A DNA stretch of 64,000 nt from Dehalococcoidia bacterium. Lineage in GTDB: Bacteria > Chloroflexota > Dehalococcoidia > UBA2979. Where the stretch lies: contig OZ244720.1 of assembly GCA_965219085.1 (NCBI GenBank), positions 2,560,001-2,624,000 of the forward strand, given 5' to 3'. Positions within the stretch are counted from its first letter, which is position 1. Each line of letters begins with the position of its first letter. The notes under the pieces are model-generated. The model did not search any database. It was not told the origin of the DNA and saw only the letters and a program-made list of their open reading frames with translations. Position numbers and translations under genes: made by a program. Shown in pieces: positions 1 through 64,000 of the stretch.

Positions 1-667
1 ATCGCCAACTGCGAACTCTGCCGCGATCGATCCGCCGGCGAGCGCGTGTCGCCGCAGTCGAGTTGGATCGGACGTGACTACGCGCCTAGAGGCGTCGCGT
101 TTTGTGCTCCAGAACCCCGTTGCGCCCCCGGACCGCGATGCATGGGCCAGGCGCGACGACGCCCTCACGCTCCTGCTACAGCAGTTCAGCGCGGAGCCAA
201 CCGCGCCGCAGTACCATCAGCTCGTGGCGGAAGTGCACGCCCAGATGCTGGGCCGCGATGATCGCAGCACCGAGGCGTGGGAGACCTGGACCGATCTGGT
301 CGGCAGGTGCGTCGAGGGTTGCCTCGAGCCAACGCATCTCGCGTGGATGAACGTGGCGAAATACCGCAGACCGCGGCAGCAGAACCTGCTTGGCGAAGAG
401 CGGAATCACGGCGTCTACCATCTGCGCGAGGAGCTTCGAGTACTGCAGCCACGCCTCATCGTGACGGCTGGCCGGGAGGCCCAGCAGGCCGTGCGCCGCA
501 TCGAGGGTGAGTGGGCTGAACCGCTCTACGTGCCACTACAGAATCCACAGCCGAGTCAGACGCTCGCAGTGTTGAGTCGGATCCAGCGCGAGCGGCTTTG
601 CCGCCGGGAGCCGACGGGCAAGAAGGCACGCAAGCGCGCCACCCACGCAAACCGAATCGGGCGGTGA
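1..667 (+). pseudogene. Uracil-DNA glycosylase (family 4-like) superfamily protein, copy 1; 5'-truncated by window edge, +1 frameshift near 100-103
   Basis: Frame 1 reads IANCELCRD..GVAF. An extra T (gcgttttgtg vs gcgttcgtg in the copy at 10832) shifts into ORF 74..667. Motifs CxxC, WMNVAKYRRP and LREELRVLQPRLIVTAG resemble UDG-F4. The indel could be a sequencing error. Confidence 0.6.
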
Positions 668-689
668 TGGCTGGACCGAGGAACTGCCG

Positions 690-1460
690 ATGTCGACACT
701 GATCGAGCACCTGCGATCCTTCAACCGGAAGGAGCGCTTCATCCTGCTCCGCGAGGCGCTCGGTAGCGACACCGTCGGCGACGCGTTCCGCCGGCGACTC
801 GGGGACTCCATTGGCAAAGCGGTGCCCGACGATGCGTTCGTCGCGATGGACTACCACCTCGACTGGCTGCAGATGGCGCTCTATCTGGCGGCCACTCCCT
901 CCCCGCCGGAGCGAATCCCCAACGACCAGCTCGTCTCCGGCAACCAGGAAGACGCCGACCTGCTCGTCGCGTTCAATGGCGACTCGACGACGCACGTCGT
1001 CCTGATTGAAGCCAAGGTGGAGGCGAACTGGACGAACAGGCAGCTCAACTCGAAGGCCGGGCGGCTCAGCCGGATCTTCGGGAAAGCCCGGCCCGGCGTT
1101 CACCTCGCAACGCCTCACTGCGTGCTGGCATCACCCGAACCGCCCCCTCCGGGCATCAGCACTGCCGAGTGGCCCGAGTGGATGAAACCGCGTGGCGAGC
1201 CGGTCTGGATGGAACTCGAACGACCTGCCGGGCTGAAGAAGCCGACGCGCTGCACGGCGCGCGGCAGGACCTCGAGGCGGGGCCGCTTCGTGCGCATCGA
1301 CTCGTTGAGCGGCGGAGACCAGCCGGAGGCGCCGGGCGTCGGTCCGCGCGAGATCCCGCACAACGGCCAGACGTACACAGTCGACGCCGCAGGCTTCGTC
1401 CTGCTGGCCTCGGGCCGGCGCGACAAGCGCTACAGGTACCCGCTCGGCAAGCGCCCCTGA
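690..1460 (+). CDS. Putative PD-(D/E)XK nuclease-fold protein, copy 1
   Basis: 256-aa ORF with GAGG RBS and QEDADLLVAF...VVLIEAK (D...ExK) motif; paralog at 11583..12353. Confidence 0.6.
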   Translation: MSTLIEHLRSFNRKERFILLREALGSDTVGDAFRRRLGDSIGKAVPDDAFVAMDYHLDWLQMALYLAATPSPPERIPNDQLVSGNQEDADLLVAFNGDSTTHVVLIEAKVEANWTNRQLNSKAGRLSRIFGKARPGVHLATPHCVLASPEPPPPGISTAEWPEWMKPRGEPVWMELERPAGLKKPTRCTARGRTSRRGRFVRIDSLSGGDQPEAPGVGPREIPHNGQTYTVDAAGFVLLASGRRDKRYRYPLGKRP

Positions 1461-1523
1461 GGACCGCCGGCGCTGCGCCCGGGTGACCACGGTGGCCCGT
1501 CAACACCGGCTCGGCACCTCCGG

Positions 1524-1950
1524 CTATCCCCGCGCCGCAGTTGATCGACTCGCCTCAGCAGCGCCGTGATGAGTCCAGACTCGATCGCTTGCGCGAGGGA
1601 GCCTTCGGCAAAGCGGTCCCGGCGGATCACCACCGTCAGGAGCCGTGCGAGGTCGAGCACGGCCGCCTGTTTGAGCATCCCGCGGTCATCCCGAAGGCAC
1701 CGAGCCTCCGGCGTCTCCGCCCACGCGGACCAATCGAAGTCGGGGCCCACCCAGCCGTCGCGATAGGCCACCTCAACGAACCGGGAGGTGAGTTCCGTGG
1801 GAGAGAACCGGGCATCGTGAAGCTGCCGGGCTCCACCTCGTTCCCACCTTGCCAATTCCCGAAGTCGGCGTCGGGGGCCTCGAAGGCCGGAAGGAGGGCC
1901 GCCAAGCCATCAAGCCGCGGTTCGGCCAGCTCGCCGCGTTGATCGGTCAA
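1524..1950 (-). pseudogene. DUF6508-like protein, frameshifted
   Basis: TTG start with GGAGG RBS. LAALLPAF..FTMP (ORF 1636..2031) switches frame near 1810 to FSPTELTSRFVEVAYRDGWVGPDFDW..RDRFAEGSLAQAIESGLITALLRR (ORF 1430..1855). A second indel lies before the TAG at 1524-1526. Confidence 0.6.
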
Positions 1951-2175
1951 GGTACGAGTCCTCCCGTGCCGCGCGCCTCGTCGGACCTCGTGGCGAACGC
2001 TTGGCGCCGCGACCGCCGCCATCCGCTCCATGCGCCATCAGGTCCATGATCGTGTCGGCGTCGTCGATCACGCTGCGGTCGGGTCCGCGCAGCCGCAGAC
2101 TATAGCGCGCCTGGGGCAACGACCATCAGGCGCGCGACCCGCCTGGCGGGCGCACTCGCTGGCGACTCCGCTCCG

Positions 2176-2466
2176 CTATCTACCGGTCGCGTCCAGATCC
2201 GCCCCGGCAGGCAGATCCCGGTCGGGGCGCACCAGGATGCCCTGTAGCCCGAGCGCCGCGGCGATCGTGACCAGTGCGTACAGGTGCCCCGAGGCGGGCG
2301 CGACGCCCCGTCGCCACTCGCGGAGCCGGTAGGGCCGGACGCCGAGCAACCGCGCTAGCGATCGCACGCCGAGCCCGGACGCCACGCGGAACTCCTCGAT
2401 CCGCTCCCCGAAGTCGTCCGGGAGGTCGGAGACGACGGGCCGATGCACCAGCGTCCGGGTCGACAC
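2176..2466 (-). CDS. XRE-family helix-turn-helix protein
   Basis: GTG start next to upstream stop; FGERIEEFRVASGLGVRSLARLLGV..LREWRRG is a Cro/C1-type HTH. Confidence 0.7.
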   Translation of the reverse strand: MSTRTLVHRPVVSDLPDDFGERIEEFRVASGLGVRSLARLLGVRPYRLREWRRGVAPASGHLYALVTIAAALGLQGILVRPDRDLPAGADLDATGR

Positions 2467-2467
2467 G

Positions 2468-2758
2468 TCAGGAACCCCCGCGTCCGTCCTGCGAGCCGCT
2501 GTCGTCGTCCCGCAGGATCGCGGCGCCGCCCGGGATGCGGTCGGCGAGCAGGAACAGCGCGGCCATCGCGAAGCCGTTCGGCAGCGTGCCCTTGCGCCAG
2601 CGCTGCAGCTGGCGCGGATCGACGCCCAGGCAGGCCGCCAGCCCATCCCAGGGAAGGCCGAGCGCCTGCTTGAGGCGAGCGAGGCGCGCCGGGAGGTCGT
2701 TCACGACGGGCGTCGCGTCGACGAACAGGTGCGACGGGGGGTAGGAGCTGCGCCTCAT
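2468..2758 (-). CDS. XRE-family helix-turn-helix protein
   Basis: LARLKQALGLPWDGLAACLGVDPRQLQRWRKGTLP; ATGA overlap with the upstream small ORF. Confidence 0.75.
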   Translation of the reverse strand: MRRSSYPPSHLFVDATPVVNDLPARLARLKQALGLPWDGLAACLGVDPRQLQRWRKGTLPNGFAMAALFLLADRIPGGAAILRDDDSGSQDGRGGS

Positions 2759-2943
2759 ACCGCGCCATCCTCCTCACCGGCCGGCTTCGTGGCGGTAGCG
2801 CTGCAGCGCGTCGACGGCGCCGCGGCCGGATCGCCGTCGGGATGGTCCATGTAGAGGTGAGGATGGGCGAGCGCGTGGCGCGCGATGATGCGGGCCAGCC
2901 GGCGCAGGCCGTCGAGGCGCATCCGCTCCCGCTCGTCGTCCAT
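2755..2943 (-). CDS. Small recombinase-associated protein (ERxRLxGLRxLARIIAR), copy 1
   Basis: 62 aa MDDERERMRLDGLRRLARIIARH..; the motif recurs at 12842..13027 and 32923..33105. Confidence 0.6.
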   Translation of the reverse strand: MDDERERMRLDGLRRLARIIARHALAHPHLYMDHPDGDPAAAPSTRCSATATKPAGEEDGAV

Positions 2944-3190
2944 CCGTGGCTGCGTATCCACACTCGTCTCCAGTGGGCGCGCCAACTGCGCCCTCGAATC
3001 GCGACCGTTCACGGAACGGCTGTCCCATGCACGTGAGCGTCCGCGATGGACGACCTCGACACCATCCCCTGCAAGGGGATTGCACGCGTGAAATGGTCTC
3101 GACCGTCGCTCCGTAGCCATGTCCGTCTCCCGCGCGCGCGGGCGGTGCCGGTGATGGCCAGCCCGCCGCGGCTGGAGTATGCTCGTGGTG

Positions 3191-3206
3191 AAACATACGT
3201 ACGTAT
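3191..3206. promoter_or_regulatory. Putative operator (perfect 12-bp palindrome ATACGTACGTAT) in divergent promoter region
   Basis: AT-rich palindrome at 3195-3206, downstream of TATGCT (3178-3183), between the HTH operon and the recombinase. Confidence 0.35.
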
Positions 3207-3369
3207 CGTAGCCCCCGCGCGGCGGCAGGGCAGTCCCTCCGACGGGCGATCGGCGCGATTCCCGGGAATCGCTAGCTGCGATGTAGCTGGAGTGCGACAA
3301 ACGTTTACAGCGGAGCCGCAGCAGGCCGGGCCGACCGGTAGATTGGCCCCGAGCGAGGAGCACGAATCG

Positions 3370-5000
3370 ATGCCAGAACGAACCGAACCCACCCCCGCCG
3401 CCCTCTAGGCGCGCGTCTCCAGCGACCGCCAGGACGTCGACCTCTCCGTCTCCGCGCAGCTCCGCGCGCTGCGCGACTACGCCGAGCGCAACGGCTACGC
3501 CGTCGTCCGCGAGTATGTCGACGAGGCGGAGAGCGGCCGCATCGCCGACCGCCCGCAGTTCACGAAGATGCTCGACGCCGCACGCGAGCCCGACGCGCCG
3601 TTCCGTGAGATTCTCGTGTGGAAGTTCTCGCGCTTCACCCGCAAGCGCGAGCACGCCGTCGCCTTCAAGTCGATGCTGCGCCGCCGCGGGATCAGGGTGA
3701 CCTCGATCACCGAGCACGCCGACGACTCCCCGACCGGCAAGCTGATGGAGGCGATCATCGAGAGCGTCGACGACTTCTACTCCGAGAATCTTGCTCAGGA
3801 AGTGATGCGCGGTCTCCGCGAGTCCGCCTCGCGCGGCTTCTGGGTCGCACTGCGCCCGCCATACGGTTATCGCAAGGTCAAGGTCCACGACGGCCCGAGG
3901 GAGCGCCCGAAGCTCGAGCTGAACCCGCCCGCCGACGGCCTGGTGCGGCGCACCTTCGAGATGGCGCTCGCGGGCCGCAGCGTGCTCGACATCAGCAAGA
4001 CGTTCAACGCCGAGGGCATTCCCAGTCCCGGGGGCAAGCGCTGGAGCAAGACGACGATCCACCAGATGCTCTCCAATGAGACGTACGCCGGCACGCTGCA
4101 GTGGGGCGTCACCGCAAAGGACGGGCTGCCGCCGGTCCGCGTCGAGGACGCCTTCCCCGCCGTCGTCTCGAAGGACGAGTTCCGGCAAGTCGCCGCCCTC
4201 CTGCGCGCGAAGGCGCCCGCGCAGGTCCACCCCCGGCGTTCCGGCAGCCCCTATCTGCTGAGCGGGCTGGTGCGGTGCCGGAAGTGCCGCCGCGCGCTCA
4301 CGGGGGCGGAGGCGAAGAGCGGGAAGTACAGCTACTACGTCTGCCAGTCCCTCTTGAAGCGGGGCAGCGGCACCTGCGAGACGCCACGCCTCAACGCGCA
4401 GCGCTTCGAGCGGCTGATCGTCGAGCAGATCCGGGAGCACATCCTCACCGAGTCCAACATCCGCGACCTCGTGCGCCTCGTCGACGAGGAGATGGACGGC
4501 GTGGCCCGAGAGGAGCGGGCAAGCTGGAGAGCGTCGAGGCCGAGCTGGCCGAGGTGCGCCGCAAGATGGACCGGCTGTGGCACGCGGTCGAGACCCCCGA
4601 CCTCGAGGTCAACGACATCCTGCCGCGGCTCCGGCAGCACCAGGAGAGTCAGGAGCGCCTCGAGGCTGCGGCCGAGGAGACGCGGAGGAGCTTGGCGGAG
4701 CGCCGCGCGGTGCTGGACAGTGCAGAGGTGATCGCAGCGTTCGCGCGCGAGATGAGCGAGTTCCTGAGGACCAGCGAGCTGACCGAATCGAAGGCGTTCA
4801 TCCGCTCCTTCGTGCAGGAGATCGCGGTGAGGCCCGGGACGGCGACGATCCGCTACACGATCCCGACGCCGCCGGACAGCCCGATCGGCGGGCGGGACGC
4901 AGCCGAGGTCGAGTTGCCAGAGGCAGTTCGCAGTACAGTCAGCTTTGGCTGGCCAAAGAAGACTGTACTGCGAACTTTTGAACTGAGCGTGGCGCTGTAA
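3370..5000 (+). pseudogene. Large serine recombinase (resolvase + recombinase + Zn ribbon), disrupted
   Basis: MPERTEPTPAAL*ARVSS: TAG at 3406-3408 replaces the Y of YARVS. Then SRFTR, YLLSGLVRCRKC and YYVC. A one-base deletion near 4517 moves the C-terminus into ORF 4101..5000. Confidence 0.9.
4925..4976. repeat. 52-bp near-perfect palindrome, attP-like site inside the recombinase 3' end
   Basis: AGTTCGCAGTACAGTC-AG-CTTTGGC-[TG]-GCCAAAG-AA-GACTGTACTGCGAACT. Confidence 0.8.
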
Positions 5001-5107
5001 CGGGAGCCCTGTGCGCGGCATGCGCTCGCACCGGACGCGGTGCTTCGTTGGCTGGCGCGCCGGAATGTGATGGGCTTGCTGCGCTTCGAATCAGCGAGGC
5101 TAGGCGG

Positions 5108-5443
5108 TCACGGCGCACCCTGCGGGCGTGGGCCAGCGTGCTCGCTGCAGGCGCGGGCCGCCGCTCCGCCGATGAATCGCACAAGGGCTAGAGCAAGGTC
5201 CCGCTCGGCCTCGTGCTCGCCGTACGGGTCAGGGTCGGGAGCGGGTTCGCCGAGGTCGCGCGCAACGGCGTCCCCTGTGGCCTGAATGTGTGCGTGCCGG
5301 AGGGTGATCGCCACCCTCTCTAGGGCGATCGCCAGCAGGCGCAAGTCTCCCGTGATCTCGACATCCCCCTCACCCCGAGCGTCGATGCTCGTGCCGTCGG
5401 TATCGCGATCGAGCACCACGCGCAGCGTCAGTGCCGGTACCAT
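5108..5443 (-). CDS. Hypothetical protein
   Basis: 111 aa, ATG preceded by GGAG; protein-like composition (LTLRVVLDRD..LRLLAIALERVAITL). Confidence 0.5.
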   Translation of the reverse strand: MVPALTLRVVLDRDTDGTSIDARGEGDVEITGDLRLLAIALERVAITLRHAHIQATGDAVARDLGEPAPDPDPYGEHEAERDLALALVRFIGGAAARACSEHAGPRPQGAP

Positions 5444-5606
5444 GAGTAACTCCGCTCCTGACGCCAAAGGCGGCGAGCGTCGCGGGCGGCGTCCTCCGCA
5501 TGGTAACCGCGGCGAACCGCAGCCCCGGCTTCACTTGGAGGCTGCCGGTTGCTCTCCCCCTTCTACAGCGGTTCTCCAACCTCCGTCTTCGCCTGGACCG
5601 CGCCAG

Positions 5607-5828
5607 CTAGACCGGCACGATCGCATCGAAGACCGAACGCACCTCGGCCGCAGCCAGTCCTCCCAGCACGACCAACGCGGTCGCCGCCACCAGCGTGAGA
5701 ACCGCCATCAATGCTGCGTATGGTCTCTCACCACCTGCGTGGAGCCTGATGGCCGTCGTGAGCCATCACGCGACGCGCAGCACAGCGAACACCGCACCCC
5801 CGAAGTACCACGCGAAAGATTCGCTCAT
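5607..5828 (-). pseudogene. Small two-TM membrane protein with in-frame TGA
   Basis: GAGGAGGAG RBS, then MSESFAWYFGGAVFAVLRVA*WLTTAIRLH..ALMAVLTLVAATALVVLGGLAAA..VPV*; TGA at 5766-5768. Confidence 0.5.
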
Positions 5829-6489
5829 TGCTCCTCCTCTTCCCTGCCCCCGCGCGGTGGGGGATCGACCGCGACCGGTTCCACGACCGCCGTACCTGGC
5901 CTCAGCCAAGTCGCCACTCACCCCCCGTGCGCGTGGCCACCGCCTCGCGGCAGCGCCCTCATGCCTCGATCCCTCGCGCTGCTTCCCGCGCTTGGTGAGC
6001 AGTGCACCCGGACTTCCCCTGAGGTGCGTTACGGCCTGACGGGAACACGTCGCGAATCGCCCTTACGTGCCCGGCGGTTGAAGGGTCCCGCATCATCGTC
6101 CGGCTGGCTTGCCCGCGCTCGACCCATCACCCGGGACTTCCGCGAGCGCCGACGTTGCATCCCGGACCCGAGCCAATACATGCATAGGTCCCTGCGTATC
6201 GGCGCGAAGGTTGCTGGCCGGGTTTCCCGTGCCCGCCGTTCTGGCCCTCGAGCGGGAGGCGACTCACGCTCCCGATGACGCGATCTGGCGGCTAACGCTG
6301 TCATCCCTCTCGGCGCAGTCCTCGACCGAGCAGTCCCGCACGGCGTGCTGCCGGAGGAGCGGGCCGCCCGCACGCCTGACGCCGCCCGCCGTCCTGTCCG
6401 TCGATGCATCGAGGTGGGACGTGCCCAAGTGCCTGCTGCCGACGCTGCTCAGGCCCGCTGAGAGGGCGCGCTCGACCTGCTCGCCGATT

Positions 6490-6857
6490 GGCCGTGGCTC
6501 AGCCCCGAGCACCTGCAGGCGCTGCTCAGTGTTTGGCGTGCGCGGACCGCGCAGATCGCCTCGGCCCTCCGGGACCACGGACTCGCGCCGCGCGTGTCGG
6601 CGGCCAACGGGTGCCTCGTCCTCACCGAGCGCGGTCGGCCTACCGACAACCATGGCGTTCGGCCCAATATCCTTGTCGTCTTCAGCGACGAACTCGCTGT
6701 GCACCACTTCCTGCGCGTGGCGCTGGAAGAAATCGGACGCACGGGCGTTGATCTGCCGCTGCGGGTCTCGCACGCGAACCTCGTTGAGGCCGAGGGGGCT
6801 GCTAGGGGCGGCCTGGCTGACGCCTGGGAACCGGGCTTTGCGTTCGGGAGCCGCTGA
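6490..6857 (+). pseudogene. 3' remnant of a replication-relaxation-like gene
   Basis: RPTDNHGVRPNILVVFSDELAVHHFLR..PLRVSH matches the remnant at 10628-10781 and resembles the C-terminus (HEGRPPMVLFVFETE..AFLR) of 39314..41323. Confidence 0.45.
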
Positions 6858-6880
6858 TCCGCCCGGACGGTGTCCGCTCG

Positions 6881-7729
6881 TTACGCATCCCGCAGCTCCG
6901 GCAGCGCGGCGCGGGTACCGACAACGAGGCCGGCATCGCGCACCTGCGCGATGAGCTGTTCCCAGAGCCCGCGCAGCGTCTCGGGATCGAGGCCGCACGT
7001 CCGCTTGTGATTCTGCGCCAGCGTCCTGGTGAAGTACCGCTCGTCGAGTTCGATGCTCGGCCGCTCGAAGCCAGCATCGCGCCCGGCGCGCATGGCTGGG
7101 AAGAAACTGAACATCCCGTTGACCGGGTCGTCCCGCGTCGCTCCCCGGTAGAGCATGAGCGTCGACTCCTCGCCGTTGTCCACGAGCGGGCCGCCGGTCA
7201 CATCGAGGAAGGTGCCGGGTACCCAGTCCGCCAGCACGATGCGCGCCTCCGGCGCGGCATAGTCGACGTAGTCGGCGACGACCAGCACGGTGTCGAGCAC
7301 CCAGCCGCCTCTCTTGCTCCCGAACGCGATCACAGAGCCGCGCCCGAGGCGCCGCAGGCCGGGTCTCGTCGGCTGTAGGCAGTTCGAGTAGAGGAAGCGC
7401 TCGCCAAAGATGAACGGGTCGGTGTTGTGCAGGCGCTCATAGCCGCTCCGGGGGATCACGTAGTGCGGCATCCAGAGGTGCCTCGGGAGCCCGGGGGCAC
7501 CGGACGGGTCGAGATCGCGGATCAGGTCTGATTGGGCCTCCCACTCGCCCCACGCCCACAGGTCGCCCTCGTGGACGCGGCCGTCATCCGCGATCCAGTT
7601 GCCCTGGACCTGCATGAACTTCCGCGCGTGCCGGCTGTCGTACGTGTTCCATGGTTTCTCGCCGAGGCGATCCGGCAAGTGTTCACCGCCTGGATGCGGG
7701 AACTGCACAAAGCAGGCGCTATCGCTCAC
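6881..7729 (-). CDS. Hypothetical protein, possibly nucleotide-modification-associated (Nmad-like)
   Basis: GTG start overlapping upstream gene; motifs QFPHPGGEH, HARKF, WGEWEAQS, NTDPFIFG..FLYSNC, GSVIAFGS, LDTVLVV. Family assignment is tentative. Confidence 0.6.
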   Translation of the reverse strand: MSDSACFVQFPHPGGEHLPDRLGEKPWNTYDSRHARKFMQVQGNWIADDGRVHEGDLWAWGEWEAQSDLIRDLDPSGAPGLPRHLWMPHYVIPRSGYERLHNTDPFIFGERFLYSNCLQPTRPGLRRLGRGSVIAFGSKRGGWVLDTVLVVADYVDYAAPEARIVLADWVPGTFLDVTGGPLVDNGEESTLMLYRGATRDDPVNGMFSFFPAMRAGRDAGFERPSIELDERYFTRTLAQNHKRTCGLDPETLRGLWEQLIAQVRDAGLVVGTRAALPELRDA

Positions 7730-8486
7730 GCTGCCACGCCTCCACCACGCTCGCGCCCAGTTCGCGCTTCTGCCCGGCGGTGATCGTAAGCGGCGTCCTC
7801 CCCGCAGGACAGAAGACGAACAGCGCCCGGGCGCTGCCGACCTCGTACCAGCGCGACTCCACCTCGTAAGGGCGCCTACGGATCTCACCCCCACCTGTTC
7901 GCTCGAAGGTGTGAACGGTCTGCCACTCGCTGATGGCGTCGAATCGGATGCGATCGAGGTGGCGCCTCGCCACCGAGAGGACCACGACATGCGGCCGCAA
8001 CGTCTCCACCAGCGCGTGCCACAGGGGACCGCCGCCGCCTTCGAGCGTCGCACGCTCGGCCTCTGTGAGGCTGCTCCAGGTCGGGTTGGTGGCTACGGGC
8101 GAGCAGATGTCGGTGTGCAGGGCGGTGGAGGCCTCGCCGTCGTAGTAGCTTGCAGACGCGCCATTGAGCAGCGGCTCGAAGTGCCTGAACCAGTTGCGGT
8201 AGGGATCGGTTCGGAAGTACGCCGAGAGTGCATCAATGTAGCGACCGTCGTCCTTCGGCGTGACGCCCGCAGCGAGCGGGAACCGCCGGAAAGGGTCCTC
8301 GGCAGGAAACTCTTCCAGCGAGGGATTCAGCCCGACGGTCAGCATCCGCAGTGGCGAGGAGCGGTATGCGGCGAGGTCGCCGAAGAAGAGGATGGGGCTG
8401 GCCGGGCCCACGCGAGCTGGCAGGGCCGCAGCACGCTCGAACGCGCGCCATGCCTCATCTACCAGTTCACCGACGCTCACCTGCAT
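7719..8486 (-). CDS. UDG-superfamily-like protein (GLNPS motif)
   Basis: PILFFGD..LTVGLNPS resembles the MUG/TDG GxNP motif; LVETLRPHVVVLS matches the UDG P-x-hydrophobic strand. Confidence 0.55.
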   Translation of the reverse strand: MQVSVGELVDEAWRAFERAAALPARVGPASPILFFGDLAAYRSSPLRMLTVGLNPSLEEFPAEDPFRRFPLAAGVTPKDDGRYIDALSAYFRTDPYRNWFRHFEPLLNGASASYYDGEASTALHTDICSPVATNPTWSSLTEAERATLEGGGGPLWHALVETLRPHVVVLSVARRHLDRIRFDAISEWQTVHTFERTGGGEIRRRPYEVESRWYEVGSARALFVFCPAGRTPLTITAGQKRELGASVVEAWQRER

Positions 8487-8520
8487 CCTCACCCCTACCG
8501 CCGGCTAATCTCAGCGTCGG

Positions 8521-10233
8521 CTAGACGAAGTAGGACTCGTCCATGTCGGGATGCGGCTGAAGCGGAGTTCCGAGCAGGCGGATACCACCCGCTTCGAACC
8601 GGCGCAGCATCTCGTTCTCGTAGCACTCGTTGACGACGCTGCACTGAGCGTCGTTCAGATAGAAGGCGAAGCTCCTGACCCGATCGTGCGTACGTGCGAA
8701 TTCCTCACCGTCGACGTACTCAGCCTCGCAGCACTCCTGGAACGCACGGACCGCGGCCTCGACCTCATCCCGGTGCACCTGTGGCCGCAGTCGCGGTAGG
8801 AGGTCGACTGTGCCGTCGTCTGAAATGACGACGACGACTGAGCCTTCGGCCATGGTGCTCTGATACCGCACAGCCGAGTTGAAGCGAGAGCCCCGAGCTG
8901 GATCGCCGCGCCCGGTTGTTTCGCCGTCGAGAATCACACCAAAGGCGTGGCAGCGACCGTCTGACCCGAGTAGAATAGCCCCGTCTACGCGACCGAAGCG
9001 GACGATGTCGGCCGTCTCCAGAAACTCGGGCTCGATCGGCACAGCTTCCGCGCCGAGACGAGCAGTCTCGGCCTCGGGTTCGCCTGACACCACGAGCGTG
9101 GTGCCGTGCCCACTACCCTGTACTCCCTGAATGATCTCCCAGATACGGCCGATGTCAGCATGCCCGAGGATCCTTCGAGCGGTATCCACGAACTCGTCGG
9201 CATCGAGCAACGGCCGCGGGAGGGTTGGCTGGCCGTAGGAAACCCGCACCAGCGGGGACCCATCGACGCTCAATTCCCACACGGCGTGATCAGTCACCGA
9301 GATCTCGACTACGTCTGGAGCGGAAGGGCAGGCTCCGAGGCCGTATACACCTTCATGGTCTGCGAGCACCGCGTTCGATCCGTCGCTCAGTTCCAGCAGC
9401 TTTCGGATGCTTCTCGCCTGTCGGAGAGGGACGGGTCGTTGTAGCTGCACGCGGAGCCGGTCGGCGGTCTTCTCCCGGCGAGCGATCACGAGACGCCCGG
9501 CGGCAGCGGTGCGTTCGTAACCGAGAGAAGCGAACTCGTTCACCCAGGAGAACAGACCGGTCGGCCAAGTCGTCGCTCGGTATGCCGCTCCCTCCGCCAG
9601 TCGCGCAGCAGCGACCCTGACGATGTCCTCCGTCATGCCGAGGGGAGAGAGGTCCGCGCCGGGATCTGGTAGGTACAAGGCTCGGTCCGCACGGTGCAGA
9701 CACTCCGCGATCAGCTCGTGCTGTAACGATCGCCCAACATGGACGCGGTCAACTACTGAGTCATCAAGGGCGGGAAGGGAATCGAGTGCTGCGGTCGGGA
9801 TTCCGAGACACGTGTGCACGTGATAGCCGTCGATTGGTGCTCCGCTGCTCGCGAAGAAAGTCATTCCACCGAACGCGCGCGATGCTTCGATGGCTTCGAC
9901 GAGAGCGTCTCCACGCGATCGTCGGAATAGCTGGCGACGCCGCAAGTCATGAAGGCGGGGATCGGTGTGGAACAAGCGCGAATCCGGGTTCTCCTCGAAC
10001 AGTTCCTCCGTCCGGGCCGCGACCGCTGTCAGATTGTCGACGGTGAGGGGGCCGCCCTCGGGCTCGACACAGACCTGGTGCGCCAGACCGTCGTCAAGTG
10101 CGAAGCCCACCAGCACGACGCGCGGCTTCACCGGAAGCCCGATCGTTGCGAGGGCGCGTTCGATACCTTGTGCGACGATGATTCTGAAGTGCCGCTGGAA
10201 GCCCCACATGAACTGATCGATCGTATCGTTCAC
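8521..10233 (-). CDS. Diadenylate cyclase (DisA_N/DAC) domain protein with long N-terminal sensor-like region (DACNG-type)
   Basis: C-terminal VDGAILL..FGVILDG..RGSRFNSA..VVVISDDG are DAC motifs; N-terminal FMWGFQRHFR. Confidence 0.8.
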   Translation of the reverse strand: MNDTIDQFMWGFQRHFRIIVAQGIERALATIGLPVKPRVVLVGFALDDGLAHQVCVEPEGGPLTVDNLTAVAARTEELFEENPDSRLFHTDPRLHDLRRRQLFRRSRGDALVEAIEASRAFGGMTFFASSGAPIDGYHVHTCLGIPTAALDSLPALDDSVVDRVHVGRSLQHELIAECLHRADRALYLPDPGADLSPLGMTEDIVRVAAARLAEGAAYRATTWPTGLFSWVNEFASLGYERTAAAGRLVIARREKTADRLRVQLQRPVPLRQARSIRKLLELSDGSNAVLADHEGVYGLGACPSAPDVVEISVTDHAVWELSVDGSPLVRVSYGQPTLPRPLLDADEFVDTARRILGHADIGRIWEIIQGVQGSGHGTTLVVSGEPEAETARLGAEAVPIEPEFLETADIVRFGRVDGAILLGSDGRCHAFGVILDGETTGRGDPARGSRFNSAVRYQSTMAEGSVVVVISDDGTVDLLPRLRPQVHRDEVEAAVRAFQECCEAEYVDGEEFARTHDRVRSFAFYLNDAQCSVVNECYENEMLRRFEAGGIRLLGTPLQPHPDMDESYFV

Positions 10234-10329
10234 GCTACACCCTGCGCGCAGACTGGCGATCCAGCATCGGGGGGCCACTCTAGCACGGTGGTGGCGATGA
10301 ACCGCACGGACGCCGCAGCCCGCGCCACG

Positions 10330-10825
10330 CCAGCGGAGCCGCCAGCCGCTGTGGAACATGGGACACGCCGGCGCCGTGCACGCTTCATCGCGGCGCTCAC
10401 CACGCAGTCGCGCGCGCGGATGGGATCTCATCCAGCTCGACCCGCCCCACCGGGCGTGGCGTTACTTCCGCCGCGACAGACGCCTGCGCTCCGTGCTGCC
10501 CGACGCCTTCGCCGCCTTGCGCAGCGGGACGACGCTGTGGCCGTGCTTCGTCGAGCGAGCGCCGCGGGGTGCGGCCCTCAACGATGGCGGCGAAGCTCGC
10601 ACCCTACCAGCGCCATTACGCCACGCCCCGGCCTACCGACAAGCACGGCGCGCGGCCCGCCGTGCTTGTCGTCTTCGGCGACGAACTCGCCTCGCACCAC
10701 ATCCTGCGCGGGGGCGGGAGGAGATGGAGCGCACCGGCGTTGACATGCCGCTCCGGGTCTCCCACGCGAGCCTCGTTGACGCGGGAGTGGCCGCTGGGAG
10801 CCCGGCTCGCCCGACCTCCCTATGA
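10330..10825 (+). pseudogene. Frameshifted remnant of a replication-relaxation-like gene
   Basis: Pieces in several frames: LPDAFAALR..PCFVER, KLAPYQRHY..DKHGARPAVLVVFGDE, EMERTGVDMPLRVSH. Confidence 0.5.
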
Positions 10826-10831
10826 TGGTCC

Positions 10832-11560
10832 GTGACGGCAATCGATCGGAGCACGCCATTGGACTGGACAACCATCGTTGACGTCGAGGCGGGCATTGCC
10901 AACTGCGGACTCTGCCGCGATCGATCCGCCGGCAAGCGCGTGTCGCCGCAGCCGAGTTGGATCGGACGTGACTACGCGCCCGGAGGCGTCGCGTTCGTGC
11001 TCCAGAACGCCGTTGCGCCCCCGGACGGCGATGCATGGGCCAGGCGCGACGAATCCCTCACGCTCCTGCTGCAGCAGTTCAGGGCGGCGCCAACCGCGCC
11101 GCACTACCATCAGTTCGTGGCCGAAGTGCACGCCCAAATGCTGGGCCGCGACGATCGCAGTACCGAGAGGTGGGAGACCTGGACCGATCTGGTCGGCAGG
11201 TGCGTCGAGGGTTGCCTCGAGCCAACGCATCTCGCGTGGATGAACGTGGCGAAATACCGCAGACCGCGCCGGCAGAACCTGCTCGGCGAAGAACGGAATC
11301 ACGGCGTTCACCATCTGCGCGAAGAGCTTCGAGTACTGCAGCCACGCCTCATCGTGACGGCTGGCCGGGAGGCGCAGATGGCGGTGCGCCGCATCGAGGG
11401 TGAGTGGGCTGAACCGCTCCACGTGCCACTACAGAATCCACAGCCGAGTCAGACGCTCGCAGTATCGGGTCGGATCCAGCGCGAGCGGCTGTGCCGCCGC
11501 GAGCCGAGGGGCAAGAAGGCACGCATGCGCGCCTCTCGCTCAAACCGAATCGGGCGGTGA
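10832..11560 (+). CDS. Uracil-DNA glycosylase (family 4-like) superfamily protein, copy 2 (intact)
   Basis: 242 aa; IANCGLC, WMNVAKYRRP, HLREELRVLQPRLIVTAGREA. Canonical GEAPG and HPS motifs not seen. Confidence 0.65.
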   Translation: MTAIDRSTPLDWTTIVDVEAGIANCGLCRDRSAGKRVSPQPSWIGRDYAPGGVAFVLQNAVAPPDGDAWARRDESLTLLLQQFRAAPTAPHYHQFVAEVHAQMLGRDDRSTERWETWTDLVGRCVEGCLEPTHLAWMNVAKYRRPRRQNLLGEERNHGVHHLREELRVLQPRLIVTAGREAQMAVRRIEGEWAEPLHVPLQNPQPSQTLAVSGRIQRERLCRREPRGKKARMRASRSNRIGR

Positions 11561-11582
11561 TGGATGGACCGAGGAGCGGCCG

Positions 11583-12353
11583 ATGTCGGGACTGATCGAG
11601 CACCTGCGATCCTTCAACAGGAAGGAGCGCTTCATCCTGCTCCGCGAGGTGCTCGGTAGCGACACCCTCGGCGACGTCTTCCGCCGGCGACTCGCGGACT
11701 GCACCGGCGTCGCGGTCCCTGCAGATGCGTTCGTCGCGATGGACTACCACCTCGACTGGCTGCAGATGGCGCTCTACCTAGCAGCCACTCCCTCGCCGCC
11801 GGAGCGAATCTCCAACGACCAACTCGTCTCCGGGAACCAGGAAGACGCCGACCTGCTCGTCGCGTTCGACGTCGACTCGACGACGCACGTCGTCTTGATT
11901 GAAGCCAAGGTGGAGACGAACTGGACGAACAGGCAGCTCAACTCGAAGGCCGGGCGGCTGAGCCGGATCTTCGGCGAAGGCCGGCCCGGCGTTCACCTGG
12001 CAACGCCACACTACGTGCTCGCATCACCCGAACCACCCCCTCCGGGCATCAGCGCTGCCGAGTGGCCCGAGTGGATGAAGCCGCGTGGCGAGCCGGTCTG
12101 GATGGAACTCGAACGGCCGGCCGGGCTGAAGAAGCCGACGCGCTGCACGGCGCGCGGCAGGACCTCGCACCGGGGCCGCTTCGTGCGCATCGACTCGTTG
12201 AGCGGCGGAGACCAGCCGGAGGCGCCGGGCTCCGGTCCGTACGAGACCCTGCACAAGGGCCAGACGTACACGGTCGACGCCGAAGGCTTCGTGCTGCTGG
12301 CCTCAGGGCGGCGCGACAAGCGCTACAAGTACCCGCTCGGCGAGCACCCCTGA
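11583..12353 (+). CDS. Putative PD-(D/E)XK nuclease-fold protein, copy 2
   Basis: ATG at 11583 after GAGGAG; colinear with 690..1460. Confidence 0.6.
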   Translation: MSGLIEHLRSFNRKERFILLREVLGSDTLGDVFRRRLADCTGVAVPADAFVAMDYHLDWLQMALYLAATPSPPERISNDQLVSGNQEDADLLVAFDVDSTTHVVLIEAKVETNWTNRQLNSKAGRLSRIFGEGRPGVHLATPHYVLASPEPPPPGISAAEWPEWMKPRGEPVWMELERPAGLKKPTRCTARGRTSHRGRFVRIDSLSGGDQPEAPGSGPYETLHKGQTYTVDAEGFVLLASGRRDKRYKYPLGEHP

Positions 12354-12417
12354 GGACTGCCGGCACTGTGCTGGGGCGATGACGGCGGCCCCGTCGGCTC
12401 TGGCTCGGCACTCCCGG

Positions 12418-12845
12418 CTACCCCTCCCGCCGGAGTTGATCGACTCGCCGCAGCATCGCCGTCATGAGTTCGGACTCGATCGCTTGCGCGAGGGCGCTTT
12501 CGGCGAAGCGGTCCCCGCGGATCACCACCGTGAGGAGCCGCGCGAGGTCGAGCACGGCCGCCTGTTCGAGCGCCCCGCCGGTCATCCCGAAGGCGCCGTG
12601 CCTCAGGCGTCTCCGCCCACGCGAACCAATCCAAGTCGGGGCGCACCCAGCCGTCGTCGCAGCCGTTCGGCATCGTGCCATTGCGCCAGCGCTGCAGCTG
12701 CCGGACACCCACGCCCAGGCATCGCGCCAGCCCGTCCCATGGGACGCTACTCCGCCTTCAGGCGAGCGAGGCGCGCCGGGAGGTCCTTCACGACGTGCGT
12801 CGCGTCGACCAACAGGTGCGACGGCGGGTGGGCGCTGCGCCTCAC
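12418..12845 (-). pseudogene. Fused remnants of XRE-HTH (5') and DUF6508-like (3') genes
   Basis: A deletion joins ..RQLQRWRNGTMPNG to DGWVRPDLDW; further frameshifts; ends ..LLRRVDQLRREG*-like. Confidence 0.7.
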
Positions 12846-13027
12846 GCCGCGCCGTCGTTCCGGGCTGGCTTCTTGGCGGCAGCGCCGCGGCCTGTCGCCG
12901 ACACTGCGGACAAGTCGTCGCCGGGAGCGTCCGCGTAGAGGTGGGGGTGAGTGAGGACGTGGCGCGCAATGATGCGGGCCCGCGCGCGCAGGCCGTCGAG
13001 GCGCGTCCGCTCGTGCTCGTCGCTCAC
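12842..13027 (-). CDS. Small recombinase-associated protein, copy 2
   Basis: VSDEHERTRLDGLRARARIIARHVLTHPHLY.. Confidence 0.5.
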   Translation of the reverse strand: MSDEHERTRLDGLRARARIIARHVLTHPHLYADAPGDDLSAVSATGRGAAAKKPARNDGAA

Positions 13028-13539
13028 AGCTTGCTTCTCTACCGCCCGTCCCGCAGCCCGGCGCGCGGTCCGACCCCAATCGCCGCCCGGCTCGCAGAAT
13101 GCCTGTTCCAGGACTGTAGTTTCGGGCATGGACGACTGCAGGGCAGTCCCTCGGAAGGGATTTCACGAATGAAATGGCCGCCTTCAGGCGAGCGAGGCGC
13201 GCCGGGAGCCCCGGAGGGCGATACGGCCTGCGCGGATCCCTCGCGCCCAGTGCCCCAGTGGCCGAGCTGACAGCGGTTGCCCCGTCCCGTCCAAGAAGGC
13301 CGGCGGCCGATTTCTCACCACTAGAGAAAGGAAGGCATGACTGCTCGCCTGTCACAAACGGCGGTCCGGAGTTCCTACCCTTCCGCAGGACGTTCGCACG
13401 GCAGCCGAAGGCTGGCGGATGAGCATAGCGAGGAATCCGGTCATGGAAACGCGTCCGCCGTCGATGACATCGAGGCACAAGTCCATAACTTCGAGTCAGG
13501 AGCAACGATCCACCAGGGGTTCACGCCCGTTGGTTCCAG

Positions 13540-16500
13540 CTACTGATCGTCGTCAGTTGGGCTCCCGTCATTGGACTTGGCGAACTGGTACACGAGGCTC
13601 TTCGCTTCGGCCACACCCGATAGTGTGATGGAGCCGCGTTCCGTCGGTCGGAGTTGGTTCAGGGGATCGACGACAATACGGATGGTCGGCTGTGCATCCG
13701 CACCCTCCTCCAGGTTCGAGACAACGACCAAGAAGAAGTCGGCCGTCGTGAGCGCTCGCCGCACCTCGGAGTTCGTTAGCGTCACTTCGTTCGGTTCGGT
13801 TCCGGAGCTGACCTTCAGCTCGTAGTACTTCCCCAACTCGTCCACCGCGTCGGCACCAACACCGCGCTGGGCGCGGATGTCGGCGATCTGTTCCTCGTCG
13901 CTGCCGAGCAGCATTCTCAGAAGCTCTAGCCCTACATCCTCCTTGTCGATGTCGGAGTACGCCCGCAAAGGGGTCCTATTGCGTGGTCCGCGGGAACCGC
14001 GCTTCGGGTCGTTAAGGCTGCCGCCGCGAGCCGTCCTACCGCGACCTCCGCGCGTTCCATCCGGCGATCCCCGATCAGCGCGCCCCCTCGCGTCGACCAG
14101 CGTGAGGGACTGAGGGTCTACGAGGGTCCTGAGAGCCGTAGCCGAATAACTGGCCTCCCGGCGGTCGCGGCCATCGCCTCCGAGGCGGGGTGTCTGAGTC
14201 TTGCCAGCAGTTCCACCCGCCCTACCTCGAGGCGAGCGCTGCTTGCGGGCGGTCCTTTCCCGAAGCTCGTCTAGACGACGATCGGCATCGAGTTCTGCCT
14301 CTTCGCGCTCAGCGCGTTCGCGGGCAAGTTCGAGAGCTCGCGCTTTGATCCCGGCCTCGGCTTGGTCGCACGCAGCCCGCCACGCTTGCGCAACTAGCCT
14401 CGCTCCAGTCTTGAAGATCGCCGCGAGCGCTCTCCCGCCTCCATCAACGCGAGCAAGTACCTCGGGGTCAGTTACGAAGACCGTGCCAACGTCCGTGTCG
14501 ACCGTCGCGTCTACTCCGCATTCATACGTCTGACCGGAATCCACGCTTACGGCGAGCGTGAGCGACGGATGCACCTTCACGGCGTACGTGGCCAAGCGGC
14601 TCCAGGGCACGGTGAGGCTCTCAGCGAGTTGCGCATCGTTGCGCTGCAGGTCGTCGCGCAGTAACTCAACGGCCTGTCGAAAAAGCCCGGTCGATTCGGG
14701 GGCTTCCGTTGCGAGATCGGGCTCGACTACTACAGTCTCCTTTGTTTGGATCTCCGTAACGCGCAGCGGCGCGAGTATGGAGCGGAACTGATCAAGCCCT
14801 CCCCCGGGTTGCCAGATCGGTACACGATCGCCCAGGCCGTCGGCTAGAACCCGGTCGTTGGTCGCGAAGACAGGCCGGTCGCGCCTCCATCCCTGGCTGG
14901 TCCACAGAGCCAATCCTGCGAGTTTTCGGCGCTCGACCGTGACTCCCCGTGCGTGGTGTTCGGAGAGTGCGCGCAGTGTCTCGAGGAGGATGACCTCCTC
15001 GGTAGCGTCCGGAGCGTGTTTGCGCCGATTAGCCACTTGGCGGAGGACGTCGAGGCAGTCGCTCGGTAACGGTCGTCTGAGCCGAAGCGCGCGCCACAGC
15101 GGCTGACATCCCGCGATCGCAGGGGCGAATGCGCGAAGGTCCCGGAAGATTGGTGGTCCGAGGAGCACACTCCGAGGAGGAAGCCAACCCACATTCGTGA
15201 GCAAGAGACTGTCACGAGCGAACTCGTCTCGCAATTGATCTGCAGTCAGGTCGGAGTCGGCGACGTCACCATCGAGACCTCGTGCCAGAGCGCGGTAGAC
15301 ACGAGCCGTCTCGTGGCGCTGGTCTTCGGATGAGCCCTCATCATCGTACGAGGCATACCGGAGTTCTCGAAGCCGCGCCACCATCTCGGAACGACTGGGA
15401 TCACTCGAAACGCCAAGTGCGGTCAAGAGTGCAGGGCGCTTCGCTCGAGCGAGATCCGCATGCAAGTAGTCCGGCGAGTCGACACCGTATATCGCCTCAG
15501 TGCCGGGCGTTCGGACGCGCAATTCCGATGGCTTGCGCGGAGACCCGCCCTCATCGTCAAGCCAAGCAACATCGCCGGCTTGCAGGAGCCAGAAGGCTGG
15601 GATCTTCCCCGTCGTCACCCAACCATAGTTCGCAGCCGCAGCATCGACCTGTGCGAAGTCGCTCAACCGACGGTTCCACGCTCGCCCGAGTGCCGCGAGC
15701 ATGGCGCTGGCCCTCTCTCTCCGACGCTTGCCTTGCTGCTCACTTGCAATGTCGCTGATCACCGCCTGGAGGTCAGGACTGTCGTGGTCTTGGAGCGTGT
15801 ACTCGGCGCCTCGTTCCCGCAGAGCTTGGAAGCGAGTAGACGGCGCACCGGACACCCGAAGGTGTACACCGCGCCGCACATCCCTCTGGTAGCTCTTGGT
15901 CCGGTGCGGGTGCGATCGGAGTCGCGGTGCCGTTTCGGCACCCAGCAATCGGAGGAAGCCAAGGGCGCCGAGCCCCTCGCGCCCTGCGTCCGAGCGGAGA
16001 GTCCTGGAGTAGCTGTCGCTGAGCCACATGATCCTCCAGGATTCACCTGCTGCAACAGCGAAACTGTCACGTTCTCGATCGATCGTCCGGGGCAGGTAAG
16101 CGTCGGCAGGCCGAGCGGAAGCGACCCGTCGCCCGCCGTTACCGTTGTAGTCGTATCTGTACGACTCGAGCCGAACCGCGCGACCGACATCAGGCCCCAG
16201 CTTCTCAGCATCGCGGCGATCGAGACGCTCGAAAGCACCCCGAAGCGCCTGCACCTGCTCGTCCGTGAGTTGGCCGCCAAGGGAGCGCCCAGCCCGCCCT
16301 GCCTCGGCGAGACGGCGTACCACTTCCCCATCGTCGGAACCGTCGAGCAGAGCGCCGCACTCCTGCAGCCAATCCAGTACCTCCGGAGCGCCGTTCTCTT
16401 GGGCCAAGTGGGCAGGGTGAATGAGCGTGGTTACGCCGAGTCGCTCCGCGAGCGGTGTAGTCGATACGGCGACGGCTGACGTGGATGCCCGCGCCGGAGG

Positions 16501-18087
16501 AACGATCCGGCGTCCGTCATGAGCGATCACGCAAGGGAGTTCGAGCAAGCGTGCTGCGAGACCCTCTCGCAGCGCGGCCGCGACGACCCCGATTGTCGAT
16601 TCGATTGGGCGCGCCTTATCACTCACGACTTCGAGCGCCTGTTCCACACTGACAGTCGTGGGCAGATCAGCTCGGTGGCTCCGCCAGTCCTCGAGTACCA
16701 ACCGCCACCTTCCAGCGCGATCCCGGACGTCGCTTGGGAGCGTAGCGGTAAGGCCGGCCAATCTTGCGGTCTCCGCTTCATGCAGGAGTTCTTCTAGCGG
16801 CTGTGCCTCCACCGCAAGCCTCGACAAGCGAACATGGCCTTGTCCACGCACCGGGAACGCCAACCGGGATGCCACGACTCTTCTGGCGTTCTCCAGGATG
16901 GTGGTCTCAAGCGTCTGGACCACACCCGAAGCAACCTCGCCCTCGGAAGGAAGTGGGAGTGGCATTGCGTGCCAGGCAGCCTGGGGATCACGACCGAATA
17001 GATCGAGCACCGCCTCTGTCCAAACCTCCGCGACGAGGCGCGCGAGCGCTTCGTTCCACTTCGAGTCAGCGAAGTCTGTCCGGCTGGTGAGCGGATCGAA
17101 CTGGGCGTTCGCGAAGAGCGGTGCACGTATCGGGGTGACAGGCAGCCCTGCGTAGACTTGGCCCGCGTCAGTAGGCCCAAGCGGTAACGCCACTGCAACA
17201 GGAGTCGTAGGATCTGTTGCCTTCTCTGCACGGTGGAGGCCGGGAGGGCTGGGTACGTCTGCGCTGTAGACGGCCCAAGTACGCCCGTCTGTTGTCTCCG
17301 CGTGCCCTCGCGCTATTCGGGACGGGCCCGATGCTAATCCCACGTCACCGTCTTGTTGGCGCGAGAGTGCGAGTTGGCCAATCTGACCACCTTCAAGGTC
17401 CAGCAATGTGACGCGACCTACATGGCGAAGGAACAGCAGCGCTGAGTCGTCCCAGCGATCAAGCCACTCCTTGAGTTCCGACGCTTGCAGCGTCCCGGGC
17501 TGTAGGGGGATCCGGAGTGTCGTCCAGCCTGGCTGACCGAACTGCGGCGGCAGTTCGCGCATCTCGACGGGTGCCACTGTTGGTTCGCCGATCTGGATGT
17601 GATAGGGGGCGCAGTGCACCTCAAGCGTCGTGGACAACGATCGCAAGGTTGCGAGCCCAATGCCGAACCGCCCTATGGTAGCCGCCTCACCGGCCTTAGT
17701 GCTCAGCCATGGGGTCGCCAAACTGAGCACGTGCCGGAGCCGTACCGGACTGCCGTTATGGCTCGCCAGCAGATCGGTAGGCCTCAGTTGGAAGCGTACC
17801 TCCGAAGCCTCTGCATCGTCGGCGTTCTGAATGATCTCAGCGAGGCCTTGAAGCCGATTCGCTGAGAGGAGGCTCCCGCTACTGCGGGCTGCGCCCAGTG
17901 CCTTCGCAATCGAACCGGGAAGTTCCTCGAACAACTTACCAAGGCGCTGGACCGCCGCTCGGGCCTCCGGAACGGTGCTGGGTTCGAAAGAGGGGGCATC
18001 AGAGGCGAGCTTCGGGTCGAAGACTTGCTCGGCAGCCTCAACGGCGAGCTTGATCCGGTCGATGTCGCTGCCCGGTGTTTCTAGCAT
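13540..18087 (-). CDS. Sacsin/NOV-like GHKL ATPase fused to C-terminal DUF3883-type nuclease
   Basis: N-terminal AEIIQNADDA..SHNG..IGRFGIGL; C-terminal EDVGL..GVGADAVD..YYELKVS..LTNSE. Confidence 0.8.
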   Translation of the reverse strand: MLETPGSDIDRIKLAVEAAEQVFDPKLASDAPSFEPSTVPEARAAVQRLGKLFEELPGSIAKALGAARSSGSLLSANRLQGLAEIIQNADDAEASEVRFQLRPTDLLASHNGSPVRLRHVLSLATPWLSTKAGEAATIGRFGIGLATLRSLSTTLEVHCAPYHIQIGEPTVAPVEMRELPPQFGQPGWTTLRIPLQPGTLQASELKEWLDRWDDSALLFLRHVGRVTLLDLEGGQIGQLALSRQQDGDVGLASGPSRIARGHAETTDGRTWAVYSADVPSPPGLHRAEKATDPTTPVAVALPLGPTDAGQVYAGLPVTPIRAPLFANAQFDPLTSRTDFADSKWNEALARLVAEVWTEAVLDLFGRDPQAAWHAMPLPLPSEGEVASGVVQTLETTILENARRVVASRLAFPVRGQGHVRLSRLAVEAQPLEELLHEAETARLAGLTATLPSDVRDRAGRWRLVLEDWRSHRADLPTTVSVEQALEVVSDKARPIESTIGVVAAALREGLAARLLELPCVIAHDGRRIVPPARASTSAVAVSTTPLAERLGVTTLIHPAHLAQENGAPEVLDWLQECGALLDGSDDGEVVRRLAEAGRAGRSLGGQLTDEQVQALRGAFERLDRRDAEKLGPDVGRAVRLESYRYDYNGNGGRRVASARPADAYLPRTIDRERDSFAVAAGESWRIMWLSDSYSRTLRSDAGREGLGALGFLRLLGAETAPRLRSHPHRTKSYQRDVRRGVHLRVSGAPSTRFQALRERGAEYTLQDHDSPDLQAVISDIASEQQGKRRRERASAMLAALGRAWNRRLSDFAQVDAAAANYGWVTTGKIPAFWLLQAGDVAWLDDEGGSPRKPSELRVRTPGTEAIYGVDSPDYLHADLARAKRPALLTALGVSSDPSRSEMVARLRELRYASYDDEGSSEDQRHETARVYRALARGLDGDVADSDLTADQLRDEFARDSLLLTNVGWLPPRSVLLGPPIFRDLRAFAPAIAGCQPLWRALRLRRPLPSDCLDVLRQVANRRKHAPDATEEVILLETLRALSEHHARGVTVERRKLAGLALWTSQGWRRDRPVFATNDRVLADGLGDRVPIWQPGGGLDQFRSILAPLRVTEIQTKETVVVEPDLATEAPESTGLFRQAVELLRDDLQRNDAQLAESLTVPWSRLATYAVKVHPSLTLAVSVDSGQTYECGVDATVDTDVGTVFVTDPEVLARVDGGGRALAAIFKTGARLVAQAWRAACDQAEAGIKARALELARERAEREEAELDADRRLDELRERTARKQRSPRGRAGGTAGKTQTPRLGGDGRDRREASYSATALRTLVDPQSLTLVDARGRADRGSPDGTRGGRGRTARGGSLNDPKRGSRGPRNRTPLRAYSDIDKEDVGLELLRMLLGSDEEQIADIRAQRGVGADAVDELGKYYELKVSSGTEPNEVTLTNSEVRRALTTADFFLVVVSNLEEGADAQPTIRIVVDPLNQLRPTERGSITLSGVAEAKSLVYQFAKSNDGSPTDDDQ

Positions 18088-18205
18088 CACACACTCCGGC
18101 CGGTTGGGCGACCAACTGACGTTGCGGGCTCAGGGATTCGAGCACCGCCATGGTGGCAAGCCGGAGGCGGTGCTCGGAGTGCACAGTCCTGCGTCATACC
18201 TGACC

Positions 18206-18649
18206 CTACTCGGGGAGCACGTCATCCAAGATCGTGACATCCAAGCCCCGAACACGGCGAAAATCGGCGTCGTTAGTAAGGAATAGCGCACACTCGACCT
18301 GCAGGGCAGTCACCGCGTGCAGGGCGTCGGGCGTCTTCAGCCCCGTCTCGGCGCGAAGGCGGGCAGTGGCCTCCCAGAGTTGGCGTGTGACGGGCACGAC
18401 TTGCACCTCTGGGGCAGCAAACACGCTGCGAAAGGCCGTTTCGAGACCGAGATTGCCCTCCCGAATGGGGCGGACAAGCGTTTCAGCTATCGCCAACTCG
18501 CTGCACACCACGACAATCTGCCCCGCCTCGGCTTGCTGCCACGCGGGAGCCAACAACGTGAGGTATGGCTCGTTTCGTTCCACGCTGTAGATGATGGCCG
18601 AGGTATCCAAGTAGATGGACCCGCGTGGCGGAAGGGTCAGCGTTCCCAC
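18206..18649 (-). CDS. vapC: PIN-domain toxin (VapC-like)
   Basis: IYLDTSAIIY..ELAIAETL..LKTPDALHAVTA..FLTNDADF. Confidence 0.9.
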   Translation of the reverse strand: MGTLTLPPRGSIYLDTSAIIYSVERNEPYLTLLAPAWQQAEAGQIVVVCSELAIAETLVRPIREGNLGLETAFRSVFAAPEVQVVPVTRQLWEATARLRAETGLKTPDALHAVTALQVECALFLTNDADFRRVRGLDVTILDDVLPE

Positions 18650-18870
18650 GAGGCCCGCTCCTCTGTGAGGTAGTCGTCGACCTCCTTCGCGCTCTTGAAG
18701 AGGCGTTGCCCCGGGCCCTCCGAGATGATCTGCCAGGCGGAACGAGACGAGGGTTCCTGCGCGGGCGAAATCACCACGTCCACGTGTTCCCCGGCCTGAA
18801 GGTCTCGGTCCACGATCTCGATCTTCCCTCCGGGCTGTACGGTTGCCTTCTTGTGCAGCACCCTCTGCAT
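18637..18870 (-). CDS. Putative antitoxin
   Basis: 77 aa overlapping the PIN gene; ATVQPGGKIEI..GEHVDVVI N-terminus and VDDYLTEERASWE C-terminus. Confidence 0.75.
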   Translation of the reverse strand: MQRVLHKKATVQPGGKIEIVDRDLQAGEHVDVVISPAQEPSSRSAWQIISEGPGQRLFKSAKEVDDYLTEERASWER

Positions 18871-18908
18871 TCCTCATCCTTCCTAGCTTGGCGGCTTTCC
18901 CAGTGCGG

Positions 18909-21848
18909 TCAGCCAGCTTCGCGCAGTTCCTCCATCAACTCGAACATCCGCCTGATGTGGCTCGTACCGCCGCCTTGCGGGAACAGCACGTGGCTCTTCT
19001 CGAGTTCCGCTCTGGAGAGGCCGGGAACCCAACGCACCTGATCGAACGGCGTCTCAGAGATGACAAAGGCGTCCAGGACAACGCGTTCATCCTGCGCTGA
19101 GAGCCTCTTCTGATGTTCCTTGATGGACTCGGCGAGGCCGATCTTCGGGTCAGTCAGGCCCTCGAGGTAGTTGAGGCCCTTTGGGTCGACGAACGCGATA
19201 TGCTGGTGGTCGCGCTGCATGACCCACAGGATGAAGTCCGGGTAGTACCCGCCCGCCTCGAAGAAGCCGACCCCCTTCCCACGGCTCTGGTTGCGGAGGA
19301 GATAGATGTCCCGCCCGCCAAGTTGACTTGCATGCTTCTTGATGAACTCCGCGAGGCTTTCCACGAAGTCTCGCTCCCCGGTGTTGAGAGCAACGGGTGT
19401 GGCCTTCACTCCGTCATCGCTGAGGTGTATCAGCGGCGCATACAGGTGCCGATCGAAAGCCAGTGCCTGTAGAGAGTCCGTCTTCAAGTCGCGCGCGCGC
19501 CCCTGCGCGATGTCGTCCTGCAGTTCTTTCAGCGTCGCACGGGTCGGGCCGTGGTCTGCTGGCACGCGGAAGGTGTAGTGCTCGAAGAAGTTGCCGTCGT
19601 CCGGGCGCAGTTCCTCGTAGTGCAGATGGTCCATCTCGTATTCCGCCTGCCGGAGGCGGTAGAAGCGCTCGACGTACTTCTTTAGCAGCGTGACCGCGAT
19701 CTCCTGCCACACGCGTACGCGCTCGAACCCGGCGAACTCCAGGTCACTGGCCGGGATGAGCAAGTGGTACCAGTCGTCGTGCTCGAGCAGCGCACGCGGC
19801 ACATCACGCGGGATGGCAAGATTGTGGAAGGACCGCTCCGCCTTGAATCGCTGCAGCGCGAACCAGATCTCATCGAAGTCGAAGAAAGCGGTGTGGCCGG
19901 CAGTCAACTTGTTCGGTGTCTTGCTGACGCCGGCGCTCAGAGGGAGCCCGGTACTGCGGCGCGCTTGGATACGCGGGTACCAGTCGAGGGAAACCGGGCG
20001 TCTCTTGATTTGCTCAAGCGGCTCTGCCTCCAATACCGGTTTCGGTCCGGTTGTCCGGAAGTCGACGCCGCGCTCCAAGCGGATGGTGAGCAGGCGGACG
20101 CCTTCAAACCTGCCACCCGTGGCGAGGTGGTTGATGACGTCGAGGGTTATCTCCTTTGTGTCGGTATCGCTCGGCAACCCCTCTTCTGCGAGGAACTCCC
20201 GGAATTGCTGCATGTAGTCGGCGCGGATGCCCACGACGTTCAGCGTCTCGAGGTGCTTCACGTATTCCGGGTGAGCCTCACCATCGTCCCGGCGAATGAA
20301 TCCTGAACGCTTGAGCGAGAAGTCGAGGCCGCGCAGGCGAACGCCCCGACCGAAGAGTTGGATGATCTCTGAGCCCTCGGATTTCCCTACGTTCATCAGG
20401 CCGATCGTGCTGACTCGCCATGATGACCACCCCTCGGTGAACTTCTTAGCGCCGATGAGGACGTTGATGGCCGACTCCCGGCTGTTGATGCTGCGGAAGA
20501 GCGAGTCCTTGAAATCACCGACCTCCGAGACGCCGATCCCGTGGCGTTCCGTCTGGCGCACGACCCTTGAAGCATCACCGACGTTGACGACGCCGAACGC
20601 ATCATGGGTTCCGACGGTAAGGGCGATCTCTCCCTCTGCGTCTGCGCCGCGCAGCCGCTCCAGATGGAGCGTACCGCCCGCTGGCGCGTTGAAGATAAGT
20701 TCGAGTGCTTGGTCATATATCTCGTCGGACATGCGCCCTTCGAACAGTGGGGTCAGGCGGCTGGCAAAGATGTTCCGCCCGTTGCCGTCGACAAGCGCGT
20801 TGTTGCCTGTCCGGACTTGGTCAATGCGCTGGATTGCCGCGTCACGGTTTCCCACGAAGTCGTCGAGAAACTCCAGTATCTGCAGGATGTCGCTCAACTC
20901 CTGCTTCCCCGTCGAGGCTGTGACACGCGAGCCAACGAAGACCCAGAGCGGCCTCTCGATCAAGTAGGAGGCGAGCTCATCCCCATGCTCACGGTAGAGG
21001 TGGAGCTGCTGCAGGAAGACGAGCAAGCCCCCCGTCATGTAGAGGCGGCGCTGCTCCTCGTCGTGGTCTTCCAGGAGATTGAGGATGTGGAACTCCTTGC
21101 CGAAACCGTCGGCGTGGAAGTAGCGGTAGGAGTAGTCGAAGAGTATGGCGTGCCCATACTCCTGCAGGAGAGCCTTGCTGCCGGTTGGCTTGATCGCTTG
21201 ACCGAAGGTCGCCGAGTACTCGAACGAGAAGCCGCCCTCGCTGAGGCGGCGGCGGCGATCCATCCATGCGCCCGCTTCGCTTGCCGATGCACCTCGGTGA
21301 CCCTCGTCCACCAGCACGAGGTTGTTGCCCTCAAAGGCCTCGACCGCGACCGTCTTCTCCTTCGACTCGTCTGCGAGCTTGTGGATGTCGATCACCTCGA
21401 CCGTGCGGCCGGTGAACAGGGAAGGGGGTTCCTTCGAGAAGGCTTGAGCGTCAATTCCCGAGCTAGCGAACTCGTACAGATGCTGGTGCGAAAGGCCTTC
21501 GTTGGGAGTGAGCAGGATGATGCGATTCAGCTGGTGCTGCCGGCCAGCCGTTTCGAGATAGTGCAGATACTGCTTGATGTTGCGCGGGGCGTCAGACGGA
21601 TCGATGCCGGCTATGCGGGCCGACTCGGAGGCCTTGCGGATATCGGCTTGGAGCGCTGCAAGCTCATCATCCTGCATTCTGTCGAGCGCCTGGCGCACCC
21701 TCGGGAGCAGCTCCTCCCCCAGGAACCGGCGAATCTCGTCGCGCCGCACGTTCATGATCCGGTAGAGGCCAAAGTCGAGGTCGGCCCGGTCGAACATGAA
21801 CAGTTCGTCCAGTGTCTCCCGCAACCGCTCAATGCTGGCTTCTGGCAT
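18909..21848 (-). pseudogene. Type III restriction-modification locus collapsed into an in-frame Mod(N-terminus)-Res fusion
   Basis: LDELFMFDRADLDFGLYRIMN is a type III Mod N-terminus. It is joined near 21582 to Res (NIKQYLHY, LVLVDEGH, FEYSATF, KFTEGW, QLFGRGVR, YPDFILW..FVDPKG). Walker A and MTase motifs are absent. Confidence 0.8.
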
Positions 21849-22010
21849 CCCGTCCCGCTCCAAGACCGGCAAGACCGCCTGCTGATGTCCCCGATCGGTC
21901 CGATGCCACTCCCGCGCGCACCATCGATGCAGACATGGGTCGCGGGGCGCCTTCTCGTTGCTCCCGATCTTCGCAGATTGTAGGGCAGGGCGGCGGGGAA
22001 GTCCGAGTAT

Positions 22011-22759
22011 TCATCCCATATCGACCCGTGTCGAGGAGCGTCTTGCGGAGGGCGACCGCTGAGGTTGGCCCGGGGGAGGCGTCCGGCTCCGGTCTTGGAA
22101 CGCACGAAGGGCAGCACATCTGAGAACCGGCGAGGGCCGCGGTTTCACGCGACGGCCCCCACGGTCCCCGGCTGTCAGCCCGCTCGCACTGGCGAGCGCA
22201 CCATGCTGCTCCCGCTCCAGTGCCCACTCGAAGAGGGAGAGCATCGGAGCCTCGTCCCGATGTTGGCGCTTCGGCGGCTCCCCTGGCTCCTTCGCCATGA
22301 ACTCCGCCCACGAGAACAGCGACCGCTGCGGCTCGGGGTTGTCGTCGAGCCGGTCGCCCGCGCCCGTCGCGGCCACGACGACTTCCGCCTCCAACGGCTC
22401 CGGCGGACGCCACTCCACGTCCACCAGCAGCGCCTCGGCCTCCGCCGCGACCTGCTGCGCCTGGGCGAAGACCGAGTCGGCGTCCTCCTCGCCGGCGACG
22501 ATCTTCCTCGCGAGAGCGAGCATGAGGTCCTCACCGTCGTCCCCGTAGGCGTCGAGGCCGTCCCCCGGCAACTCGCCCTCGAGGGCGAGGGAGCTTTGCA
22601 GCTTCTTCGCCACGAGCTTGAGGGCGTCGGCCTGCAGGGTGTTCCGGTAGGCCATGAAGACGACCTGCACGGGCTGGGTCTGGCCGATGCACCAGGATCT
22701 GCGCGAGGCCTGGCGCATCGTGTAGACGGAGTAGTCGTCTCCGTACAGACGACGGTCGG
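22011..22759 (-). pseudogene. Orphan 3' fragment of the ICE SF2 helicase, copy 2
   Basis: DYSVYTMRQASRRSW.IGQTQPVQVVFMAYRNTLQ.. is near-identical to 29619..30188; homology begins at 22759 (degenerate PTVVWYETDY). Confidence 0.85.
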
Positions 22760-23032
22760 TCTCCTGCCCGATGGGGCGATCAGACATCGATGGCTACTCC
22801 CGACTAAGCGGCGATGCAGCGCGCGGGCCGACGCTGCGAATGCACTCGGAAGAGCCACCGTCACAGGGGGCGCTGCACAGTGAAGCTGCGGCGCGGCAGG
22901 ACGGGCAACACGGAGTTCAACCACAGGACTTCGGTTTCGCGCGGGCGGCGGCGACAGCCTGAGTAATTGCGAGGCGCTCTGCGTGACCTGCCATCGGATG
23001 GCCTCACTCGGCCTCGCTCGGCGGTTTTAACG

Positions 23033-23998
23033 CTAGACCGGTTGCAATGCCTCCTTTCCCGCTGCGGCCCCGAGCGTGACGAGATACTTCGTCGGCACCG
23101 CCTCGAGCCGATTGTCGGCGAGGTGAGCGGCAAGATCGTCGAAGATCAGTGGGAACCCGCGTTCACGCAGCAGACTGAACTCGGACATTGGGTCACGGCT
23201 GAGGTCGATGTCACCCCAGAAGTGGACGCCGTAACTCTTGGGCACCCTGTGGGCCACGGTGTGTTCGCGGGCGGACAAGAAGAAGCGCACTTCACTCTGT
23301 CGGCTTGCTTTGACTTCGATGCGCTGCACGTCATCTGTGGAGCGATCCTCGATGTCGTATCCGAGAGTCTCATCGTCACGTGCAACCCACAGGACTGAAC
23401 TCGGATTCTGAGATTCGAGCCTTAGGAGATGCACGCTATAGGCCTCTCCTCGCGAGCCAACGGTCTTGTTGACTGCATCTCCGGGTCGGGGAACCGGGAT
23501 TAGACTCCACGGCACGTCGATCGCGGCAAAGAGCTCCGAAGGAACCATGACGAACGACGGCCCCACCACCCCAGGCCATGCACGCAGAATCCCGAGGAGC
23601 TGCGGAGCCGCCCGCCTAAGCACTCGCAGCTCAGATGTCGCCGACCCATCCTCACCAATGGTCGATGCCTCGATGAGTTGGCGTACCTGGTCGTGAAGGA
23701 AACCAGCATGGATTATCAACTCACCAAGTTCCCTTGCACGTCGCGCTCGCGACATTGTGGCGATGCGGCTACCCCGGCGGGAGAGCTGAAAGCGATCGGC
23801 AGCCACGTGCAGAAGTCCTACGTCGGCAAGGACACCAACAAGTTCCGGAATCTCGTCACGAGGGCCGTCGATGTTCTCCCTAAGCTCCCTCACGAGCTGG
23901 CTTCTCATGATGCCCGGCGCTCGTGTAGGCATCTGGTGAATGACCCGTTCAAGTCGTCGGACCCGAGCGCCGATGAACCAGTCGGACGCTACACTCAC
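23033..23998 (-). CDS. DUF3883 (NOV C-terminal-type) nuclease domain protein
   Basis: GSRGEAY..WVARDDETLGYDI..RIEVKAS..FFLSARE; GTGA overlap with the helicase. Confidence 0.8.
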   Translation of the reverse strand: MSVASDWFIGARVRRLERVIHQMPTRAPGIMRSQLVRELRENIDGPRDEIPELVGVLADVGLLHVAADRFQLSRRGSRIATMSRARRARELGELIIHAGFLHDQVRQLIEASTIGEDGSATSELRVLRRAAPQLLGILRAWPGVVGPSFVMVPSELFAAIDVPWSLIPVPRPGDAVNKTVGSRGEAYSVHLLRLESQNPSSVLWVARDDETLGYDIEDRSTDDVQRIEVKASRQSEVRFFLSAREHTVAHRVPKSYGVHFWGDIDLSRDPMSEFSLLRERGFPLIFDDLAAHLADNRLEAVPTKYLVTLGAAAGKEALQPV

Positions 23999-25944
23999 GG
24001 TTCGTCGTCGACCTCTTCGCCCACGAGATACCGAATTAACTGCTCTAAGTCACCTCGACTTCCTTCCGAGTCACCAGCGTCCTGCTGAAGGGGGTGTACC
24101 TCGGCCCCGCCCAACAACTCTTCCATTACCGCCTGCTTGTCGAGGAGAGCCGCGTCAACCAGATGGTCGATCGTTTCCGCGTTATCAAGAGTGGCTTGCA
24201 AGATGTGGATGGTGACATCCGCGTCAGCCGGGAGCCCAAGCCGGTGAATCCGATCAATTGACTGGAGGTACAAGGCCGCGTCATACGTCCTATCCAGGTA
24301 GATGGCGTGGTGACATGCCCGGTGCAACGAGATGGACTCGGAGCTTGTGGCGGGGTTTGTGACCAGTGCGGCCGGACCGCTGACGCTGAGAAACCGTTCT
24401 ATCCGGCGCTCCCGCGAGTCGTCCTCAGGCACCTCACCGCCTGCGCGGTCCTGTGCGGGATCGTCAGAGGCAGGGACGCGTCCATCGACTTGGAACACGG
24501 GAATTCCCAGGTCGCCACGAATGAGATCGCTGAACGCGTCGAGGTTGCGTACAAAATTGCTCCAGCAAACGACCTTCATCCCGGCACCTGCGAGGTCTTG
24601 AACAAGGTCGAGCGCGGCGATGGACTTGGCCGGTCGCTCCCTTTCGCCGAAACGAGCAAGACGCTCCATGAGTGTGGGGTTTCTGCCCGGGATGCGAGGC
24701 AGCCGATATCCGTCATCGGGTTGGTTTAGCAAGTCGGGATTCGCCGCCGCCTGAAGCAGCCGAATGGGGCGAGCACGGCGTAACACCTCCAGTTTGTCCT
24801 CCCATGTGCCTGCATCCTGCAGTTGGTCGCGGAGACCATGCCGGATGAGCACATATATCTCGGCCTGTGTGCCATCCATCGGTACGCTGTGTCGCTCTAC
24901 GTGGTAAGGGGGAAGTCCGAGCTCGGATTTGGCCGTGCGGGTCGTAAACGGCTCGATCGACGGTAGGACGCTGGCGAAGCGGCGGTCCACCCGGCTTGCG
25001 AATTCAGTTCGGCTTCCGGTCAACATTCCCCTGGGCCACATCACATTGAGCTGGCTGTAGAGGTCACGAGGGCCATTCGGCATTGGGGTGCCCGAGAGAA
25101 TCATGCGGACGCGAGAGAGCTCGGCGATCTCGGCTAGAGCTGGTGCCCATACCCCCCCCTGGAAGCGTTTGATCCGGTGGGACTCATCGACGATCAGCAT
25201 GATGTTCAGGCGCTCGCACATCTCGAGGATGGACAAGCGGTCTGCGGCAGCTCCAGCAAAGCTGAGGAGAAGCAAGTCACCCCGAACCGCCTCCGCATAC
25301 ATGCCTTGGCGGACGCGAGCTGATCCCCTGATCCGGATGGGTCGAAATAGCGTCCCCACCGCTGCCGCCGTCTCGGACTCCCATGGCTCGAACGCCGCGA
25401 GAGGGCCGACAACCACGACTGTGTCTATCGTCCCGGCGTCATAGTGCACGAGTGCAGCCGCCAGCGCCGTGACGGTCTTCCCTGAGCCCGGAACCGAGAA
25501 GTTGGCTTGATTGATCGCTGCCAACGCGTGGCCGACATTACGTAGCTGATGTTGGTGAAGGCGACGCTCCGGCCTCCATCCAAGAGCGTCAAGTTGGTCT
25601 GCAACCCGCTCGTCGTCGATGGACGAGTGCCCGTGCTTCCACGAGGCGGCCTCCGCTCCGGCCCGCTCCAAGCTGCGACGCTGTTCTAGGGCAAGCTCAA
25701 GGCTCCTGGCGGCCTCTCCGGCATTGGAGGTCTCGAATCCTTGGGAGTCAAGGAAGTTGTTTATCCGGACAACCAGGTCCTGGACTCGACTTCCGCGGGG
25801 TGGGATGAGCCAGCCATCGTCGAGCCCTTCGCCTCCCATGATCGCTTGGAAGAACCTGCGCGCCTGCCGCCCATGGAGATCAGTCGACCCTGTAACGGTT
25901 ATGTGGTCGTCCTCGACTTGAACGAGGGCGCGCAGCTGCCTCAT
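23995..25944 (-). CDS. SNF2-like SF2 helicase/ATPase
   Basis: NFSVPGSGKT, LIVDESHRIK, LSGTPMPN, SESISLH, QSIDRIHRLG; ATGA overlap with upstream gene. Confidence 0.9.
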   Translation of the reverse strand: MRQLRALVQVEDDHITVTGSTDLHGRQARRFFQAIMGGEGLDDGWLIPPRGSRVQDLVVRINNFLDSQGFETSNAGEAARSLELALEQRRSLERAGAEAASWKHGHSSIDDERVADQLDALGWRPERRLHQHQLRNVGHALAAINQANFSVPGSGKTVTALAAALVHYDAGTIDTVVVVGPLAAFEPWESETAAAVGTLFRPIRIRGSARVRQGMYAEAVRGDLLLLSFAGAAADRLSILEMCERLNIMLIVDESHRIKRFQGGVWAPALAEIAELSRVRMILSGTPMPNGPRDLYSQLNVMWPRGMLTGSRTEFASRVDRRFASVLPSIEPFTTRTAKSELGLPPYHVERHSVPMDGTQAEIYVLIRHGLRDQLQDAGTWEDKLEVLRRARPIRLLQAAANPDLLNQPDDGYRLPRIPGRNPTLMERLARFGERERPAKSIAALDLVQDLAGAGMKVVCWSNFVRNLDAFSDLIRGDLGIPVFQVDGRVPASDDPAQDRAGGEVPEDDSRERRIERFLSVSGPAALVTNPATSSESISLHRACHHAIYLDRTYDAALYLQSIDRIHRLGLPADADVTIHILQATLDNAETIDHLVDAALLDKQAVMEELLGGAEVHPLQQDAGDSEGSRGDLEQLIRYLVGEEVDDEP

Positions 25945-27266
25945 CTCAACGCCGGTCCGTGCCGTTCGAACCACGCGGACATGACGCGGACTGCATCGCG
26001 GAGGTCTGACGTCTCAGCATTCTCCAAGGCTGGTCCGAGCCTATCGGCGTCCTCACTGATGAGGGCCTGTAGACGGTTGTTGACTTCCTTCACGATCCTG
26101 AGAGCGTCTGCCGTCTGTGCGGCCGCATGCCGATCAAGCGCGTCCTCGAATACGTCTCTTACGGCCTCCTTTGGGTAGTTTGTCACCACTGGCCCTGGAG
26201 GGTCATCCCGCTCCTCGGGCATGTCGGGATCGTCAACGTCGTCGTCAGCCAAGTCCGGGACGCCCAGTGCCTCTTCGTCAATAGGCGGGGTCCACTGCTC
26301 CTCAGCCTCACCTACATGCTCTGCGAGACGAGCGAACTCGTCCCGATCAGCCTTGAACAGTCGCCGAACCTTCCGGATCTCGAGATGAGTCAAACCCGCA
26401 CTGACTGCGGCGAAGAGCACGTCCAGCATCGCCGCGGCCCAATCCTCGTCTCCCCCCTCTAGCATCCGCATAGTCCGCCCGACATCGCGGAAACGCTCGA
26501 TCTGTCCGATCAATCGGTCATAGCGCCCATCTAACCCCAGATCACGCAGATACTCGTCCATGTACCTGATCGCATAGAGCTGCACGATGGCATAGCCAGG
26601 ATCGTTACCCATCACGTGCTGTAGATTGCCGGCAACATCGGCGATGCTCACTGGGTCATGCCAGTCAATTTCCTGATCGACTGCCGCATCCCTGACCGCC
26701 AGGAGTAGGTTGATGTCCGTATACCGGACCTTGTAGTCCTCCGTGAGCTGCTCACGCTGCTCCATCTCGAATATCGCTAGCTCACTGATCTCGAGATCGT
26801 CGAGAATGACGGCCTCGACATGCTGATAGCTCCCCACCGCTGGATCTCGGTTCAGGCGGCGCAACATGGCTAGGCGTCGGTTGCCGTTTCTGACCATGCC
26901 GTCAGCATGAATCCAGAACGGAGACTCTTGCTGTCTATTCAGCCAGTCTTTGCGGAGTGCCTCATAGTCCTTGTCCGGTTTCCCTACTACCTGGTCCCCG
27001 TCAACGTGACGGTTCTGGTCCAGCAGGATTGATTCCACGCTCAGCGCATCGGCTTCGTTGTTCTCTGGATCAAGTGAGCGGCCGAGTTGTTGCTGGAAAA
27101 GTTCCCGCTCGGCAGCGAAACGCCGGTTTTCGACATTTAGGATGAGAGCCGCGACGGGCACTAGCTTGACCGGTGCGGTCCTCCACCGCCCCAGCACCCA
27201 GAGCTTCGCCTCCCATCCGGCCGACGGTGCCGAGGCAATCAACTCCTCACGTTGTTCAGTATCCAT
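25941..27266 (-). CDS. ParB/Srx-like N-terminal domain protein
   Basis: LNVENRRF..QESP..DGMVRNGNRRLAML (GxRR arginine patch), followed by a helical acidic C-terminus. Confidence 0.65.
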   Translation of the reverse strand: MDTEQREELIASAPSAGWEAKLWVLGRWRTAPVKLVPVAALILNVENRRFAAERELFQQQLGRSLDPENNEADALSVESILLDQNRHVDGDQVVGKPDKDYEALRKDWLNRQQESPFWIHADGMVRNGNRRLAMLRRLNRDPAVGSYQHVEAVILDDLEISELAIFEMEQREQLTEDYKVRYTDINLLLAVRDAAVDQEIDWHDPVSIADVAGNLQHVMGNDPGYAIVQLYAIRYMDEYLRDLGLDGRYDRLIGQIERFRDVGRTMRMLEGGDEDWAAAMLDVLFAAVSAGLTHLEIRKVRRLFKADRDEFARLAEHVGEAEEQWTPPIDEEALGVPDLADDDVDDPDMPEERDDPPGPVVTNYPKEAVRDVFEDALDRHAAAQTADALRIVKEVNNRLQALISEDADRLGPALENAETSDLRDAVRVMSAWFERHGPALR

Positions 27267-29331
27267 CAGTCCCCCCGTTGCTGGTGCTCTTGCGGGTTGC
27301 GCGCTTCGGCGTGCCAAAGCGGGAAGCCGCCATTTCGTGCGCTAGCTTGAAGCTGGTCAGATCAGCATCACCAATCTCGAGACCATCGAGGTTCTCTGAC
27401 CACAACGCCTTGTGCTCGCCGATGTTGGTAGGGTAGGTCTCCCTCGCTGGACGGCAAACAACCACAACGTCCCACGCGCAGCTCCCTGGACGGCTGTGGT
27501 GGCCCATGTGTCCGTCGCTACGAACCGGCCACATCGCCGTGACCCGCAGGTCTAACCGGTCCAACGCCACGCCTATGGCTTCCCAAGCGGGCGGCTTTGC
27601 TGAGTGATAGGTGAATGCCACAGGGCGTCCGCCCTTCCGAACCGCCAGCGCCGGCCGTAGGCAGTCAGCGAGGCGTAGGCCGAATGTGGCGGCGTCGTCC
27701 GCAGCTGCAGACTGGAGCGTCTCGCCGCTCAGCACATGCGAGGGATCCCAAGCTCGGAACAGCTCGGTCAGCTCGTCGTACTGAATGTAATCGTAGTAGG
27801 GCGGATCGAAGACCAGCAGGTCGATCGGGGCCTCTAGGACGGCATCGGCGGCGGAGGAACAGCGCACGTCCACTGAAGGCGCCCTTTGCGGGAGATTGAG
27901 CGTCACCTTCTCTGTTGTACGTCTCGTAACATCCCAGGTTGCCCGCCGCGTCGTAGTCGTCGTCGATCGGAGGACGCGGTTCAAGCATTGCCGAAGCGTT
28001 CCCCGCCCACCGCTGGAGTGGAGGGGGTTCAGTTCGACCGCCAAGGCCGGGAGAGAATATCCGCGGACACTGTATAATGGCGAGAGTCGCCCATAGTCCG
28101 TCGCGTACGAGCACAAGCGATTGTTCGTCATCAGGGCACTCGACAAGACGAGGCGGACTGCTCGTTCCGCGGCCTTGGACATGTCTTCTGCATCAACCCA
28201 AGCATGCGCCGCGCCGAGCACCAAGAGTTGGCGAGCCGTGAAGAGATCGCGTACGCCGATAATGCCAAAGCTGCGGGGGCGAGGGTCGCGGCGCACTGGT
28301 TCGAATTCGGCGTCTGGCAGCCTAAGAGCCACTGGCGGGTTCCCCAGCAACTCATCAGCTAGGTCGAGGGCAGCTAGGTCTCGATCGCCAGGGCCGAAGA
28401 GCTTCCTCCTTCGCCCAGGTGCCGTGCGTTCAATGGCCACCAACTTCCGGGGTGCCGCTCCACTCTGGAGCTCACGGTGGCCGGAGCGCTTCTGGCATGA
28501 CGGGCATCGATACTTGAGAGCATCGAACGTCGAGTGGTCGACAGCCCACTCGTGACTCGCCCCTTTGAACTGCCTCTGTGTGGCGGCGGTAAGGTAGCTG
28601 ACCTCGAGTGTCTCAGGATCGAAGACCGTGGCCCCGTCGTCACGGAGCACTGCTCCGGCCTTACCACAATCTCGCGCCAGCACGAGTGAACGGTAGAGCG
28701 GGCCAGCCGTGCCGCAATGCGGGCATGTGACGGTCGCGATCCAGAATGAGTGTAGTTGTTCACCTTCGTCATCCGGATAGAGGGAGGAGAAGTGCTTGCG
28801 TAAGAAACTCAGCAGCGCATCGCCGATGTCCTGTATCTCTGACTCTTGCGCTGGGTCAAGACTGTGGCCCACTATCAAATGAGCCGTGGGATCGACATCG
28901 CTACCGCTAACCTCAGCCCCGAGCCTCGAAGCCTCAATCAGTGTGGTGCCCCCTCCCATGAAGGGGTCGTGAACGCTCAGACCTTCCAGGTGCGGCCCAT
29001 CGTCAGCGTACCGGTGCCAGAAATCCCGTTCCGTCGCCTCTCCGTCCATAGTTGCGGCCAGCAGGATCGCTCGCATGAGCGATGGGGGACGCCGGGCCCA
29101 CCACCGATGTGCCGCGTACGAAGGGTCCTTCGCCCGACTGTCCGCTGCGACTACCCGCGACACTGCGAGCGCAGGGAATCCGATCTCCAACAGGGAAGCG
29201 GCCACCTCGTCCCCGGGCTCATGGTGGCTCGATGTGTGGCCATTTCGGGACCAGTCGGCCGATAGCTGGCCGGGCTCAGAGAGGATTTCGATGCGTGAAC
29301 GGCTCGCCGCCGTCGGTAGGTGCTCCGGCAC
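27256..29331 (-). CDS. Amino (N6A/N4C) DNA methyltransferase with Zn ribbon (DUF1156-like family)
   Basis: HRWWARRP, VHDPFMGGGTT (SAM motif), CPHC/CPSC, DPPYYD catalytic motif, AFTYH. Confidence 0.85.
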   Translation of the reverse strand: MPEHLPTAASRSRIEILSEPGQLSADWSRNGHTSSHHEPGDEVAASLLEIGFPALAVSRVVAADSRAKDPSYAAHRWWARRPPSLMRAILLAATMDGEATERDFWHRYADDGPHLEGLSVHDPFMGGGTTLIEASRLGAEVSGSDVDPTAHLIVGHSLDPAQESEIQDIGDALLSFLRKHFSSLYPDDEGEQLHSFWIATVTCPHCGTAGPLYRSLVLARDCGKAGAVLRDDGATVFDPETLEVSYLTAATQRQFKGASHEWAVDHSTFDALKYRCPSCQKRSGHRELQSGAAPRKLVAIERTAPGRRRKLFGPGDRDLAALDLADELLGNPPVALRLPDAEFEPVRRDPRPRSFGIIGVRDLFTARQLLVLGAAHAWVDAEDMSKAAERAVRLVLSSALMTNNRLCSYATDYGRLSPLYSVRGYSLPALAVELNPLHSSGGRGTLRQCLNRVLRSTTTTTRRATWDVTRRTTEKVTLNLPQRAPSVDVRCSSAADAVLEAPIDLLVFDPPYYDYIQYDELTELFRAWDPSHVLSGETLQSAAADDAATFGLRLADCLRPALAVRKGGRPVAFTYHSAKPPAWEAIGVALDRLDLRVTAMWPVRSDGHMGHHSRPGSCAWDVVVVCRPARETYPTNIGEHKALWSENLDGLEIGDADLTSFKLAHEMAASRFGTPKRATRKSTSNGGTDGY

Positions 29332-29572
29332 TAGTGATCTAGCTCGCTTCTGGCAAGAAGCCCCGCCACAGGGGACATTCCTGATCCGGACCCACGCAGC
29401 TATCCGCAGTCGCCCGAGTCACCGCCAAGGGGCCTCCTGAGTCTCTTTGGGATGCTTCCGCCATTCTAGCTGGAGATCACGCTAACCGAGCGGCTCGAGG
29501 ACCTTCGCGTGTCGTGTCAAGTCGAGTCCTCTCCCTATGGGCAACAAGAAGGGTCGGCACACATCGGGGGCA

Positions 29573-29606
29573 TGGGGAGGCCACCCCACGCTTGGTGGCC
29601 TCCCCA
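29573..29606 (-). terminator. Hairpin downstream of helicase 3' end
   Basis: 13-bp perfect stem TGGGGAGGCCACC-8 nt-GGTGGCCTCCCCA just after the stop at 29619; no U-tract. Confidence 0.45.
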
Positions 29607-29618
29607 GTGTTGACTGGC

Positions 29619-30188
29619 CTAACGCTCTGCGCCGACCAACTCCCCTTCCCCCTCCCGTTCGAGCGCCCACTCGAAGAGGGAGATGGACGCTGGCGCGGGC
29701 CTGCGGCTCCGGCCCTTGGGCTCGGCCGGCTCCTCGGCCATGAACTCCGCCCACGAGAACAGCGTCCGCTGAGGTTCCTGAGCCTGGTCGTCCGTGACGG
29801 TGTCGAAGGCCATCGCCGCCTCTGTGACCACCGGCTCGGGCTCGGGCGCGGCCCACTCGGCGTCGACCAGCAGCGCCTCGGCCTCGGCCGCGACCTGCTG
29901 CGCCTGGGCAAAGACCGACTCCACCGAGTCGGCGTCCTCGTCGCCCGCGACGATCTTCCTCGCCAGGGCCAGCATCAGGTCGTCGCCCTCGTCCCCGTAG
30001 GCGGCGAGGCCGTCCTCGGGGAGTTCGCCCTCGACGGCGAGGGAGCTTTGCAGCTTCTTCGCCACGAGCTTGAGGGCGTCGGCCTGGAGGGTGTTCCGGT
30101 AGGCCATGAAGACGACCTGCACGGGCTGCGTCTGGCCGATGCGCCAGGACCTTCGGGAGGCCTGCCGCATCGTGTAGACGGAGTAGTC
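29619..30188 (-). pseudogene. 3' part of the ICE SF2 helicase, separated from its 5' part by the inserted element
   Basis: DYSVYTMRQASRRSWRIGQ (motif VI region) continues in frame from ..IVWFET at 56828. Confidence 0.9.
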
Positions 30189-31768
30189 GGCTCCGGTTTG
30201 GCAATCGACACGAACTCCTCGTCGGCCGGGATGGCGAGTGTGAGCGTGACGTTGTTCTCGCCGTCGATCGTCGCCTCCTCCAGCAGCAGGTCCAGCACCT
30301 CGCGGCGCTCCGCGTCGGGCAGGCCGTCGAGGCCGCCGCCGGCCCGGCGCGCCCACTCCACCACCTGCTCCACCGCGACGCGCCGGCCGGCCTGGGCCGA
30401 CGTCCTCGCCCGGTGCTCGTCGAGGCGCGCGCGCAGCCGCTCCAGCCGCTCGCCGATGAAGCGCCGCTGGTGGTCGAGCTGCTCCTCGCTGATCTTCCCG
30501 GACACGTAGAGCCGGATCGCACGGTCCTCCTCCGCCTGCACGCCCGCCAGCTCGCGCTCGGTGCGCGCGACCTCCTCGGCACCGGTGTCCTCGTCCGGGT
30601 CCAGCGCCGCCAGCCCGGCCGCGATCAGGTCCGGGTCCTGCAGGACGCGCCTGACCTCGCCCCAGACCAACTCCTCGAGCCGCTCGGCGCGGATGAACGG
30701 GTGCTCGCGGCAGCGCAGCCGGTAGGGCGCCCCCATCCCGTAGCAGCGGTAGTAGCGGCGAGGCGTCTTGAGCCTGTACGAGTAGGTCTTGCCGCGCCGC
30801 CGCGTGCTCTGGCTGCGGACCACCCGGGGACCCATCAGCATCCCGCACTCGCCGCAGTGCACGAGGTGTTGGAGCAGGTGGAAGGTCTTCGTGTTGCGCG
30901 GCGAGCGCGTCAGCCGCCGCTCGCGCAGCACGCGCGCCCGCTCCCACGTCTCCTCGTCCACGAGCGGCGGGAAGGGCACGCCGATCCAGGCGTCGCGGGG
31001 CTGCGCGTGCCTGAGCGTGCCTGAGTCGGTGGCGGTGTGGCGGGCCTTGCCGTACCACCAGGTGCCCCGGTAGGCCTCGTTGCGGAGGATGCGGTTGATC
31101 TGCGTCGCGTGCCAGCGCGCTCCCGGTATCGCCGTGGGAACGCCGTCGTCCGTGAGCGCCGCGGCGATGGCGGGCGCGCCCATGCCGTCTTCGACGTAGT
31201 GGCGGAAGATGCGCCGCACGACGGCGGCGCGCTCCTCGTCGACCTCGGGCGTGCGGCCCTCGCCGATGCGGTAGCCGTCGGGGACGTTGCTGACGGGGAT
31301 GCGGCCCTGCTTCGCGGTGCCGCGCTTGCCCATGGAGGCGCGCTCGCGGAAGTTGTCGAGCTCGATCTTGCCGATCGCGGCCATGAGCCCGAAGGTCTTC
31401 ATGTCGATCGCGTCCATGACCGCCTCGAGGCCGATGCCGTGCGCCTCGACGACCTCCATGAGGGCGGCGGCGGGGTACATGCCGCGGCTGAGGCGGTCGG
31501 ACTTCCAGCAGACGATCGTGTCGAAGCGGCCGGAGGCGGCGTCGGCGAGCATGCGCTGGAACTCGGGGCGGCTCTTGGACCAGCCGCGCCCGACCTCCTG
31601 GTAGCGGGCGGTAATGGTCAGGCCGCGCTCCGCGCAGTAGGCCTCCATGTCGCTGGTCTGCTCGCCGAGGGAGGTCTTGTCGTCCTCGGCCTGGCTCTTG
31701 TCGGAGACGCGCGCGTAGATGGCGGCGCGGCGGTTCCCGGGCTGGCGCTGTGGCTTCGTTCGTGGCAT
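29975..31768 (-). CDS. Large serine recombinase (integrase of element 30187-56827)
   Basis: AAIYARVS, DRLSR, LLQHLVHCGECG, YYRC, coiled coil; reads through the att junction at 30187 into an alternative frame of the helicase. Confidence 0.92.
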   Translation of the reverse strand: MPRTKPQRQPGNRRAAIYARVSDKSQAEDDKTSLGEQTSDMEAYCAERGLTITARYQEVGRGWSKSRPEFQRMLADAASGRFDTIVCWKSDRLSRGMYPAAALMEVVEAHGIGLEAVMDAIDMKTFGLMAAIGKIELDNFRERASMGKRGTAKQGRIPVSNVPDGYRIGEGRTPEVDEERAAVVRRIFRHYVEDGMGAPAIAAALTDDGVPTAIPGARWHATQINRILRNEAYRGTWWYGKARHTATDSGTLRHAQPRDAWIGVPFPPLVDEETWERARVLRERRLTRSPRNTKTFHLLQHLVHCGECGMLMGPRVVRSQSTRRRGKTYSYRLKTPRRYYRCYGMGAPYRLRCREHPFIRAERLEELVWGEVRRVLQDPDLIAAGLAALDPDEDTGAEEVARTERELAGVQAEEDRAIRLYVSGKISEEQLDHQRRFIGERLERLRARLDEHRARTSAQAGRRVAVEQVVEWARRAGGGLDGLPDAERREVLDLLLEEATIDGENNVTLTLAIPADEEFVSIAKPEPTTPSTRCGRPPEGPGASARRSPCRSSSWPTGTPSRPTPSSSWRRSCKAPSPSRANSPRTASPPTGTRATT

Positions 31769-31983
31769 GGCTGGCTCCTCTCAGAAACAGAACGACCCGC
31801 CACCTGCCGGGGCGGGTCCGCGAGCGGTAGCATGCTGCTCGCGTCACCTGTACCAGCAGGCGGCGCCACGGCCCGGGGCGTTCTCAGCGCCGCCGGGCCA
31901 CCTTGTCCCCCTCAGCGTAGCCGGGGCACCGCGAGGCGGTCAAAGCGGCGTCGCCACGGCGGGCTCCCCGCGCTGCGCCTTCC

Positions 31984-32175
31984 CTATCGGACCTCCGGGC
32001 GCTCCCCGTCGCCTGCCTGAGAAGCGCGGGTCGCGTGTTCGAGCAGGATCGCGGCGATGCGGCGCAGGCGCGCCTCAGCGTCGGGAGTGGGCCGGTACTC
32101 GACGGCGACCACGCGCGGCTCAGGGCCACCGGGGTGGCTGCTCCTCGTGCGCTCCCGCCGCTTCGCCGATTTCAT
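31984..32175 (-). CDS. Small protein upstream of the integrase
   Basis: 63 aa with strand-turn-helix pattern VVAVEYRPTPDAEARLRRIAAILLEHA. Confidence 0.5.
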   Translation of the reverse strand: MKSAKRRERTRSSHPGGPEPRVVAVEYRPTPDAEARLRRIAAILLEHATRASQAGDGERPEVR

Positions 32176-32922
32176 CTCGTCCGACCTCGTACGCCCGCTC
32201 CACGGGCAAAGCGTGATGGGCTGGAGCGCCGGGCGTAATCCCATGAAAGGGACTGCACCGATGACATGTTTCGGCCTTCGCTCGCCCGTCGTACCGCCCG
32301 TCGCCTCCCGTTATTGGTGCTGCTGACGGCCATCGAGTGTGCGGGGGCGGGCGTGGCGGCGGAATGCCCTATAGGGGAGGGCGCGCGTGGCCCCGCCCCC
32401 ATGGAGCGGGCGCAGCCGGGGCCGACGGGTGTCATGGGCGTGTACAGGGAAAAGACGTGAGTTCCGAGAGAGGGAAGTCCCAGAAAACGCAGGCAGGTCA
32501 AGGGGAAACGCCTCTACAGGACGCGTCGGGCAGAAATTCGGGAGGAAGCGCGTATTCCACCCGAAGACGCGGAAAGTTCCGTCGGAGGGAAGTCGGAAAT
32601 GACCATCAGGTGCGCGACATCCATGGCCTCGCCCGAGGATGCGGCGGCGATGGTCGGGGCGTCGCCGTCGGGGTCGCCGAACACACCCGGCGAGGACACG
32701 CGCCGCGTCGCTCCCGCCCCGGGCGACCGCCGTGGCGTCGTTCCGTCCCGCCCCAGGCATGGGGCGCAGCCCCTTGCGAGCGGACTTCGCGCGTGAAGCC
32801 CCCCTGTGAGGGATGGTCGCGCCGTCCCCCGACTCCGACGCTGGAAGCGGCTAGACACCCACCCTGCGGCCCGCAGGGCGGCAAAACGGGCGGGCGTTGC
32901 GCCCGCCGGGAGATGGACCAGC

Positions 32923-33105
32923 GTGAAGACCCAGCGAGCGCTGAGCGACGAGCAGGAACGGCTCCGCATCGAGGGCCTGCGCATCCTTGCGCGCATCATC
33001 GCTCGTCGCGTGCTCGCTCAGCCCCGCCCTCCTGCCGACCCAACGTCAGGGACGCGGACGGACGGGACGCAACGCGAGCGCATCCGCCTCGACCGCGGCG
33101 CGTGA
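32923..33105 (+). CDS. Small recombinase-associated protein, copy 3
   Basis: LSDEQERLRIEGLRILARIIARRVL; divergent from the integrase, as at 2755..2943. Confidence 0.6.
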   Translation: MKTQRALSDEQERLRIEGLRILARIIARRVLAQPRPPADPTSGTRTDGTQRERIRLDRGA

Positions 33106-33242
33106 GCCTCCCCCACGGCCAGCGGAGGCGCCGTTCCGCGCCAGCGCACGGGGCGAGGCTGGCGGAGCCTGCGATGCGCACCACTCCGTAGCCACTAGCG
33201 GGAACGGCTCCGTATCATCTCGCGGAGACTCCAGGGGGCGCT

Positions 33243-36200
33243 GTGGTGGCCACGGTCGACGGCACAGGCGACGCGAACAGGGACGCTCGCGTGGGGAGCG
33301 AGCCCGAAGGCGCGGACGGGACTACCGGCGATCCAATCGCGAGCCGGATCGGCGAGTGGCAGACGCGACTGCTCCAGCTCAACCGTCGGAACAACCTGCT
33401 CTATTTCAAGCCCGGGCGTAGCGCGGTCGGGATCACAGGCCTTGGTCCCGACGAACTCTATGATCGGCTCCGCCGGTCGCGGCGCGGCCTCGAGTTCCCA
33501 TACGCGCCACCGCCGAGACGACGCGGCCGGTTCGCTCAGGAAGACGAGCCCGAAGAGGAGCCCGCCGCCCCTGTCAGTTCCCGAGCTGACCTGGCGACGG
33601 ACTGCGAAGTGGTCGACTTGCAGCGGAGACTCCGCAATCTCCGCCGCCGCGACCGCGAATGGGAAGAGGAGCAGGGCCTTAACGTACTCTTCCTCGCCGT
33701 CGGATTCCTCGATTGGATTGACGCCGACGGCGAGCCGGCGCGCTCGCCGCTGGTGTTGATTCCGTGCGACCTCGAACGTGCATCGCCACGCGACCCGTTC
33801 CGCCTGCGAGCCGAGGACGACGATCCGGTAGTGAACCCCACCCTGAGCCACCAGCTTTCGATCCTGGGCGTTGACCTGCCCGCACTCGGCGGCGACTCCT
33901 CCGAGGACGAATCGCTCGACGCGTATATCGCCGCGGTCGGCGACCTCATAGGAAGTCGAGCGGACTGGGCGGTCGATGGCGGCATCGCGCTCGGCGCATT
34001 CTCGTACTCGAAGCTCGCGATGTACCAGGACCTGGAGCGGATGTTGCGTCACGGCGTCCGGAGTGACCTCACGCAACTGCTCGCCTCCGGTGGCGCCGCC
34101 CGAATCGAGCGGGCAACGGCGAGTGGCACGGCACCTGCGGCGGTGCGTGGAGAAGACCTCGCCGGCGGCCGACTGGACGACCTGCTGGATATCCGCGATC
34201 AGTACGCAGTGCTCCCGACCGACTTCAGCCAGCTGGGCGCGCTCGATCAGGCGCGCGAGGGCGGACACCTGGTCATCCACGGTCCGCCGGGCACGGGCAA
34301 GAGCCAGACGATCGCGAACCTGATCGCGACGCTCCTCGCCGACGGAAAGCGCGTCCTCTTCGTAAGCGAGAAGACGGCCGCCCTCGATGTCGTGAAGCAG
34401 CGGCTGGAGGAGTGCGAGCTCGGGGTGTTCTGCTTCGACCTGCACAGTGACCGGGGTAGGAAGAGCGAGGTCTACGCGCAGTTGCGGGAATCCGTCAACA
34501 ACCCCCGCGCGCGCATCGCCGCCGGTGTGTCCGCAGACGAACTGAAGGAGCAACGGGACCGCCTCAACCGTGTCGTGCGCAGGCTCCACGAGCGCCGGCA
34601 ACCGCTGGGGCTGTCGGTGTACGAGGTGCAGGGCCGCTTCGCAGGACTCCGTCACCTTCCCCGGTTCGAGGCGCTCAAGGCACCATCGGTCGCGGATCTG
34701 GAGCAGGAGTGGATTCGTCAGGCCGAGGCCGATGCTGGCCGGATCGCGCGGCGGCCCGCAGAGTTTCTAAGCCATGACGCCAGCCTGTGGATGCCGCTCC
34801 GAACGCCACAGCGCTCGCTACAGCTCGCGGACCTGATCCGGCACGACATGGCGGACGTACTACAAGCCGTTGAGGAGTTCCGAGCGGCCGCCCAGCCGCA
34901 CGCGGAGTGGCTCGGCGTGCGGGCGATCGGGTCCGCGGAGGATGCGCGAGCCGTGGCGCGACTGTTCGAGCTGCTCGCAGAGGCCCCGGCCGTCCCCGGT
35001 GCATGGCTCGAGCCGGGCACTGTGCCGCGTCTGCGCCGGTTGTCGCGAGAGCAGGCCGAGCAGCAGCGCGAACGCCGCCGCCTTGAAGGGGTGCTGTCGG
35101 ACGCGCTCGGTACTGAACCACCATCTATCGACTACCGCGCCGTACTGAGCCGCATACCTCTCTCGCCTGGAGATCAGGAGGCCCTCGAGGCGACGGCGGG
35201 GCGCGGCTGGCGCAGCGCCCTCGCTACCGATCCGTCGGCGCTGTTGGATGAGGCGAGCGACCTTGCCGCGGCACTCGACCGGCTGGCGGCCGGCGCCGCG
35301 GCGATCGCCGAGCCGCTCGGGAACCCGGAACTGCGCACCCTGAGCCGGATTGATCATGCAGCCGGCCTGGCGCAGCGCGTCCTCGGCTTTGATCCCGTCC
35401 CGCAACACTGGCTCACGGCCGCCGCTATCGATGAGCTGGAGGAGGAAGTCGCACAGGCGCGGTCGCTGCTCGACCAGCTCAGTAGTGAGGAGGATGCGCT
35501 CAGGGCGGACTTCTCCGACGGCCTGGTCGAGCTCGTGGATGAGGAGATGCTTGTCCGCTACCGCACGGATCACCAGAGCTTCTGGCGACGTCTCTTCCGT
35601 GGGGAGTACCGGAGTGACCAGCGCGTGCTGAGAGGCCAACTCGCGGCCCCGCGCAAGCTCTCGCCCGTCGAGTCGCTCACCGCGGTCGAGCGCGCCCTCA
35701 ACGTGCAGCGGCTGCGCGCCCGCTGGAGCGAGATCGAGTCGGAGTTGAGCGAGACTCTGGGGGCGCGCTTCCGTGGACGCGAGACGCAGTGGGAGCGAGT
35801 TGGCGAGGATTCCCGGTTGCTGCGCGGGGTGCTCACCGACTGGCGCGGAGAACCCTCCATCCTCCGCGAATTGACTGCCGCCGGAACGGACGGCGAACGG
35901 CGCCACGAGCTCGAATTGGCAACCGAGCCGCTCAACGATGCCCTCGCTCGGTACCGCAGGGCCGTGGAGGCGATCGGCCATGAGCCACTCGGCGATGCGC
36001 AACTGGACGTGGCAGCCACGGGGGAGGCGGTTCGACGGGCGTTGGAGCCGCTGCACCGCATCCGGGACGCAACGGCGGAACTCTTCCGCAGTCTCGTGAA
36101 GCCGCTCGCCGACTACTACGCGCTGATGGGACTTGTCGAGAGCGGCGTGAGGCTCATGGCGATACGTGACGAGGACGAACGCCTGGCACCGGCACTTGCG

Positions 36201-38945
36201 TCTGACTTCGGCACCCTCTTCGCGCACGAGACGACCGACTGGGCAGCTGTGTCGAGAGCGCTCGATTGGACCGAGGGGTTCCTTCGCGCAGCCAACGGGC
36301 GGGTGAGCGACACGCTGCGCCAGCACGTCACCGACCCGCAGGGGGATGGGGAGTACACGGCGCGCGCTCACATCCTCATCGAGGCTTGCGGTCACTATGG
36401 GGAGGCTCTGCGCAGGCTCGATCAACGCTTCGACATCGCCGCTACGGACTGGGCCTCGTGGGATGCGCCTTCCCTTCGCGACATCGAGGCGTGGGCCGCA
36501 GGTCTCCGCGAGAACGCAGGCGACGCACCGGCGTGGGTCGAGTACCGGGACGCAGTGCGTGGGTTCGACGCGCGCTTCGGCGAGGGAGCGGCAACCGCCG
36601 TGCGCTCGCTGACCGAGTCAGCGGCGGATGTGCCGGGCATCGTCGCGCGGCGCGTCTACGAAGCGTGGCTGGACGAGTTGTATGCCGCCGCGCCCGAGCT
36701 CGGCGAGTTCAACCGGGTCGACCACGAGGAGGTCCGCGCACGCTTCCGGGAGCTGGACGAGCAGTTTCCGACGGCGGCGCGTCAGCGGGTACGCGAGCTC
36801 GCATTCGGGAGGTATCCGGAGCAGCACGCGACACCCCTCCAGGCTGGCCAGCTTGGCCTGCTCACCGGCGAACTCTCGAAGCGGCGTCGGCAGATGTCCG
36901 TCCGCCGCCTGATAGCGAGAGTCCCGAACGTGCTACAGGCGCTGAAGCCATGCTTCTTGATGAGTCCCCTCGCGGTCAGTCAGTACCTACCCGACGGCCC
37001 GCTGGAGAGCGATCATCTCGCCTTCGACGTGGTGATCTTCGACGAGGCGTCTCAGGTGCTGCCCGAGGACGCGATCCCGGCCATCGAGCGCGCGCGCCAG
37101 GTGATCGTCGTTGGCGATCGCCTCCAGCTCCCGCCCACGGCGTTCTTCCAAGGTGGCGTCGGTGACGACGACGACAACCTGGACGACGACGATGACAGGC
37201 CCGCCGACGCCTTTGAGGGTCGTGAGAGCATCCTCGACGTCATGGTGGGACAGGTTGGCCCGGGCATCGCCGAGCGGTACCTGTCCGTGCACTACCGCAG
37301 CCGCTGCGAGAGTCTCATTCGCTTCTCGAACCACGCCTTCTACGACAACCGGCTGCTGACATTCCCCGGTCCGGACCCCGACGCCCCGTGCGTGCGTGAT
37401 GTCTACCTGCCGGACGCGACCTACGACGCCGGCGGAAGCCGCCAGAACCGCCTTGAGGCCGAGCGTGTCGCCGACATAGTGTTCGAGTTGATGGAGACGC
37501 TTCCTGACGGTGACAGCGTCGGGGTTGTCGCTCTCTCGCGCGCGCAGGCCGAGCTGATTGAGAACCTGATCGAGCAGGGTCGGCTGATCCGCCGCCATCT
37601 CGACGCACGGTTCAGCGAAGATGTCCGGGAGCGCTTCTTCGTCAAGAACCTGGAGAACGTCCAGGGCGACGAGCGCGACCACATGATCCTGTCGATTGGC
37701 TACGGTCGTACCCCTGCGGGTGCCGTACGGAACAATTTCGGACCGATCAACAACGAAGGTGGCGAGCGCAGGCTGAACGTGGCGGTCACGCGCGCCCGCA
37801 AGTCGATGACCGTCGTCCATGCCCTCCGCCCCGAGGACATCACGTCCACCACGCCCGGCGCCCAGCAGCTGCGCCGCTACCTTGAATACGCGCGCAACCC
37901 GCTCACCGCACTCGACGCCACAGTCACGGGCACGGGCGAACCGGAGAGCCCCTTCGAGGAGGCTGTACTTGCCGCACTGCGCGGCCGCGGGCATCGCGTT
38001 CATGCACAGGTAGGTGTCTCCGGGTATCGGATCGACCTTGCGATCCTGTCGCAGGATGGCGCCGGGTACGACCTCGGAATCGAGTGTGACGGAGCCACCT
38101 ACCACCGCTCGCCCGCCGCTCGGGACCGCGACTGGCTAAGGCAGAAGGTGCTTGAGGGCCTCCACTGGCGCATCCACCGGGTGTGGTCGACCGCATGGAT
38201 CCGGGACCAGGAGTCCGAGATCGCAGCCATCGAGGAAGCGCTCGAACGAGCGCGGGCGGGCGTAGCTGCCGAGCCTCACCCGCCGCCGGCCGCGGACACT
38301 GCGAACGATGTTCCCGAGGAGGCCGCCCCCGCGCGCGGACCTGTCGGCGAGAGGGAACCGGCTATAGAAGCCAGAGCGATCGACGGCCCTGCCCCGATAG
38401 AGACCGAGCTGTTCTTCGATGACTATCGCCGCTCCTACGGCGAACTCTGGGACGGCGACGCGCTCGACATCCCGTTGGCCGCGCTGGCGGCACGGGTCCG
38501 CCATCTCGTCGAGGTCGAACAGCCCGTCCACATCGATGCGGTCGTCGACGGGCTGCGTGTCGTCCTCGGCGTCAGACGGGTCGGTGCACGAATCCGCGCT
38601 CACATTGAGCGCGCGATCTCCACCGCGATCTCGGGCAACGCCCTGTCCCGGGACGGCGAGTTTCTCCAGGTTGCCGAGGAGGCTGGCACTGCGCCGCGTC
38701 CGAGGTACGACCCGGACCGCCCCATCGGACGAGTCGCCGACTCCGAGCTCGACGAGGGCCTGCTGCTCGTCGCTCGTCGCACCTTCGGCGCCTCGTCGTC
38801 GGACCTCGTTCGCGAGACGGCTCGCCAATTCGGCTGGCGCCGTACCGGGCACGACATCAGGGACCGGCTGAACGAACGGATCGACTCACTCCTTGAGAGC
38901 GAGCGGCTGCGTCGGCGAGGTGACACGCTCATCGCTCCGGAGTGA
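33243..38945 (+). CDS. DUF4011 + SF1 helicase + Vsr/MTES_1575-like nuclease + DUF3320-like tail (Hhe-like anti-phage protein)
   Basis: WQTRLLQLNRRNNLL, GPPGTGKSQT, FDEASQ, NVQGDERD, RRLNVAVTRA, ESPFEEAV..YRIDL..IECDGATYH..RDRDWLRQ. Confidence 0.88.
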   Translation: MVATVDGTGDANRDARVGSEPEGADGTTGDPIASRIGEWQTRLLQLNRRNNLLYFKPGRSAVGITGLGPDELYDRLRRSRRGLEFPYAPPPRRRGRFAQEDEPEEEPAAPVSSRADLATDCEVVDLQRRLRNLRRRDREWEEEQGLNVLFLAVGFLDWIDADGEPARSPLVLIPCDLERASPRDPFRLRAEDDDPVVNPTLSHQLSILGVDLPALGGDSSEDESLDAYIAAVGDLIGSRADWAVDGGIALGAFSYSKLAMYQDLERMLRHGVRSDLTQLLASGGAARIERATASGTAPAAVRGEDLAGGRLDDLLDIRDQYAVLPTDFSQLGALDQAREGGHLVIHGPPGTGKSQTIANLIATLLADGKRVLFVSEKTAALDVVKQRLEECELGVFCFDLHSDRGRKSEVYAQLRESVNNPRARIAAGVSADELKEQRDRLNRVVRRLHERRQPLGLSVYEVQGRFAGLRHLPRFEALKAPSVADLEQEWIRQAEADAGRIARRPAEFLSHDASLWMPLRTPQRSLQLADLIRHDMADVLQAVEEFRAAAQPHAEWLGVRAIGSAEDARAVARLFELLAEAPAVPGAWLEPGTVPRLRRLSREQAEQQRERRRLEGVLSDALGTEPPSIDYRAVLSRIPLSPGDQEALEATAGRGWRSALATDPSALLDEASDLAAALDRLAAGAAAIAEPLGNPELRTLSRIDHAAGLAQRVLGFDPVPQHWLTAAAIDELEEEVAQARSLLDQLSSEEDALRADFSDGLVELVDEEMLVRYRTDHQSFWRRLFRGEYRSDQRVLRGQLAAPRKLSPVESLTAVERALNVQRLRARWSEIESELSETLGARFRGRETQWERVGEDSRLLRGVLTDWRGEPSILRELTAAGTDGERRHELELATEPLNDALARYRRAVEAIGHEPLGDAQLDVAATGEAVRRALEPLHRIRDATAELFRSLVKPLADYYALMGLVESGVRLMAIRDEDERLAPALASDFGTLFAHETTDWAAVSRALDWTEGFLRAANGRVSDTLRQHVTDPQGDGEYTARAHILIEACGHYGEALRRLDQRFDIAATDWASWDAPSLRDIEAWAAGLRENAGDAPAWVEYRDAVRGFDARFGEGAATAVRSLTESAADVPGIVARRVYEAWLDELYAAAPELGEFNRVDHEEVRARFRELDEQFPTAARQRVRELAFGRYPEQHATPLQAGQLGLLTGELSKRRRQMSVRRLIARVPNVLQALKPCFLMSPLAVSQYLPDGPLESDHLAFDVVIFDEASQVLPEDAIPAIERARQVIVVGDRLQLPPTAFFQGGVGDDDDNLDDDDDRPADAFEGRESILDVMVGQVGPGIAERYLSVHYRSRCESLIRFSNHAFYDNRLLTFPGPDPDAPCVRDVYLPDATYDAGGSRQNRLEAERVADIVFELMETLPDGDSVGVVALSRAQAELIENLIEQGRLIRRHLDARFSEDVRERFFVKNLENVQGDERDHMILSIGYGRTPAGAVRNNFGPINNEGGERRLNVAVTRARKSMTVVHALRPEDITSTTPGAQQLRRYLEYARNPLTALDATVTGTGEPESPFEEAVLAALRGRGHRVHAQVGVSGYRIDLAILSQDGAGYDLGIECDGATYHRSPAARDRDWLRQKVLEGLHWRIHRVWSTAWIRDQESEIAAIEEALERARAGVAAEPHPPPAADTANDVPEEAAPARGPVGEREPAIEARAIDGPAPIETELFFDDYRRSYGELWDGDALDIPLAALAARVRHLVEVEQPVHIDAVVDGLRVVLGVRRVGARIRAHIERAISTAISGNALSRDGEFLQVAEEAGTAPRPRYDPDRPIGRVADSELDEGLLLVARRTFGASSSDLVRETARQFGWRRTGHDIRDRLNERIDSLLESERLRRRGDTLIAPE

Positions 38946-39313
38946 GACGCGGGCGGAGCGACCGTCGCGCGAATGCGAACGTCGAGAACGGCCCTTCCGG
39001 CAGTTGCTCGCGGACGGAACGCGCGGCAGCGTCAAGGGTTGTCGGTTTCGACACGGTCCTCTGCGAAGAACGTCGCGGCCTCACTCCGCTACAGGAGGCC
39101 CGTGAACCGGCTGAACCGGTTTTGCACCATGTGGCGCGAAACGGGCTGTTTGGGGCAGACAGACGCTGTAGAGAGAAGAACGTAGGTCAGACTGCCCCAC
39201 GGACACCACGAAAGTACTGCGAACACTGGGCTCTTCATGGGGCAGCGTGCACGACAGGCTGTCGCGGGAGAGCCCCCTACAGGAAGTGCTACGCCCGGCC
39301 TTGTGACACTTTG

Positions 39314-41323
39314 TCACCCCGTGGCGAGGAAGTGCGGGCGACGGCGTTCGGGTGCAGCCGGAGCCGGCAACCGCCAGGCTGCACCGAGGGGACCGTCGAA
39401 GCCAATCGACTCGACGGTGGCGCTCGCCAGCGGCGCCTCGGGCATGTCCGAGGCGGTGCGCAGGAAGGCCTCCTCCGCGTGCTCCGTCTCGAACACGAAC
39501 AACACCATGGGCGGCCGTCCCTCGTGGTCGAGCCGCGCCCGTCCGCTCGCGAAGTAGCGGCGGTACGAAGCCAGCCGCTCGGGCAGCCGCTTCGGCGTCG
39601 TCGCCCGCCGTTCGTACTCGAGCAGGTACCACGTCCACTCATCCTTGTAGCCGAGCTGGAACGAGGCGTCGGGATGGATCACGTAGCCCGTGTCGCGATG
39701 CGGGTAGGCGATCTGCGAGCGGTGCGTGGGCAGCAGGTCCAGCAACTTATGGTCGCGGGAGGAGGCGGCGTCGAGGGCGAGCAGCGAGACGAGCTCCGCC
39801 AGCCCCCGCTGGTGCTCGCCCTGCGAGGCGAGGGCGCGCAGCGCGCTCCCGATGTAGATGCAGCCGTCGCGCTGCGGCGTCCAGCGGTCGAGGACCGGTC
39901 CCACGGCCGCCCGGTCGCGCCGCGCGAGGGCGCTCAGGCCCTCGTCCGTGAGCACCAGCGCGTCCCCGTCGCTGCGCACGAGACCGCGCCTGCGCAGCGG
40001 GCGCAGCACCTGGTTCACGCGCCGCGCGCTCACCCCGCCCATGAGGTTGGCGAGTTGCTCCGTCGTGCAGAGCGGCCAAGCCGCGAGCAGGTCCAGCGCC
40101 TGTTTCCCGGCGGCCGTCAGCTGCAGCGCGAGCGCGTCCCCGAACGCATCGTCGCCGCTGGGCGGTGTCGCCCGCACGCCGCCGGCGGAGAGCCAGGCCC
40201 AGTGTCGTTTCGGCAGCACCCCGTGCACGGGGTGCTCCGCCTCGCGTCCGGCCAGGTCGACCAGCCATGCCAGGCTCGTGTCGGGGGCGATGACCGGTGT
40301 GTTCCCGCGACCGTAGCGAGCCGGTTGCCAGACGCGCGCCCACGCGCCGCCGCCGACCACGGCGCCCAGCGTCGCCACCGCGCTGTGGTGGAAGCCCGAG
40401 GGCTCCCCCAACGCGCGCACGGCGCGGCGCGTGTCCTGGTCGGAGTCGGTCGCGACCAGCGTGACGTGAGGAAGCTCCTGCACGCCCATCCGCTCGATCG
40501 TGCGGATGCGGTAGCGCAGGCTGGCGGCGCTCAGGTGCGGCCCCTGCCGCACGACGCCCAGCGTGCGGCCCCCGGAGAGCGTGACGAGCGCGTCGTACGG
40601 CCCCCGGCGGCAGTGCTCGACGCGCACGGGGTCCTGCTCGGGGTCGGCGTCTGCGATCATCGCGGCCAGCTCGTAGACGAGCGCCACGCCGTCGAGGCGC
40701 TCGGCGAGCAGCCGCAACCACTGGCGGGAGACGGGATAGCGGCGCAGCAGGTCGTCGTCGCCAAGGGCCGCGATGCCCGCCGGGGTCGGGACGTAGCGCC
40801 GCAGCGGACGGCCGCTCAGCATCGCCAGGCGGTGCGGATGCGCCTCGGTCAGGCCCAGCCTGCGCAGCTTCGCCAGTCGCTCGCGCAGCGTGGAGGCGGG
40901 CACGCGCTTGATGCGCGAGAGGTCCTCTACGCTCGCGAAGGGCGTCTCGCAGACGAGCAGGAGGGTCTCCGACAGGGCGCGCGTCAGGCGCGGCGTGCGG
41001 GGGCGCTCACGCGGTGCCGGGCGCGAATCGCCCCTGAGTGCGCGCCGCGCCGCAGCGAGCTTGCCGGGGGTGTCGCCGGCCTTGCTCATCACCGCGCGCG
41101 GCAGCGCGCGACCCGGCTGGCCGCGCTCGAGGAAACGCCACAGCGTGTGGCGCGAGACGCCGAACGCCTCAGCCGTGTGGGCGTGCCCGTGCTTCCACGC
41201 ATGGGCGCGGAGATAGCTCCTGATCTCGCCGGTCAGCTTGCTGTCGGGAGCGCCGCTTGTTGCCACTCGCTGTCCTCTTCGATGGCCGCGGAAGCGTTGC
41301 AACACGTCGGGGAAGGCGCGCAC
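39314..41323 (-). CDS. Replication-relaxation-like protein (HTH + duplicated wHTH/PD-(D/E)XK-like modules)
   Basis: N-terminal HTH (AEAFGVSRHTLWRF), two wHTH-like segments, IHPDASF..YLLEYERRATT..LASYRRY..VLFVF. Start uncertain. Confidence 0.55.
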   Translation of the reverse strand: MRAFPDVLQRFRGHRRGQRVATSGAPDSKLTGEIRSYLRAHAWKHGHAHTAEAFGVSRHTLWRFLERGQPGRALPRAVMSKAGDTPGKLAAARRALRGDSRPAPRERPRTPRLTRALSETLLLVCETPFASVEDLSRIKRVPASTLRERLAKLRRLGLTEAHPHRLAMLSGRPLRRYVPTPAGIAALGDDDLLRRYPVSRQWLRLLAERLDGVALVYELAAMIADADPEQDPVRVEHCRRGPYDALVTLSGGRTLGVVRQGPHLSAASLRYRIRTIERMGVQELPHVTLVATDSDQDTRRAVRALGEPSGFHHSAVATLGAVVGGGAWARVWQPARYGRGNTPVIAPDTSLAWLVDLAGREAEHPVHGVLPKRHWAWLSAGGVRATPPSGDDAFGDALALQLTAAGKQALDLLAAWPLCTTEQLANLMGGVSARRVNQVLRPLRRRGLVRSDGDALVLTDEGLSALARRDRAAVGPVLDRWTPQRDGCIYIGSALRALASQGEHQRGLAELVSLLALDAASSRDHKLLDLLPTHRSQIAYPHRDTGYVIHPDASFQLGYKDEWTWYLLEYERRATTPKRLPERLASYRRYFASGRARLDHEGRPPMVLFVFETEHAEEAFLRTASDMPEAPLASATVESIGFDGPLGAAWRLPAPAAPERRRPHFLATG

Positions 41324-41404
41324 GTGTTGATCCGTGGCGGGCGCGTCGGTCGCGGCGCGCAGTCCTCGTCCAGCTTGCGATCAGGACGTACGTTCGTCAA
41401 CGCA

Positions 41405-41531
41405 CCACGACGGCGAGTTCGTGCCGCTGATCCCGGGCGCGCCCAAGTTCGTGAACCGGCCCTTCCACGAGCTGTTCCCGCACGGCGTTCCGCCCCTCAC
41501 GCCGCTGGTCGCCGCAAGCGACGGGCGGTAG
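41405..41531 (+). pseudogene. Remnant of a surface-protein C-terminal domain
   Basis: HDGEFVPLIPGAPKFVNRPFHELFPHGVPPLTPLVAASDG matches the last repeat of the giant protein (HDGEFVSYILGAPAFVNREFRELFADGLPAVTPLVAKSEG). Confidence 0.7.
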
Positions 41532-41930
41532 GCCCCCTCGGAGCGCGACACCGCTGCCACTGCGCGCGGCCGAGTTCGCTCCGCCTTCCGCGCAGAACGC
41601 TCTTGCCCGGCAAGCGGCGTGACGGCTGCACTCCGCAGCGCGCCACCGCGTCGCTGGTTCTCAGGCAGTCGCTCATTGCCTGAGAAGAGGCCACACGGCC
41701 CTCAATCCATGACATTCACGCTATGTTCACAGAGTAGCATCGCAAGTTCACGTCCCGTGCACTGACACCAAGCCAACGAGCAGGAAGAATTGCCCCGTTG
41801 AACCTGGGAGAGCGCAACACGCGCGCGAGGGGGCACTGGTGCGTCGGACGGTCGCGAAGTCGAACGGGAACGCGCGGCAGGCAAGCGCAACGGCGCTGCC
41901 TGCGCGCATCGCGCTACTAGAACAAACGTA

Positions 41931-41943
41931 CCCCCCCCCCCCC
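41931..41943. repeat. C13 homopolymer upstream of the surface-protein operon
   Basis: 13 consecutive C, 250 bp upstream of 42193. Confidence 0.8.
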
Positions 41944-42192
41944 ATTTTTCCGTCGGCGGCCCGTAGCCGGGCCTCGCTCGTTCGCTTCAACCGCCTCCGC
42001 CGCAGCGCCGCACGCCCGGAGCACACGCCCGTCCGCCGTCTCTCATCCGAACCGTCGCCGCCCCCGGCGCTCCAGTAGGGGCGCGCCCGTGCGTACCACG
42101 CCTCGTCTGCCGGCGTAGGCGCACGCCGCCGCCCCCGTTGGACGGAGGCTTGACGACGGGGCCATGCGCAACACGCACCAGGAGGAGCAACG

Positions 42193-43194
42193 GTGGCCCA
42201 CACAGCCAGACCCAGGCTCGCCATCCTCTTCGTCGCCCTGGCCGCGCTGCTCGCGCTGTCCCTCACCGGCGCGCCGGCCCAGGTCCAGGAGGGCTCCGCC
42301 CCCGAACGGCCCACGGGCCTGGCCCTCTCGGACGTCAGGCACGACTCGGTGACCCTGACCTGGGACGACCCCGGTGACCCCAGCATCACCCACCACCAGA
42401 TCTTCCGGCGGGACCTCGCCGTCCACGCCGTCGGCGAGTTCGTCGCCATCGAGGAAGACACCGGCTCGGCGGCCACCAGCTACACCGACGCAACGGTGCA
42501 GCCGGAGCAGGGCTACGTCTACCGGGTCAAGGCGGTGAACCGGCACGGGGCCAGCCAGTGGTCGCGGTACGCGGGCGCCGACACCCCGGCGGCGTCCAGC
42601 CCGGAGCTTGGGCCCGAACCGACGCCGCAAGGCTCCCCCACGCCCACCCCTACGGCAAAGCCGGTGGTCCTGCCGCTCAAGGACCTGCCCACGACATTCG
42701 CCAAGCGCTCAACGACAGGCGGACGGGGAGACGCAAGCTCGGCGCAGGGAGCGGTCTACACCTACGAGGACGGCGACCGGACCATCAGAGTCGTCTTGCA
42801 GACCGATCTCGTCGTCCGGCAGACCGGCGCCGACACGTCCACCAACGTTGTGGTGCGCCGCGTGGCCGGGGGCAGCATCGTCCGCAGTCACTTCGCATAC
42901 GGCGCCGCTGCCCAGCCGGTGTTCCGCTCTGCGTCGGGAGGTCAGCTGATGACGCTGCCCGGCGGCGTGCTGCTCGCCCTGGACCCGGAGTGGGACCGGG
43001 ACAGGGTCCAGCGCTTCTTCTCGGAGAACAGCATCTCCAAGGCACGAATATCCGAGCGGAACTTCATACCGAACGGCTTCTTCGTGGAGACCGAGCCGGG
43101 TTTTCCGTCACTTGATCTGGCCAACGCGTTGGCGGCGCAGGAGGGCGTCGTGTTTGCCAGCCCCAACTGGTGGCAGGAAGCCTCGACGCAATGA
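42193..43194 (+). CDS. Secreted fibronectin type III domain protein
   Basis: GGAGGAG RBS, signal peptide (LAILFVALAALLALSL..APA), FN3 (VTLTWDDP..YVYRVKAVN), PT linker, C-terminal domain; TGA overlaps the ATG of the giant gene. Confidence 0.85.
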   Translation: MAHTARPRLAILFVALAALLALSLTGAPAQVQEGSAPERPTGLALSDVRHDSVTLTWDDPGDPSITHHQIFRRDLAVHAVGEFVAIEEDTGSAATSYTDATVQPEQGYVYRVKAVNRHGASQWSRYAGADTPAASSPELGPEPTPQGSPTPTPTAKPVVLPLKDLPTTFAKRSTTGGRGDASSAQGAVYTYEDGDRTIRVVLQTDLVVRQTGADTSTNVVVRRVAGGSIVRSHFAYGAAAQPVFRSASGGQLMTLPGGVLLALDPEWDRDRVQRFFSENSISKARISERNFIPNGFFVETEPGFPSLDLANALAAQEGVVFASPNWWQEASTQ

Positions 43195-46100
43195 GACGCC
43201 CACGCCCACCAGCGCATGGCGGCCGCCGCGCATTTCTGCTTGCGCGTCTTGGCCGCAACATTCATGCGTTGTTGCTGCGAAACGCGTGGATGCTGCTTGC
43301 GGCGCTCCTGGTGTCCCCGTTGCTCGTCCTGCACGCCACCGGCGTCGCAGGACAGACCATAGAGACTCGCGACGGAGACACTTTCGCCACCGCGACCGAT
43401 ATATCGCTTGGGGCATCAGTGGAAGGAGAAATCGACTCAGCCGACGATCCCGACTACTTCAAGCTGGACCTGTCGGGCCAATCCGGAACCACCGACGTGG
43501 TCATATCCACGACCGGCAGCACCGACACCACTGGAAAACTGTATGGCAGCGACGAAATGCTCATCATGGAAGACGACAACAGCGGAACCGATACTAACTT
43601 TCACATGGAGGAGACTCTCTCGCCGGGCGTTTACTACGTGCTGGTTGAGGGCTCTGGAAGTGCAACCGGATCCTACACACTGTACGCCAAACCGGTCCTT
43701 TCCCCGGGATCCTCGGTGGAGATGAGCATCGACTCCATCGGCGAGGTTGACCACCATATTTTGGACTTGACGGGCGAAACCGGCACCACCGACGTATCGC
43801 TCTTTGCGGTCAGCGACAACCTGCGGCTTGTTCGATCTAATGGATCTAAGCCTGATCGACTTACGAATACAGACGCTTTGGGTCAACGAAGGGTGCTTCA
43901 TCATTGGTACTATACCGACGTTGACGGCGGCACGGCTTACGCTTTTGATGTTAAGAGCGACGATGTTGAGGAGGAGAGTTGGCGCACTGGAGACTATAGG
44001 GTGCACTTCGCGACCGTGCCTAGTGGCGCCGGCTCATTTTTTGATCCCACGACTCTGAGCCTCGATGTCCCAACGTCCGGCAAGCTGCGCTCCCTCGATC
44101 ACTACTTCGGGCTGACGCTCGACGAGCCCAAAGACCTGGTCATCATGACCTTTTTGAGTGCTCGGGCAGTCATCCTTGACTCCGATGGTAACGAGATATC
44201 AGTAAACGACACATACGATCATTCCTCAGAGTATCTATACAGCACGATAAGCGACGACTTCGCCGCCGGCAATTACTTCGTCAAGATAAGCGCTCCTGAT
44301 GCAAACAGTTTCAACCCCGTTTACTACGCGCTCTATGCCTACGAGGACACCGGCTACGGGGAATGGTCCGACGCCTGCGACGTTGCAACAGGGGCACTGA
44401 CTTTCCAGGTCAGCGACCCCCTGTATGCCTGCCAGTGGCACCTAAACAGCGCCGACAGCGCGGGCATGGACATCGACGTCGAATCGGTCTGGGCGAGCGT
44501 CACGGGCGCGGGCGTGAACGTCGCCGTGGTAGACGAAACGATCGATTACAGCCATGAGGACCTCGCCGCCAACGTCGACAGCACGCTCAGTTATGATTAC
44601 GGGCCGCTCAGCAGCGCCTACCGTTCCATCGACCACCACGGCACGTACGTCGCGGGCGTGATCGCAGCCAGGGACAACGCCATCGGCGTACGCGGGGTGG
44701 CCCCCAGGGCCACCATCTACGGGTATAACCTCCTTGGCGATGGCGAAACTCTCTTTTCGCATGATAGGGCGGTAGACGCCATGTCCCGCAACCAGGACGT
44801 AACCGGGGTCTCCAACAACAGTTGGGGTTTAAGCGGAGATAGCGCCGGTTTCGTCATGGCGCCCACTCAGTGGTGGACGGTGCTGGACGGCGGCGTCACG
44901 CAAGGCTACGGGGGCAAGGGGGTCTTCTATGTCTTCGCCGCCGGCAACGGACACCCGTATGGAGCAAATTCCAACCTTGATGAGATGATCAACCATTACG
45001 GCGTCACCGCCGTGTGCGCGGTGGGTGCAGAAGACACCAGGGCTTCATACTCGGAGCAGGGCGTCAACCTGTGGGTCTGCGCCCCGTCGCAGGGAGGCTA
45101 TGAAGGCGATGCCGCCGCCGACCGGGCCATCGTCACCACGGAGAATTCCGACCGCTACACCAATGCCTTCGTTGGGACCTCCGCGGCGACCCCGATAGTC
45201 TCAGGCGTGGCCGCGCTGCTGCGCCAGGTCAACCCGGCGTTGACGTGGCGGGACCTGAAGCTGATCCTGGCCGCCTCGGCGCGCAAGAACGACCCCGGCA
45301 ACGCCGGCTGGACGGATGGCACCCGCAAGTACGGCTCGTCCAACGCGTCGGACACATATCACTTCAACCGGGAATACGGGTTCGGCATGGTTGACGCCGG
45401 CGCCGCAGTGGCCCTGGCGCGGAGCTGGAGCTTGCTCCCGCCGTTTCTGGATGATTCAGAGCAATCGAGCCCGCTCAACGCCGCGATCCCCGATAACAAC
45501 ACCAGTGGTATCACTAGCTCCCTCACCCTGGATACGGATATCGAGTTCACCGAGTTCGTCGAGGTGGAAGTCACAATCGACCACAGCTACTGGCGTGATT
45601 TGCAGATAGAGCTGGAGTCTCCGGATGGGGCCGTTTCCACATTGGCCGTAGCAGCACAGGTGAGTCCATCTGCCTCGCCGGGCACGTTCCGATTCGGCTC
45701 GGCAAAGCACCTTGGCGAGGACCCGAACGGTGCGTGGAAGCTTCGCGTCTCCGACCAGGTAGCCGTGGACAGCGGCACGTTGGAGAGCTGGAGCATCAAG
45801 GTCTATGGCCACGGCTCCACGATACGCGCGGCCAGCACCGGGCCGACGACGGCCACGGCCACGGTGTGGCAGCACAACCCTGACTCGGCGAGCCGGACGG
45901 TCCACCTGCGCCACAGTGACAACGATGGGGCTACCTGGTCCACGCCCGCGGTCCAGACGACCACGGGAGCGTCGGTGGAGTTCAGCGTGACAGGTCTTGC
46001 GCCCAATGCCGAGTACAAGCTGCAGGCGTCCTTGGACGGCGCCTTCGCGGACAAGGTCCAGGCCGACTTCGTCAACCGGCCGGCGCGCCAAGACATCGGC

Positions 46101-49100
46101 ACCGCGTCCCCGAGCCGCAATCTCAAGGGCCTCTGGTCGGACGGCACGACCATGTGGGTGGCGGATCGGACCAACTTCCGTATCTACGCGTACACGCTGG
46201 CCACGGGGGCGCGGGACGCCGACAAGGACATCAGCAACCTGGCGGGGGCCGGGAACACACACCCCGAAGGCATCTGGTCGAACGGCACGACCATGTGGGT
46301 GTCGGACTTTTTCGACGAGAAACTCTACGCGTACGCGCTGGATGGCGGGGCACGGGACGCCGACAAGGAGTTCAACTTGGCGGCTGCGAACACCAGCCAC
46401 TGGGGCCTCTGGTCGGATGGCGCGACCATCTGGGTGGCGGACTCGGGAGACGAGAAACTCTACGCGTACGCGCTGGATGGCGGGGCACGGGAAGCCGACA
46501 AGGACATCAACACCCTGGCGGCCGGGAACGCCTACCCCTGGGGCCTCTGGTCGGACAGCACGACCATGTGGGTGTCGGACTTGTCCAACGGCCGGGTGTA
46601 CGCGTACACGCTGGCCACAGGCGCGGACGAGGGCCGGAAATTCAACACCCTGGCGGCCGGGAACGGCAACCCCTTCGGCATCTGGTCGGATGGCAAGACC
46701 ATGTGGGTGGCGGACTCGCAGGGCAAGCTCTACGCCTACTACGTGCCCGCCAACACAAATCTGAGCGCTCTGAGCGTGAATGGCACGCCCGTGGCCGACT
46801 TCCGCCCGGGCTTCACCACGTACCAGTTGGCCGTGGCCAACTTGGTGACTCAGGCGACGGTGTCGGGCGACGCCGCCGACGGCGATGCCACGGTGGCCTA
46901 CGGCGGCGCCGCCAACGCCACTGGCCAGGTGGACCTGGTCGAGGGCCGCAACGTCGTGACGGTGACCGTGACCGCCGAGGACGCCGCCATCACGAAGGAC
47001 TACACCGTCAGCATCAACCGGGCATCGGCCGCCCCCTACGGCTGGAGAGCCGACAAGGACCTCGACACCCTGGCGGCGGCCGGGAACACCTTCCCCTTCG
47101 ACATCTGGTCGGACAGCACGACCGCGTGGGTAGTGGACTGGCAGGACCAGAAGCTCTACGCCTACACGCTGGCCACGGGGGCGCGGAACGCGGTCAAGGA
47201 ATTCGACCTGAAGTCCGGAAACACCTCTCCGACCGGCATCTGGTCGGACGGCGCGACCATCTGGGTGGGGGACTCGCAAGACGACATGTTCTACGCATAC
47301 ATGCTCGACACCGGGGCGCGGGTCTCAAATAAGGACCTTGACCCGTCCCTGGTCGCGGTCGGTGATCTTTGGTCGGACGGCACGACCATGTGGATGGCGG
47401 ACTTTGGCAACCGGAAGCTCTACGCCTACACGGTAGTCACTGGCAGACGTAACCCAGATAAAGACATCGACCTTACGACCACGAACGTTTACGGCCATGG
47501 TCTTTGGTCGGACGGCACGACCATGTGGGTGGCGGACCTGCAAGGGAAGCTCTACGCCTACGCGCTGGACGGCGGGGCACGGAAAGCCGGCCAGGACTTC
47601 GACACCCTGGCGGCGGCCGGGAACATCTCGTCGAGGGGCATCTGGTCGGACGGCGAGACCATGTGGGTGGCAGACTCGCACGACGCCAAGATCTACGCCT
47701 ACAACATGCCGCCTCCCAACAGCCCGCCGGAGTTCAGCGACGGGGCGAGCACGACGCGGAGCGTGGCGGAGAACACGGCCCCGGGCGAGAACGTGGGGTC
47801 TGCGGTGGCCGCCACCGACGTCGACGGTGACACGCTGACCTACACCTTGGAGGGGACGGATGCGGCGTCCTTCGACATCGTAACGACCAGCGGGCAGATT
47901 CTGACCAGCGCGGCCCTGAACTACGAGCAGAAGACGTCATATTCGGTGACGGTGAGCGTCGCCGACGGCGAGGGCGGCACGGACACCATCGGGGTGACCA
48001 TCAACGTCACCGACGTGAACGAGAAGCCGGCGACGCCCGGCCCGCCCACGGTGACGGCGACCGCGAACATCACCACGAGCCTAGACGTGAGTTGGACGGC
48101 GCCGGGGCTCAACGGCGGGCCGGCGCTGACGGGCTACGAGGTGCGCTACCGGATCAGCGGCAGCTGGATCGACTGGACGCACAGCGGCACGGGCACGAGC
48201 GCGACGATCACGGGGCTCACGGCGAGCACCACCTACGACGTGCAGGTGCGGGCGCTCAACGGCGAGACGCCCAGCGCCTGGTCTTCTACGGGCACAGGCA
48301 GCACCGGGACCCCGGCGAACAACGCGCCGGAGTTCAGCGACGGGGCGAGCACGACGCGGAGTGTGGCGGAGAACACCGCTTCCGGCGCCAACGTGGGGTC
48401 TGCGGTGACGGCCACGGACGCCGACGGCGACACCCTGACCTACACGCTGGACGGCACCGACGCGGCGTCCTTCGACATCACCTCGACCAGCGGGCAGATT
48501 CTGACCAGCGCGGCCCTGAACTACGAGCAGAAGACGTCATATTCGGTGACGGTGAGCGTCGCCGACGGCGAGGGCGGCACGGACACCATCGGGGTGACCA
48601 TCAGCGTCACCGACGTGAACGAGAAGCCGACGACGCCCGGCGCGCCGACGGTGACGGCGACCTCGAACACGACCGACAGCCTGGACGTGAGCTGGACGGC
48701 GCCGGGGCTCAACGGCGGGCCGGCGCTGACGGGCTACGAGGTGCGCTACCGGATCAGCGGCAGCTGGATCGACTGGACGCACAGCGGCACGGGCACGAGC
48801 GCGACGATCACGGGGCTCACGGCGAGCACCACCTACGACGTGCAGGTGCGGGCGCTCAACGGCGAGACGCCCAGCGACTGGTCTTCCACGGGCGCCGGCA
48901 GCACCGGGACCCCGGCGAACAACGCGCCGGAGTTCAGCGACGGGACGAGCACGGCGCGGAGCGTGGCGGAGAACACCGCTTCCGGCGCCAACGTGGGGTC
49001 TGCGGTGACGGCCACGGACGCCGACGGCGACACCCTGACCTACACCCTGGGGGGCACCGACGCGGCCTCCTTCTCGATAGTGGGGGCCAGCGGGCAGATA

Positions 49101-52100
49101 CAGACCAGCGCGGCCCTGGACCACGAGACGAAGTCCAGCTACTCGGTGACGGTGAGCGTCGCCGACGGCGAGGGCGGCACGGACACCATCGGGGTGACCA
49201 TCAGCATCACGGACGTGGACGAACCGCCGTCGGCGCCGGCGGCGCCGGCGATCAGCGGCGTGTCGGGCTTCAACGACCGGCTGCTGGTGAGCTGGACGGC
49301 GCCGTCGGACACGGACCGGCCGGCGGTCACGGACTACGACGTGCAGTACCGCGAGAGCGGCGTCGGCGCCTGGAGCGACTGGAGTCACACGGGCACGGCC
49401 ACGACGACGACGATCACGGGGCTCGATGCGGGTGCGACGTACCAGGTGCAGGTGCGGGCCGAGAACGATGAGGGCGAGGGCGCGTGGTCGGCCTCGGGCA
49501 CGCAGGCGACCAACGCGCCGCCCGCGTTCGCCGGGTCGACGACAACGCGGGCCGTGGAGGAGAACACGGCGGCGGGGATGGGCGTGGGCGCGGTCGTGAC
49601 GGCCACCGACGCGGACAACGACACCCTGACCTACTCGCTGGAGGGGACCGACGCGAGCAGCTTCGTGATCGTCGCGAACAGCGGGGGGATCCAGACCAAG
49701 TCGAACGTGACCTACGACCACGAGGCCAAGTCGACCTACTCGGTGACGGTCCGGGCCAAGGACGGGCAGGGCGGCGACGCCACGATCAGCGTGACGATCA
49801 CGATCACGGACGTCGACGAGCCGCCCTCGGCGCCGGCGGCGCCGGGGGTCGCGTTCACCTCGGGCACGACCGACGGCCTGGACGTGAGCTGGGACGCGCC
49901 GGTCGACACGGGCAAGCCGCCTCTCACGAGCTTCGAGGTGCAGTACCGCAAGACCAGCGCCAGCACCTGGGCCACTTGGCTTTTCGTCGGCCCGGGCGCG
50001 ACGGCGAAGATCAAGGGCCTGGATGCCGGTACGGAGTACGAGGTCCAGGTGCGGGCCAACAACGACGAAGGCATGAGCGCCTGGTCGGCCTCGGGCATGG
50101 CGGAGACGGACGCCGCCCCGGCCTTCGCGTCGGGCGACTGCCAGTACAACAGCTGCACGGTCACGTTCGGCGAGAGCCTCGACAGCACGTCGGGCAACAC
50201 GCCGCCGGTGGGCGCCTTCACGCTCACGGCCGGTGGCGCCAGCCTGACGATCGGCGGCGTCAGCGTCAGCGGCACGACCGTGACGCTGTCGTCCGTGTCC
50301 CCCTTCATCAGGCAGGGCCAAGCGATCACGCTGGCCTACGCCGACCCCAGCACCAACAACGACACCGCGGCTCTGCAGGACGCCCTGGGCAACGATGTCG
50401 CCTCGTTCAGCGAGACGCTGACCAACAGCTCCCCCTACGACTTCCCCTCGGAGCCGACGCAGCTGAGTGCGCTCCAGAACGGCCGCAACCAGATCGACGT
50501 CGAGTGGACGGCGCCGACCGACAACGGCGGCGATGCGAACTTCAGCTACCGGTTGGAGGTGTCGACCGACGCTGGCGCGAATTGGACCACGCAGGTCGCC
50601 AGTCAGACCGCCACCACGTACAACCACACGGGCCTGATGGCGGGCGACACGCGGCACTACCGGGTCTTCACGGTCAACATCATCGGCGACAGCCGGGCCT
50701 CCAGCACGGCCAGCGCCACCACCAACCGTCCGCCGACGGGCGCGCTGGTGATCGACGGCACGGCCCAGGTGGCCGAGAAGCTGACGGCGAACACGTCCAA
50801 CATCTCCGACGCCGACGGCCTGCCCGCGGACGATCAATTCAACTTCCAGTGGCTCCGGGTCGCCGGCGGCAACGAGTTCAGCATCCCCGGGGCCACGCAG
50901 TCCAGCTACCGGCCGGTCCCGGCCGACCTGGGCCAGACGCTGCGGGTGCGGCTCGACTACGACGACAACGCCGAGTTCGCCGAGACGCTGACCAGCGCGG
51001 CGACGGCGGCGGTGCAAGAGTCCCCCTACGGGGAGATCGTCTGGGCCGCCACGCTCACGGCGGGGCAGGCGGGCACGACCCTCGGCTTCAACAGCACCGG
51101 CCCGGTCGGCTCCTTGGAGGCGAAAACGTTCGCGCCCGGCGCCATCACGGTGAGCCAGCTCACCTACGACGGCGGCGCGGGGACGTTCGCCGTCACGGGC
51201 TTGGGTTCGGGCGACTACATCCTCTATCTCGGCAGCGGGCCGCAAGGCGCGCACGCGCTGATCGTGGATCCGGCGTCGGACGCCGACGACGTCTTCGACT
51301 TCTCCAGCACCGGGCTGAGCTGGAGCGCCGGTCAAGCGGTGGAAGTGCGGCTGACGCTGAACCGCGAGCCCGTGGGCGTGCCCTTGATCAGCGGCGCGGC
51401 CGTCGAGGGGACAACCCTGACGGCCGGGATCGAGAACGTCACGGACGCCGACGGCCTGCCCGCCTCCGATCAGTTCCGCTACCAGTGGATCGTGACCGAC
51501 GGGGGGACCGAGTCCGAGATCACGGGGGCGACCGGCACGACCTATACGCCGGAGCTGACCGACCTCGGCAAGACCTACACGGTGCGGGTCGACTACACCG
51601 ACAACGCCAACTTCCCCGAGTCGCTGACCAGCGCGCCCACGGATCCGATCGAGGTACGCGGGCAGGTCATCTGGTCGGCGGAGCTGACCGTCGAGGGCTG
51701 GGGCGAGCCAAGCCTCAGATCTTTCGGTTTCGATGCATCATCCGCGACCGTCCGTGGGGCGCTGCAGCCGGACACGATCATCCACAACGGCGCCTACGAG
51801 GTCGAATCGCTGCTCTACTCCGGCCATCAGAGCTTCGGGACCGGCCCCGTGCTGAACAAGACGATGCTGTTCTCGACGACCACCGAGCTGCCGGCGGGCG
51901 ACTATGCCCTCTGGGTGGTGGATGACGACGGCGACGCCGATCTGGGCGATCTTCCGTTCATCTTCCCGGCAGCCGATGCGGATGGATTCTTGCAGAATCC
52001 CGTCGTGCTGACCTGGGCAGACGATGACACGGTGGACGTGCGGCTCACGGTCAACCGCCTGCCCGGCGGCGCGCTCACGATCAGCGGCCAGGCCAAGGTG

Positions 52101-55100
52101 GGCACCACGGTGACGGCGGACGTCTCGGGCGTCTCCGACGCCGACGGCCTGCCCGCCAGCGGCGAGTTCCGGTACCAGTGGTTCACCGTTGACAGCGGCT
52201 CCAACACGCCGATCGGCGGTGAGACGGATCAGAACTACACGCCGGTGAGCGCCGATCTCGGGAAGTCGATCAGGGTGCGGCTGCGCTACACCGACGACGC
52301 CTTCTTCACCAACACCGTGTTCAGCGCCGCGGCGGTGGTGGCGTCGGGCACGGGCAACCACCCGCCGCAGTTTTCCACGACCTCCACGTCGCGGACGTTG
52401 ACCGAGAACACGGGGGCGGGCGTGAACGTCGGCGCGGCCGTCAGCGCCAGCGACGCCGACAGCGGCGACAGCCTGACCTACACGCTGGAGGGGACGGACG
52501 CCGGCTCGTTCGACATCGTCCCGGCGAGCGGGCAGATCCAGACCAAGACGGGCGTGACCTACGACTTCGAGACGCAGACGAGCTACTCCGTGACGGTCAA
52601 GGCCGACGACGGCAACGGTGGCACCGACACCGTCGCGGTGACCATCAACGTCGTGAACGTCAACGAGCCGCCGGTGATCAGCGGGGTGTCCAGTGTGAGC
52701 TACGCCGAGGGAGGCACGGCAGAGGTCGCCAGCTACAGCGCGACGGACGAGGAGGGGGCCACGATCACGTGGTCGCTCTCGGGCACGGACGCCGGCGACT
52801 TCGAGATCGGCGCCAACAGCGGTGTGCTGACCTTCAAGACCTCGCCGGACTACGACAACCCCGCGGATGGGAACGGCGACAACGACTACCTCATCAGGGT
52901 GCAGGCCTCGGACGGGACGAACCTGGTCCCGTTCGACGTGACCGTGACCGTCACCGGGGTGGACGAACTCCCGACCATCCCCAGCGGTCCGGCCAGCGTG
53001 GACTACGCCGAGAACGGCACGGCGGCGGTCGCGACCTACAGCGCGACGGACCCGGAGGGCGACACGATCACCTGGGCGCTGATAGGCCCCGACGCCGGCG
53101 CCTTCGCGATCGACGCCGGCGGCGTGCTGACGTTCGCCGCCACGCCCGACTACGAGAACCCCAGCGACCAGGGCGGCCAGTCCGGCGACAACGTGTACAG
53201 CCTGCTCGTCGTGGCCTCGGACGCCGGGAACAACACCGCCTTGCTGGCCGTGACCGTGACCGTCACGCCCGTGGACGAGACTCCCGTGGTCGGCGGCCAG
53301 GCGAACGTGAGCTACGCAGAGAACGGCACGGCCGATGTCGAGACCTACAGCGCGGCGGACCCGGAGGGCGACCCGATCACCTGGTCGCTGGCGGGCGCCG
53401 ACGCCGGCGACCTCGCGATCGACGCCACCGGCGTGCTGACGTTCACCGCCCCGCCCGACTACGAGGACCCCCGCGACCAGGGCGGCGACAACGAGTACGT
53501 CGTGACGGTGCAGGCCTTCGACGGGACGAACATGGGCACGCGCGAGGTGACCGTCACGGTCATCGACGTGAACGAGCCGCCGGTCATCAGCGGCGATGCG
53601 ACCGTCGGCTTCGCCGAGCACGCCACGGGCAGCGTCGCCACCTACACCGCCGACGATCCCGATGACGCCACCATCATCTGGACGCTGGCGGGGACGGACA
53701 GCGGGTTCTTCTCCCTCAGCGGCGGCGTGCTGACCTTCGACACGCCGCCCAACTTCGAGCTCCCACAGGACGCGAACTTCAGCAACGACTACGAGATCAC
53801 GATCGGGGCCTCCGACGGGGCCAACCCGGTGAGCCAGGCGGTGACCGTCACGGTCGTCGACCTCGAGGAGCCGGGGACGATCAGCCTCTCCTCGCCGCAG
53901 CCGCAGGTCGGGACCGGGCTGACGTCCACGCTCGATGAGCGGGACGCGATTGTCGTCGCCGCCGTCCGGAAGTGGCATCGCTCGCCCGACGGGAGCACCG
54001 CTTGGACCCTCATCCTGGGGGCCACGGCGAGCAGCTACACGCCCGTGCAAGGCGATCTGAACTATTACCTGCGGGTGACGGTGTCGTACACCGACACGCA
54101 CGGCCCCAAGACGCCGGAGGCCGTCTCGGAGAACGCGGTGCGGCCGGTGCCGGCCGGCGCCAACCATCGTCCCGAGTTCGACGAGGGCTTCAGCACGACC
54201 CGCTCCGTCGCCGAGAACTCGGCCGGCGACACGCCCATCGGCGACCCGGTGGAAGCTACCGACGCCGACCCCGCCGACGTCGTCGCACTGACCTACTCGC
54301 TCTCGGGCTCGGACCTCTTCACGGTCGACCCCGCCACGGGGCAGATCGCGGTCGCGGAGGGCGCGGTGCTCAACCACGAGGCGCAGGCTTCGCACACGGT
54401 CACGCTGACCGTCGCGGATCCCGGCGGCCTGGAAGACACCATCACCGTCACCATCACCATCACCGACGTGAACGAAGCGCCCGAGCCGGTGGGCGACGAC
54501 GCCACGACCAACGAGGACACGCCTGTCATGATCGAGGTGCTGGACAACGACAGCGACCCCGAGGATGACGACCTCACTGTCTCCTCGTTCAACTCCCCGG
54601 CCAACGGCTCGGTGGCGAGAGCCCGCGACGACCCCAACAAGCTCACCTACACCCCCGACCCCGACTTCCACGGCGTGGACACGTTCACCTACCAGGCGAC
54701 CGACGCTAGGGGCCTCTTCGGGGAGGCCACGGTCGTCGTGATGGTGAACCCGGTGAACGACGCGCCGGAGTTCCCCGCCGGCCCGGTCCAGCGCTCCGTC
54801 GTCGAGACCGCGCAGGCAGGGGACAAGGTGGGCGACCCGGTGGAGGCCATCGACCCGGATGTCGGCGACACGCTGACGTACGCACTCTCGGGCATCGACG
54901 TGAGCAGCTTCGGGATCGACGGGGACACGGGCCAGATCACCGTGGCCGCCGACGTCGATCTCGAACCGACGACCGAGGATAACCTCGCCCTCAGCGTCAC
55001 CGTGACTGCCACAGAGGTGCGCACCGATGGGCAGTCTCCCGCCAGCGACAGCATCCAGGTCACCATCACCGTCACGACCGGTTCCACCGGTCCCGTCATC

Positions 55101-56711
55101 AGCGGCGGCGGCGGGGGTGGTGGCGGCCCGTCGGGGCCCTCGCCGAGCGAGCTGGACTTCGAGTGGAACGTGAAGCGCGACCTCGAAGCGCTGGACGGCG
55201 GCCACGACACGCCGACCGGCTCCTGGTCGGACGGCACAACCCTCTGGATACTCGAAAACGGCTCCGGCGCCGACGACGCCATCTACGCCTACGACCTGAA
55301 CACGGGCGAACGCCTGGAGGAGCGCGAGTTCGAACTCGACGAGCGCAACCGCGCACCGCGCGGCGTCTGGTCCAACGGCACGGTCATCTGGGTCTCCGAC
55401 AGCGGCCAGGACCGCCTCTTCGTCTACGACCTCGGGACGGGCGAGCGGCTGCCGGAGCGCGACCTCGAGCTCGGCGAGCGCAACGGCGGCGCCCGCGGCA
55501 TCTGGTCCGACGGCGTCACGATGTGGGTGCTCGACAGCCTCTTCGCCTACGACCTCGGGAGCGGCGAGCTGCTGGCGGAGTACGCCCTCGACGACGCCAA
55601 CGGGAGTCCCCACGGGATCTGGTCGGACGGCGTCACGATCTGGGTCTCGGACCACGGCGCGAAGCGGCTCTTCGCCTACCGCCTCGAGGATGGGGCGCTC
55701 GTACGCAACAGCGAGGAGGAGTTCACGGAGCTGAGCAAGGCCTCCAACAACAGCCCGCGCGGCATCTGGTCGGACGGCGAGGTGATCTACGTGGCCGACG
55801 AGAGCGACGACAAGGTCTACAGCTACAACATGCCCGACGCGATCGACGCGCGCCTCGCCTCACTGTCGCTGAGCGGCATCGAGATCGGGGAGTTCTCGGG
55901 GGACCGCACGGAGTACGACGGCGTCGCCGCCGAGGGCGTGACGGAGACGACGGTCGAGGCGGAGGCGATGCAGCGCCGTACGGATGTCGCCATCGACCCG
56001 CCCGACGGCGACGGGGACGAGGCGAACGGGCACCAGGTGGCGCTGGAGGGCGTCGAAGAGATCACCGTCACCGTCACCTCGGCCGACGACAGCCGCACGA
56101 AGGTCTACCGTGTGCGCTTCCCTGAGGTGGCGTGGGACCCGGCCCGCGATCCCTGGCCGCACTGCCTGCGCGGCGCCGTCTCCGAGGGCTTCAGTCTCAT
56201 CGTCTACGAGGGGGGCAGCGTCGAAGAGCTGCTCGCCTGCGCGGAGAGCCGGGAGATCGTGGCCCTCTACGCCCTGCATGAGGGTGTCTACATTTCCTAC
56301 ATCCTCGGGGCGCCGGACTTCGTCAACCGCGAGTTCACTGAGCTGTTCGCCGGCGGGTTCCCGGTCATGACGCCTCTCGTCGCCGGCAGCAACGGACCGC
56401 CCTCGGCGGACCCGTTCGGGGATGACCTTGACGCCGCTGGGCCGCAGCCGTGGCCGGAGTGCCTGCGCGGGGACGTTGTCGAGGGCTTCAGCCTCGTCAT
56501 CTACGAGGGCGGTAGCGTCGATGATCTCGTGAACTGCGCAGAGAGCTTGCGCGTCACGGCCCTCTACGCGCTCCACGACGGCGAGTTCGTCTCCTACATC
56601 CTCGGCGCGCCTGCGTTCGTGAACCGCGAGTTCAGGGAGTTGTTCGCCGACGGCCTGCCCGCCGTCACGCCGCTGGTCGCCAAGAGCGAGGGGCCTCACG
56701 AGGCCAACTGA
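43191..56711 (+). CDS. Giant (~4500 aa) secreted S8 kexin/furin-like protease-adhesin: PPC-like, S8 + P-domain, WSDG propeller repeats, cadherin/FN3/Ig-like repeats, paired C-terminal domain
   Basis: Catalytic VAVVD / HGTYVAG / AAGN / GTSAATP; P-domain (DLQIELESPDG..GAWKLRV); many GxWSDGxTMWV repeats; cadherin DxD..LDYE..DVNE motifs; FN3 YxVQVRA. Confidence 0.93.
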   Translation: MRRPRPPAHGGRRAFLLARLGRNIHALLLRNAWMLLAALLVSPLLVLHATGVAGQTIETRDGDTFATATDISLGASVEGEIDSADDPDYFKLDLSGQSGTTDVVISTTGSTDTTGKLYGSDEMLIMEDDNSGTDTNFHMEETLSPGVYYVLVEGSGSATGSYTLYAKPVLSPGSSVEMSIDSIGEVDHHILDLTGETGTTDVSLFAVSDNLRLVRSNGSKPDRLTNTDALGQRRVLHHWYYTDVDGGTAYAFDVKSDDVEEESWRTGDYRVHFATVPSGAGSFFDPTTLSLDVPTSGKLRSLDHYFGLTLDEPKDLVIMTFLSARAVILDSDGNEISVNDTYDHSSEYLYSTISDDFAAGNYFVKISAPDANSFNPVYYALYAYEDTGYGEWSDACDVATGALTFQVSDPLYACQWHLNSADSAGMDIDVESVWASVTGAGVNVAVVDETIDYSHEDLAANVDSTLSYDYGPLSSAYRSIDHHGTYVAGVIAARDNAIGVRGVAPRATIYGYNLLGDGETLFSHDRAVDAMSRNQDVTGVSNNSWGLSGDSAGFVMAPTQWWTVLDGGVTQGYGGKGVFYVFAAGNGHPYGANSNLDEMINHYGVTAVCAVGAEDTRASYSEQGVNLWVCAPSQGGYEGDAAADRAIVTTENSDRYTNAFVGTSAATPIVSGVAALLRQVNPALTWRDLKLILAASARKNDPGNAGWTDGTRKYGSSNASDTYHFNREYGFGMVDAGAAVALARSWSLLPPFLDDSEQSSPLNAAIPDNNTSGITSSLTLDTDIEFTEFVEVEVTIDHSYWRDLQIELESPDGAVSTLAVAAQVSPSASPGTFRFGSAKHLGEDPNGAWKLRVSDQVAVDSGTLESWSIKVYGHGSTIRAASTGPTTATATVWQHNPDSASRTVHLRHSDNDGATWSTPAVQTTTGASVEFSVTGLAPNAEYKLQASLDGAFADKVQADFVNRPARQDIGTASPSRNLKGLWSDGTTMWVADRTNFRIYAYTLATGARDADKDISNLAGAGNTHPEGIWSNGTTMWVSDFFDEKLYAYALDGGARDADKEFNLAAANTSHWGLWSDGATIWVADSGDEKLYAYALDGGAREADKDINTLAAGNAYPWGLWSDSTTMWVSDLSNGRVYAYTLATGADEGRKFNTLAAGNGNPFGIWSDGKTMWVADSQGKLYAYYVPANTNLSALSVNGTPVADFRPGFTTYQLAVANLVTQATVSGDAADGDATVAYGGAANATGQVDLVEGRNVVTVTVTAEDAAITKDYTVSINRASAAPYGWRADKDLDTLAAAGNTFPFDIWSDSTTAWVVDWQDQKLYAYTLATGARNAVKEFDLKSGNTSPTGIWSDGATIWVGDSQDDMFYAYMLDTGARVSNKDLDPSLVAVGDLWSDGTTMWMADFGNRKLYAYTVVTGRRNPDKDIDLTTTNVYGHGLWSDGTTMWVADLQGKLYAYALDGGARKAGQDFDTLAAAGNISSRGIWSDGETMWVADSHDAKIYAYNMPPPNSPPEFSDGASTTRSVAENTAPGENVGSAVAATDVDGDTLTYTLEGTDAASFDIVTTSGQILTSAALNYEQKTSYSVTVSVADGEGGTDTIGVTINVTDVNEKPATPGPPTVTATANITTSLDVSWTAPGLNGGPALTGYEVRYRISGSWIDWTHSGTGTSATITGLTASTTYDVQVRALNGETPSAWSSTGTGSTGTPANNAPEFSDGASTTRSVAENTASGANVGSAVTATDADGDTLTYTLDGTDAASFDITSTSGQILTSAALNYEQKTSYSVTVSVADGEGGTDTIGVTISVTDVNEKPTTPGAPTVTATSNTTDSLDVSWTAPGLNGGPALTGYEVRYRISGSWIDWTHSGTGTSATITGLTASTTYDVQVRALNGETPSDWSSTGAGSTGTPANNAPEFSDGTSTARSVAENTASGANVGSAVTATDADGDTLTYTLGGTDAASFSIVGASGQIQTSAALDHETKSSYSVTVSVADGEGGTDTIGVTISITDVDEPPSAPAAPAISGVSGFNDRLLVSWTAPSDTDRPAVTDYDVQYRESGVGAWSDWSHTGTATTTTITGLDAGATYQVQVRAENDEGEGAWSASGTQATNAPPAFAGSTTTRAVEENTAAGMGVGAVVTATDADNDTLTYSLEGTDASSFVIVANSGGIQTKSNVTYDHEAKSTYSVTVRAKDGQGGDATISVTITITDVDEPPSAPAAPGVAFTSGTTDGLDVSWDAPVDTGKPPLTSFEVQYRKTSASTWATWLFVGPGATAKIKGLDAGTEYEVQVRANNDEGMSAWSASGMAETDAAPAFASGDCQYNSCTVTFGESLDSTSGNTPPVGAFTLTAGGASLTIGGVSVSGTTVTLSSVSPFIRQGQAITLAYADPSTNNDTAALQDALGNDVASFSETLTNSSPYDFPSEPTQLSALQNGRNQIDVEWTAPTDNGGDANFSYRLEVSTDAGANWTTQVASQTATTYNHTGLMAGDTRHYRVFTVNIIGDSRASSTASATTNRPPTGALVIDGTAQVAEKLTANTSNISDADGLPADDQFNFQWLRVAGGNEFSIPGATQSSYRPVPADLGQTLRVRLDYDDNAEFAETLTSAATAAVQESPYGEIVWAATLTAGQAGTTLGFNSTGPVGSLEAKTFAPGAITVSQLTYDGGAGTFAVTGLGSGDYILYLGSGPQGAHALIVDPASDADDVFDFSSTGLSWSAGQAVEVRLTLNREPVGVPLISGAAVEGTTLTAGIENVTDADGLPASDQFRYQWIVTDGGTESEITGATGTTYTPELTDLGKTYTVRVDYTDNANFPESLTSAPTDPIEVRGQVIWSAELTVEGWGEPSLRSFGFDASSATVRGALQPDTIIHNGAYEVESLLYSGHQSFGTGPVLNKTMLFSTTTELPAGDYALWVVDDDGDADLGDLPFIFPAADADGFLQNPVVLTWADDDTVDVRLTVNRLPGGALTISGQAKVGTTVTADVSGVSDADGLPASGEFRYQWFTVDSGSNTPIGGETDQNYTPVSADLGKSIRVRLRYTDDAFFTNTVFSAAAVVASGTGNHPPQFSTTSTSRTLTENTGAGVNVGAAVSASDADSGDSLTYTLEGTDAGSFDIVPASGQIQTKTGVTYDFETQTSYSVTVKADDGNGGTDTVAVTINVVNVNEPPVISGVSSVSYAEGGTAEVASYSATDEEGATITWSLSGTDAGDFEIGANSGVLTFKTSPDYDNPADGNGDNDYLIRVQASDGTNLVPFDVTVTVTGVDELPTIPSGPASVDYAENGTAAVATYSATDPEGDTITWALIGPDAGAFAIDAGGVLTFAATPDYENPSDQGGQSGDNVYSLLVVASDAGNNTALLAVTVTVTPVDETPVVGGQANVSYAENGTADVETYSAADPEGDPITWSLAGADAGDLAIDATGVLTFTAPPDYEDPRDQGGDNEYVVTVQAFDGTNMGTREVTVTVIDVNEPPVISGDATVGFAEHATGSVATYTADDPDDATIIWTLAGTDSGFFSLSGGVLTFDTPPNFELPQDANFSNDYEITIGASDGANPVSQAVTVTVVDLEEPGTISLSSPQPQVGTGLTSTLDERDAIVVAAVRKWHRSPDGSTAWTLILGATASSYTPVQGDLNYYLRVTVSYTDTHGPKTPEAVSENAVRPVPAGANHRPEFDEGFSTTRSVAENSAGDTPIGDPVEATDADPADVVALTYSLSGSDLFTVDPATGQIAVAEGAVLNHEAQASHTVTLTVADPGGLEDTITVTITITDVNEAPEPVGDDATTNEDTPVMIEVLDNDSDPEDDDLTVSSFNSPANGSVARARDDPNKLTYTPDPDFHGVDTFTYQATDARGLFGEATVVVMVNPVNDAPEFPAGPVQRSVVETAQAGDKVGDPVEAIDPDVGDTLTYALSGIDVSSFGIDGDTGQITVAADVDLEPTTEDNLALSVTVTATEVRTDGQSPASDSIQVTITVTTGSTGPVISGGGGGGGGPSGPSPSELDFEWNVKRDLEALDGGHDTPTGSWSDGTTLWILENGSGADDAIYAYDLNTGERLEEREFELDERNRAPRGVWSNGTVIWVSDSGQDRLFVYDLGTGERLPERDLELGERNGGARGIWSDGVTMWVLDSLFAYDLGSGELLAEYALDDANGSPHGIWSDGVTIWVSDHGAKRLFAYRLEDGALVRNSEEEFTELSKASNNSPRGIWSDGEVIYVADESDDKVYSYNMPDAIDARLASLSLSGIEIGEFSGDRTEYDGVAAEGVTETTVEAEAMQRRTDVAIDPPDGDGDEANGHQVALEGVEEITVTVTSADDSRTKVYRVRFPEVAWDPARDPWPHCLRGAVSEGFSLIVYEGGSVEELLACAESREIVALYALHEGVYISYILGAPDFVNREFTELFAGGFPVMTPLVAGSNGPPSADPFGDDLDAAGPQPWPECLRGDVVEGFSLVIYEGGSVDDLVNCAESLRVTALYALHDGEFVSYILGAPAFVNREFRELFADGLPAVTPLVAKSEGPHEAN
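47720..49220 (+). repeat. Intragenic 600-bp tandem repeat (cadherin+FN3 unit), ~2.5 copies
   Basis: ccggagttcagcgacggg recurs at about 47727, 48327 and 48927 with near-identical DNA. Confidence 0.9.
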
Positions 56712-56827
56712 TCGCTCTTCGCTGCCTGCGCCAGCTCGTAACGGCAACCGCCTATCGGCCTGGTGGAGGCAACGCCGCCTCCCATGAGTAGCGCAGCGTT
56801 TGGTGTGGATTGGAAAACCGAGACCTC

Positions 56828-58516
56828 CGTCTCGAACCAGACGATCGTCGGGAAGTCGACGAGGTCGAGGCCCGTCTGCACGAGCCGCGGGTGGCAGACG
56901 AGCACGTCGGCACCCTCCTCGACGCGCTGCGCCACCCACGCCTCGCGGCGCTCAGGCGGGACGGCGTCGGACTTCATGACGGCCACCCGGAAGCCGTGGC
57001 GGCCGAGGAAGTCCTCCATCCGCCCCGTGATGTCGCGCGTCCCGGTGTGGGTCGCGTAGACGAGCACCCGGCGGCCCTGGACCCGCTCGGCGGCGACGAG
57101 GTCGACCAGCGCCTGCTCCTTCGGGTAGAGCTTCTCCGCAGGGAGCGGCGGCACCTGTACGAGCAGCTCTTCGCCCTCCGGGTCGAAGACCGCCTCGCCG
57201 CGCGTGCAGCCGTCGGGGTAGGCCAGCAGCGTCTGCAGGTAGGTCGCGAGCAGCCGCCGCGAGCCCTTCGAGAGCGCGTCGGCGAGCGCCGCCCGCAGCG
57301 TCCCGAAGAGCGTGTCGTAGCCGCTGTGCTGCGAGAGCCCGGCGGCGTCCGCCTCCGCGTCCATCGAGGAGAGCAGCACGCGCTCCTCGTAGGCCGGGAG
57401 TCCCGAGGCCACGTCGGCGAGCCGCAGGAAGACGCTGTTGCCGATGAGGTGGAAGAGGGCGGCCGGGGCGAGCCCCGGGCGCTCCCGGATCACCTTCCGG
57501 TACTTGCGCCTGCGGCTCGTGCGCCCGTCCTCGAGTGAGTCGCCGTCGTCGCGGCCGATCGTGTGCTCGACGAAGCCGTAGCGCTCGATCCAGCGGCCCT
57601 CCTCGGAGCGCCCGAACTCCCCCCGAATCTCCGGGCTGAACCGGTAGAGCAGGTGGAAGAGCGTCGAGGAATAGCCGCCCATGAGCGTGCCGCTCAGGCT
57701 GAGCGACTTGCCGCAGACGTCGGCGAGGATGCCGGCGGCGATGCCCTGGGCGGAGCCGCGGCCCTTGTACTCGTGCACCTCGTCGCCGACGAGCAGGTCG
57801 AAGAAGCCCTTCAGGCGGTGCTTCACGTAGTCGGCGAGCGGGTAGCGCTTCGGACCGGAGCGGTCGGCCTGCCAGAGGGCGGAGCCGCACTCCGGGCACC
57901 AGCGCTTGCGGCGGCCGAGGTCACGGCCGAGCAGGGGCACGCCGTCCTTGTCGACGATCTGGGCGTGGCAGTCCGGGCAGCACGGCACGCGGAACGGCTC
58001 GCCCGTCTCCTCGTGGCGGACGAGGCGGCCGCGCACCGTCGCCCAGCGCTCCACCGTGGCGGGCTGCCAGCGGTAGGAGAGCTTGGCGCGCTCGCGCGAC
58101 ATGATCGCGAAGAGCGGGCCGAGGCCGGTCGTGGCGCGCAGCCGCTCGAGGTCGGTGATCGAGGCGACGATGACGGCGCGGGCGCCGGGCACCGTCTCCT
58201 CGACCTCGCGCTTCCACTTGCGGGTGAGGTGCGGCGGGCAGAGCACGAGCACCCGCTCGAAGCCGGCCATGTGCGCCGCCGAGGCGGCGATGAAGGTCTT
58301 GCCCGTGCCCATCTCGCCGACCACGGTCGTGCCGCGCTGCGCCTCGAGCGAGAGCGCCGCGCCGCGGATCGCGTCGGCCTGCGCCCCCAGGGGAGCGCGC
58401 AGCAGGGGCGGGAGTTCGCGGCCCGGCTCGGAGGGCCGGTAGCGGGGTGGGTAGGACTCCACCACCCGCCGGGCGATGGCGTCGCGGTATGCGTCGATGA
58501 ATCCTGCGAGGTCCAT
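56828..58516 (-). CDS. SF2 (SNF2-like) helicase of ICE backbone, 5' part (interrupted)
   Basis: GEMGTGKT, Zn fingers CPDC/CPEC, GDEVHE, LSGT, LVQTGLDL. Motif VI is missing and is found at 30188. Confidence 0.9.
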
Positions 58517-58609
58517 GGTTCCGTTCCTTTCTTGCTTTGGTCGTGACGTGGCGAGGCCCCGCGATCGCATGACCGCGGGGCCTCGTGGATGCGGCCCGGT
58601 GTCGAGCCG

Positions 58610-59644
58610 TCAGGCGGCGATGTCGGTGATCTCGCCGATGTCGAGGTCGAGGGCGACGACGGTGGTGCGCAGCCGCTCTCGGTAGGTCTCCTTCTCCGGC
58701 GTGGTCTCGACCAGCACCATCTCCTTGCTGGTGCGGCCCTTGACGAGGATGCGGCTGCCGTCGGCCTCGAGTTGGAGGTTGTCGAGGAAGCCGGCCGCGA
58801 CCAGCATCGCGAGGTGGCCGCGCCGCAGCGGCATGAGCGGCCGCGTTCGCCCGTCCTCCGCCGGCCAGAGCGCGTCGGTGACCGTGGCGCTGACCCAGAG
58901 CCCGGAGCGCCGCGACTCGGCCGCCGCGGCGACCGGGTCGATGGTGCGGGTGGCGAAGAGCACCTCGCCGCCCACGCTCGCCCGCGCGTTGTAGACCGGG
59001 TAGCGCTGCCGGCTCAGCTCCTCGACGTTGCCCTCCATGCACTCCTGCAGCCGCACGGCGCTGTACTGGTCGTACTGCACCTCGGCCTTGCGCGTGCCGG
59101 TGACGACGACCTGGTCGAAGGCCTCACGCTCCGGGTCGGGGAAGGCCCAGCAGCGCAGCCGCGCGTAGTGCGAGGCGAGGTAGTTGGCGGAGCCCGCCAG
59201 CCGCCGCCTCGGCACCACGAACACGAGCAGCCCATGCTCGGCCAGGTAGCGCGTGCAGTGCCGCAGGAACGCGTGCTCGGTCCGCTTCTCCTCGCCCGCG
59301 TCGTCGTCGTACGGCGGGTTCAGGTAGAGCAGCCCGAACGCCCCGTTGGCGATCGAGGTCTGGAAGAGGTCCGTGCCGAGCACGTGGTCGAGGCGGCCCT
59401 CCGCCTCATGTGCGCGCTCGGCGTGGAGCTCGACCCCGTAGGTCTCGACGGCGGAGCCGTCGGGTCGGCCGATGCGCGCGGCGAGGTCGGCCAGCGCATC
59501 CCCGGCCCCGCAGCAGGGGTCGAGGACGCGCAGCGCGGTCTCGCCGCGAGCGGTGCTGCGAGCCTGCATCAGGCTCGCGATCATCTCGGTGACGCGTGGC
59601 GGCGTCGGGTAGAACCCGCCCTTCGCCTGTGCGGCCAGTCTCAT
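58610..59644 (-). CDS. Class I SAM-dependent DNA methyltransferase (DUF6094-type)
   Basis: GGFYPTPP, VLDPCCGAG, YGVEL, LYLNPPYD, RPLMPLRRGH. Confidence 0.85.
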   Translation of the reverse strand: MRLAAQAKGGFYPTPPRVTEMIASLMQARSTARGETALRVLDPCCGAGDALADLAARIGRPDGSAVETYGVELHAERAHEAEGRLDHVLGTDLFQTSIANGAFGLLYLNPPYDDDAGEEKRTEHAFLRHCTRYLAEHGLLVFVVPRRRLAGSANYLASHYARLRCWAFPDPEREAFDQVVVTGTRKAEVQYDQYSAVRLQECMEGNVEELSRQRYPVYNARASVGGEVLFATRTIDPVAAAAESRRSGLWVSATVTDALWPAEDGRTRPLMPLRRGHLAMLVAAGFLDNLQLEADGSRILVKGRTSKEMVLVETTPEKETYRERLRTTVVALDLDIGEITDIAA

Positions 59645-60294
59645 CTCGTGTCTCCTTCCGGGTGTTCGCTGGTTGACTGCTCACGCGGCAGCGTGAGCGT
59701 CCCGGCCGCCACGGCGTGCGAGAGGTCCTCGCGCAGCGCCTCGGCGTCCGGGGTGCAGCGGTAGGCGGCGATGCCGGCCGACTGCAGCGGCACGATCTCG
59801 CCCTCCGCCAGTCCCCGCTGCCACAGCCAGTCCGCCCAACTGCGGTGCAGGGGCAGCGGGCTGCGGCGGTCGAGGAAGCGGTGGTGCAGGGCGGGCGCCT
59901 CGTCCTCGCCGGGGGCGAGCAAGAGGAACCCGTCCCGCTCGAAGGCGTACTCGGCCATCCGCGTGTAGACGAGGGCATGCCAGCCCCCCGAGACCGGCAG
60001 GCGAGCGATCTTCGTCGTCCACGTCCCCAGCGTCTCGTAGGGGATCTCGCAGCGGTGGAAGCCGCCGGAGAGCACCGTCCCGTCCGTGCCGACGAGCAGG
60101 TGGGCGGTCTCCGGTGGCCGCTTGAGGAGGGCGGCCCAGATTGCCTTGAGGGCGCTCTGGGCTCCGACCATCGAGAGGAACCAGAGTCCCTCCGAGTCGG
60201 GGTCGCGCGCGAACGCGTCGGCCGTGGCCGAGAAGCCGTTCGCGCTGATCGTGTACAGGTCCCGGGTGTCCGGGGCGGCGTGGGCCGCGGTCAT
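59641..60294 (-). CDS. Hypothetical ICE protein
   Basis: 217 aa, ATGA-coupled to the methyltransferase; LWFLSMVG..PLPLHRSWADWLW. Confidence 0.7.
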   Translation of the reverse strand: MTAAHAAPDTRDLYTISANGFSATADAFARDPDSEGLWFLSMVGAQSALKAIWAALLKRPPETAHLLVGTDGTVLSGGFHRCEIPYETLGTWTTKIARLPVSGGWHALVYTRMAEYAFERDGFLLLAPGEDEAPALHHRFLDRRSPLPLHRSWADWLWQRGLAEGEIVPLQSAGIAAYRCTPDAEALREDLSHAVAAGTLTLPREQSTSEHPEGDTR

Positions 60295-60354
60295 GGCCTG
60301 TCTCCTTCCGTAGGTGCCTGGTGGTTCGTGCGCGGGCACGGGCCCGCGTCTGCG

Positions 60355-60852
60355 TCAGCCGCCGAAGAGCCCGCGCTCCCGGAGGCTGACGGCCTCGTCG
60401 CCGATCACGATGTGGTCGAGCAGTTCGATGCCGAGCAGCGTCGCCGCCTCCGCCAGCGCCTTCGTGACGTCGACGTCGTTCGTGCTCGGCGTGGCGTCGC
60501 CCGACGGGTGGTTGTGGACGACGATCAGGTTGGGAACGGCCTCGACGACCGCCGGGCGCAGCACCTCGGCCAGCCGGACGACTGCCGAGTAGCAGTTGCC
60601 GAGGTAGATCACCCGCTGCCCCACGACGCGGTTGCGGCGGTCGAGCAACAGCACGCGCAGTTGCTCCTGCGCGAGCATCCCCATCTCCGGCCCCAGCAGC
60701 CGCTGCACGTCCTCCGGCGATCCGATGATCGGAGCGTCCGGCTCGCGCTCAGGCCGCGTCTCGACCTCGTAGCGCACGGCCAGCTCGCCCAGGACGTCCA
60801 GGTTGCTGCGCAGCGCCGCGAGCAGCGCGTCCGCGTGCGCGGTGGCGGTCAT
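60355..60852 (-). CDS. radC: JAB/MPN domain protein (RadC-like)
   Basis: QEQLRVLLLD..IVVHNHPSGDATPSTND..LLDHIVIG. Confidence 0.92.
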   Translation of the reverse strand: MTATAHADALLAALRSNLDVLGELAVRYEVETRPEREPDAPIIGSPEDVQRLLGPEMGMLAQEQLRVLLLDRRNRVVGQRVIYLGNCYSAVVRLAEVLRPAVVEAVPNLIVVHNHPSGDATPSTNDVDVTKALAEAATLLGIELLDHIVIGDEAVSLRERGLFGG

Positions 60853-61385
60853 GCCGTCACCTCCACGGGGATCGCCTGCCCGAGGGGGCAGATGCAGTCC
60901 TGGTGGTCGGGCGAGGCGTCGTCGTCGCAGTCGAGGCAGTTGCCGCAGTTGCGGCAGGCCACCCGCTGGTGGGAGGCGTCGCGGGCGTGCCGCCGGGCGA
61001 CGGTGTCCTCCCAGCAGCAGTTCAGCTCGCAGTTGTCGCCGTGGCCGTCCCCGGCCTCGGCGGCGTCCTGCTCGCAGTCGCGGCAGTGCGTGCGTCCGCG
61101 CACGACGGGGTGGCCGCAGCCGGCGCAGTCCCCGCCGTAGTCGCCGCTGCGCTCGAGCTCGGCCCGCACGATCTGGCGGGCGGAGGGGTGGCCCTCGGGC
61201 CCGCCGGACTCGGCGACGTAGTGCCAGGCCCACTTCGCCCCGAGGTCGGCCCAGTCGTCGGTGCGGTAGGACCAGCCGTCGCAGGTGCAGTGGCCGTTGA
61301 AGTGGTCCGGACCCTCGAGCAGGGTCATGACCAGTGTGTGCGCGCTCCAGGTCGGGAGCGCGTCGCGTTCGGTAGTGCGCGCCAT
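60849..61385 (-). CDS. Cys/His-rich hypothetical protein
   Basis: 178 aa with HCTCDGW, CAGC, CRDC, CELNCC, CRNCGNCLDC, CIC; AAGGAG RBS; ATGA overlap with the JAB gene. Confidence 0.65.
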   Translation of the reverse strand: MARTTERDALPTWSAHTLVMTLLEGPDHFNGHCTCDGWSYRTDDWADLGAKWAWHYVAESGGPEGHPSARQIVRAELERSGDYGGDCAGCGHPVVRGRTHCRDCEQDAAEAGDGHGDNCELNCCWEDTVARRHARDASHQRVACRNCGNCLDCDDDASPDHQDCICPLGQAIPVEVTA

Positions 61386-61503
61386 GTTGCTTCTCCTTGG
61401 TGGTGGTGCTGATCGGGTGGAACGAGAGCGGGGCCGCCCCCGTGAGGGAGCGGCCCCGTGTGCGCCCGCACGCGGCGGGCGGCGTCTGTGTGCCGTTGGT
61501 TGG

Positions 61504-61902
61504 CTAGAAGGGCTGATCGTCCGCGACCTCGGCGGCGGCCTGCTGGCCACCGTTGCCGTTGCCGTTGGAGCGCCCGTTGCCGTTCGAGTCGAGGAAGATG
61601 ACCTCCTGCGCGTGCACCTCGCTGCGGTGGCGGCGCTGGCCGTCCTGCGTCTCGTAGCTGTTCTGGGCGAGCGAGCCCGCGACGAAGATGCGGTTGCCCT
61701 TCTTCACGTACTCGGCGACGGCCTCGGCCTGCTTACCCCAGCAGACGACCGAGTGCCAGTCGGCGTCGGTCTCGCCGTTCTGGCGGCGGCGATCGGTCGC
61801 CAGCCTGAGCTGGCAGATCGCGGTGCCGTTCTGGCTGTACTTCAGTTCGGGGTCCGTGCCCACGCGGCCCAGCAGTTCGATGCGGTTGATCGTGCGCGAC
61901 AT
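61504..61902 (-). CDS. ssb: Single-stranded DNA-binding protein, copy 1
   Basis: INRIELLGRVGTDPEL..DWH.VVCWGKQAE..KKG; acidic tail DDQPF. Confidence 0.95.
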   Translation of the reverse strand: MSRTINRIELLGRVGTDPELKYSQNGTAICQLRLATDRRRQNGETDADWHSVVCWGKQAEAVAEYVKKGNRIFVAGSLAQNSYETQDGQRRHRSEVHAQEVIFLDSNGNGRSNGNGNGGQQAAAEVADDQPF

Positions 61903-62052
61903 TTCAGTCTCCTTCGTTGATCTGGTGTGGTTGTCATGTGGCGGTGCGGCGTGAGCCGCACCTCGCTGGAACGGAGCGGGGCCGCCCCCGTTGAGGGAGC
62001 GGCCCCGTGTGCGCCCGCGCGCGGCGGGCGGCGTCTGTGTGCCGGTGGTTGG

Positions 62053-62451
62053 CTAGAAGGGCTGGTCGTCCGCGACCTCGGCGGCGGCCTGCTGGCCACC
62101 GTTGCCGTTGCCGTTGGAGCGCCCGTTGCCGTTCGAGTCGAGGAAGATGACCTCCTGCGCGTGCACCTCGCTGCGGTGGCGGCGCTGGCCGTCCTGCGTC
62201 TCGTAGCTGTTCTGGGCGAGCGAGCCCGCGACGAAGATGCGGTTGCCCTTCTTCACGTACTCGGCGACGGCCTCGGCCTGCTTGCCCCAGCAGACGACGT
62301 TGTGCCAGTCGGCGTCGGTCTCGCCGTTCTGGCGGCGGCGGTCGGTCGCCAGCCTGAGCTGGCAGATCGCGGTGCCGTTCTGGCTGTACTTCAGCTCGGG
62401 GTCGGTCCCGACGCGGCCCAGCAGCTCGATGCGGTTGATCGTCCGTGACAT
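62053..62451 (-). CDS. ssb: Single-stranded DNA-binding protein, copy 2
   Basis: Identical to copy 1 except one S/N residue; 549-bp repeat period. Confidence 0.95.
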   Translation of the reverse strand: MSRTINRIELLGRVGTDPELKYSQNGTAICQLRLATDRRRQNGETDADWHNVVCWGKQAEAVAEYVKKGNRIFVAGSLAQNSYETQDGQRRHRSEVHAQEVIFLDSNGNGRSNGNGNGGQQAAAEVADDQPF

Positions 62452-62643
62452 GTTCAGTCTCCTTCTGGTGATCGTTGCCACCGTGGTGGTGCGGTCTCGC
62501 CGCACCTGGGTTCGAAACGAGAGCGGGGCCGCCCCGAAGGACGGCCCCGTGTGCGCTCCCGGGAGGTAGCGTCTCTGCAGTGCTTGTGTCTCAGGCACCT
62601 GCGATGGGCACCTCCTTCCGTTCGTTCGCCGGCATTCGGTCGC

Positions 62644-63363
62644 TCAGGCGGCCCTCGGCGTCTCGCTCGCGCCGTCCTCCTGCAGCTTGCGGGCCGCGGC
62701 CTCCACCAGCGGGGTGAGGGCCGCGACCGGGAGCTCGTCGAGGTCACGGCCCGTGCGCTCGCGGACGGCGGATCGCACCTTCGCCTCGTCGAAGCCACGG
62801 CAGTTGCCGAGGTCGACGAGGGTCTTGCGCAGCGACGGCGCGAGGTCGCCCGTCGCACCCTCGCCGTAGAGGCTGTTCCCGAACTGGTCGCCGTAGCTCC
62901 GCAGCGCCCGCTTGAGCGCGTCGGTCACGGCTCCCTTGTGTGCGGTCTCGTACCCCTCCACTGTCTCGTCGGCGACAGCCTGGAAGCCGACGTCGGTGCG
63001 AGACGGCGAGCCGGGAACCGTGACCCGCACGGTCGCGGTGTAGGCGCGCCAGGGCTTGGCCTCGCCCGTCCTCGGGTCGACGCTCTCGCCCTCGCGCAGT
63101 TCCACCGGTGCGACGAGTTCGTAGCCCCAGCCGCCGTGCCCGAAGACGCGGTTCGCCTGGTCGATGGCGGTGCGCCCCTCGAGGTAGGCGTAGCTGCGGT
63201 TGCCGCGCCCCTTGCGCTGCGAGACGAGGCCCTCGTCGAGGGGCTCGCCCAGCTGCTGCGTGACTGCGGGCGGGAGGCCGTCCCACACGAGGTCGCGCTC
63301 GGGAACTGGTTCGGGGTGGACGCCGTTGCGGCTGCCGTTGACGGTCGGTGTTGCGTTCGTCAT
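62644..63363 (-). CDS. Rad52/Rad22-family ssDNA annealing protein
   Basis: YAYLEG..IDQANRVFGHGGW..RTDVG..AHKGAVTDALKRALRSYG..GNSLY. Confidence 0.9.
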   Translation of the reverse strand: MTNATPTVNGSRNGVHPEPVPERDLVWDGLPPAVTQQLGEPLDEGLVSQRKGRGNRSYAYLEGRTAIDQANRVFGHGGWGYELVAPVELREGESVDPRTGEAKPWRAYTATVRVTVPGSPSRTDVGFQAVADETVEGYETAHKGAVTDALKRALRSYGDQFGNSLYGEGATGDLAPSLRKTLVDLGNCRGFDEAKVRSAVRERTGRDLDELPVAALTPLVEAAARKLQEDGASETPRAA

Positions 63364-63559
63364 ATCTTGCTCCTTCGTGCTGTGCGTTGCCTGGGTGGAC
63401 TTCGGACCTCCCCGCGGGAGGCCCGTGCGCGGGGCGGAGCCCCGTCGGTCAGCGGTCATCGCGCCTCCTTCCGGTGGGCGGTTGGCCGGCAGGCACACGG
63501 AAGCGGCCCGGCCCTCTGGGGAGCCGGACAGTCGGTGCCCGTCCGATGGGATGGGTTGG

Positions 63560-64000
63560 TTAGCGGGCGGCCCGGGCCGCCCGCTCGAGCAGGCGCAGGA
63601 AGACCCGGCGCCCGTGGTGCACCGTGGCCAGGTCGGCCACGTCCGCGACGCCCCCGGGCAGGGTCACGACGGCGGCGCGGCGGCCGAGCAGGCCGGCGAG
63701 CCGCGCCGTGGCCTCGCGCCCGGCGTCGTCGTTGTCGAAGGCGATGAAGATGTTGGGGCAGCCGCGCAGGGTGGCGGCCACCCGCTCCATGCCCTGCGTG
63801 CCGAGGGCGGAGCAGGCGGGCAATCCCCACTCGCTTAGGACGAGCCAGTCGAAGACGCCCTCGGTCACGACCGCCCACGGCGGGGCGGGACCGAGCCGCC
63901 CCAGCCCGAGCACGGGCTTGGGACCGGGCAACGCCTGGAAGCGCGGCGAGTGCTTCTGGTTGATGCCCCGCCCCGCCAGCCAGCGGGCACGTCCATCGAT
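63560..64000 (-). CDS. TOPRIM-domain DNA primase, 3' part (continues beyond window)
   Basis: VVTEGVFD..ALGT..IFIAFDNDDAGREA..LP.GV.DVAD. Confidence 0.85.
   Translation of the reverse strand: MDGRARWLAGRGINQKHSPRFQALPGPKPVLGLGRLGPAPPWAVVTEGVFDWLVLSEWGLPACSALGTQGMERVAATLRGCPNIFIAFDNDDAGREATARLAGLLGRRAAVVTLPGGVADVADLATVHHGRRVFLRLLERAARAAR

Follow-up and report, generated by a model that had tools for sequence, protein, structure and literature searches.

A predicted diadenylate cyclase gene of the DS-2C type beside a candidate Brig3-BapA-type gene pair in a Dehalococcoidia defence island

Two recently described kinds of anti-phage defence are the closest known counterparts of the locus analyzed here. 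In the first, Brig3-BapA, found in a soil eDNA clone, a UDG-superfamily 5hmC glycosylase (Brig3) and an ASCH-like deglucosylase (BapA) are encoded by overlapping genes of one operon (Mejia-Pitta et al., 10.64898/2026.02.25.707755). According to that preprint, residues N50, E55 and W100 of Brig3 are each essential by mutation and the D127N mutant is inactive. Brig3 is active in E. coli both alone and together with BapA, without any cyclase, and the two proteins do not co-purify. The model of BapA is ASCH-like, its nearest experimental structure being ZmASCH, and a type II-E CBASS is located directly upstream of brig3. The second kind is DS-2 (DefensePredictor, PMC13092281), where 15 of 30 homologues are found without CBASS, together with the DS-2C cyclases of the CdaG family (10.64898/2026.08.10.743927, 10.64898/2026.08.10.743972). 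The first of these two reports describes synthesis of 3'3'-c-di-AMP by DS-2C enzymes of other species.

The window analyzed here is a stretch of 64,000 nucleotides from a Dehalococcoidia bacterium (GCA_965219085.1 OZ244720.1:2560001-2624000). Three co-oriented genes on the minus strand occupy positions 6881-10233. Gene A (8521..10233, running 10233 to 8521, GTG start) encodes 570 aa, gene B (7719..8486, running 8486 to 7719, ATG start at 8486) encodes 255 aa, and gene C (6881..7729, running 7729 to 6881, GTG start) encodes 282 aa. The stop codon of A (8521-8523) is separated from the ATG of B by a gap of 34 nt, while the start of C (7729) and the end of B (7719) overlap by 11 nt, in full agreement with the layout given by an earlier, sequence-only reading. 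The N-terminus of A, MNDTIDQFMWGFQ, and that of C, MSDSACFVQFPHPG, agree with those of their homologues in alignments. Searches at E<=0.001 find 1104 database clusters for B, 682 for C and 439 for A, and the three are genuine genes rather than chance ORFs.

With a probability of roughly two in three, the locus represents two independent defence modules, which adjoin within a single variable segment of a mobile defence island. One module would be the pair B and C, of the Brig3-BapA type, and the other A, a cyclase of the CdaG/DS-2C type; they look like further members of the two kinds of defence introduced above. The sequence-only reading had proposed a single system that links recognition of modified bases to second-messenger synthesis. 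A phage modified-base glycosylase is the best reading of the B-C pair, as a candidate, and this part of the proposal is retained. The link to A is unsupported, and present evidence does not uphold the specific proposal of a new system leading from base recognition to signalling.

The domain architecture of A is DACNG-DACNH-DAC, as in the soluble CdaG/DS-2C-type cyclases, and its length is in their range of ~550-590 aa. All three Pfam matches are above cut-off: DACNG (PF21752, residues 9-212, 4.7e-46), DACNH (PF21750, residues 226-323, 9.1e-17) and DAC (PF02457, residues 369-478, 9.4e-8, 32.1 bits against a cut-off of 27). The NCBIfam model NF053872 ('DS2_3_antiphage') aligns along its full length (A residues 5-568 with model positions 1-576), with a score of 538.2 bits, below the equivalog cut-off of 630. 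From these matches A is predicted to be a diadenylate cyclase of the DACNG type, whose family has by now been linked to phage defence. The CdaG family was reportedly defined by Galperin in 2023. No match to A is found in PADLOC or PHROGs, and a search of PDB sequences with the A profile, or with its DAC domain, finds nothing. The gene is present in a single copy in this genome, and of 400 further genomes from the phylum just one has a match; two relatives are found in viral contigs.

The DGA motif (D417-G418-A419) is intact and the RHR motif is replaced by R450-F451-N452 ('RFN'), as had been noticed earlier for this soluble protein with a DACNG-type N-terminus. D417-G418-A419, R447, G448 and R450 show no variation among 31 sequences. 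Seven members of the cyclase family, down to 29% identity, all have R450 and N452, and two of the seven adjoin patatin and nucleotidyltransferase genes. Judged from these alignments, RFN in place of RHR is a trait of the entire CdaG family, including the members beside CBASS. The same genome also encodes a canonical DAC (144 bits), to which the DAC domain of A cannot be aligned by BLASTP or hhalign, so RFN is equated with RHR from the Pfam match to the domain and from the context of the motif. The sequence-only reading had considered a product other than c-di-AMP possible. As the motif is family-wide and DS-2C enzymes are reported to make c-di-AMP (10.64898/2026.08.10.743927), there is no basis here for expecting another product, and by analogy A probably makes c-di-AMP.

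A is flanked by B, C and a UDG-like gene, with no adjacent CD-NTase or phospholipase effector, and no match to SMODS (PF18144) is found genome-wide at E<=0.01 (completeness 92.7%). A is located here without the CBASS genes (CD-NTase and effector) that accompany about half of its relatives, and its role could be that of a stand-alone sensor or signal generator, or it could be a leftover. An unlikely alternative is that A, decayed or inactive and with no function of its own, is what remains of a DS-2-type CBASS locus after loss of CD-NTase and effector. The lack of a SMODS-family gene and the score under the equivalog cut-off are in keeping with such a remnant. A relative of A is split into ORFs of 161 aa and 477 aa in four near-identical metagenome loci, which shows that this type of gene does decay. 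However, the ORF of A itself is full-length and uninterrupted, and it agrees with 31 relatives at each of the 58 alignment columns where these do not vary, including DGA and R-x-N. Moreover, members without CBASS partners are common. Among the 80 metagenome loci kept from 441 contigs with A relatives, a patatin gene adjoins in 7 and a SMODS-like gene in 5, with otherwise variable contexts, and most are without patatin or SMODS clusters. Four plasmids with A relatives (29-30% identity to A) were examined; patatin and nucleotidyltransferase genes adjoin in two and not in the other two. The 15 of 30 homologues without CBASS in PMC13092281 argue in the same direction.

The predicted structure of B (AF2 model, pLDDT 83.6) has a UDG fold, as had been anticipated from its GLNPS motif (G52-L-N54-P-S56). 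Foldseek finds UDG family 4, SMUG1, TDG and UdgX, with probabilities of 0.96-1.0 in the first ten matches. In VIA-align the model overlays with 4zbx at Z 12.4 and an rmsd of 3.4, with 176 of 192 residues aligned, and the best 34 matches in the structural comparison are all UDG family 4 or UdgX. The sequence is recognized by no Pfam or NCBIfam model at E<=1, including the UDG models (PF03167 and the NCBIfam UDG), and a profile of 34 B sequences finds no match among PDB sequences at E<=10. B therefore shares with the classical repair UDG families only their fold and not their profiles. N54, E59, W99 and D126 are invariant in the alignment, and Y96 and A173 are at least 90% conserved. In the ESM Atlas the cluster nearest to B is unnamed; UDG is the label on 11% of one cluster (score 0.93), which is a lead only.

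The C protein is rich in conserved Trp and His residues. H12, W27, H34, W60, W63 and W86 are invariant in 37 sequences, in line with its earlier description as a Trp/His-motif protein, and the motif N102-T103-D104-P105-F106 is invariant in the same alignment. No Pfam or NCBIfam model matches. The AF2 model (pLDDT 79.3) suggests a PUA-like or ASCH-like β-barrel, a match that is weak but consistent. Of 48161 PDB chains compared in a wide search, only 34 have Z>=2, nearly all of them PUA-like; the top match is ZmASCH (5guq), itself weak (Z 5.6, rmsd 4.8, 137 aligned), followed by EVE, YTH, McrB-N and VcaM4I, and the Foldseek probability is at most 0.44. The family has 1716 representatives at 50% identity. 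RPB5 was discarded as a candidate homolog of C, as comparison of the C profile with PDB sequences gave chance-level rows only (E>=0.099). In the ESM Atlas the cluster nearest to C is unnamed, and Nmad3 is the label on 26% of one cluster (score 0.86), again a lead only.

B and C form a self-contained pair. Among 80 reference-genome loci, kept from 136 contigs with B relatives, 36 have C immediately after B (offset -7 to +20 nt), 6 have a partial C and 38 have none. Three B-C pairs occur in the genome analyzed here. Among 17 long proteins of the C family that were checked, six are B-C fusions, one is a C-B fusion and one is a TIR-C fusion, TIR being the sole extra domain found by Pfam in this set. 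From fold, residue spacing and gene order, and not from sequence alignment, we infer that B and C are homologous to Brig3 and BapA.

By the example of Brig3-BapA, B would be a UDG-fold glycosylase of phage DNA, able to flip out and excise a modified base, with a 5-hydroxymethyl-pyrimidine, for instance 5hmC, as the most likely target; the abasic sites left behind would block phage replication. C, as a putative ASCH/PUA-like enzyme, may flip the same kind of base and strip further decoration from it, such as a sugar, which would turn hypermodified phage DNA into a substrate of B.

It is quite unlikely that B and C are instead housekeeping or self-directed nucleic-acid enzymes, for repair of damaged bases or for removal of modifications from the cell's own DNA or RNA, with defence genes as incidental neighbours. 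Both UDG and ASCH folds are frequent among proteins of repair and RNA metabolism, and the loci having B without C are in agreement with such a role. Neither protein has a match in PADLOC or PHROGs, and no B relative is found in viral contigs. In addition, one B-C copy of this genome is located between murJ and ileS, and murJ also lies immediately upstream in 4 of the 80 B loci, all of them in Dehalococcoidia MAGs that are probably interrelated, a setting more suggestive of housekeeping. On the other hand, the family is patchy and multi-copy, at 50-65% identity over at least six phyla named in record titles, a pattern typical of mobile defence genes. PADLOC genes are often close by: at 52 loci the large ORFs nearest to B number 99, and 21 of these, from 16 of the 52 loci, match PADLOC at E<=1e-10, an uncontrolled raw count. 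The second B-C copy adjoins IS21 and a TPR-GreAB-C-PIN gene, and the copy described here lies among TmtA, restriction, PIN and recombinase genes (see below). The TIR-C fusion also argues for defence. Moreover, the conserved residues of B fit those of Brig3 in number and spacing rather than the classical UDG motifs, and the Pfam and NCBIfam UDG models miss B.

The surroundings of A-B-C are a defence island. Within 12 kb are a homolog of Tiamat TmtA (13540..18090, minus strand, 1516 aa; PADLOC PDLC03968, 1506.9 bits, full length), a PIN-domain gene (18206-18877, minus strand; Pfam PIN 3.6e-20), a type III restriction-enzyme-like gene (18909-21872, minus strand; PADLOC REase_III 7.9e-172) and a large serine recombinase (3568..4731, plus strand; Pfam Resolvase, Recombinase and Zn_ribbon_recom). 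Together, the three genes take up precisely the stretch that is bounded by two copies of a direct repeat of ~170-200 nt, both on the plus strand. The left copy (6636..6809) reads as the 3' part of an ORF and is 79% identical to the right copy (10600..10830), which is located upstream of A and is a frameshifted version of the ORF fragment. Further copies are found just before the start of the window (87% identical) and ~14 kb past its end (78%). As A-B-C exactly fill the segment between the repeats, they may move as a single cassette. A joint from 6992 to 10485, which would skip the whole cassette, was discounted, having only 22 letters on its shorter side and being found in one contig. Loose contig ends occur just past the stop of A in two sequencing runs.

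The gene arrangement also bears on whether A, B and C are one system, in which recognition or excision of modified bases by B and C would be coupled to second-messenger synthesis by A. In variants of this model, A would respond to abasic sites or to DNA with a bound glycosylase, in the way that DisA detects DNA lesions, or its signal would control B and C. At this locus A and B are likely co-transcribed, as they are on the same strand with a gap of 34 nt and a scan finds no promoter-like or terminator-like site between them, a weak test that is uninformative in high-GC DNA. The direct repeats bound all three genes together, and a 692-nt contig of a near relative in another sample, with ~92% identity, also spans the junction of A and B, the sole other A-B junction seen. 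DACNG and DACNH are proposed sensor domains, with the ligand left unspecified, and the brig3 operon is likewise just downstream of a cyclic-nucleotide system, which could hint at a recurrent pairing. The genes are essentially unlinked elsewhere, however, an outcome that the sequence-only reading had itself named as refuting, and this weighs heavily against a single system. No A relative is present at any of the 80 B loci in reference genomes, no B or C relative at any of the 80 A loci in metagenomes, and no B or C near A relatives on the four plasmids. Two of the three B-C pairs in this genome are without A. In addition, B and C have no nucleotide-receptor domain recognisable by Pfam, Foldseek or PDB comparison; Brig3 works in E. 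coli alone and with BapA, the cyclase being absent (10.64898/2026.02.25.707755); and the composition of A differs from those of B and C (GC3 of 0.716, compared to 0.816 and 0.869). A single system is therefore very unlikely. We regard as most improbable a recruitment, in this lineage, of a lone DS-2C-type cyclase to the Brig3-BapA-type pair to give a new three-gene system. The DACNG and DACNH domains of the cyclase would sense glycosylase action on incoming DNA, for instance abasic sites or stalled repair intermediates, in a DisA-like manner, and a rise or fall in c-di-AMP would follow as a second tier of the response.

If B and C do belong to the Brig3-BapA family, the single eDNA clone described in 2026 represents a large family that has gone without annotation, with at least six phyla in record titles, up to three diverged copies per genome, fused (B-C and C-B) and TIR-linked forms, and no Pfam, NCBIfam or PADLOC model for B or C. 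These would be a ready collection of natural variants with which to probe the range of phage DNA modifications recognised by pairs of this type, and would make a case for adding models of the B and C families to defence annotation tools. The A locus is a further clear case of a DS-2C-type enzyme without CBASS, which sharpens the question of what such enzymes sense and what they signal to.

Compared to the housekeeping cyclases DisA and CdaA, A has in common a DAC domain with the DGA motif. This domain is very divergent in A (32 bits), with R-F-N replacing RHR as in the CdaG family, and the N-terminal domains of DisA and CdaA are unlike those of A. With DS-2 (PMC13092281) and DS-2C (10.64898/2026.08.10.743927; 10.64898/2026.08.10.743972) A shares the DACNG-DACNH-DAC architecture over ~570 aa and the alignment along the full DS2_3 model, and its DGA and RGSR[FYL]NS motifs are those of the plasmid homologues beside patatin and nucleotidyltransferase genes. 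The differences are the score of 538 against the cut-off of 630, the identity of 29-30% to the plasmid members, and a genome with no CD-NTase or phospholipase, adjacent or elsewhere.

Brig1 and other UDG-superfamily defence glycosylases (PMC11078745; 10.1101/2025.10.29.685425) likewise have a UDG fold, act against phages with modified DNA and, like B, are located in defence islands. Brig1, however, is reportedly a single-gene system, whereas B is paired with C. The pocket of Brig1 has Q81, W122 and Q147 (as quoted in 10.64898/2026.02.25.707755), while B has Glu and Asp there, as in Brig3.

The organization of B and C is most similar to that of Brig3-BapA. There are differences: the wedge residue N225 of Brig3 is without an obvious counterpart, B having R/Q at 230 in the corresponding loop, and the published operon comes from a soil eDNA clone, whereas the genome here is high in GC with relatives mostly in marine MAGs. 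Both are pairs in a defence island, with the glycosylase or glycosylase-like gene first and the second gene overlapping it, and both lie directly downstream of a cyclic-nucleotide system (CBASS there, A here). ZmASCH is both the closest structure for BapA and the top PDB match of C (Z 5.6). The catalytic D101 of BapA would correspond, matched by position only, to the invariant D104 of C (in N-T-D-P-F). N50/E55/Y97/W100/D127/A174 of Brig3 and N54/E59/Y96/W99/D126/A173 of B are alike in spacing, judged from the published residue numbers only; from these unaligned numbers, the N-E spacing of 5 and the W-D spacing of 27 are identical in the two proteins.

Genes A (window 10233 to 8521; 570 residues, GTG start), B (8486 to 7719; 255 residues) and C (7729 to 6881; 282 residues, GTG start) are located on the minus strand, and their start codons agree with the N-termini of their homologues. 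The ORFs confirm the 34-nt gap between A and B and the 11-nt overlap between B and C that had been read from the sequence alone. The motifs reported at that stage are also present: D417-G418-A419 and R450-F451-N452 in A, GLNPS (G52 to S56) in B, and many invariant Trp and His residues in C. Database searches at E ≤ 0.001 find 439, 1104 and 682 clusters for A, B and C, respectively. With a probability of about 0.65, the locus consists of two known kinds of defence module, an orphan cyclase of the DS-2C/CdaG type beside a glycosylase pair similar to Brig3-BapA.

Protein A has Pfam matches to DACNG (4.7e-46), DACNH (9.1e-17) and DAC (9.4e-8; 32.1 bits, cut-off 27). The NCBIfam model NF053872 (DS2_3_antiphage) covers it end to end, with a score of 538.2 bits, below the cut-off of 630. 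In the excerpted text of the DS-2 paper (PMC13092281), DS-2 is a validated system formed by a phospholipase, a cGAS-like enzyme and an A-type cyclase; defence is lost when predicted catalytic residues of the cyclase are mutated, and 15 of 30 homologues adjoin a CBASS. Purified DS-2C enzymes from other species produce c-di-AMP, as stated in excerpts of a preprint (10.64898/2026.08.10.743927), and those of its companion name the A-type cyclase family CdaG (10.64898/2026.08.10.743972).

The RFN motif is shared with the relatives of A. Residues D417, G418, A419, R447, G448, R450 and S453 are invariant across 31 relatives, and N452 is at least 90% conserved. R450 and N452 are also invariant in a seven-sequence alignment with identity down to 29%, where the motif takes the form RGSR[FYL]NS. 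Among the seven are a gene on a Citrobacter plasmid, immediately 3' of genes for a patatin and a nucleotidyltransferase, and one from Gluconobacter that adjoins such a pair. No alignment of the DAC domain of A with the canonical DAC of the same genome was obtained, and as a result the equation of RFN with RHR rests on motif context. It is unlikely that A is a functionless remnant; this reading bears on A alone and does not conflict with the presence of two modules. Four near-identical metagenome loci (L096, L097, L098 and L107) carry a frameshifted relative of A (ORFs of 161 and 477 residues, 63% identical to A). Conserved ORFs of 373, 325 and 817 residues without Pfam match follow 3' on the same strand, and possibly make up a further set of partners for these cyclases.

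Neither B nor C has a match in any family library searched. The AF2 model of B, from 34 sequences (pLDDT 83.6), resembles UDG-superfamily structures only, with Foldseek probabilities up to 1.00 (family 4 UDG, SMUG1, TDG, UdgX). Its alignment with 4zbx by VIA-align has a Z score of 12.4 and an rmsd of 3.4 for 176 of 192 residues, with UDG or UdgX structures (Z 9.6–12.4) in each of the 33 rows that follow. The UDG fold proposed for B is confirmed by the two programs on this model. For the AF2 model of C (pLDDT 79.3), no Foldseek match was found at E ≤ 0.001. Among 48161 representative chains, only 34 have Z scores of 2 or above, nearly all of them PUA-like modified-base readers or enzymes, including ZmASCH (5guq, Z 5.6), EVE proteins, the EVE-HNH enzyme VcaM4I, YTH domains and McrB N-domains. 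Each match is weak and the list is consistent, and C may tentatively be regarded as PUA-like. In one C-family protein (P0445, 441 residues), an N-terminal TIR domain (2.1e-25) is joined to the C-family domain, which suggests that a C-type fold can act as sensor for a TIR effector.

B and C form a unit. In 80 reference-genome loci (out of 136 relatives of B; flanks as long as 8 kb per side, contig permitting), C is full length and directly 3' of B in 36 (offset between -7 and +20 nt) and partial in 6; the 38 loci that lack it all retain 900 nt or more of sequence 3' of B. The 17 long forms checked among the best 150 of 1716 C-family representatives include six B-C fusions, one C-B fusion and one with an N-terminal TIR domain. 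A frameshift between overlapping genes could artificially create some of the B-C fusions; it cannot account for the C-B order or for a form whose linker is 240 residues long.

The titles of the 80 B loci name Chloroflexota/Dehalococcoidia (25), Acidimicrobiia and relatives (13), Acidobacteriota groups (13), Alphaproteobacteria (12), Gammaproteobacteria (6), Binatia (2), Thermodesulfobacteriota (1), Longimicrobiales (1) and others (7). The relatives are 48–72% identical to B, the MAG titles name at least six phyla, and this scatter points to horizontal spread. Sponge-associated candidate taxa appear in three titles (Ca. Poriferisodalis, Ca. Poriferisocius and Ca. Spongiisociaceae), and two records (OZ250169.1 and OZ242033.1) have two B copies each. 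Of the large ORFs nearest to B, 154 were chosen and the first 99 searched against PADLOC; 21 of these 99 have matches (E ≤ 1e-10), spread over 16 of 52 loci, a raw frequency without a control set. The matches include HmaA, DpdF, ShosA, dGTPase, DRT, PDC-S01 and PDC-S11. A housekeeping role for B-C is quite improbable. A by-product is a family-level view of B-C as large, unannotated and multi-copy, with fused and TIR-linked forms.

The sequence-only reading had joined A, B and C into one system linking modified-base recognition to second-messenger synthesis, which is now very improbable. A was found in none of the 80 B-side loci, and neither B nor C (E ≤ 1e-3) in any of 80 metagenome loci of A (out of 441 relatives); the sequence downstream of A exceeds 1.5 kb in only 49 of these loci, and that upstream in 44. 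The source genome has three copies of B-C (100%, 74% and 60–67% identity) versus one of A, and GC3 is 0.716 in A versus 0.816 in B and 0.869 in C. Within its own loci, A recurrently adjoins a patatin cluster (7 loci) or a SMODS-like cluster (5 loci). No SMODS gene was found in the source genome, and in a sample of 400 other genomes of the phylum A has a single match, which is partial. Two modules are favoured by all these observations. An integrated system would fit the lack of promoter-like or terminator-like sites in the A-B gap (a weak test), the joint filling by A, B and C of the segment between two direct-repeat copies, and a 692-nt contig from another sample that spans the A-B junction at ~92% identity; this contig comes from a close relative and is therefore not independent evidence.

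One further B-C copy in the source genome adjoins IS21, a TPR-GreAB-C-PIN gene and another UDG-like ORF, and the other sits between murJ and ileS. B-C is located 60–80 nt 3' of a murJ-like gene in L009 (1642888-1646416 of the source genome) and in four Dehalococcoidia MAGs (L013, L017, L030 and L062), owing either to synteny conserved within a single lineage or to a site favoured for insertion.

The lower-GC stretch at window 13540-21872 (0.61–0.65) is a defence island adjoining A-B-C. It contains a full-length homologue of Tiamat TmtA (1516 residues, 1506.9 bits), a type III restriction-enzyme-like gene (987 residues, 7.9e-172) and a PIN-domain gene; these and a large serine recombinase gene are all within 12 kb of A-B-C. 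Two copies of a direct repeat of ~170–200 nt (6636-6809 and 10600-10830) bound the A-B-C segment exactly, and two more in the same orientation are just outside the window (2559676-2559878 and 2637916-2638109 of the source genome). The four copies are 78–87% identical, divide the region into segments, and read as the 3' part of an ORF, with a frameshift in one. This pattern suggests that elements accumulated in tandem at a single site or that the region is a cargo hotspot.

Longer direct repeats (1-3250 and 10895-13160, ~80–94% identical in DNA) each have a UDG-Pfam gene (2-667 and 10832-11560) followed by a 256-residue gene of no known family (690-1460 and 11583-12353), with 89% protein identity between the copies of each. 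Here again a UDG-like gene is accompanied by a conserved partner, in a module distinct from B-C. The second B-C copy is followed by a gene (L008, 9773-10654) distantly related to the UDG-Pfam gene (25% identity, E 9e-5). A scan for ORFs and GC3 also finds a very long open frame on the plus strand (43116-56711, about 4500 codons, GC3 0.89).

The closest described system to B-C is Brig3-BapA, as presented in excerpts of its preprint (10.64898/2026.02.25.707755). There, 5hmC is excised by Brig3, a glycosylase of the UDG superfamily; the bapA gene overlaps brig3, and a type II-E CBASS lies immediately upstream of the operon. The BapA model is an ASCH-like double β-barrel, nearest to ZmASCH, and BapA strips glucose off glucosyl-5hmC so that Brig3 can act. 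The functional residues N50, E55, Y97, W100, D127 and A174 of Brig3 correspond in type and spacing to the conserved N54, E59, Y96, W99, D126 and A173 of B, and the essential D101 of BapA corresponds by position to the invariant D104 of C. The wedge residue N225 of Brig3 has no clear counterpart in B. This comparison, made through the published description and the residues quoted there rather than aligned sequences, argues strongly for homology of B and C to Brig3 and BapA. A and B-C are most likely new members of kinds already known.

Follow-up and report, generated by a model that had tools for sequence, protein, structure and literature searches.

The window analysed here, a stretch of 64,000 nucleotides of DNA from a Dehalococcoidia bacterium, carries at positions 23033-29331 a self-contained cassette of 6.3 kb, in which four intact genes, hereafter g1 to g4, follow each other on the minus strand:

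27256-29331, minus strand: g1 ORF, 691 aa, start uncertain
25941-27317, minus strand: g2 ORF, with a likely start at the ATG at 27266 (gene 25941..27266, 441 aa)
23995-25974, minus strand: g3 ORF, with a likely start at the ATG at 25944 (gene 23995..25944, 649 aa)
23033-23998, minus strand: g4, 321 aa

The ORF calls and a direct reading of the sequence confirm the tight overlaps described in an earlier, sequence-only reading of this DNA, which are of 11 bp between the g1 stop and the g2 ATG, ATGA between g2 and g3, and GTGA between g3 and g4. Homology to g1 begins in most relatives from residues 37-46, and a GTG at about 29205 is the alternative start for this gene. The cassette had also been described as visibly richer in A/T than its flanks; this is true of the adjoining sequence on both sides (GC content of 0.587-0.625 at 23-29 kb vs 0.689 at 22-23 kb and 0.674-0.726 at 29-31 kb), but the stretch at 13-22 kb is likewise low in GC (0.608-0.653), so that the cassette does not form a dip of its own but belongs to a larger low-GC island. 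A scan for sigma-70 promoters between 22.8 and 30 kb yielded none, and a terminator scan of the same region yielded three terminator-like sites vs 3.3 expected.

Around the cassette, we find the following features:

13540-18090: TmtA (Tiamat), PADLOC match of 1507 bits
18206-18877: PIN protein, by Pfam
18909-21872: type III REase-like protein, PADLOC E 8e-172
22186..22743, unstranded: left copy of an imperfect direct repeat, inside the minus-strand ORF 22011-22787
29629..30195, unstranded: right copy of the repeat, overlapping the 3' end of the recombinase ORF
29975..31768, minus strand: large serine recombinase (Resolvase 1.9e-24, Recombinase 2.5e-18, Zn_ribbon_recom 2.4e-9)
33243-38945: Hhe/PDC-S37, by PADLOC

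TmtA, the type III-like enzyme and Hhe, all matched by PADLOC, bear out the defence-island setting proposed previously. The serine recombinase lies directly upstream of the cassette and has a 92.6%-identical copy at the same place in one locus of another genome (L001), is absent from that upstream position in the other loci, and is probably context and not part of the system. The direct repeat, of 0.56 kb, brackets the cassette (families D1-D4, spacing 7443-7452); its copies align over 273 nt at 91%, 83 nt at 87%, 59 nt at 86% and 55 nt at 75% identity, and the homology stops at about 30196 (alignment A4). We considered that it could have arisen by duplication of the 3' end of the recombinase gene and rejected this, as the substitution pattern fits another frame, with 13 of 20 and 11 of 15 substitutions on third codon positions of the 29619-31847 frame, and a helicase-like product: on the minus strand, the right copy encodes a helicase-like C-terminal fragment of about 190 aa, and the pieces encoded by the two copies are 75% identical over 191 aa. 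The repeat may have originated either by tandem accretion or by recombination between related islands, and no tRNA gene that could be an integration site is found in the window.

Judging by its motif I and DPPY motif, g1 is an amino DNA methyltransferase, whose target is probably N6-adenine, and is possibly a distant, short member of the DUF1156 type. A Cys4 zinc ribbon is placed between motifs I and IV, and 90% or more of 29 sequences retain the D.F.G.G, FDPPY, C..C and CP.C motifs. In Pfam, DUF1156 (22.5 bits, cut-off 24) and N6_N4_Mtase (19.6 bits, cut-off 26.7) are matched below threshold, and so is DUF1156_antiphage in NCBIfam (77 bits, cut-off 1000), while the best matches in PADLOC are to HmaB (3.1e-16, with a best stretch of 34 residues) and DUF1156_MTase (1.3e-15), followed by a weak one to PglX/PglXI (1.8e-8), and in PHROGs to PHROG 10183 (1.5e-50). 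Identity with DUF1156 proteins from plasmids is 24-27%, and a sequence search against the PDB gave no useful match; the assignment as a methyltransferase thus draws on motif conservation and sub-threshold family matches. The Tomitella and Rubrobacter plasmid records that hold relatives of g1 carry other gene sets and not the g1-g4 cassette.

The product of g3 is a predicted SNF2-family ATPase and putative dsDNA translocase with an additional N-terminal region of about 130 aa. It matches PF00176 in Pfam (8.9e-13) and PHROG 62 (1.3e-53), and its profile finds 62 SNF2 sequences in the PDB at E<=1e-3, with SsoRad54 (1z63) as the best (6.7e-18). In a test for membership of the SNF2 family, the N-lobe, the helicase C-lobe and motifs I, II, III and VI were all present, and GxGKT, DESH, SGTPMP and QSIDRIHRLG vary little or not at all across 26 sequences. 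For g4, we predict two winged-helix-like domains (residues ~10-152) followed by a NOV_C/DUF3883 nuclease of the PD-(D/E)xK type (~176-310), which is the presumed effector. It matches PF13020 NOV_C at 8.7e-9 (35.8 bits, cut-off 22.1), with E185, D215, E228 and K230 invariant in 26 sequences, and its AF2 model (pLDDT 90.8, pTM 0.87) resembles in Foldseek the Hjc resolvase (probability 0.97, TMt 0.5) and FokI (probability 0.82), all at E >1e-3. The N-terminal half, matched by wHTH proteins, is less conserved than any other part of the cassette. A profile search of the PDB with g4 returned nothing useful, and a search for longer or fused forms, weak evidence in itself, found none.

The hallmark gene of the cassette is g2. 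Its 441-aa product falls into no Pfam (E<=0.01), PADLOC, NCBIfam or PHROG family, and a sequence search of the PDB found nothing useful. At the level of fold only, its AF2 model (pLDDT 82.3, pTM 0.75) suggests a ParB/Srx-fold protein with an N-terminal ParB-like domain and a helical C-terminal half: the ten best Foldseek matches in the PDB are all ParB, Noc or KorB, at weak scores (E 0.015-0.07, probability 0.80-1.0, TMt up to 0.52), in BFVD, DdrB-like and ParB/Srx proteins come first (best E 1.3e-3), and the top ESM Atlas cluster is a 'ParB/Sulfiredoxin domain-containing protein' (0.98). The assignment is weakened by these fold E-values, by the comparison of its profile with that of a true ParB (L010), in which hhalign gave a probability of 0.5% and no profile-level match, and by Pfam ddrB-ParB, which is found below threshold in 6 of 26 g2 members (best E 0.048). 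At least 90% of relatives retain the NGNRRLAM, N.RF and MEQREQLTE motifs; the invariant NGNRR, a GxxR-type motif that follows a strand and opens a helix and that likens g2 to ParB, is the one indication that g2 may bind a nucleotide. Two database proteins of 1012 and 1101 aa are fusions of g1 and g2 and link the two genes, and, as singletons, could be frameshift artefacts of the 11-bp overlap. The domain calls of the sequence-only reading hold for all four genes, for g2 by fold only, and the motifs that it named (DPPY, GNRR, GKT and EVK) were all found, at least 90% of 27-31 relatives keeping them.

We consider it rather probable that the cassette is a self-contained, horizontally mobile, RM-like defence unit, most likely against phages and plasmids. 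The conserved order, the tight overlaps, the intact active sites and the defence neighbourhood all argue for this, as do the precedents set by Hma (BREX-related, or BR, type 1) and MANTIS, as far as the available text of their descriptions goes, and the absence of the g2 clade of the window from phage and plasmid collections. In the working that we infer, with methylation as the self mark, the motor and the nuclease cooperating and g2 as a switch, g1 would methylate adenines at specific sites of the host's own DNA, and g2, a putative nucleotide-binding protein co-produced with g1, would act with it on DNA as an NTP-dependent loader, clamp or switch, the role held in Hma and MANTIS by a DUF499/BrxC-type ATPase. 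The g3 motor would translocate along unmarked DNA, and the winged-helix/PD-(D/E)xK nuclease g4 would then cut the DNA that lacks the mark. A more specific form of this proposal, which we advance only tentatively, is that a ParB-type nucleotide-gated DNA clamp was recruited into a restriction system, with g2 loading at, or spreading from, the sites read by the methylase and its NTP state choosing between methylation of the host's own DNA and the release of the SNF2 motor and nuclease on foreign DNA. That g2 would rather be an effector, such as a ParB-type nickase or a nucleotide-degrading abortive infection protein, or a KorB- or DndB-like repressor of the operon, appears very improbable to us. 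KorB is among its fold matches, and in the available parts of two sources ParB/Srx proteins of conflict systems are reported to act as nucleases or NTPases, and DndB to be a regulator (PMC5512222, PMC10853773), but g2 lies mid-operon, translationally coupled to both of its neighbours, is among the better-conserved proteins of the cassette (mean majority fraction of 0.59), and a dedicated nuclease and a motor are already present.

The order g1-g2-g3-g4, on one strand, is kept in 28 of 30 loci of other genomes, which were fetched with g2 and span about eight phyla (Chloroflexota, Actinomycetota, Acidobacteriota, Myxococcota, Pseudomonadota and Gemmatimonadota among them). The four-gene arrangement is therefore not due to chance. 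Clustering of all ORFs in the 31 loci returned only four conserved families, the next one occurring in 3 loci, and no fifth conserved gene, as for instance a transfer or virion gene; the flanks are unrelated to one another. Within the 30 loci, g1 is found in 29, and g3 and g4 are separate genes in all those that have both (29), with 90% or more of 26-31 copies retaining the active-site motifs of g1, g3 and g4. Apparent frameshifts are seen in L001, L012 and L030, and g4 is interrupted in L025. Most cassettes come from uncultured lineages, which current defence catalogues cover poorly.

The only locus without g1, L013, retains g2-g3-g4 and has an unrelated PF01555 methylase (6e-42) encoded divergently beside g2, and a methylase thus seems to be needed. 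Similarly, in Streptococcus phage Javan191, a distant prophage variant, a g2-like protein (hhalign 97.6%, 3e-12), an SNF2 protein with 29.6% identity over its full length and a NOV_C protein (3.5e-12) adjoin a C5 methylase and a BanI/DpnII-like protein. As the methylase is swapped in both, site recognition may not reside in g1, which counts against a strictly methylase-centred model. The real unit could then be the g2-g3-g4 trio, reading DNA through the winged helices of g4, through g2 or through both, with the methylase exchangeable as in type II systems; we regard this as unlikely. The FokI-like order of the g4 model, with recognition domains preceding the nuclease, and the divergence of its N-terminal half are in line with such a trio, but the near-constant presence of g1, its overlap with g2 and the existence of g1-g2 fusions are not, and in L013 and Javan191 the methylases, encoded on the opposite strand, may be parts of different systems.

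Further support for the RM-like defence unit comes from the genomic company of its relatives, where PADLOC (E<=1e-12) recognises as defence proteins 14 of the 106 ORFs closest to the cassette, from 11 of 27 loci, including Menshen NsnA, QatD, Shedu, a CBASS cyclase, a type II RM pair, Borvo, BilD, PDC-S24 and others. It is weakened by the 16 of 27 loci whose nearest ORFs have no PADLOC match, by the frameshifted or interrupted relatives and by the fact that g1 and g3 match best, at profile level, phage and not defence families (PHROG 10183 and 62). The same matches, together with the DdrB-like domain proteins that are the best viral matches of the g2 model, would fit a tool for the establishment of a mobile element, in anti-restriction or self-protection and not in host defence, built as a split DarB-type dyad with a DdrB-type ParB. 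Couplings of a methylase with SNF2, and DdrB-like ParB domains, are described in phages, plasmids and conjugative elements in the available text of one study (PMC5512222), 7 of 27 loci, and L001, have recombinase, integrase, transposase or relaxase genes among their nearest ORFs, and distant g2-SNF2 pairs occur on 70 plasmids, 52 of them from Enterococcus and 63 typed as conjugative or mobilizable. We nevertheless hold this reading to be quite improbable, since the nuclease, with its intact active site, is a fixed member of the cassette, searches of 72,556 plasmids and 50,697 phage records gave no match to the g2 clade of the window, several loci have housekeeping genes (SufB, CTP synthase, amidohydrolases) in their nearest scanned flanks, and no transfer or virion gene co-travels as a fifth member. 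A plasmid search with g4 gave no match either, and no NOV_C nuclease was found in two inspected plasmid records of the g2-SNF2 pair, which also weakens the defence reading.

Methylation-based defence beyond classical RM (BREX, DISARM, Hma, MANTIS) is only beginning to be understood, and in the one system known in detail the methylase is loaded, and the nuclease licensed, by an AAA+ ATPase, according to the available part of its description. The cassette retains the methylase, the motor and the nuclease, and has a ParB-fold protein in place of the ATPase. If our proposal is true, the role of NTP switch is open to unrelated folds, and ParB chemistry has a new job beyond chromosome and plasmid segregation. 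In the more tentative clamp reading, g2 would take over the function of the BrxC/DUF499 AAA+ switch with a fold unrelated to it. This reading would also define a wider, as yet unnamed family of 'ParB-like + SNF2' modules, in which methylases and nucleases can be exchanged, spanning the chromosomes of Chloroflexota, Actinomycetota and Acidobacteriota, a Streptococcus prophage and Enterococcus plasmids. The small size of the cassette makes it practical for heterologous testing and for inclusion in defence-finding tools.

The four-gene set goes unnamed in PADLOC 2.0.0, NCBIfam, PHROGs and the literature text searched, consistent with the initial impression that it corresponds to no named system. 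That PglZ and BrxC, and DrmA, DrmB and DrmC, are missing was likewise confirmed by PADLOC among the 15 window proteins scanned, and BREX was rejected on this ground, its only trace being the weak PglX/PglXI match of g1. We also rejected type I and type III RM, as no HsdS, HsdR, Mod or Res match was found on the four proteins, and ARMADA, which is YprA-based and is set apart by the available part of its description only. Class 1 DISARM comprises DrmA, a YprA-type helicase, DrmB, with DUF1998, DrmC, of the PLD type, DrmD and DrmMI, and resembles the cassette in that an SNF2 helicase (DrmD) is paired with a DUF1156-type methylase (DrmMI); neither a DrmA/YprA helicase nor a DUF1998 protein nor a PLD nuclease is found in the cassette, where the sole trace of DISARM is in the C-terminal lobe of g3, with a DrmA match at E 0.0025.

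In the polyvalent proteins of phages and plasmids, such as DarB and DdrB of phage P1, an adenine methylase, an SWI2/SNF2 ATPase and ParB/Srx domains likewise co-occur, by the available text of their description (PMC5512222), whereas the cassette consists of separate cellular genes, with a dedicated restriction-type nuclease, and not of domains of virion or transfer proteins. With the CTP-dependent clamps ParB, Noc and KorB, g2 shares the predicted fold of its N-terminal half, but it has no sequence-level match to them and no ParA partner, and its C-terminal half is unlike theirs.

The nearest known kinds are Hma and MANTIS, both with a DUF499 ATPase. Hma combines, in the available text of its descriptions, a DUF1156-type adenine methylase, an SNF2 helicase fused to a DUF3883 PD-(D/E)xK nuclease and a further NTPase in an RM-like logic (PMC12839542, PMC11232893), and the cassette has likely counterparts of the helicase, the nuclease and the NTPase and a possible one of the methylase. 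There, however, the helicase and the nuclease, fused in HmaA, are separate genes, g4 has winged helices of its own, g1 is about 690 aa long vs 967-973 for the HmaB profiles of PADLOC, g3 has no match to HmaA at E<=0.01 (PADLOC), and the DUF499 AAA+ protein (HmaC) is replaced by a ParB-fold protein, no match to DUF499, HmaC or BrxC being found by Pfam or PADLOC in the four proteins or the scanned neighbours. MANTIS (Gao_RL, type-2 BR, MtsABCD) shares with the cassette a four-gene, methylation-based layout in which a methylase acts alongside a small partner and an NTPase, and restriction falls to a separate motor-nuclease; in the available text of its description, the ATPase loads the methylase and all four proteins are needed for restriction (bioRxiv 10.64898/2026.09.23.753747). 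Its DUF499 AAA+ protein MtsA, DUF3870 protein MtsB and HKD/PLD nuclease-helicase MtsD have no Pfam or PADLOC match in the cassette, which has instead a PD-(D/E)xK nuclease (g4) and a ParB fold (g2). We infer that a ParB-type NTP switch stands in the cassette where DUF499 stands in Hma and MANTIS.

The four genes of the cassette, which occupies 23033-29331 on the minus strand, are arranged as follows:

29331-27256 (-), g1, methyltransferase: long ORF of 691 aa
27266-25941 (-), g2, ParB-like protein: ORF of 441 aa counted from ATG
25944-23995 (-), g3, SNF2 ATPase: ORF of 649 aa counted from ATG
23998-23033 (-), g4, NOV_C/DUF3883 nuclease: ORF of 321 aa

The gene overlaps claimed in the sequence-only reading (11 bp for g1/g2, ATGA for g2/g3 and GTGA for g3/g4) were confirmed by reading the sequence, and the cassette is indeed, as had also been claimed, richer in A/T than its flanks, with a GC content of 0.587-0.625 against 0.674-0.726 in the adjoining DNA on both sides. 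The window as a whole is GC-rich (0.58-0.75), and its 13-22 kb region is likewise low in GC (0.608-0.653). The start of g1 is uncertain; its similarity to most relatives begins at residues 37-46.

A one-genome-per-species scan with g2 returned 30 loci, mostly from metagenome-assembled genomes, with most loci in Dehalococcoidia, Acidimicrobiales, Acidobacteriota, Myxococcota, Gammaproteobacteria, Gemmatimonadota, Bifidobacteriaceae and Solirubrobacteraceae. The gene order, whose conservation had been proposed as a check on the operon, is kept: tblastn with the window proteins found all of g1-g4, in the same order and strand, in 28 of the 30 loci, the exceptions being L013, which has no g1, and L028, which has no g4 (in L004, L014 and L018 the cassette is cut by contig ends). 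When the ORFs of the 30 loci and the window were clustered, only the four cassette families were common, the next family occurring in 3 loci. Such recurrence of one four-gene set without a fifth shared family points to a self-contained unit that has moved between phyla.

Some copies deviate in detail. Frame-split tblastn pieces were obtained in L001 (g2), L012 (g1, g4) and L030 (g2, g3), and a ~1.4-kb interruption lies within g4 of L025 (13272-15629); these may represent decay and pseudogenes or long-read errors. In L020 and L025, g1 shares 60% identity with the window's g1, but the other three proteins (g2 46-47%, g3 52-53%, g4 45-47%) are no closer to those of the window than in distant loci, which hints at methylase exchange between cassette lineages.

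The neighbourhoods were scanned over at most two ORFs per side in the 27 loci with flanks, three loci without a usable flank being left out, and a size limit set the scan at 106 of 159 candidate ORFs. PADLOC matches at E<=1e-12 were found for 14 of the 106 ORFs, in 11 of the 27 loci, and comprise NsnA, QatD, SduA, a CBASS cyclase, a C5 methylase and a type II RM pair, as well as BovA with an HNH effector, an IetA-like ATPase, an HKD-Snf2 protein, BilD and PDC-S24; within this frame of at most two ORFs per side, the other 16 loci gave no defence match. Pfam further identified RES, Fic, GmrSD_N and dCTP-deaminase-like proteins, together with mobility genes in 7 flanked loci (3 tyrosine integrases, 1 serine recombinase, 2 transposases and 1 TrwC relaxase), and housekeeping genes (SufB, CTP synthase, amidohydrolases) occur in the flanks too. 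Around the cassette of the window, we found:

13540-18090 (-), full-length homologue of Tiamat TmtA (PADLOC PDLC03968, 1507 bits)
18206-18877 (-), PIN-domain protein (3.6e-20), adjoining the type III REase-like ORF
18909-21872 (-), type III restriction enzyme-like protein, 987 aa (PADLOC 7.9e-172)
29975-31768 (-), large serine recombinase, 597 aa, directly upstream of the cassette
33243-38945 (+), Hhe/PDC-S37-type helicase-nuclease, 1900 aa (DUF4011, AAA_11/12, MTES_1575 REase, DUF3320)
38942-41683 (+), 913-aa protein, with a 4-bp overlap with the Hhe/PDC-S37-type gene

No Mod methylase partner of the type III-like enzyme was found among the scanned window ORFs, and the 913-aa protein matched no Pfam, PADLOC or NCBIfam family. 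A PIN-like ORF related to the window's PIN protein lies upstream of the cassette in L001 (7247-7636). Elsewhere in the window, a single protein combines DACNG and DACNH sensor domains with a DisA-type diadenylate cyclase domain (8521-10431, minus strand), and a 4513-aa ORF (43170-56711, plus strand), GC-poor in its first 2 kb (0.58-0.59), looks like a giant surface protein: a subtilase S8 domain and a P-domain occur in it together with numerous cadherin, fn3 and Big_9 repeats.

On either side of the window's cassette lies one copy of an imperfect direct repeat (22186-22743 and 29629-30195; identity 91% to 75%, spacing 7443-7452 bp), and the two copies delimit a 7.45-kb unit whose gene content is g1-g4 only. 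Each copy encodes, on the minus strand, a helicase-like C-terminal fragment of ~190 aa, the two being 75% identical to each other and containing a string that resembles SF2 helicase motif VI. One of them is overlapped by the serine recombinase gene, and the substitutions between the repeats fall on third positions of the helicase-like frame and not of the recombinase frame, which supports the former. In L001, the closest relative, a recombinase 92.6% identical to that of the window (5108-6736) also lies directly upstream of the cassette and is better conserved than the cassette proteins (75-82%), and a 58-61-aa piece of the helicase-like fragment is again found directly upstream of the cassette. 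This arrangement may reflect tandem accretion at one target or recombination between related islands.

At the level of its parts, g1 reaches the curated cut-off of no methylase family in Pfam or NCBIfam, matching DUF1156 (22.5 bits, cut-off 24), N6_N4_Mtase (19.6 bits, cut-off 26.7) and DUF1156_antiphage (77 bits, cut-off 1000) below threshold. It is matched by HmaB (3.1e-16) and DUF1156_MTase (1.3e-15) in PADLOC and by PHROG 10183, 'DNA methyltransferase' (1.5e-50), and plasmid DUF1156 proteins, some of which adjoin DUF499 genes, are 24-27% identical to it. At least 90% of 29 g1 sequences keep motif I (D.F.G.G), motif IV (FDPPY) and a pair of cysteines at each of two sites (C..C and CP.C). 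g3 is a SNF2 ATPase (PF00176, 8.9e-13; PHROG 62, 1.3e-53; SsoRad54 against the family profile, 6.7e-18) in which all helicase motifs are invariant. g4 scores above the cut-off for Pfam NOV_C/DUF3883 (35.8 bits, cut-off 22.1), and its model (pLDDT 90.8) places a restriction-endonuclease fold after two winged-helix-like units, with fold matches to Hjc (probability 0.97), FokI (0.82) and various wHTH proteins, none of them at E<1e-3; its residues E185, D215, E228 and K230 do not vary across 26 sequences. This parts list is most likely that of an ATP-dependent restriction-modification system, in which the methylase would mark self DNA, g3 would act as a dsDNA translocase, and g4 would be a PD-(D/E)xK nuclease bearing its own DNA-binding domains.

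The remaining member, g2, falls into no Pfam, PADLOC, NCBIfam or PHROG family and has no PDB sequence match, either as a single sequence or as a profile. Its family comprises 480 clusters at 90% identity, nearly all of ~441 aa and none of them named, and, at 50% identity, 591 clusters at E<=1e-3, with 200 of these at <=1e-10 and 46 at <=1e-30. For an AlphaFold2 model built from a 26-sequence alignment (pLDDT 82.3, pTM 0.75), the ten best PDB fold matches are all ParB-family proteins (pNOB8 ParB-N, Noc, ParB-CDP, KorB), with PadC and sulfiredoxin further down the list, at probabilities of up to 1.0 and E-values of only 0.015-0.07. In a viral structure library, proteins named 'DdrB-like domain-containing', 'ParB/Sulfiredoxin' and 'ParB-like nuclease' match best (top E 1.3e-3), the closest ESM Atlas cluster is 'ParB/Sulfiredoxin domain-containing protein' (0.98), and Pfam ddrB-ParB gives a sub-threshold match in 6 of 26 family members. 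On these matches, we accept a predicted ParB/Srx fold for the N-terminal part of g2, at the fold level only, and consider it probably of the DdrB-like kind. The helix start after a strand is the site of the GxxR nucleotide-binding motif in ParB proteins, and the invariant NGNRR of g2 marks a helix start following a strand. The DdrB-like similarity, the PHROG similarities of the cassette proteins and the polyvalent-protein literature (PMC5512222) would also suit an establishment module of a mobile element; we hold this to be quite improbable, as the nuclease is a fixed member with an intact active site and the window's g2 clade is missing from the phage and plasmid collections.

Variants of the cassette bear on its mechanism. 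In L013, the sole locus without g1, a 288-aa PF01555 methylase (N6_N4, 6e-42; 7308-8174, minus strand), unrelated to g1, takes its place and adjoins g2 in divergent orientation. The predicted prophage record of Streptococcus phage Javan191 (MK448700.1) starts with a distant version of the cassette (1-6607), in the order BanI/DpnII-like, g2-like, SNF2 and NOV_C proteins, after which a C5 methylase is encoded on the opposite strand; its g2-like protein has 428 aa (hhalign against g2 97.6%, 3e-12), its SNF2 protein is 29.6% identical along the entire g3, and its NOV_C protein has 311 aa. A phage-collection scaffold (MT840009.1) shows this same order in part, then a Vsr-like gene. The Javan191 g2-like protein is matched by 70 plasmids, 52 of them from Enterococcus; in two Enterococcus records, NZ_CP098027.1 and NZ_CP078095.1, a g2-like gene (~405 aa; ddrB-ParB E 0.0022) lies between an uncharacterised protein of 815-864 aa with a Sigma70_r4-like HTH and a SNF2 helicase, and no NOV_C gene was seen in these two of the 70. 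Two metagenomic proteins of 1012 and 1101 aa (P0141 and P0142), each a singleton, fuse g1 to g2, and may be real or artefacts of a frameshift within the 11-bp overlap. Across these variants, g2 and SNF2 seem to form the constant core, which the NOV_C nuclease usually accompanies, and the methylase appears exchangeable. Exchangeability would also be compatible with a type II-like trio of g2, g3 and g4, in which g4 and/or g2 would read the DNA and the methylase merely protect, an arrangement we think unlikely.

The sequence-only reading had recognised no named system of this composition, and the searches agree: PADLOC 2.0.0 (including its PDC candidates), NCBIfam and PHROGs hold no name for the four-gene set, and full-text literature searches turned up no account of a system that joins a methylase to ParB-like, SNF2 and DUF3883 proteins. 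We rate the cassette as a variant of ATP-dependent, methylation-based, BREX-related-like restriction, apparently one without an earlier description. Its nearest counterparts among the systems already described are Hma/BR type 1 and MANTIS/Gao_RL/BR type 2. The former combines a DUF499 ATPase with a DUF1156 methylase and a SNF2-DUF3883 helicase-nuclease (PMC12839542; PMC11232893); for MANTIS, experiments are reported in which the methylase is loaded by the AAA+ ATPase and all four proteins are required for restriction (bioRxiv 10.64898/2026.09.23.753747). In contrast to both, the cassette lacks the DUF499 ATPase and has the ParB-fold g2 as an invariant extra member, translationally coupled and now and then fused to g1, from which we propose that, within an ATP-dependent restriction-modification system, g2 would serve as a nucleotide-dependent loader or switch.

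Follow-up and report, generated by a model that had tools for sequence, protein, structure and literature searches.

A likely serine-integrase IME within the helicase gene of a Dehalococcoidia ICE

Why does a helicase gene of an ICE lie in two parts on either side of a 26.6-kb insert, and would removal of the insert give the gene back? The question is raised by a 64,000-nt stretch of DNA from a Dehalococcoidia bacterium (contig OZ244720.1, positions 2,560,001 to 2,624,000; hereafter the window, that is, the whole stretch analysed), for which a first-pass annotation had proposed an element inside an element. The answer that we consider very probable is that positions 30189-56825 constitute an IME, put by its own serine integrase at the dinucleotide GA in the SNF2-like helicase gene of an ICE. 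The features concerned are listed in Table 1.

The split helicase gene and its host ICE

On the minus strand, the 5' junction reads ..TTCGAGACG GA GGTCTCGG.., with the helicase running as ..WFET up to the break, and the 3' junction reads ..CCGGAGCC GA CTACTCC.., where the helicase picks up with DYSVYTMRQASRRSWRIGQ. As called, the 5' ORF extends to 56696 and gains a 43-aa tail encoded by the island end. The two parts of the gene sum to 1691 nt (58516..56826) plus 568 nt (30186..29619), i.e., 2259 nt or 753 codons, which is the length predicted beforehand for the joined ORF. In a 14-row alignment, four intact orthologues of 750-758 aa read ungapped through ..W[FY]ET DYSVYTMRQASRRSWRIGQ.., and the parts from the window met at the ortholog-continuous point with no residue lost or duplicated. 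No block of the helicase is more conserved than the one that holds the insertion site, and the first-pass annotation had likewise described the target as a conserved motif. Further, the attB of an intact orthologue comprised the identical 12 nt, GA and then the identical 3' arm except for one base, and near relatives of the helicase were found in both states, intact at 92% identity and interrupted at 94%. The split at GA (56826/30188) was thus borne out by the junction reads, the ORF arithmetic and the ungapped intact orthologues; judging from these sequences, recombination at the core would yield a gene like the intact ones, in line with the restoration upon excision proposed earlier.

Table 1. 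Features of the island, the interrupted helicase gene and the neighbouring ICE genes (window positions)
Feature	Position	Strand	Remarks
ICE helicase, 3' part	29619..30186	-	begins DYSVYTMRQASRRSWRIGQ, runs to stop; GA of first codon from 30188-30187
Large serine integrase ORF, 597 aa	29975..31768	-	native part 30189..31768, 526 aa
Crossover dinucleotide GA, attR-type	30187..30188	-	helicase-3' junction
86-aa ORF	31984..32244	-	within a ~0.8-kb integrase-upstream stretch conserved among related islands; coding uncertain
1900-aa DUF4011/AAA_11/AAA_12/MTES_1575 nuclease/DUF3320 protein	33243..38945	+	cargo
Candidate relaxase, Replic_Relax (PF13814), 669 aa	39314..41323	-	35.9 bits vs. cut-off 25.3
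333-aa protein	42193..43194	+	cargo; one fn3 domain, signal-peptide-like N-terminus
4513-aa giant protein, predicted to be secreted	43170..56711	+	cargo; signal-peptide-like N-terminus
Conserved far-end island arm	56781..56825	-	attP half-site + ~20 nt further
Crossover dinucleotide GA, attL-type	56826..56827	-	helicase-5' junction
ICE helicase, 5' part	56826..58516	-	codons 1-563 + GA of codon 564; ResIII
DUF6094 methyltransferase	58610..59644	-	ICE gene immediately upstream of helicase
SSB genes, two	61504-61902 and 62053-62598	-	ICE
Rad52-like gene	62644-63498	-	ICE
Toprim gene	63560-63931	-	ICE

The host element encodes TrbL/VirB6, a T4SS pilin, a VirB4-like ATPase (TraC/AAA_10), a TrwB-like coupling protein (TrwB_AAD_bind), a Replic_Relax protein and a serine recombinase; the ICE constituents, namely T4SS ATPase, coupling protein, pore component, relaxase and integrase, are all present inside defined ends. 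A second copy, used for comparison, and tRNA-Gln, which the serine recombinase gene adjoins, define these ends and give a size of ~26 kb with the helicase at one end. The T4SS, coupling protein, relaxase and recombinase genes lie outside the window and reach genome position 2642042. The second copy of the host element (719407-746409 of the same genome) is intact, colinear and 88% identical, and homology with it begins exactly at window position 56826. Regarding the helicase module, 29 of the 30 longer homologues were DUF6094-helicase fusions, and homologues were present on 331 plasmid records, 117 of which were rated conjugative. With these T4SS, coupling protein, relaxase and recombinase genes in the host and an integrase gene in the insert, the element-inside-element arrangement was supported.

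Integrase, attachment sites and cargo

Profile searches assigned three domains to the integrase ORF, PF00239 Resolvase (86.8 bits), PF07508 Recombinase (66.6 bits) and PF13408 Zn_ribbon_recom (37.8 bits), all above their cut-offs, while no NCBIfam family exceeded its cut-off (top match XisF, 85 bits vs. 375). The integrase ORF annotated in the first pass is real; however, its last 71 codons, past the crossover, are helicase DNA in another frame. GA alone is common to both junctions, with no longer direct repeat. Read as an inverted repeat, the inner arms of the island agree at 17 of 23 positions, a recount that bears out the earlier figure. Random adjacent 23-mer pairs drawn from the window stayed below 17 in all 20,000 cases (mean 6.5, sd 2.2), and the helicase arms agree at 11 of 23. 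The far-end arm was also found after helicase 5' fragments at four further sites of this genome, as well as in other genomes.

The integrases of phiC31 and Bxb1 cross over at a 2-bp non-palindromic core within imperfect inverted-repeat att sites, and the cores must match. The island enzyme has the same domain set, and its 2-bp GA core with imperfect inverted repeat appears to fit the large serine recombinase class. In four helicases with His for Asp at the insertion codon the core is CA, and the sole island found in a His-type helicase has CA at both junctions. Since the core tracks both the helicase codon and the island junctions, it behaves as the crossover site, and this covariation of GA and CA fits the core-match rule. 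Unlike phiC31 and Bxb1, the island carries no phage genes, and its integrase ORF crosses attP, so that the C-terminal tail would differ between the integrated and the excised state. Neither an oriT nor a directionality factor was identified in the island. The 86-aa ORF upstream of the integrase gene had no family match in profile searches and was rejected as a directionality factor, its amino-acid identity to sister islands (73-80%) not being above the nucleotide identity (~82%).

The Replic_Relax protein of the island is 33% identical over ~560 aa to that of the ICE itself. From its family assignment it is the candidate relaxase, in keeping with the earlier claim that the insert has a relaxase-like gene of its own. 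No T4SS families were found in the island ORFs scanned by profile searches. The island thus shows the traits of an IME, i.e., an open integrase ORF of its own at its end and a relaxase family but no mating pore families. Several overlapping or neighbouring ORFs were discarded as genes: the plus-strand 913-aa ORF (38942..41683) matches no family and opposes the minus-strand ORF that has Replic_Relax and higher GC3, and ORFs 32337..33191 and 41748..42476 are Arg-rich with an off-frame look.

With regard to cargo, the 1900-aa helicase-nuclease matched the PDC-S37 candidate (1270 bits) and Hhe (501 bits) in PADLOC, and is a putative defence protein. The giant protein combines a subtilase S8 and a P-domain with cadherin, fn3 and Big_9 repeats. 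An 8.4-kb paralogue with 89.6% identity lies elsewhere in the same genome, and the cassette of the giant protein (41400-56736) seems to have been gained secondarily from a chromosomal array.

Recurrence in relatives and the search for excised forms

Among the best 80 of 249 related integrase loci, 19 adjoin the helicase 3' part with the same dinucleotide, at residue 1-2. Similarly, of the 120 helicase homologues that scored best, nine (the window helicase is one of them) stop at the insertion codon with an arm-encoded tail. Uninterrupted orthologues and same-codon insertions in other genomes, both of which the first-pass annotation had suggested looking for, were therefore found. Three complete related islands, in three other genomes, measured ~17.2, ~20.3 and ~24.2 kb. 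Only the arm and a 2.3-2.9-kb integrase module were common to them and the window island, with the relaxase shared too in one. Their cargo consisted of an XamI-type R-M system and a CHAT protein (~17.2 kb), a type I R-M system (~20.3 kb) and a PLD-SNF2 protein with a GajB-like helicase (~24.2 kb). Anti-phage systems are likewise exchangeable cargo in the ICE hotspots of the SXT/R391 family. The cargo described here resembles these in being exchangeable defence cargo on conjugative elements; unlike them, it sits on a separate integrase-bearing island inside an ICE gene and not in an intergenic hotspot.

Within the same best 80 of 249 loci, related integrases also target several further genes of the ICE, its recombinase gene among them. 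Helicase-targeting required 5 changes on the integrase tree vs. a shuffled mean of 17.8, and none of 500 shuffles was as low; target specificity follows integrase clades.

In this genome, five attL-type vs. two attR-type junctions were counted, and these orphan junctions point to decay and rearrangement. The two integrase copies in the genome are only 90% identical, which argues against a recent copy. Two further candidates were not retained. A helicase 3' fragment at window positions 22185-22736 was considered as another attR, but it has no upstream integrase, and its flank may represent either an attP arm or decayed helicase. An inverted attL/attR pair (G004) and an inverted attB/attP pair (contig C314) were compared as two states of one invertible segment, and share the helicase 3' part only.

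No match to attP or to an excised form was obtained in this genome, and no attP form was seen among the best 80 of the 249 related integrase loci. A degenerate 39-nt attP pattern matched one stretch in genome_contigs, a relic without integrase, and none in metagenome_contigs. This absence is weak evidence, since the matched attR-type degenerate pattern itself finds just 17 stretches in genome_contigs and four in metagenome_contigs. The matches of an 18-nt attP probe in genome_contigs (at least 120, in unrelated taxa) were attributed to chance, as none continued past the probe and the best reached 44 of 80 arm positions. Logan unitigs covering the stretch in four runs were ~80-182 nt, too short for this purpose; they break ~10 nt from the junction, and none of those listed spans 56826 or has an informative loose end. 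Metagenome runs from sponges, corals and marine samples showed small word shares, which are no evidence of habitat.

Mobility of the island and known systems

Taken together, the large serine integrase very probably acted by site-specific recombination at GA, placing the island inside the helicase of a ~26-kb T4SS ICE beside tRNA-Gln. The backbone of the island consists of an integrase module and two end arms, all of them conserved, to which Replic_Relax is added in some relatives; the remainder is exchangeable cargo. The island may move passively within the ICE, or may be excised and use the coupling protein and pore of the ICE, and recombination of attL with attR would restore the helicase gene to the exact codon. 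To the ICE, losing the helicase is probably of little cost.

The nested arrangement is real here, although less new than the first-pass annotation assumed: in the sections cited, serine-integrase IMEs in snf2 genes of streptococcal ICEs are already described (PMC5357655, PMC5704250). Compared by description, as given in the cited sections of these papers and of PMC7168690, the Dehalococcoidia island resembles the IME_SNF2 and 'tet(O) fragment' IMEs of Tn5252-superfamily ICEs in being a site-specific serine-integrase island that disrupts an ICE helicase gene (methylase and helicase module), in carrying a relaxase, PF13814/MobC being among the families listed there, and in that decayed copies are numerous and target genes are found truncated. 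It differs in its host, Chloroflexota (class Dehalococcoidia) instead of Firmicutes, in having the methyltransferase and helicase as separate genes, and in its cargo, which here comprises defence candidates plus a giant protein predicted to be secreted, vs. tet(O)/erm(B) in the streptococcal descriptions. In the cited part of PMC7168690, a Streptococcus suis ICE carrying a seemingly complete IME_SNF2 was transferred at ~2e-3 per donor with the IME still in place, and no excision was detected.

These S. suis data bear on the alternative that the window island arrived as an IME but is now fixed cargo that moves solely by being carried along with the ICE. We regard this as possible but doubtful. 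In addition to the S. suis case, the genome search (and unitigs of at most 182 nt) gave no sign of attP or an empty site for the window copy, sister copies in the genome are widely decayed, and the giant-protein cassette seems to have been acquired secondarily. On the other hand, the integrase ORF is open with its three domains present, arms and cores are intact at both ends, and the Replic_Relax ORF is open, all of which speak for a mobile island.

Skin in sigK, SPbeta in spsM and the fdxN element with XisF are gene-interrupting elements that are excised in development. By analogy, and as the first-pass annotation suggested, the island could be a regulatory switch that holds the helicase, and hence transfer or establishment of the ICE, off until regulated excision; we judge this unlikely. 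The common points are a large serine recombinase and a split ORF that excision would restore, here in the exact reading frame. The position of the insertion in the most conserved block and the existence of close helicase relatives in both states also agree with a switch, and a staged excise-transfer-reinsert model was put forward for the streptococcal elements in the cited part of PMC5357655. However, the genes split by skin, SPbeta and the fdxN element belong to the host, and excision takes place in cells that are terminally differentiated, whereas here the target lies in another mobile element, insertion is recurrent, cargo varies and no regulated excision is known. Moreover, no excised form was seen in this genome, in the 80 integrase loci or in metagenome_contigs, and the numerous orphaned, decayed junctions resemble parasitism and decay rather than a maintained switch. 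Hitch-hiking also fits better than regulation with integrases that aim at several ICE genes, the ICE's own recombinase included. Finally, nothing shows that ICE transfer needs the helicase, and the S. suis ICE was transferred with IME excision undetected, as described in the cited part of PMC7168690.

A prophage or phage satellite with a serine integrase, in place of a conjugatively mobilised island, is very improbable. The integrase does match PHROG 95 'integrase' (338 bits), and serine integrases are common in phages, but the island has no capsid, portal, terminase or tail module, its PHROG 'tail' matches are the fn3 repeats of the giant protein, and it carries a relaxase-family gene and has an ICE gene as target. 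An assembly artefact fusing unrelated repeats, conceivable in a repeat-rich region where no unitig bridges the junction, can be practically dismissed given that both junction sequences recur in many independent assemblies, complete chromosomes included, and that the break relative to the intact paralogue is base-exact.

Beyond the IME reading of this locus, we tentatively propose that Dehalococcoidia ICEs may host a guild of related serine-integrase islands, each clade on another conserved ICE gene (helicase block VI, two sites in the ICE recombinase gene at residues 142 and 247, the relaxase), which would act as exchangeable defence or surface-protein cassettes. Asp-to-His (GA to CA) helicases and CA-core islands might then reflect an escape-and-chase arms race, and excision may re-arm the ICE gene.

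The natural set of serine integrases, with precisely mapped attB/attP pairs and a core-dinucleotide variant, provides raw material for specificity studies. The IME-in-ICE-helicase arrangement, so far described in Firmicutes, now extends to Chloroflexota (Dehalococcoidia) with unrelated cargo, and therefore looks like a general strategy and not a streptococcal oddity. Such islands would offer a route for defence systems and giant surface proteins to move among uncultured Dehalococcoidia.

The interrupted helicase and its host element

The helicase gene of the ICE is carried in two minus-strand parts (Table), separated by an island whose two GA cores are 26,637 bp apart. With the first 582 residues as query, 8000 candidates were scored, and 2568 helicase homologues reached E <= 0.001. 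Most of the 120 best were 742-763 aa long with ResIII and Helicase_C domains, and their source-named entries were Chloroflexi/Chloroflexota or Dehalococcoidia MAGs. In an alignment that also held four intact homologues and eight short ones, the two parts met on the intact proteins with zero residues lost or duplicated. This confirms the split helicase described in the first-pass annotation, which had also correctly computed the joined ORF (1691 + 568 nt, 753 codons). The sequence common to both junctions was GA only. The inner arms of the island form an inverted repeat at 17/23 positions, a match that was never reached when 20,000 pairs of adjacent 23-mers were drawn at random from the window (random mean 6.5). 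The GA core falls in the codon of the first Asp of ..ETDYSVYTMRQASRRSWRIGQ.., which we take to be the D-W-N-P ... Q-A-x-x-R-x-H-R-I-G-Q block of SNF2 proteins (motif VI region).

The window is part of one single 3.31-Mb contig (bases 2560001-2624000), which holds a second, colinear copy of the whole ICE block with about 88% identity and an unbroken helicase. Alignment of the two copies starts precisely at window position 56826 and, on the opposite side, homology stops soon past the helicase stop codon; this places the helicase gene at the end of an ICE of roughly 26 kb. At the recombinase end, the recombinase ORF overruns the element end into a tRNA-Gln gene, and to our knowledge a serine-recombinase ICE located at tRNA genes is unusual. 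The recombinase end of the second copy shows seemingly a different tRNA-like sequence. Helicase homologues (35-46% identity) occurred in 331 plasmid records, and 117 of these records were rated conjugative. Further, 29 of 30 longer homologues were DUF6094-helicase fusions, so the methyltransferase and helicase pair found here is a split form of a common mobile-element backbone protein.

Several additional features were observed around the ICE. The two tandem SSB genes are located in a direct duplication of 0.6 kb (92% identity), and the pair is also present in the second copy. Remnants of additional ICE copies occur in the left half of the window: another 3' fragment of the helicase, the second one (75% aa identity), a third ICE-type recombinase copy (85% nt identity) and a 2.3-kb internal duplication (88.7%). 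Immediately beyond the ICE end, a 691-aa ORF gave weak DUF1156 / N6_N4 methylase matches, scoring 77 bits against the NCBIfam entry 'anti-phage-associated DUF1156' (cut-off 1000).

Features of the host ICE, the island and related loci (window positions unless stated otherwise)
Feature	Position (strand)	Description
Helicase 5' part	58516 to stop at 56696 (-)	begins MDLAGFID; matches orthologues until ..IVWFET, then 43 unrelated residues
Helicase 3' part	30188..29619 (-)	encodes DYSVYTMRQASRRSWRIGQ... up to stop
GA at both junctions	56827-56826; 30188-30187
DUF6094 methyltransferase, two SSB genes, Rad52-like gene, Toprim gene	(-), all	upstream of helicase
SSB duplication	61418-62556
TrbL/VirB6, T4SS pilin, VirB4-like ATPase, TrwB-like coupling protein, Replic_Relax protein		ICE part outside window
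ICE large serine recombinase, 557 aa	L001:16369-18042(+)	ICE part outside window
tRNA-Gln gene	L001:17949-18022(-)
Second ICE copy	genome 719407-746409	recombinase end 744768-746409
ICE remnants	22185-22736(-), 3383-4951, 10333-12656; genome 2559402-2561760
691-aa ORF	27256-29331(-)
Island integrase		Resolvase, Recombinase, Zn_ribbon_recom domains
Conserved stretch, about 0.8 kb	upstream of integrase	contains doubtful 86-aa ORF
1900-aa island protein		DUF4011 / AAA_11 / AAA_12 / MTES_1575 / DUF3320; PADLOC candidate PDC-S37 1270 bits, Hhe 501 bits
Island Replic_Relax protein, 669 aa	(-)
fn3 protein		secreted
4513-aa protein		signal-peptide-like start, subtilase + P-domain, many cadherin, fn3, Big_9 repeats
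Cassette of the giant gene	41400-56736	leader-like part 41400-42600; last 1.6 kb 55100-56700
Array of giant genes	genome about 585000-720000
attP-configured stretch	G306:C314 18857-18895	L225
attB-like site in decayed helicase	G306:C314 29583-30133
Inverted junctions in G004	G004:C1 505339-506748(+); 522754-524888(-)	helicase 5'; integrase/helicase-3'
Helicase 3' fragments with another flank	genome 1924132, 1906878 (-)
2.4-kb inserts	G001:C1 near 1264184-1266575, 2338382-2340773, 2890311-2892702; G003:C1 2508348-2510736	residues 251-256 of helicase
Reverse transcriptase ORF of insert	L086:10395-12263(-)	622 aa

Island content and an integrase gene that crosses the junction

Six features were assigned to the island by GC3 and family searches (Table). 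Its family matches included no T4SS, capsid, portal or terminase families, and its PHROG "tail" matches coincide with fn3 repeats. The Replic_Relax proteins of island and ICE share 33% identity over about 560 residues (E 3e-45). The island integrase and the ICE's own recombinase are only 28% identical. Giant cadherin/fn3 protein genes also form a chromosomal array elsewhere in the genome, several with a 1.2-kb leader resembling that of the window cassette. For the final 1.6 kb of the giant gene in the window, the genome contains more than 20 relatives (65-90% identity), and one giant-type gene ends 0.5 kb from the helicase of the intact ICE copy.

The integrase ORF spans the junction, residues 527-597 being encoded by helicase DNA in another frame. 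The point at which the protein diverges was identical across all 80 related loci (best 80 of 249). The attachment site thus overlaps the integrase gene's 3' end throughout this family, and the C-terminal tail must therefore differ between the integrated and the excised state.

Serine-integrase IMEs are described in conserved genes (snf2, maff2, traG) of Tn5252-superfamily ICEs in PMC5357655, which also names PF13814 (MobC) among the relaxase families of IMEs from streptococci and places the recombination site of one IME_SNF2 within its integrase gene. In anatomy the window island is like IME_SNF2; it belongs to another phylum and its host ICE has a Replic_Relax relaxase. No such elements of Chloroflexota were found in the literature searched on sponge/Chloroflexota ICEs with serine recombinase and on IME defence systems with serine integrase.

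Repeated use of the site and search for an excised form

At the insertion site, D-Y-S was present in 84 of the 120 best helicase homologues and H-Y-S in 11, while nine, including that of the window, leave the helicase at this codon for an arm-encoded tail, E/Q-x-x-V-x-QSTP. The remaining 16 fell outside the anchor expression; 13 were full-length with the usual C-terminus and one was a partial record. Two short proteins (P0065, P0092) and a long one (P0030) outside this expression were placed in no site class. Within the window's genome, this arm follows five helicase 5' fragments, and the helicase 3' part follows two integrase ends.

Scanning one genome per species yielded 249 integrase relatives, of which the best 80 were kept. 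When 301 genomes of the class were sampled, 19 (G000 counted) had a close relative (E <= 1e-120), and these 19 represent five families or more. The helicase 3' part adjoined the integrase at residue 1-2 in 19 of the best 80 of 249 loci; of these, 17 have a GA core, one has CA, and one seems to have GG. Both junctions could be paired in three other genomes, giving islands of about 17.2, 20.3 and 24.2 kb, which have only the far-end arm and a 2.3-2.9-kb integrase module in common with the window, plus the relaxase in one. Their cargo is unlike the window's and unlike one another: a XamI-type R-M pair, CHAT protein, RCC1 protein, permease and trypsin-like protease in one; a type I R-M system in another; and a PLD-SNF2 helicase, methyltransferase-like protein and GajB-like UvrD helicase in the third. 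The earlier reading of an element within an element is confirmed, and widened to a recurrent family with exchangeable cargo.

Some loci depart from this arrangement. In genome G004, the two junctions face each other, inverted and 16.5 kb apart, which implies rearrangement, and the helicase 5' part is additionally split near residue ~95-99 by about 3.3 kb. Two helicase 3' fragments in the window's genome have a common, different upstream flank, which joins them some 12 nt ahead of the GA core; they may thus mark a further type of insert whose junction is close by but not the same. A family integrase/helicase junction also lies on a 9.2-kb contig binned as Gammaproteobacteria (VYDD01000060.1, L008), either a binning error or transfer beyond the phylum.

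The excised form was sought as the attP junction of joined island ends. No such junction was present in the window's genome, nor among the best 80 of 249 integrase loci. With a degenerate attP pattern, genome_contigs gave a single stretch and metagenome_contigs gave none; with the matched attR pattern they gave 17 and 4. The sole stretch consists of some 35 nt from the integrase's 3' end, followed by GA and the far-end arm, with no integrase gene; it adjoins defence-like genes (AAA_15/AAA_21 ATPase and DNA methylase), and at a distance of 11 kb a decayed helicase holds an attB-like site that is unoccupied and inverted relative to it. It follows that island ends were once joined at GA, and we claim nothing further from it. 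Public runs containing the region are available only as unitigs too short to span the junction. Decay and rearrangement are indicated by the numerous orphan junctions.

The first-pass annotation had proposed that the island may switch the ICE off until it excises. The closest test of this comes from streptococci: in PMC7168690, an ICE with IME_SNF2 transfers at about 2e-3 per donor and retransfers, with IME excision undetected, and ICESp2905 is described as transferring with an IME in its helicase-related gene (PMC5704250, PMC5357655). The excised form was not found here, and these streptococcal ICEs transfer with the IME in place; the switch reading is therefore possible but unsupported.

Related targets, other inserts and the core dinucleotide

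A different ICE gene was adjoined in 26 of the best 80 of 249 integrase loci, all within L034-L082: on the opposite strand, they abut the N-terminal part of a homologue of the ICE's serine recombinase, cut at residue 142 in 18 loci (..ESVDEFYSENL block) and at residue 247 in 8 (..NE.YTGT block). The islands in question thus target the integrase gene of the ICE itself. The same gene was adjoined on the same strand in one locus and the ICE relaxase in another one of the 80, and 33 of 80 loci had no adjoining match to 13 tested proteins (11 ICE, 2 island). A tree was built from 80 integrases: those of 78 loci, after removal of L029 and L051 for short length or stops, plus the window integrase and the second copy in its genome. 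In this tree the helicase-targeting integrases formed two well-supported clades with 100 SH-aLRT each, requiring 5 changes vs. a shuffled mean of 17.8. This clustering is inflated by near-copies, and the tree therefore shows only inherited specificity.

The helicase gene draws several kinds of selfish insert. Several copies are broken by a roughly 2.4-kb insertion, and the one scanned (G001, near 2890311-2892702) encodes a reverse transcriptase with intron maturase and HNH domains; the insert looks like a group II intron. Intein domains (PF14528, PF14890, PF07591) occur in some longer fused homologues.

Intact Asp-type helicases read ..ACG GA C/T TAC.. at the island site, and intact His-type helicases ..ACG CA C/T TAC.. 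(L092, L095, L096, L097). The island of genome G005 has a His-type helicase host and a CA core at both junctions (L091; L004). Serine integrases require matching central dinucleotides; the dinucleotide fits a role as crossover, and the CA/CA island, as one fully paired case, agrees with this rule. The change of the Asp codon to His (GA to CA core), together with the CA-core island, could represent target escape followed by adaptation of the element.
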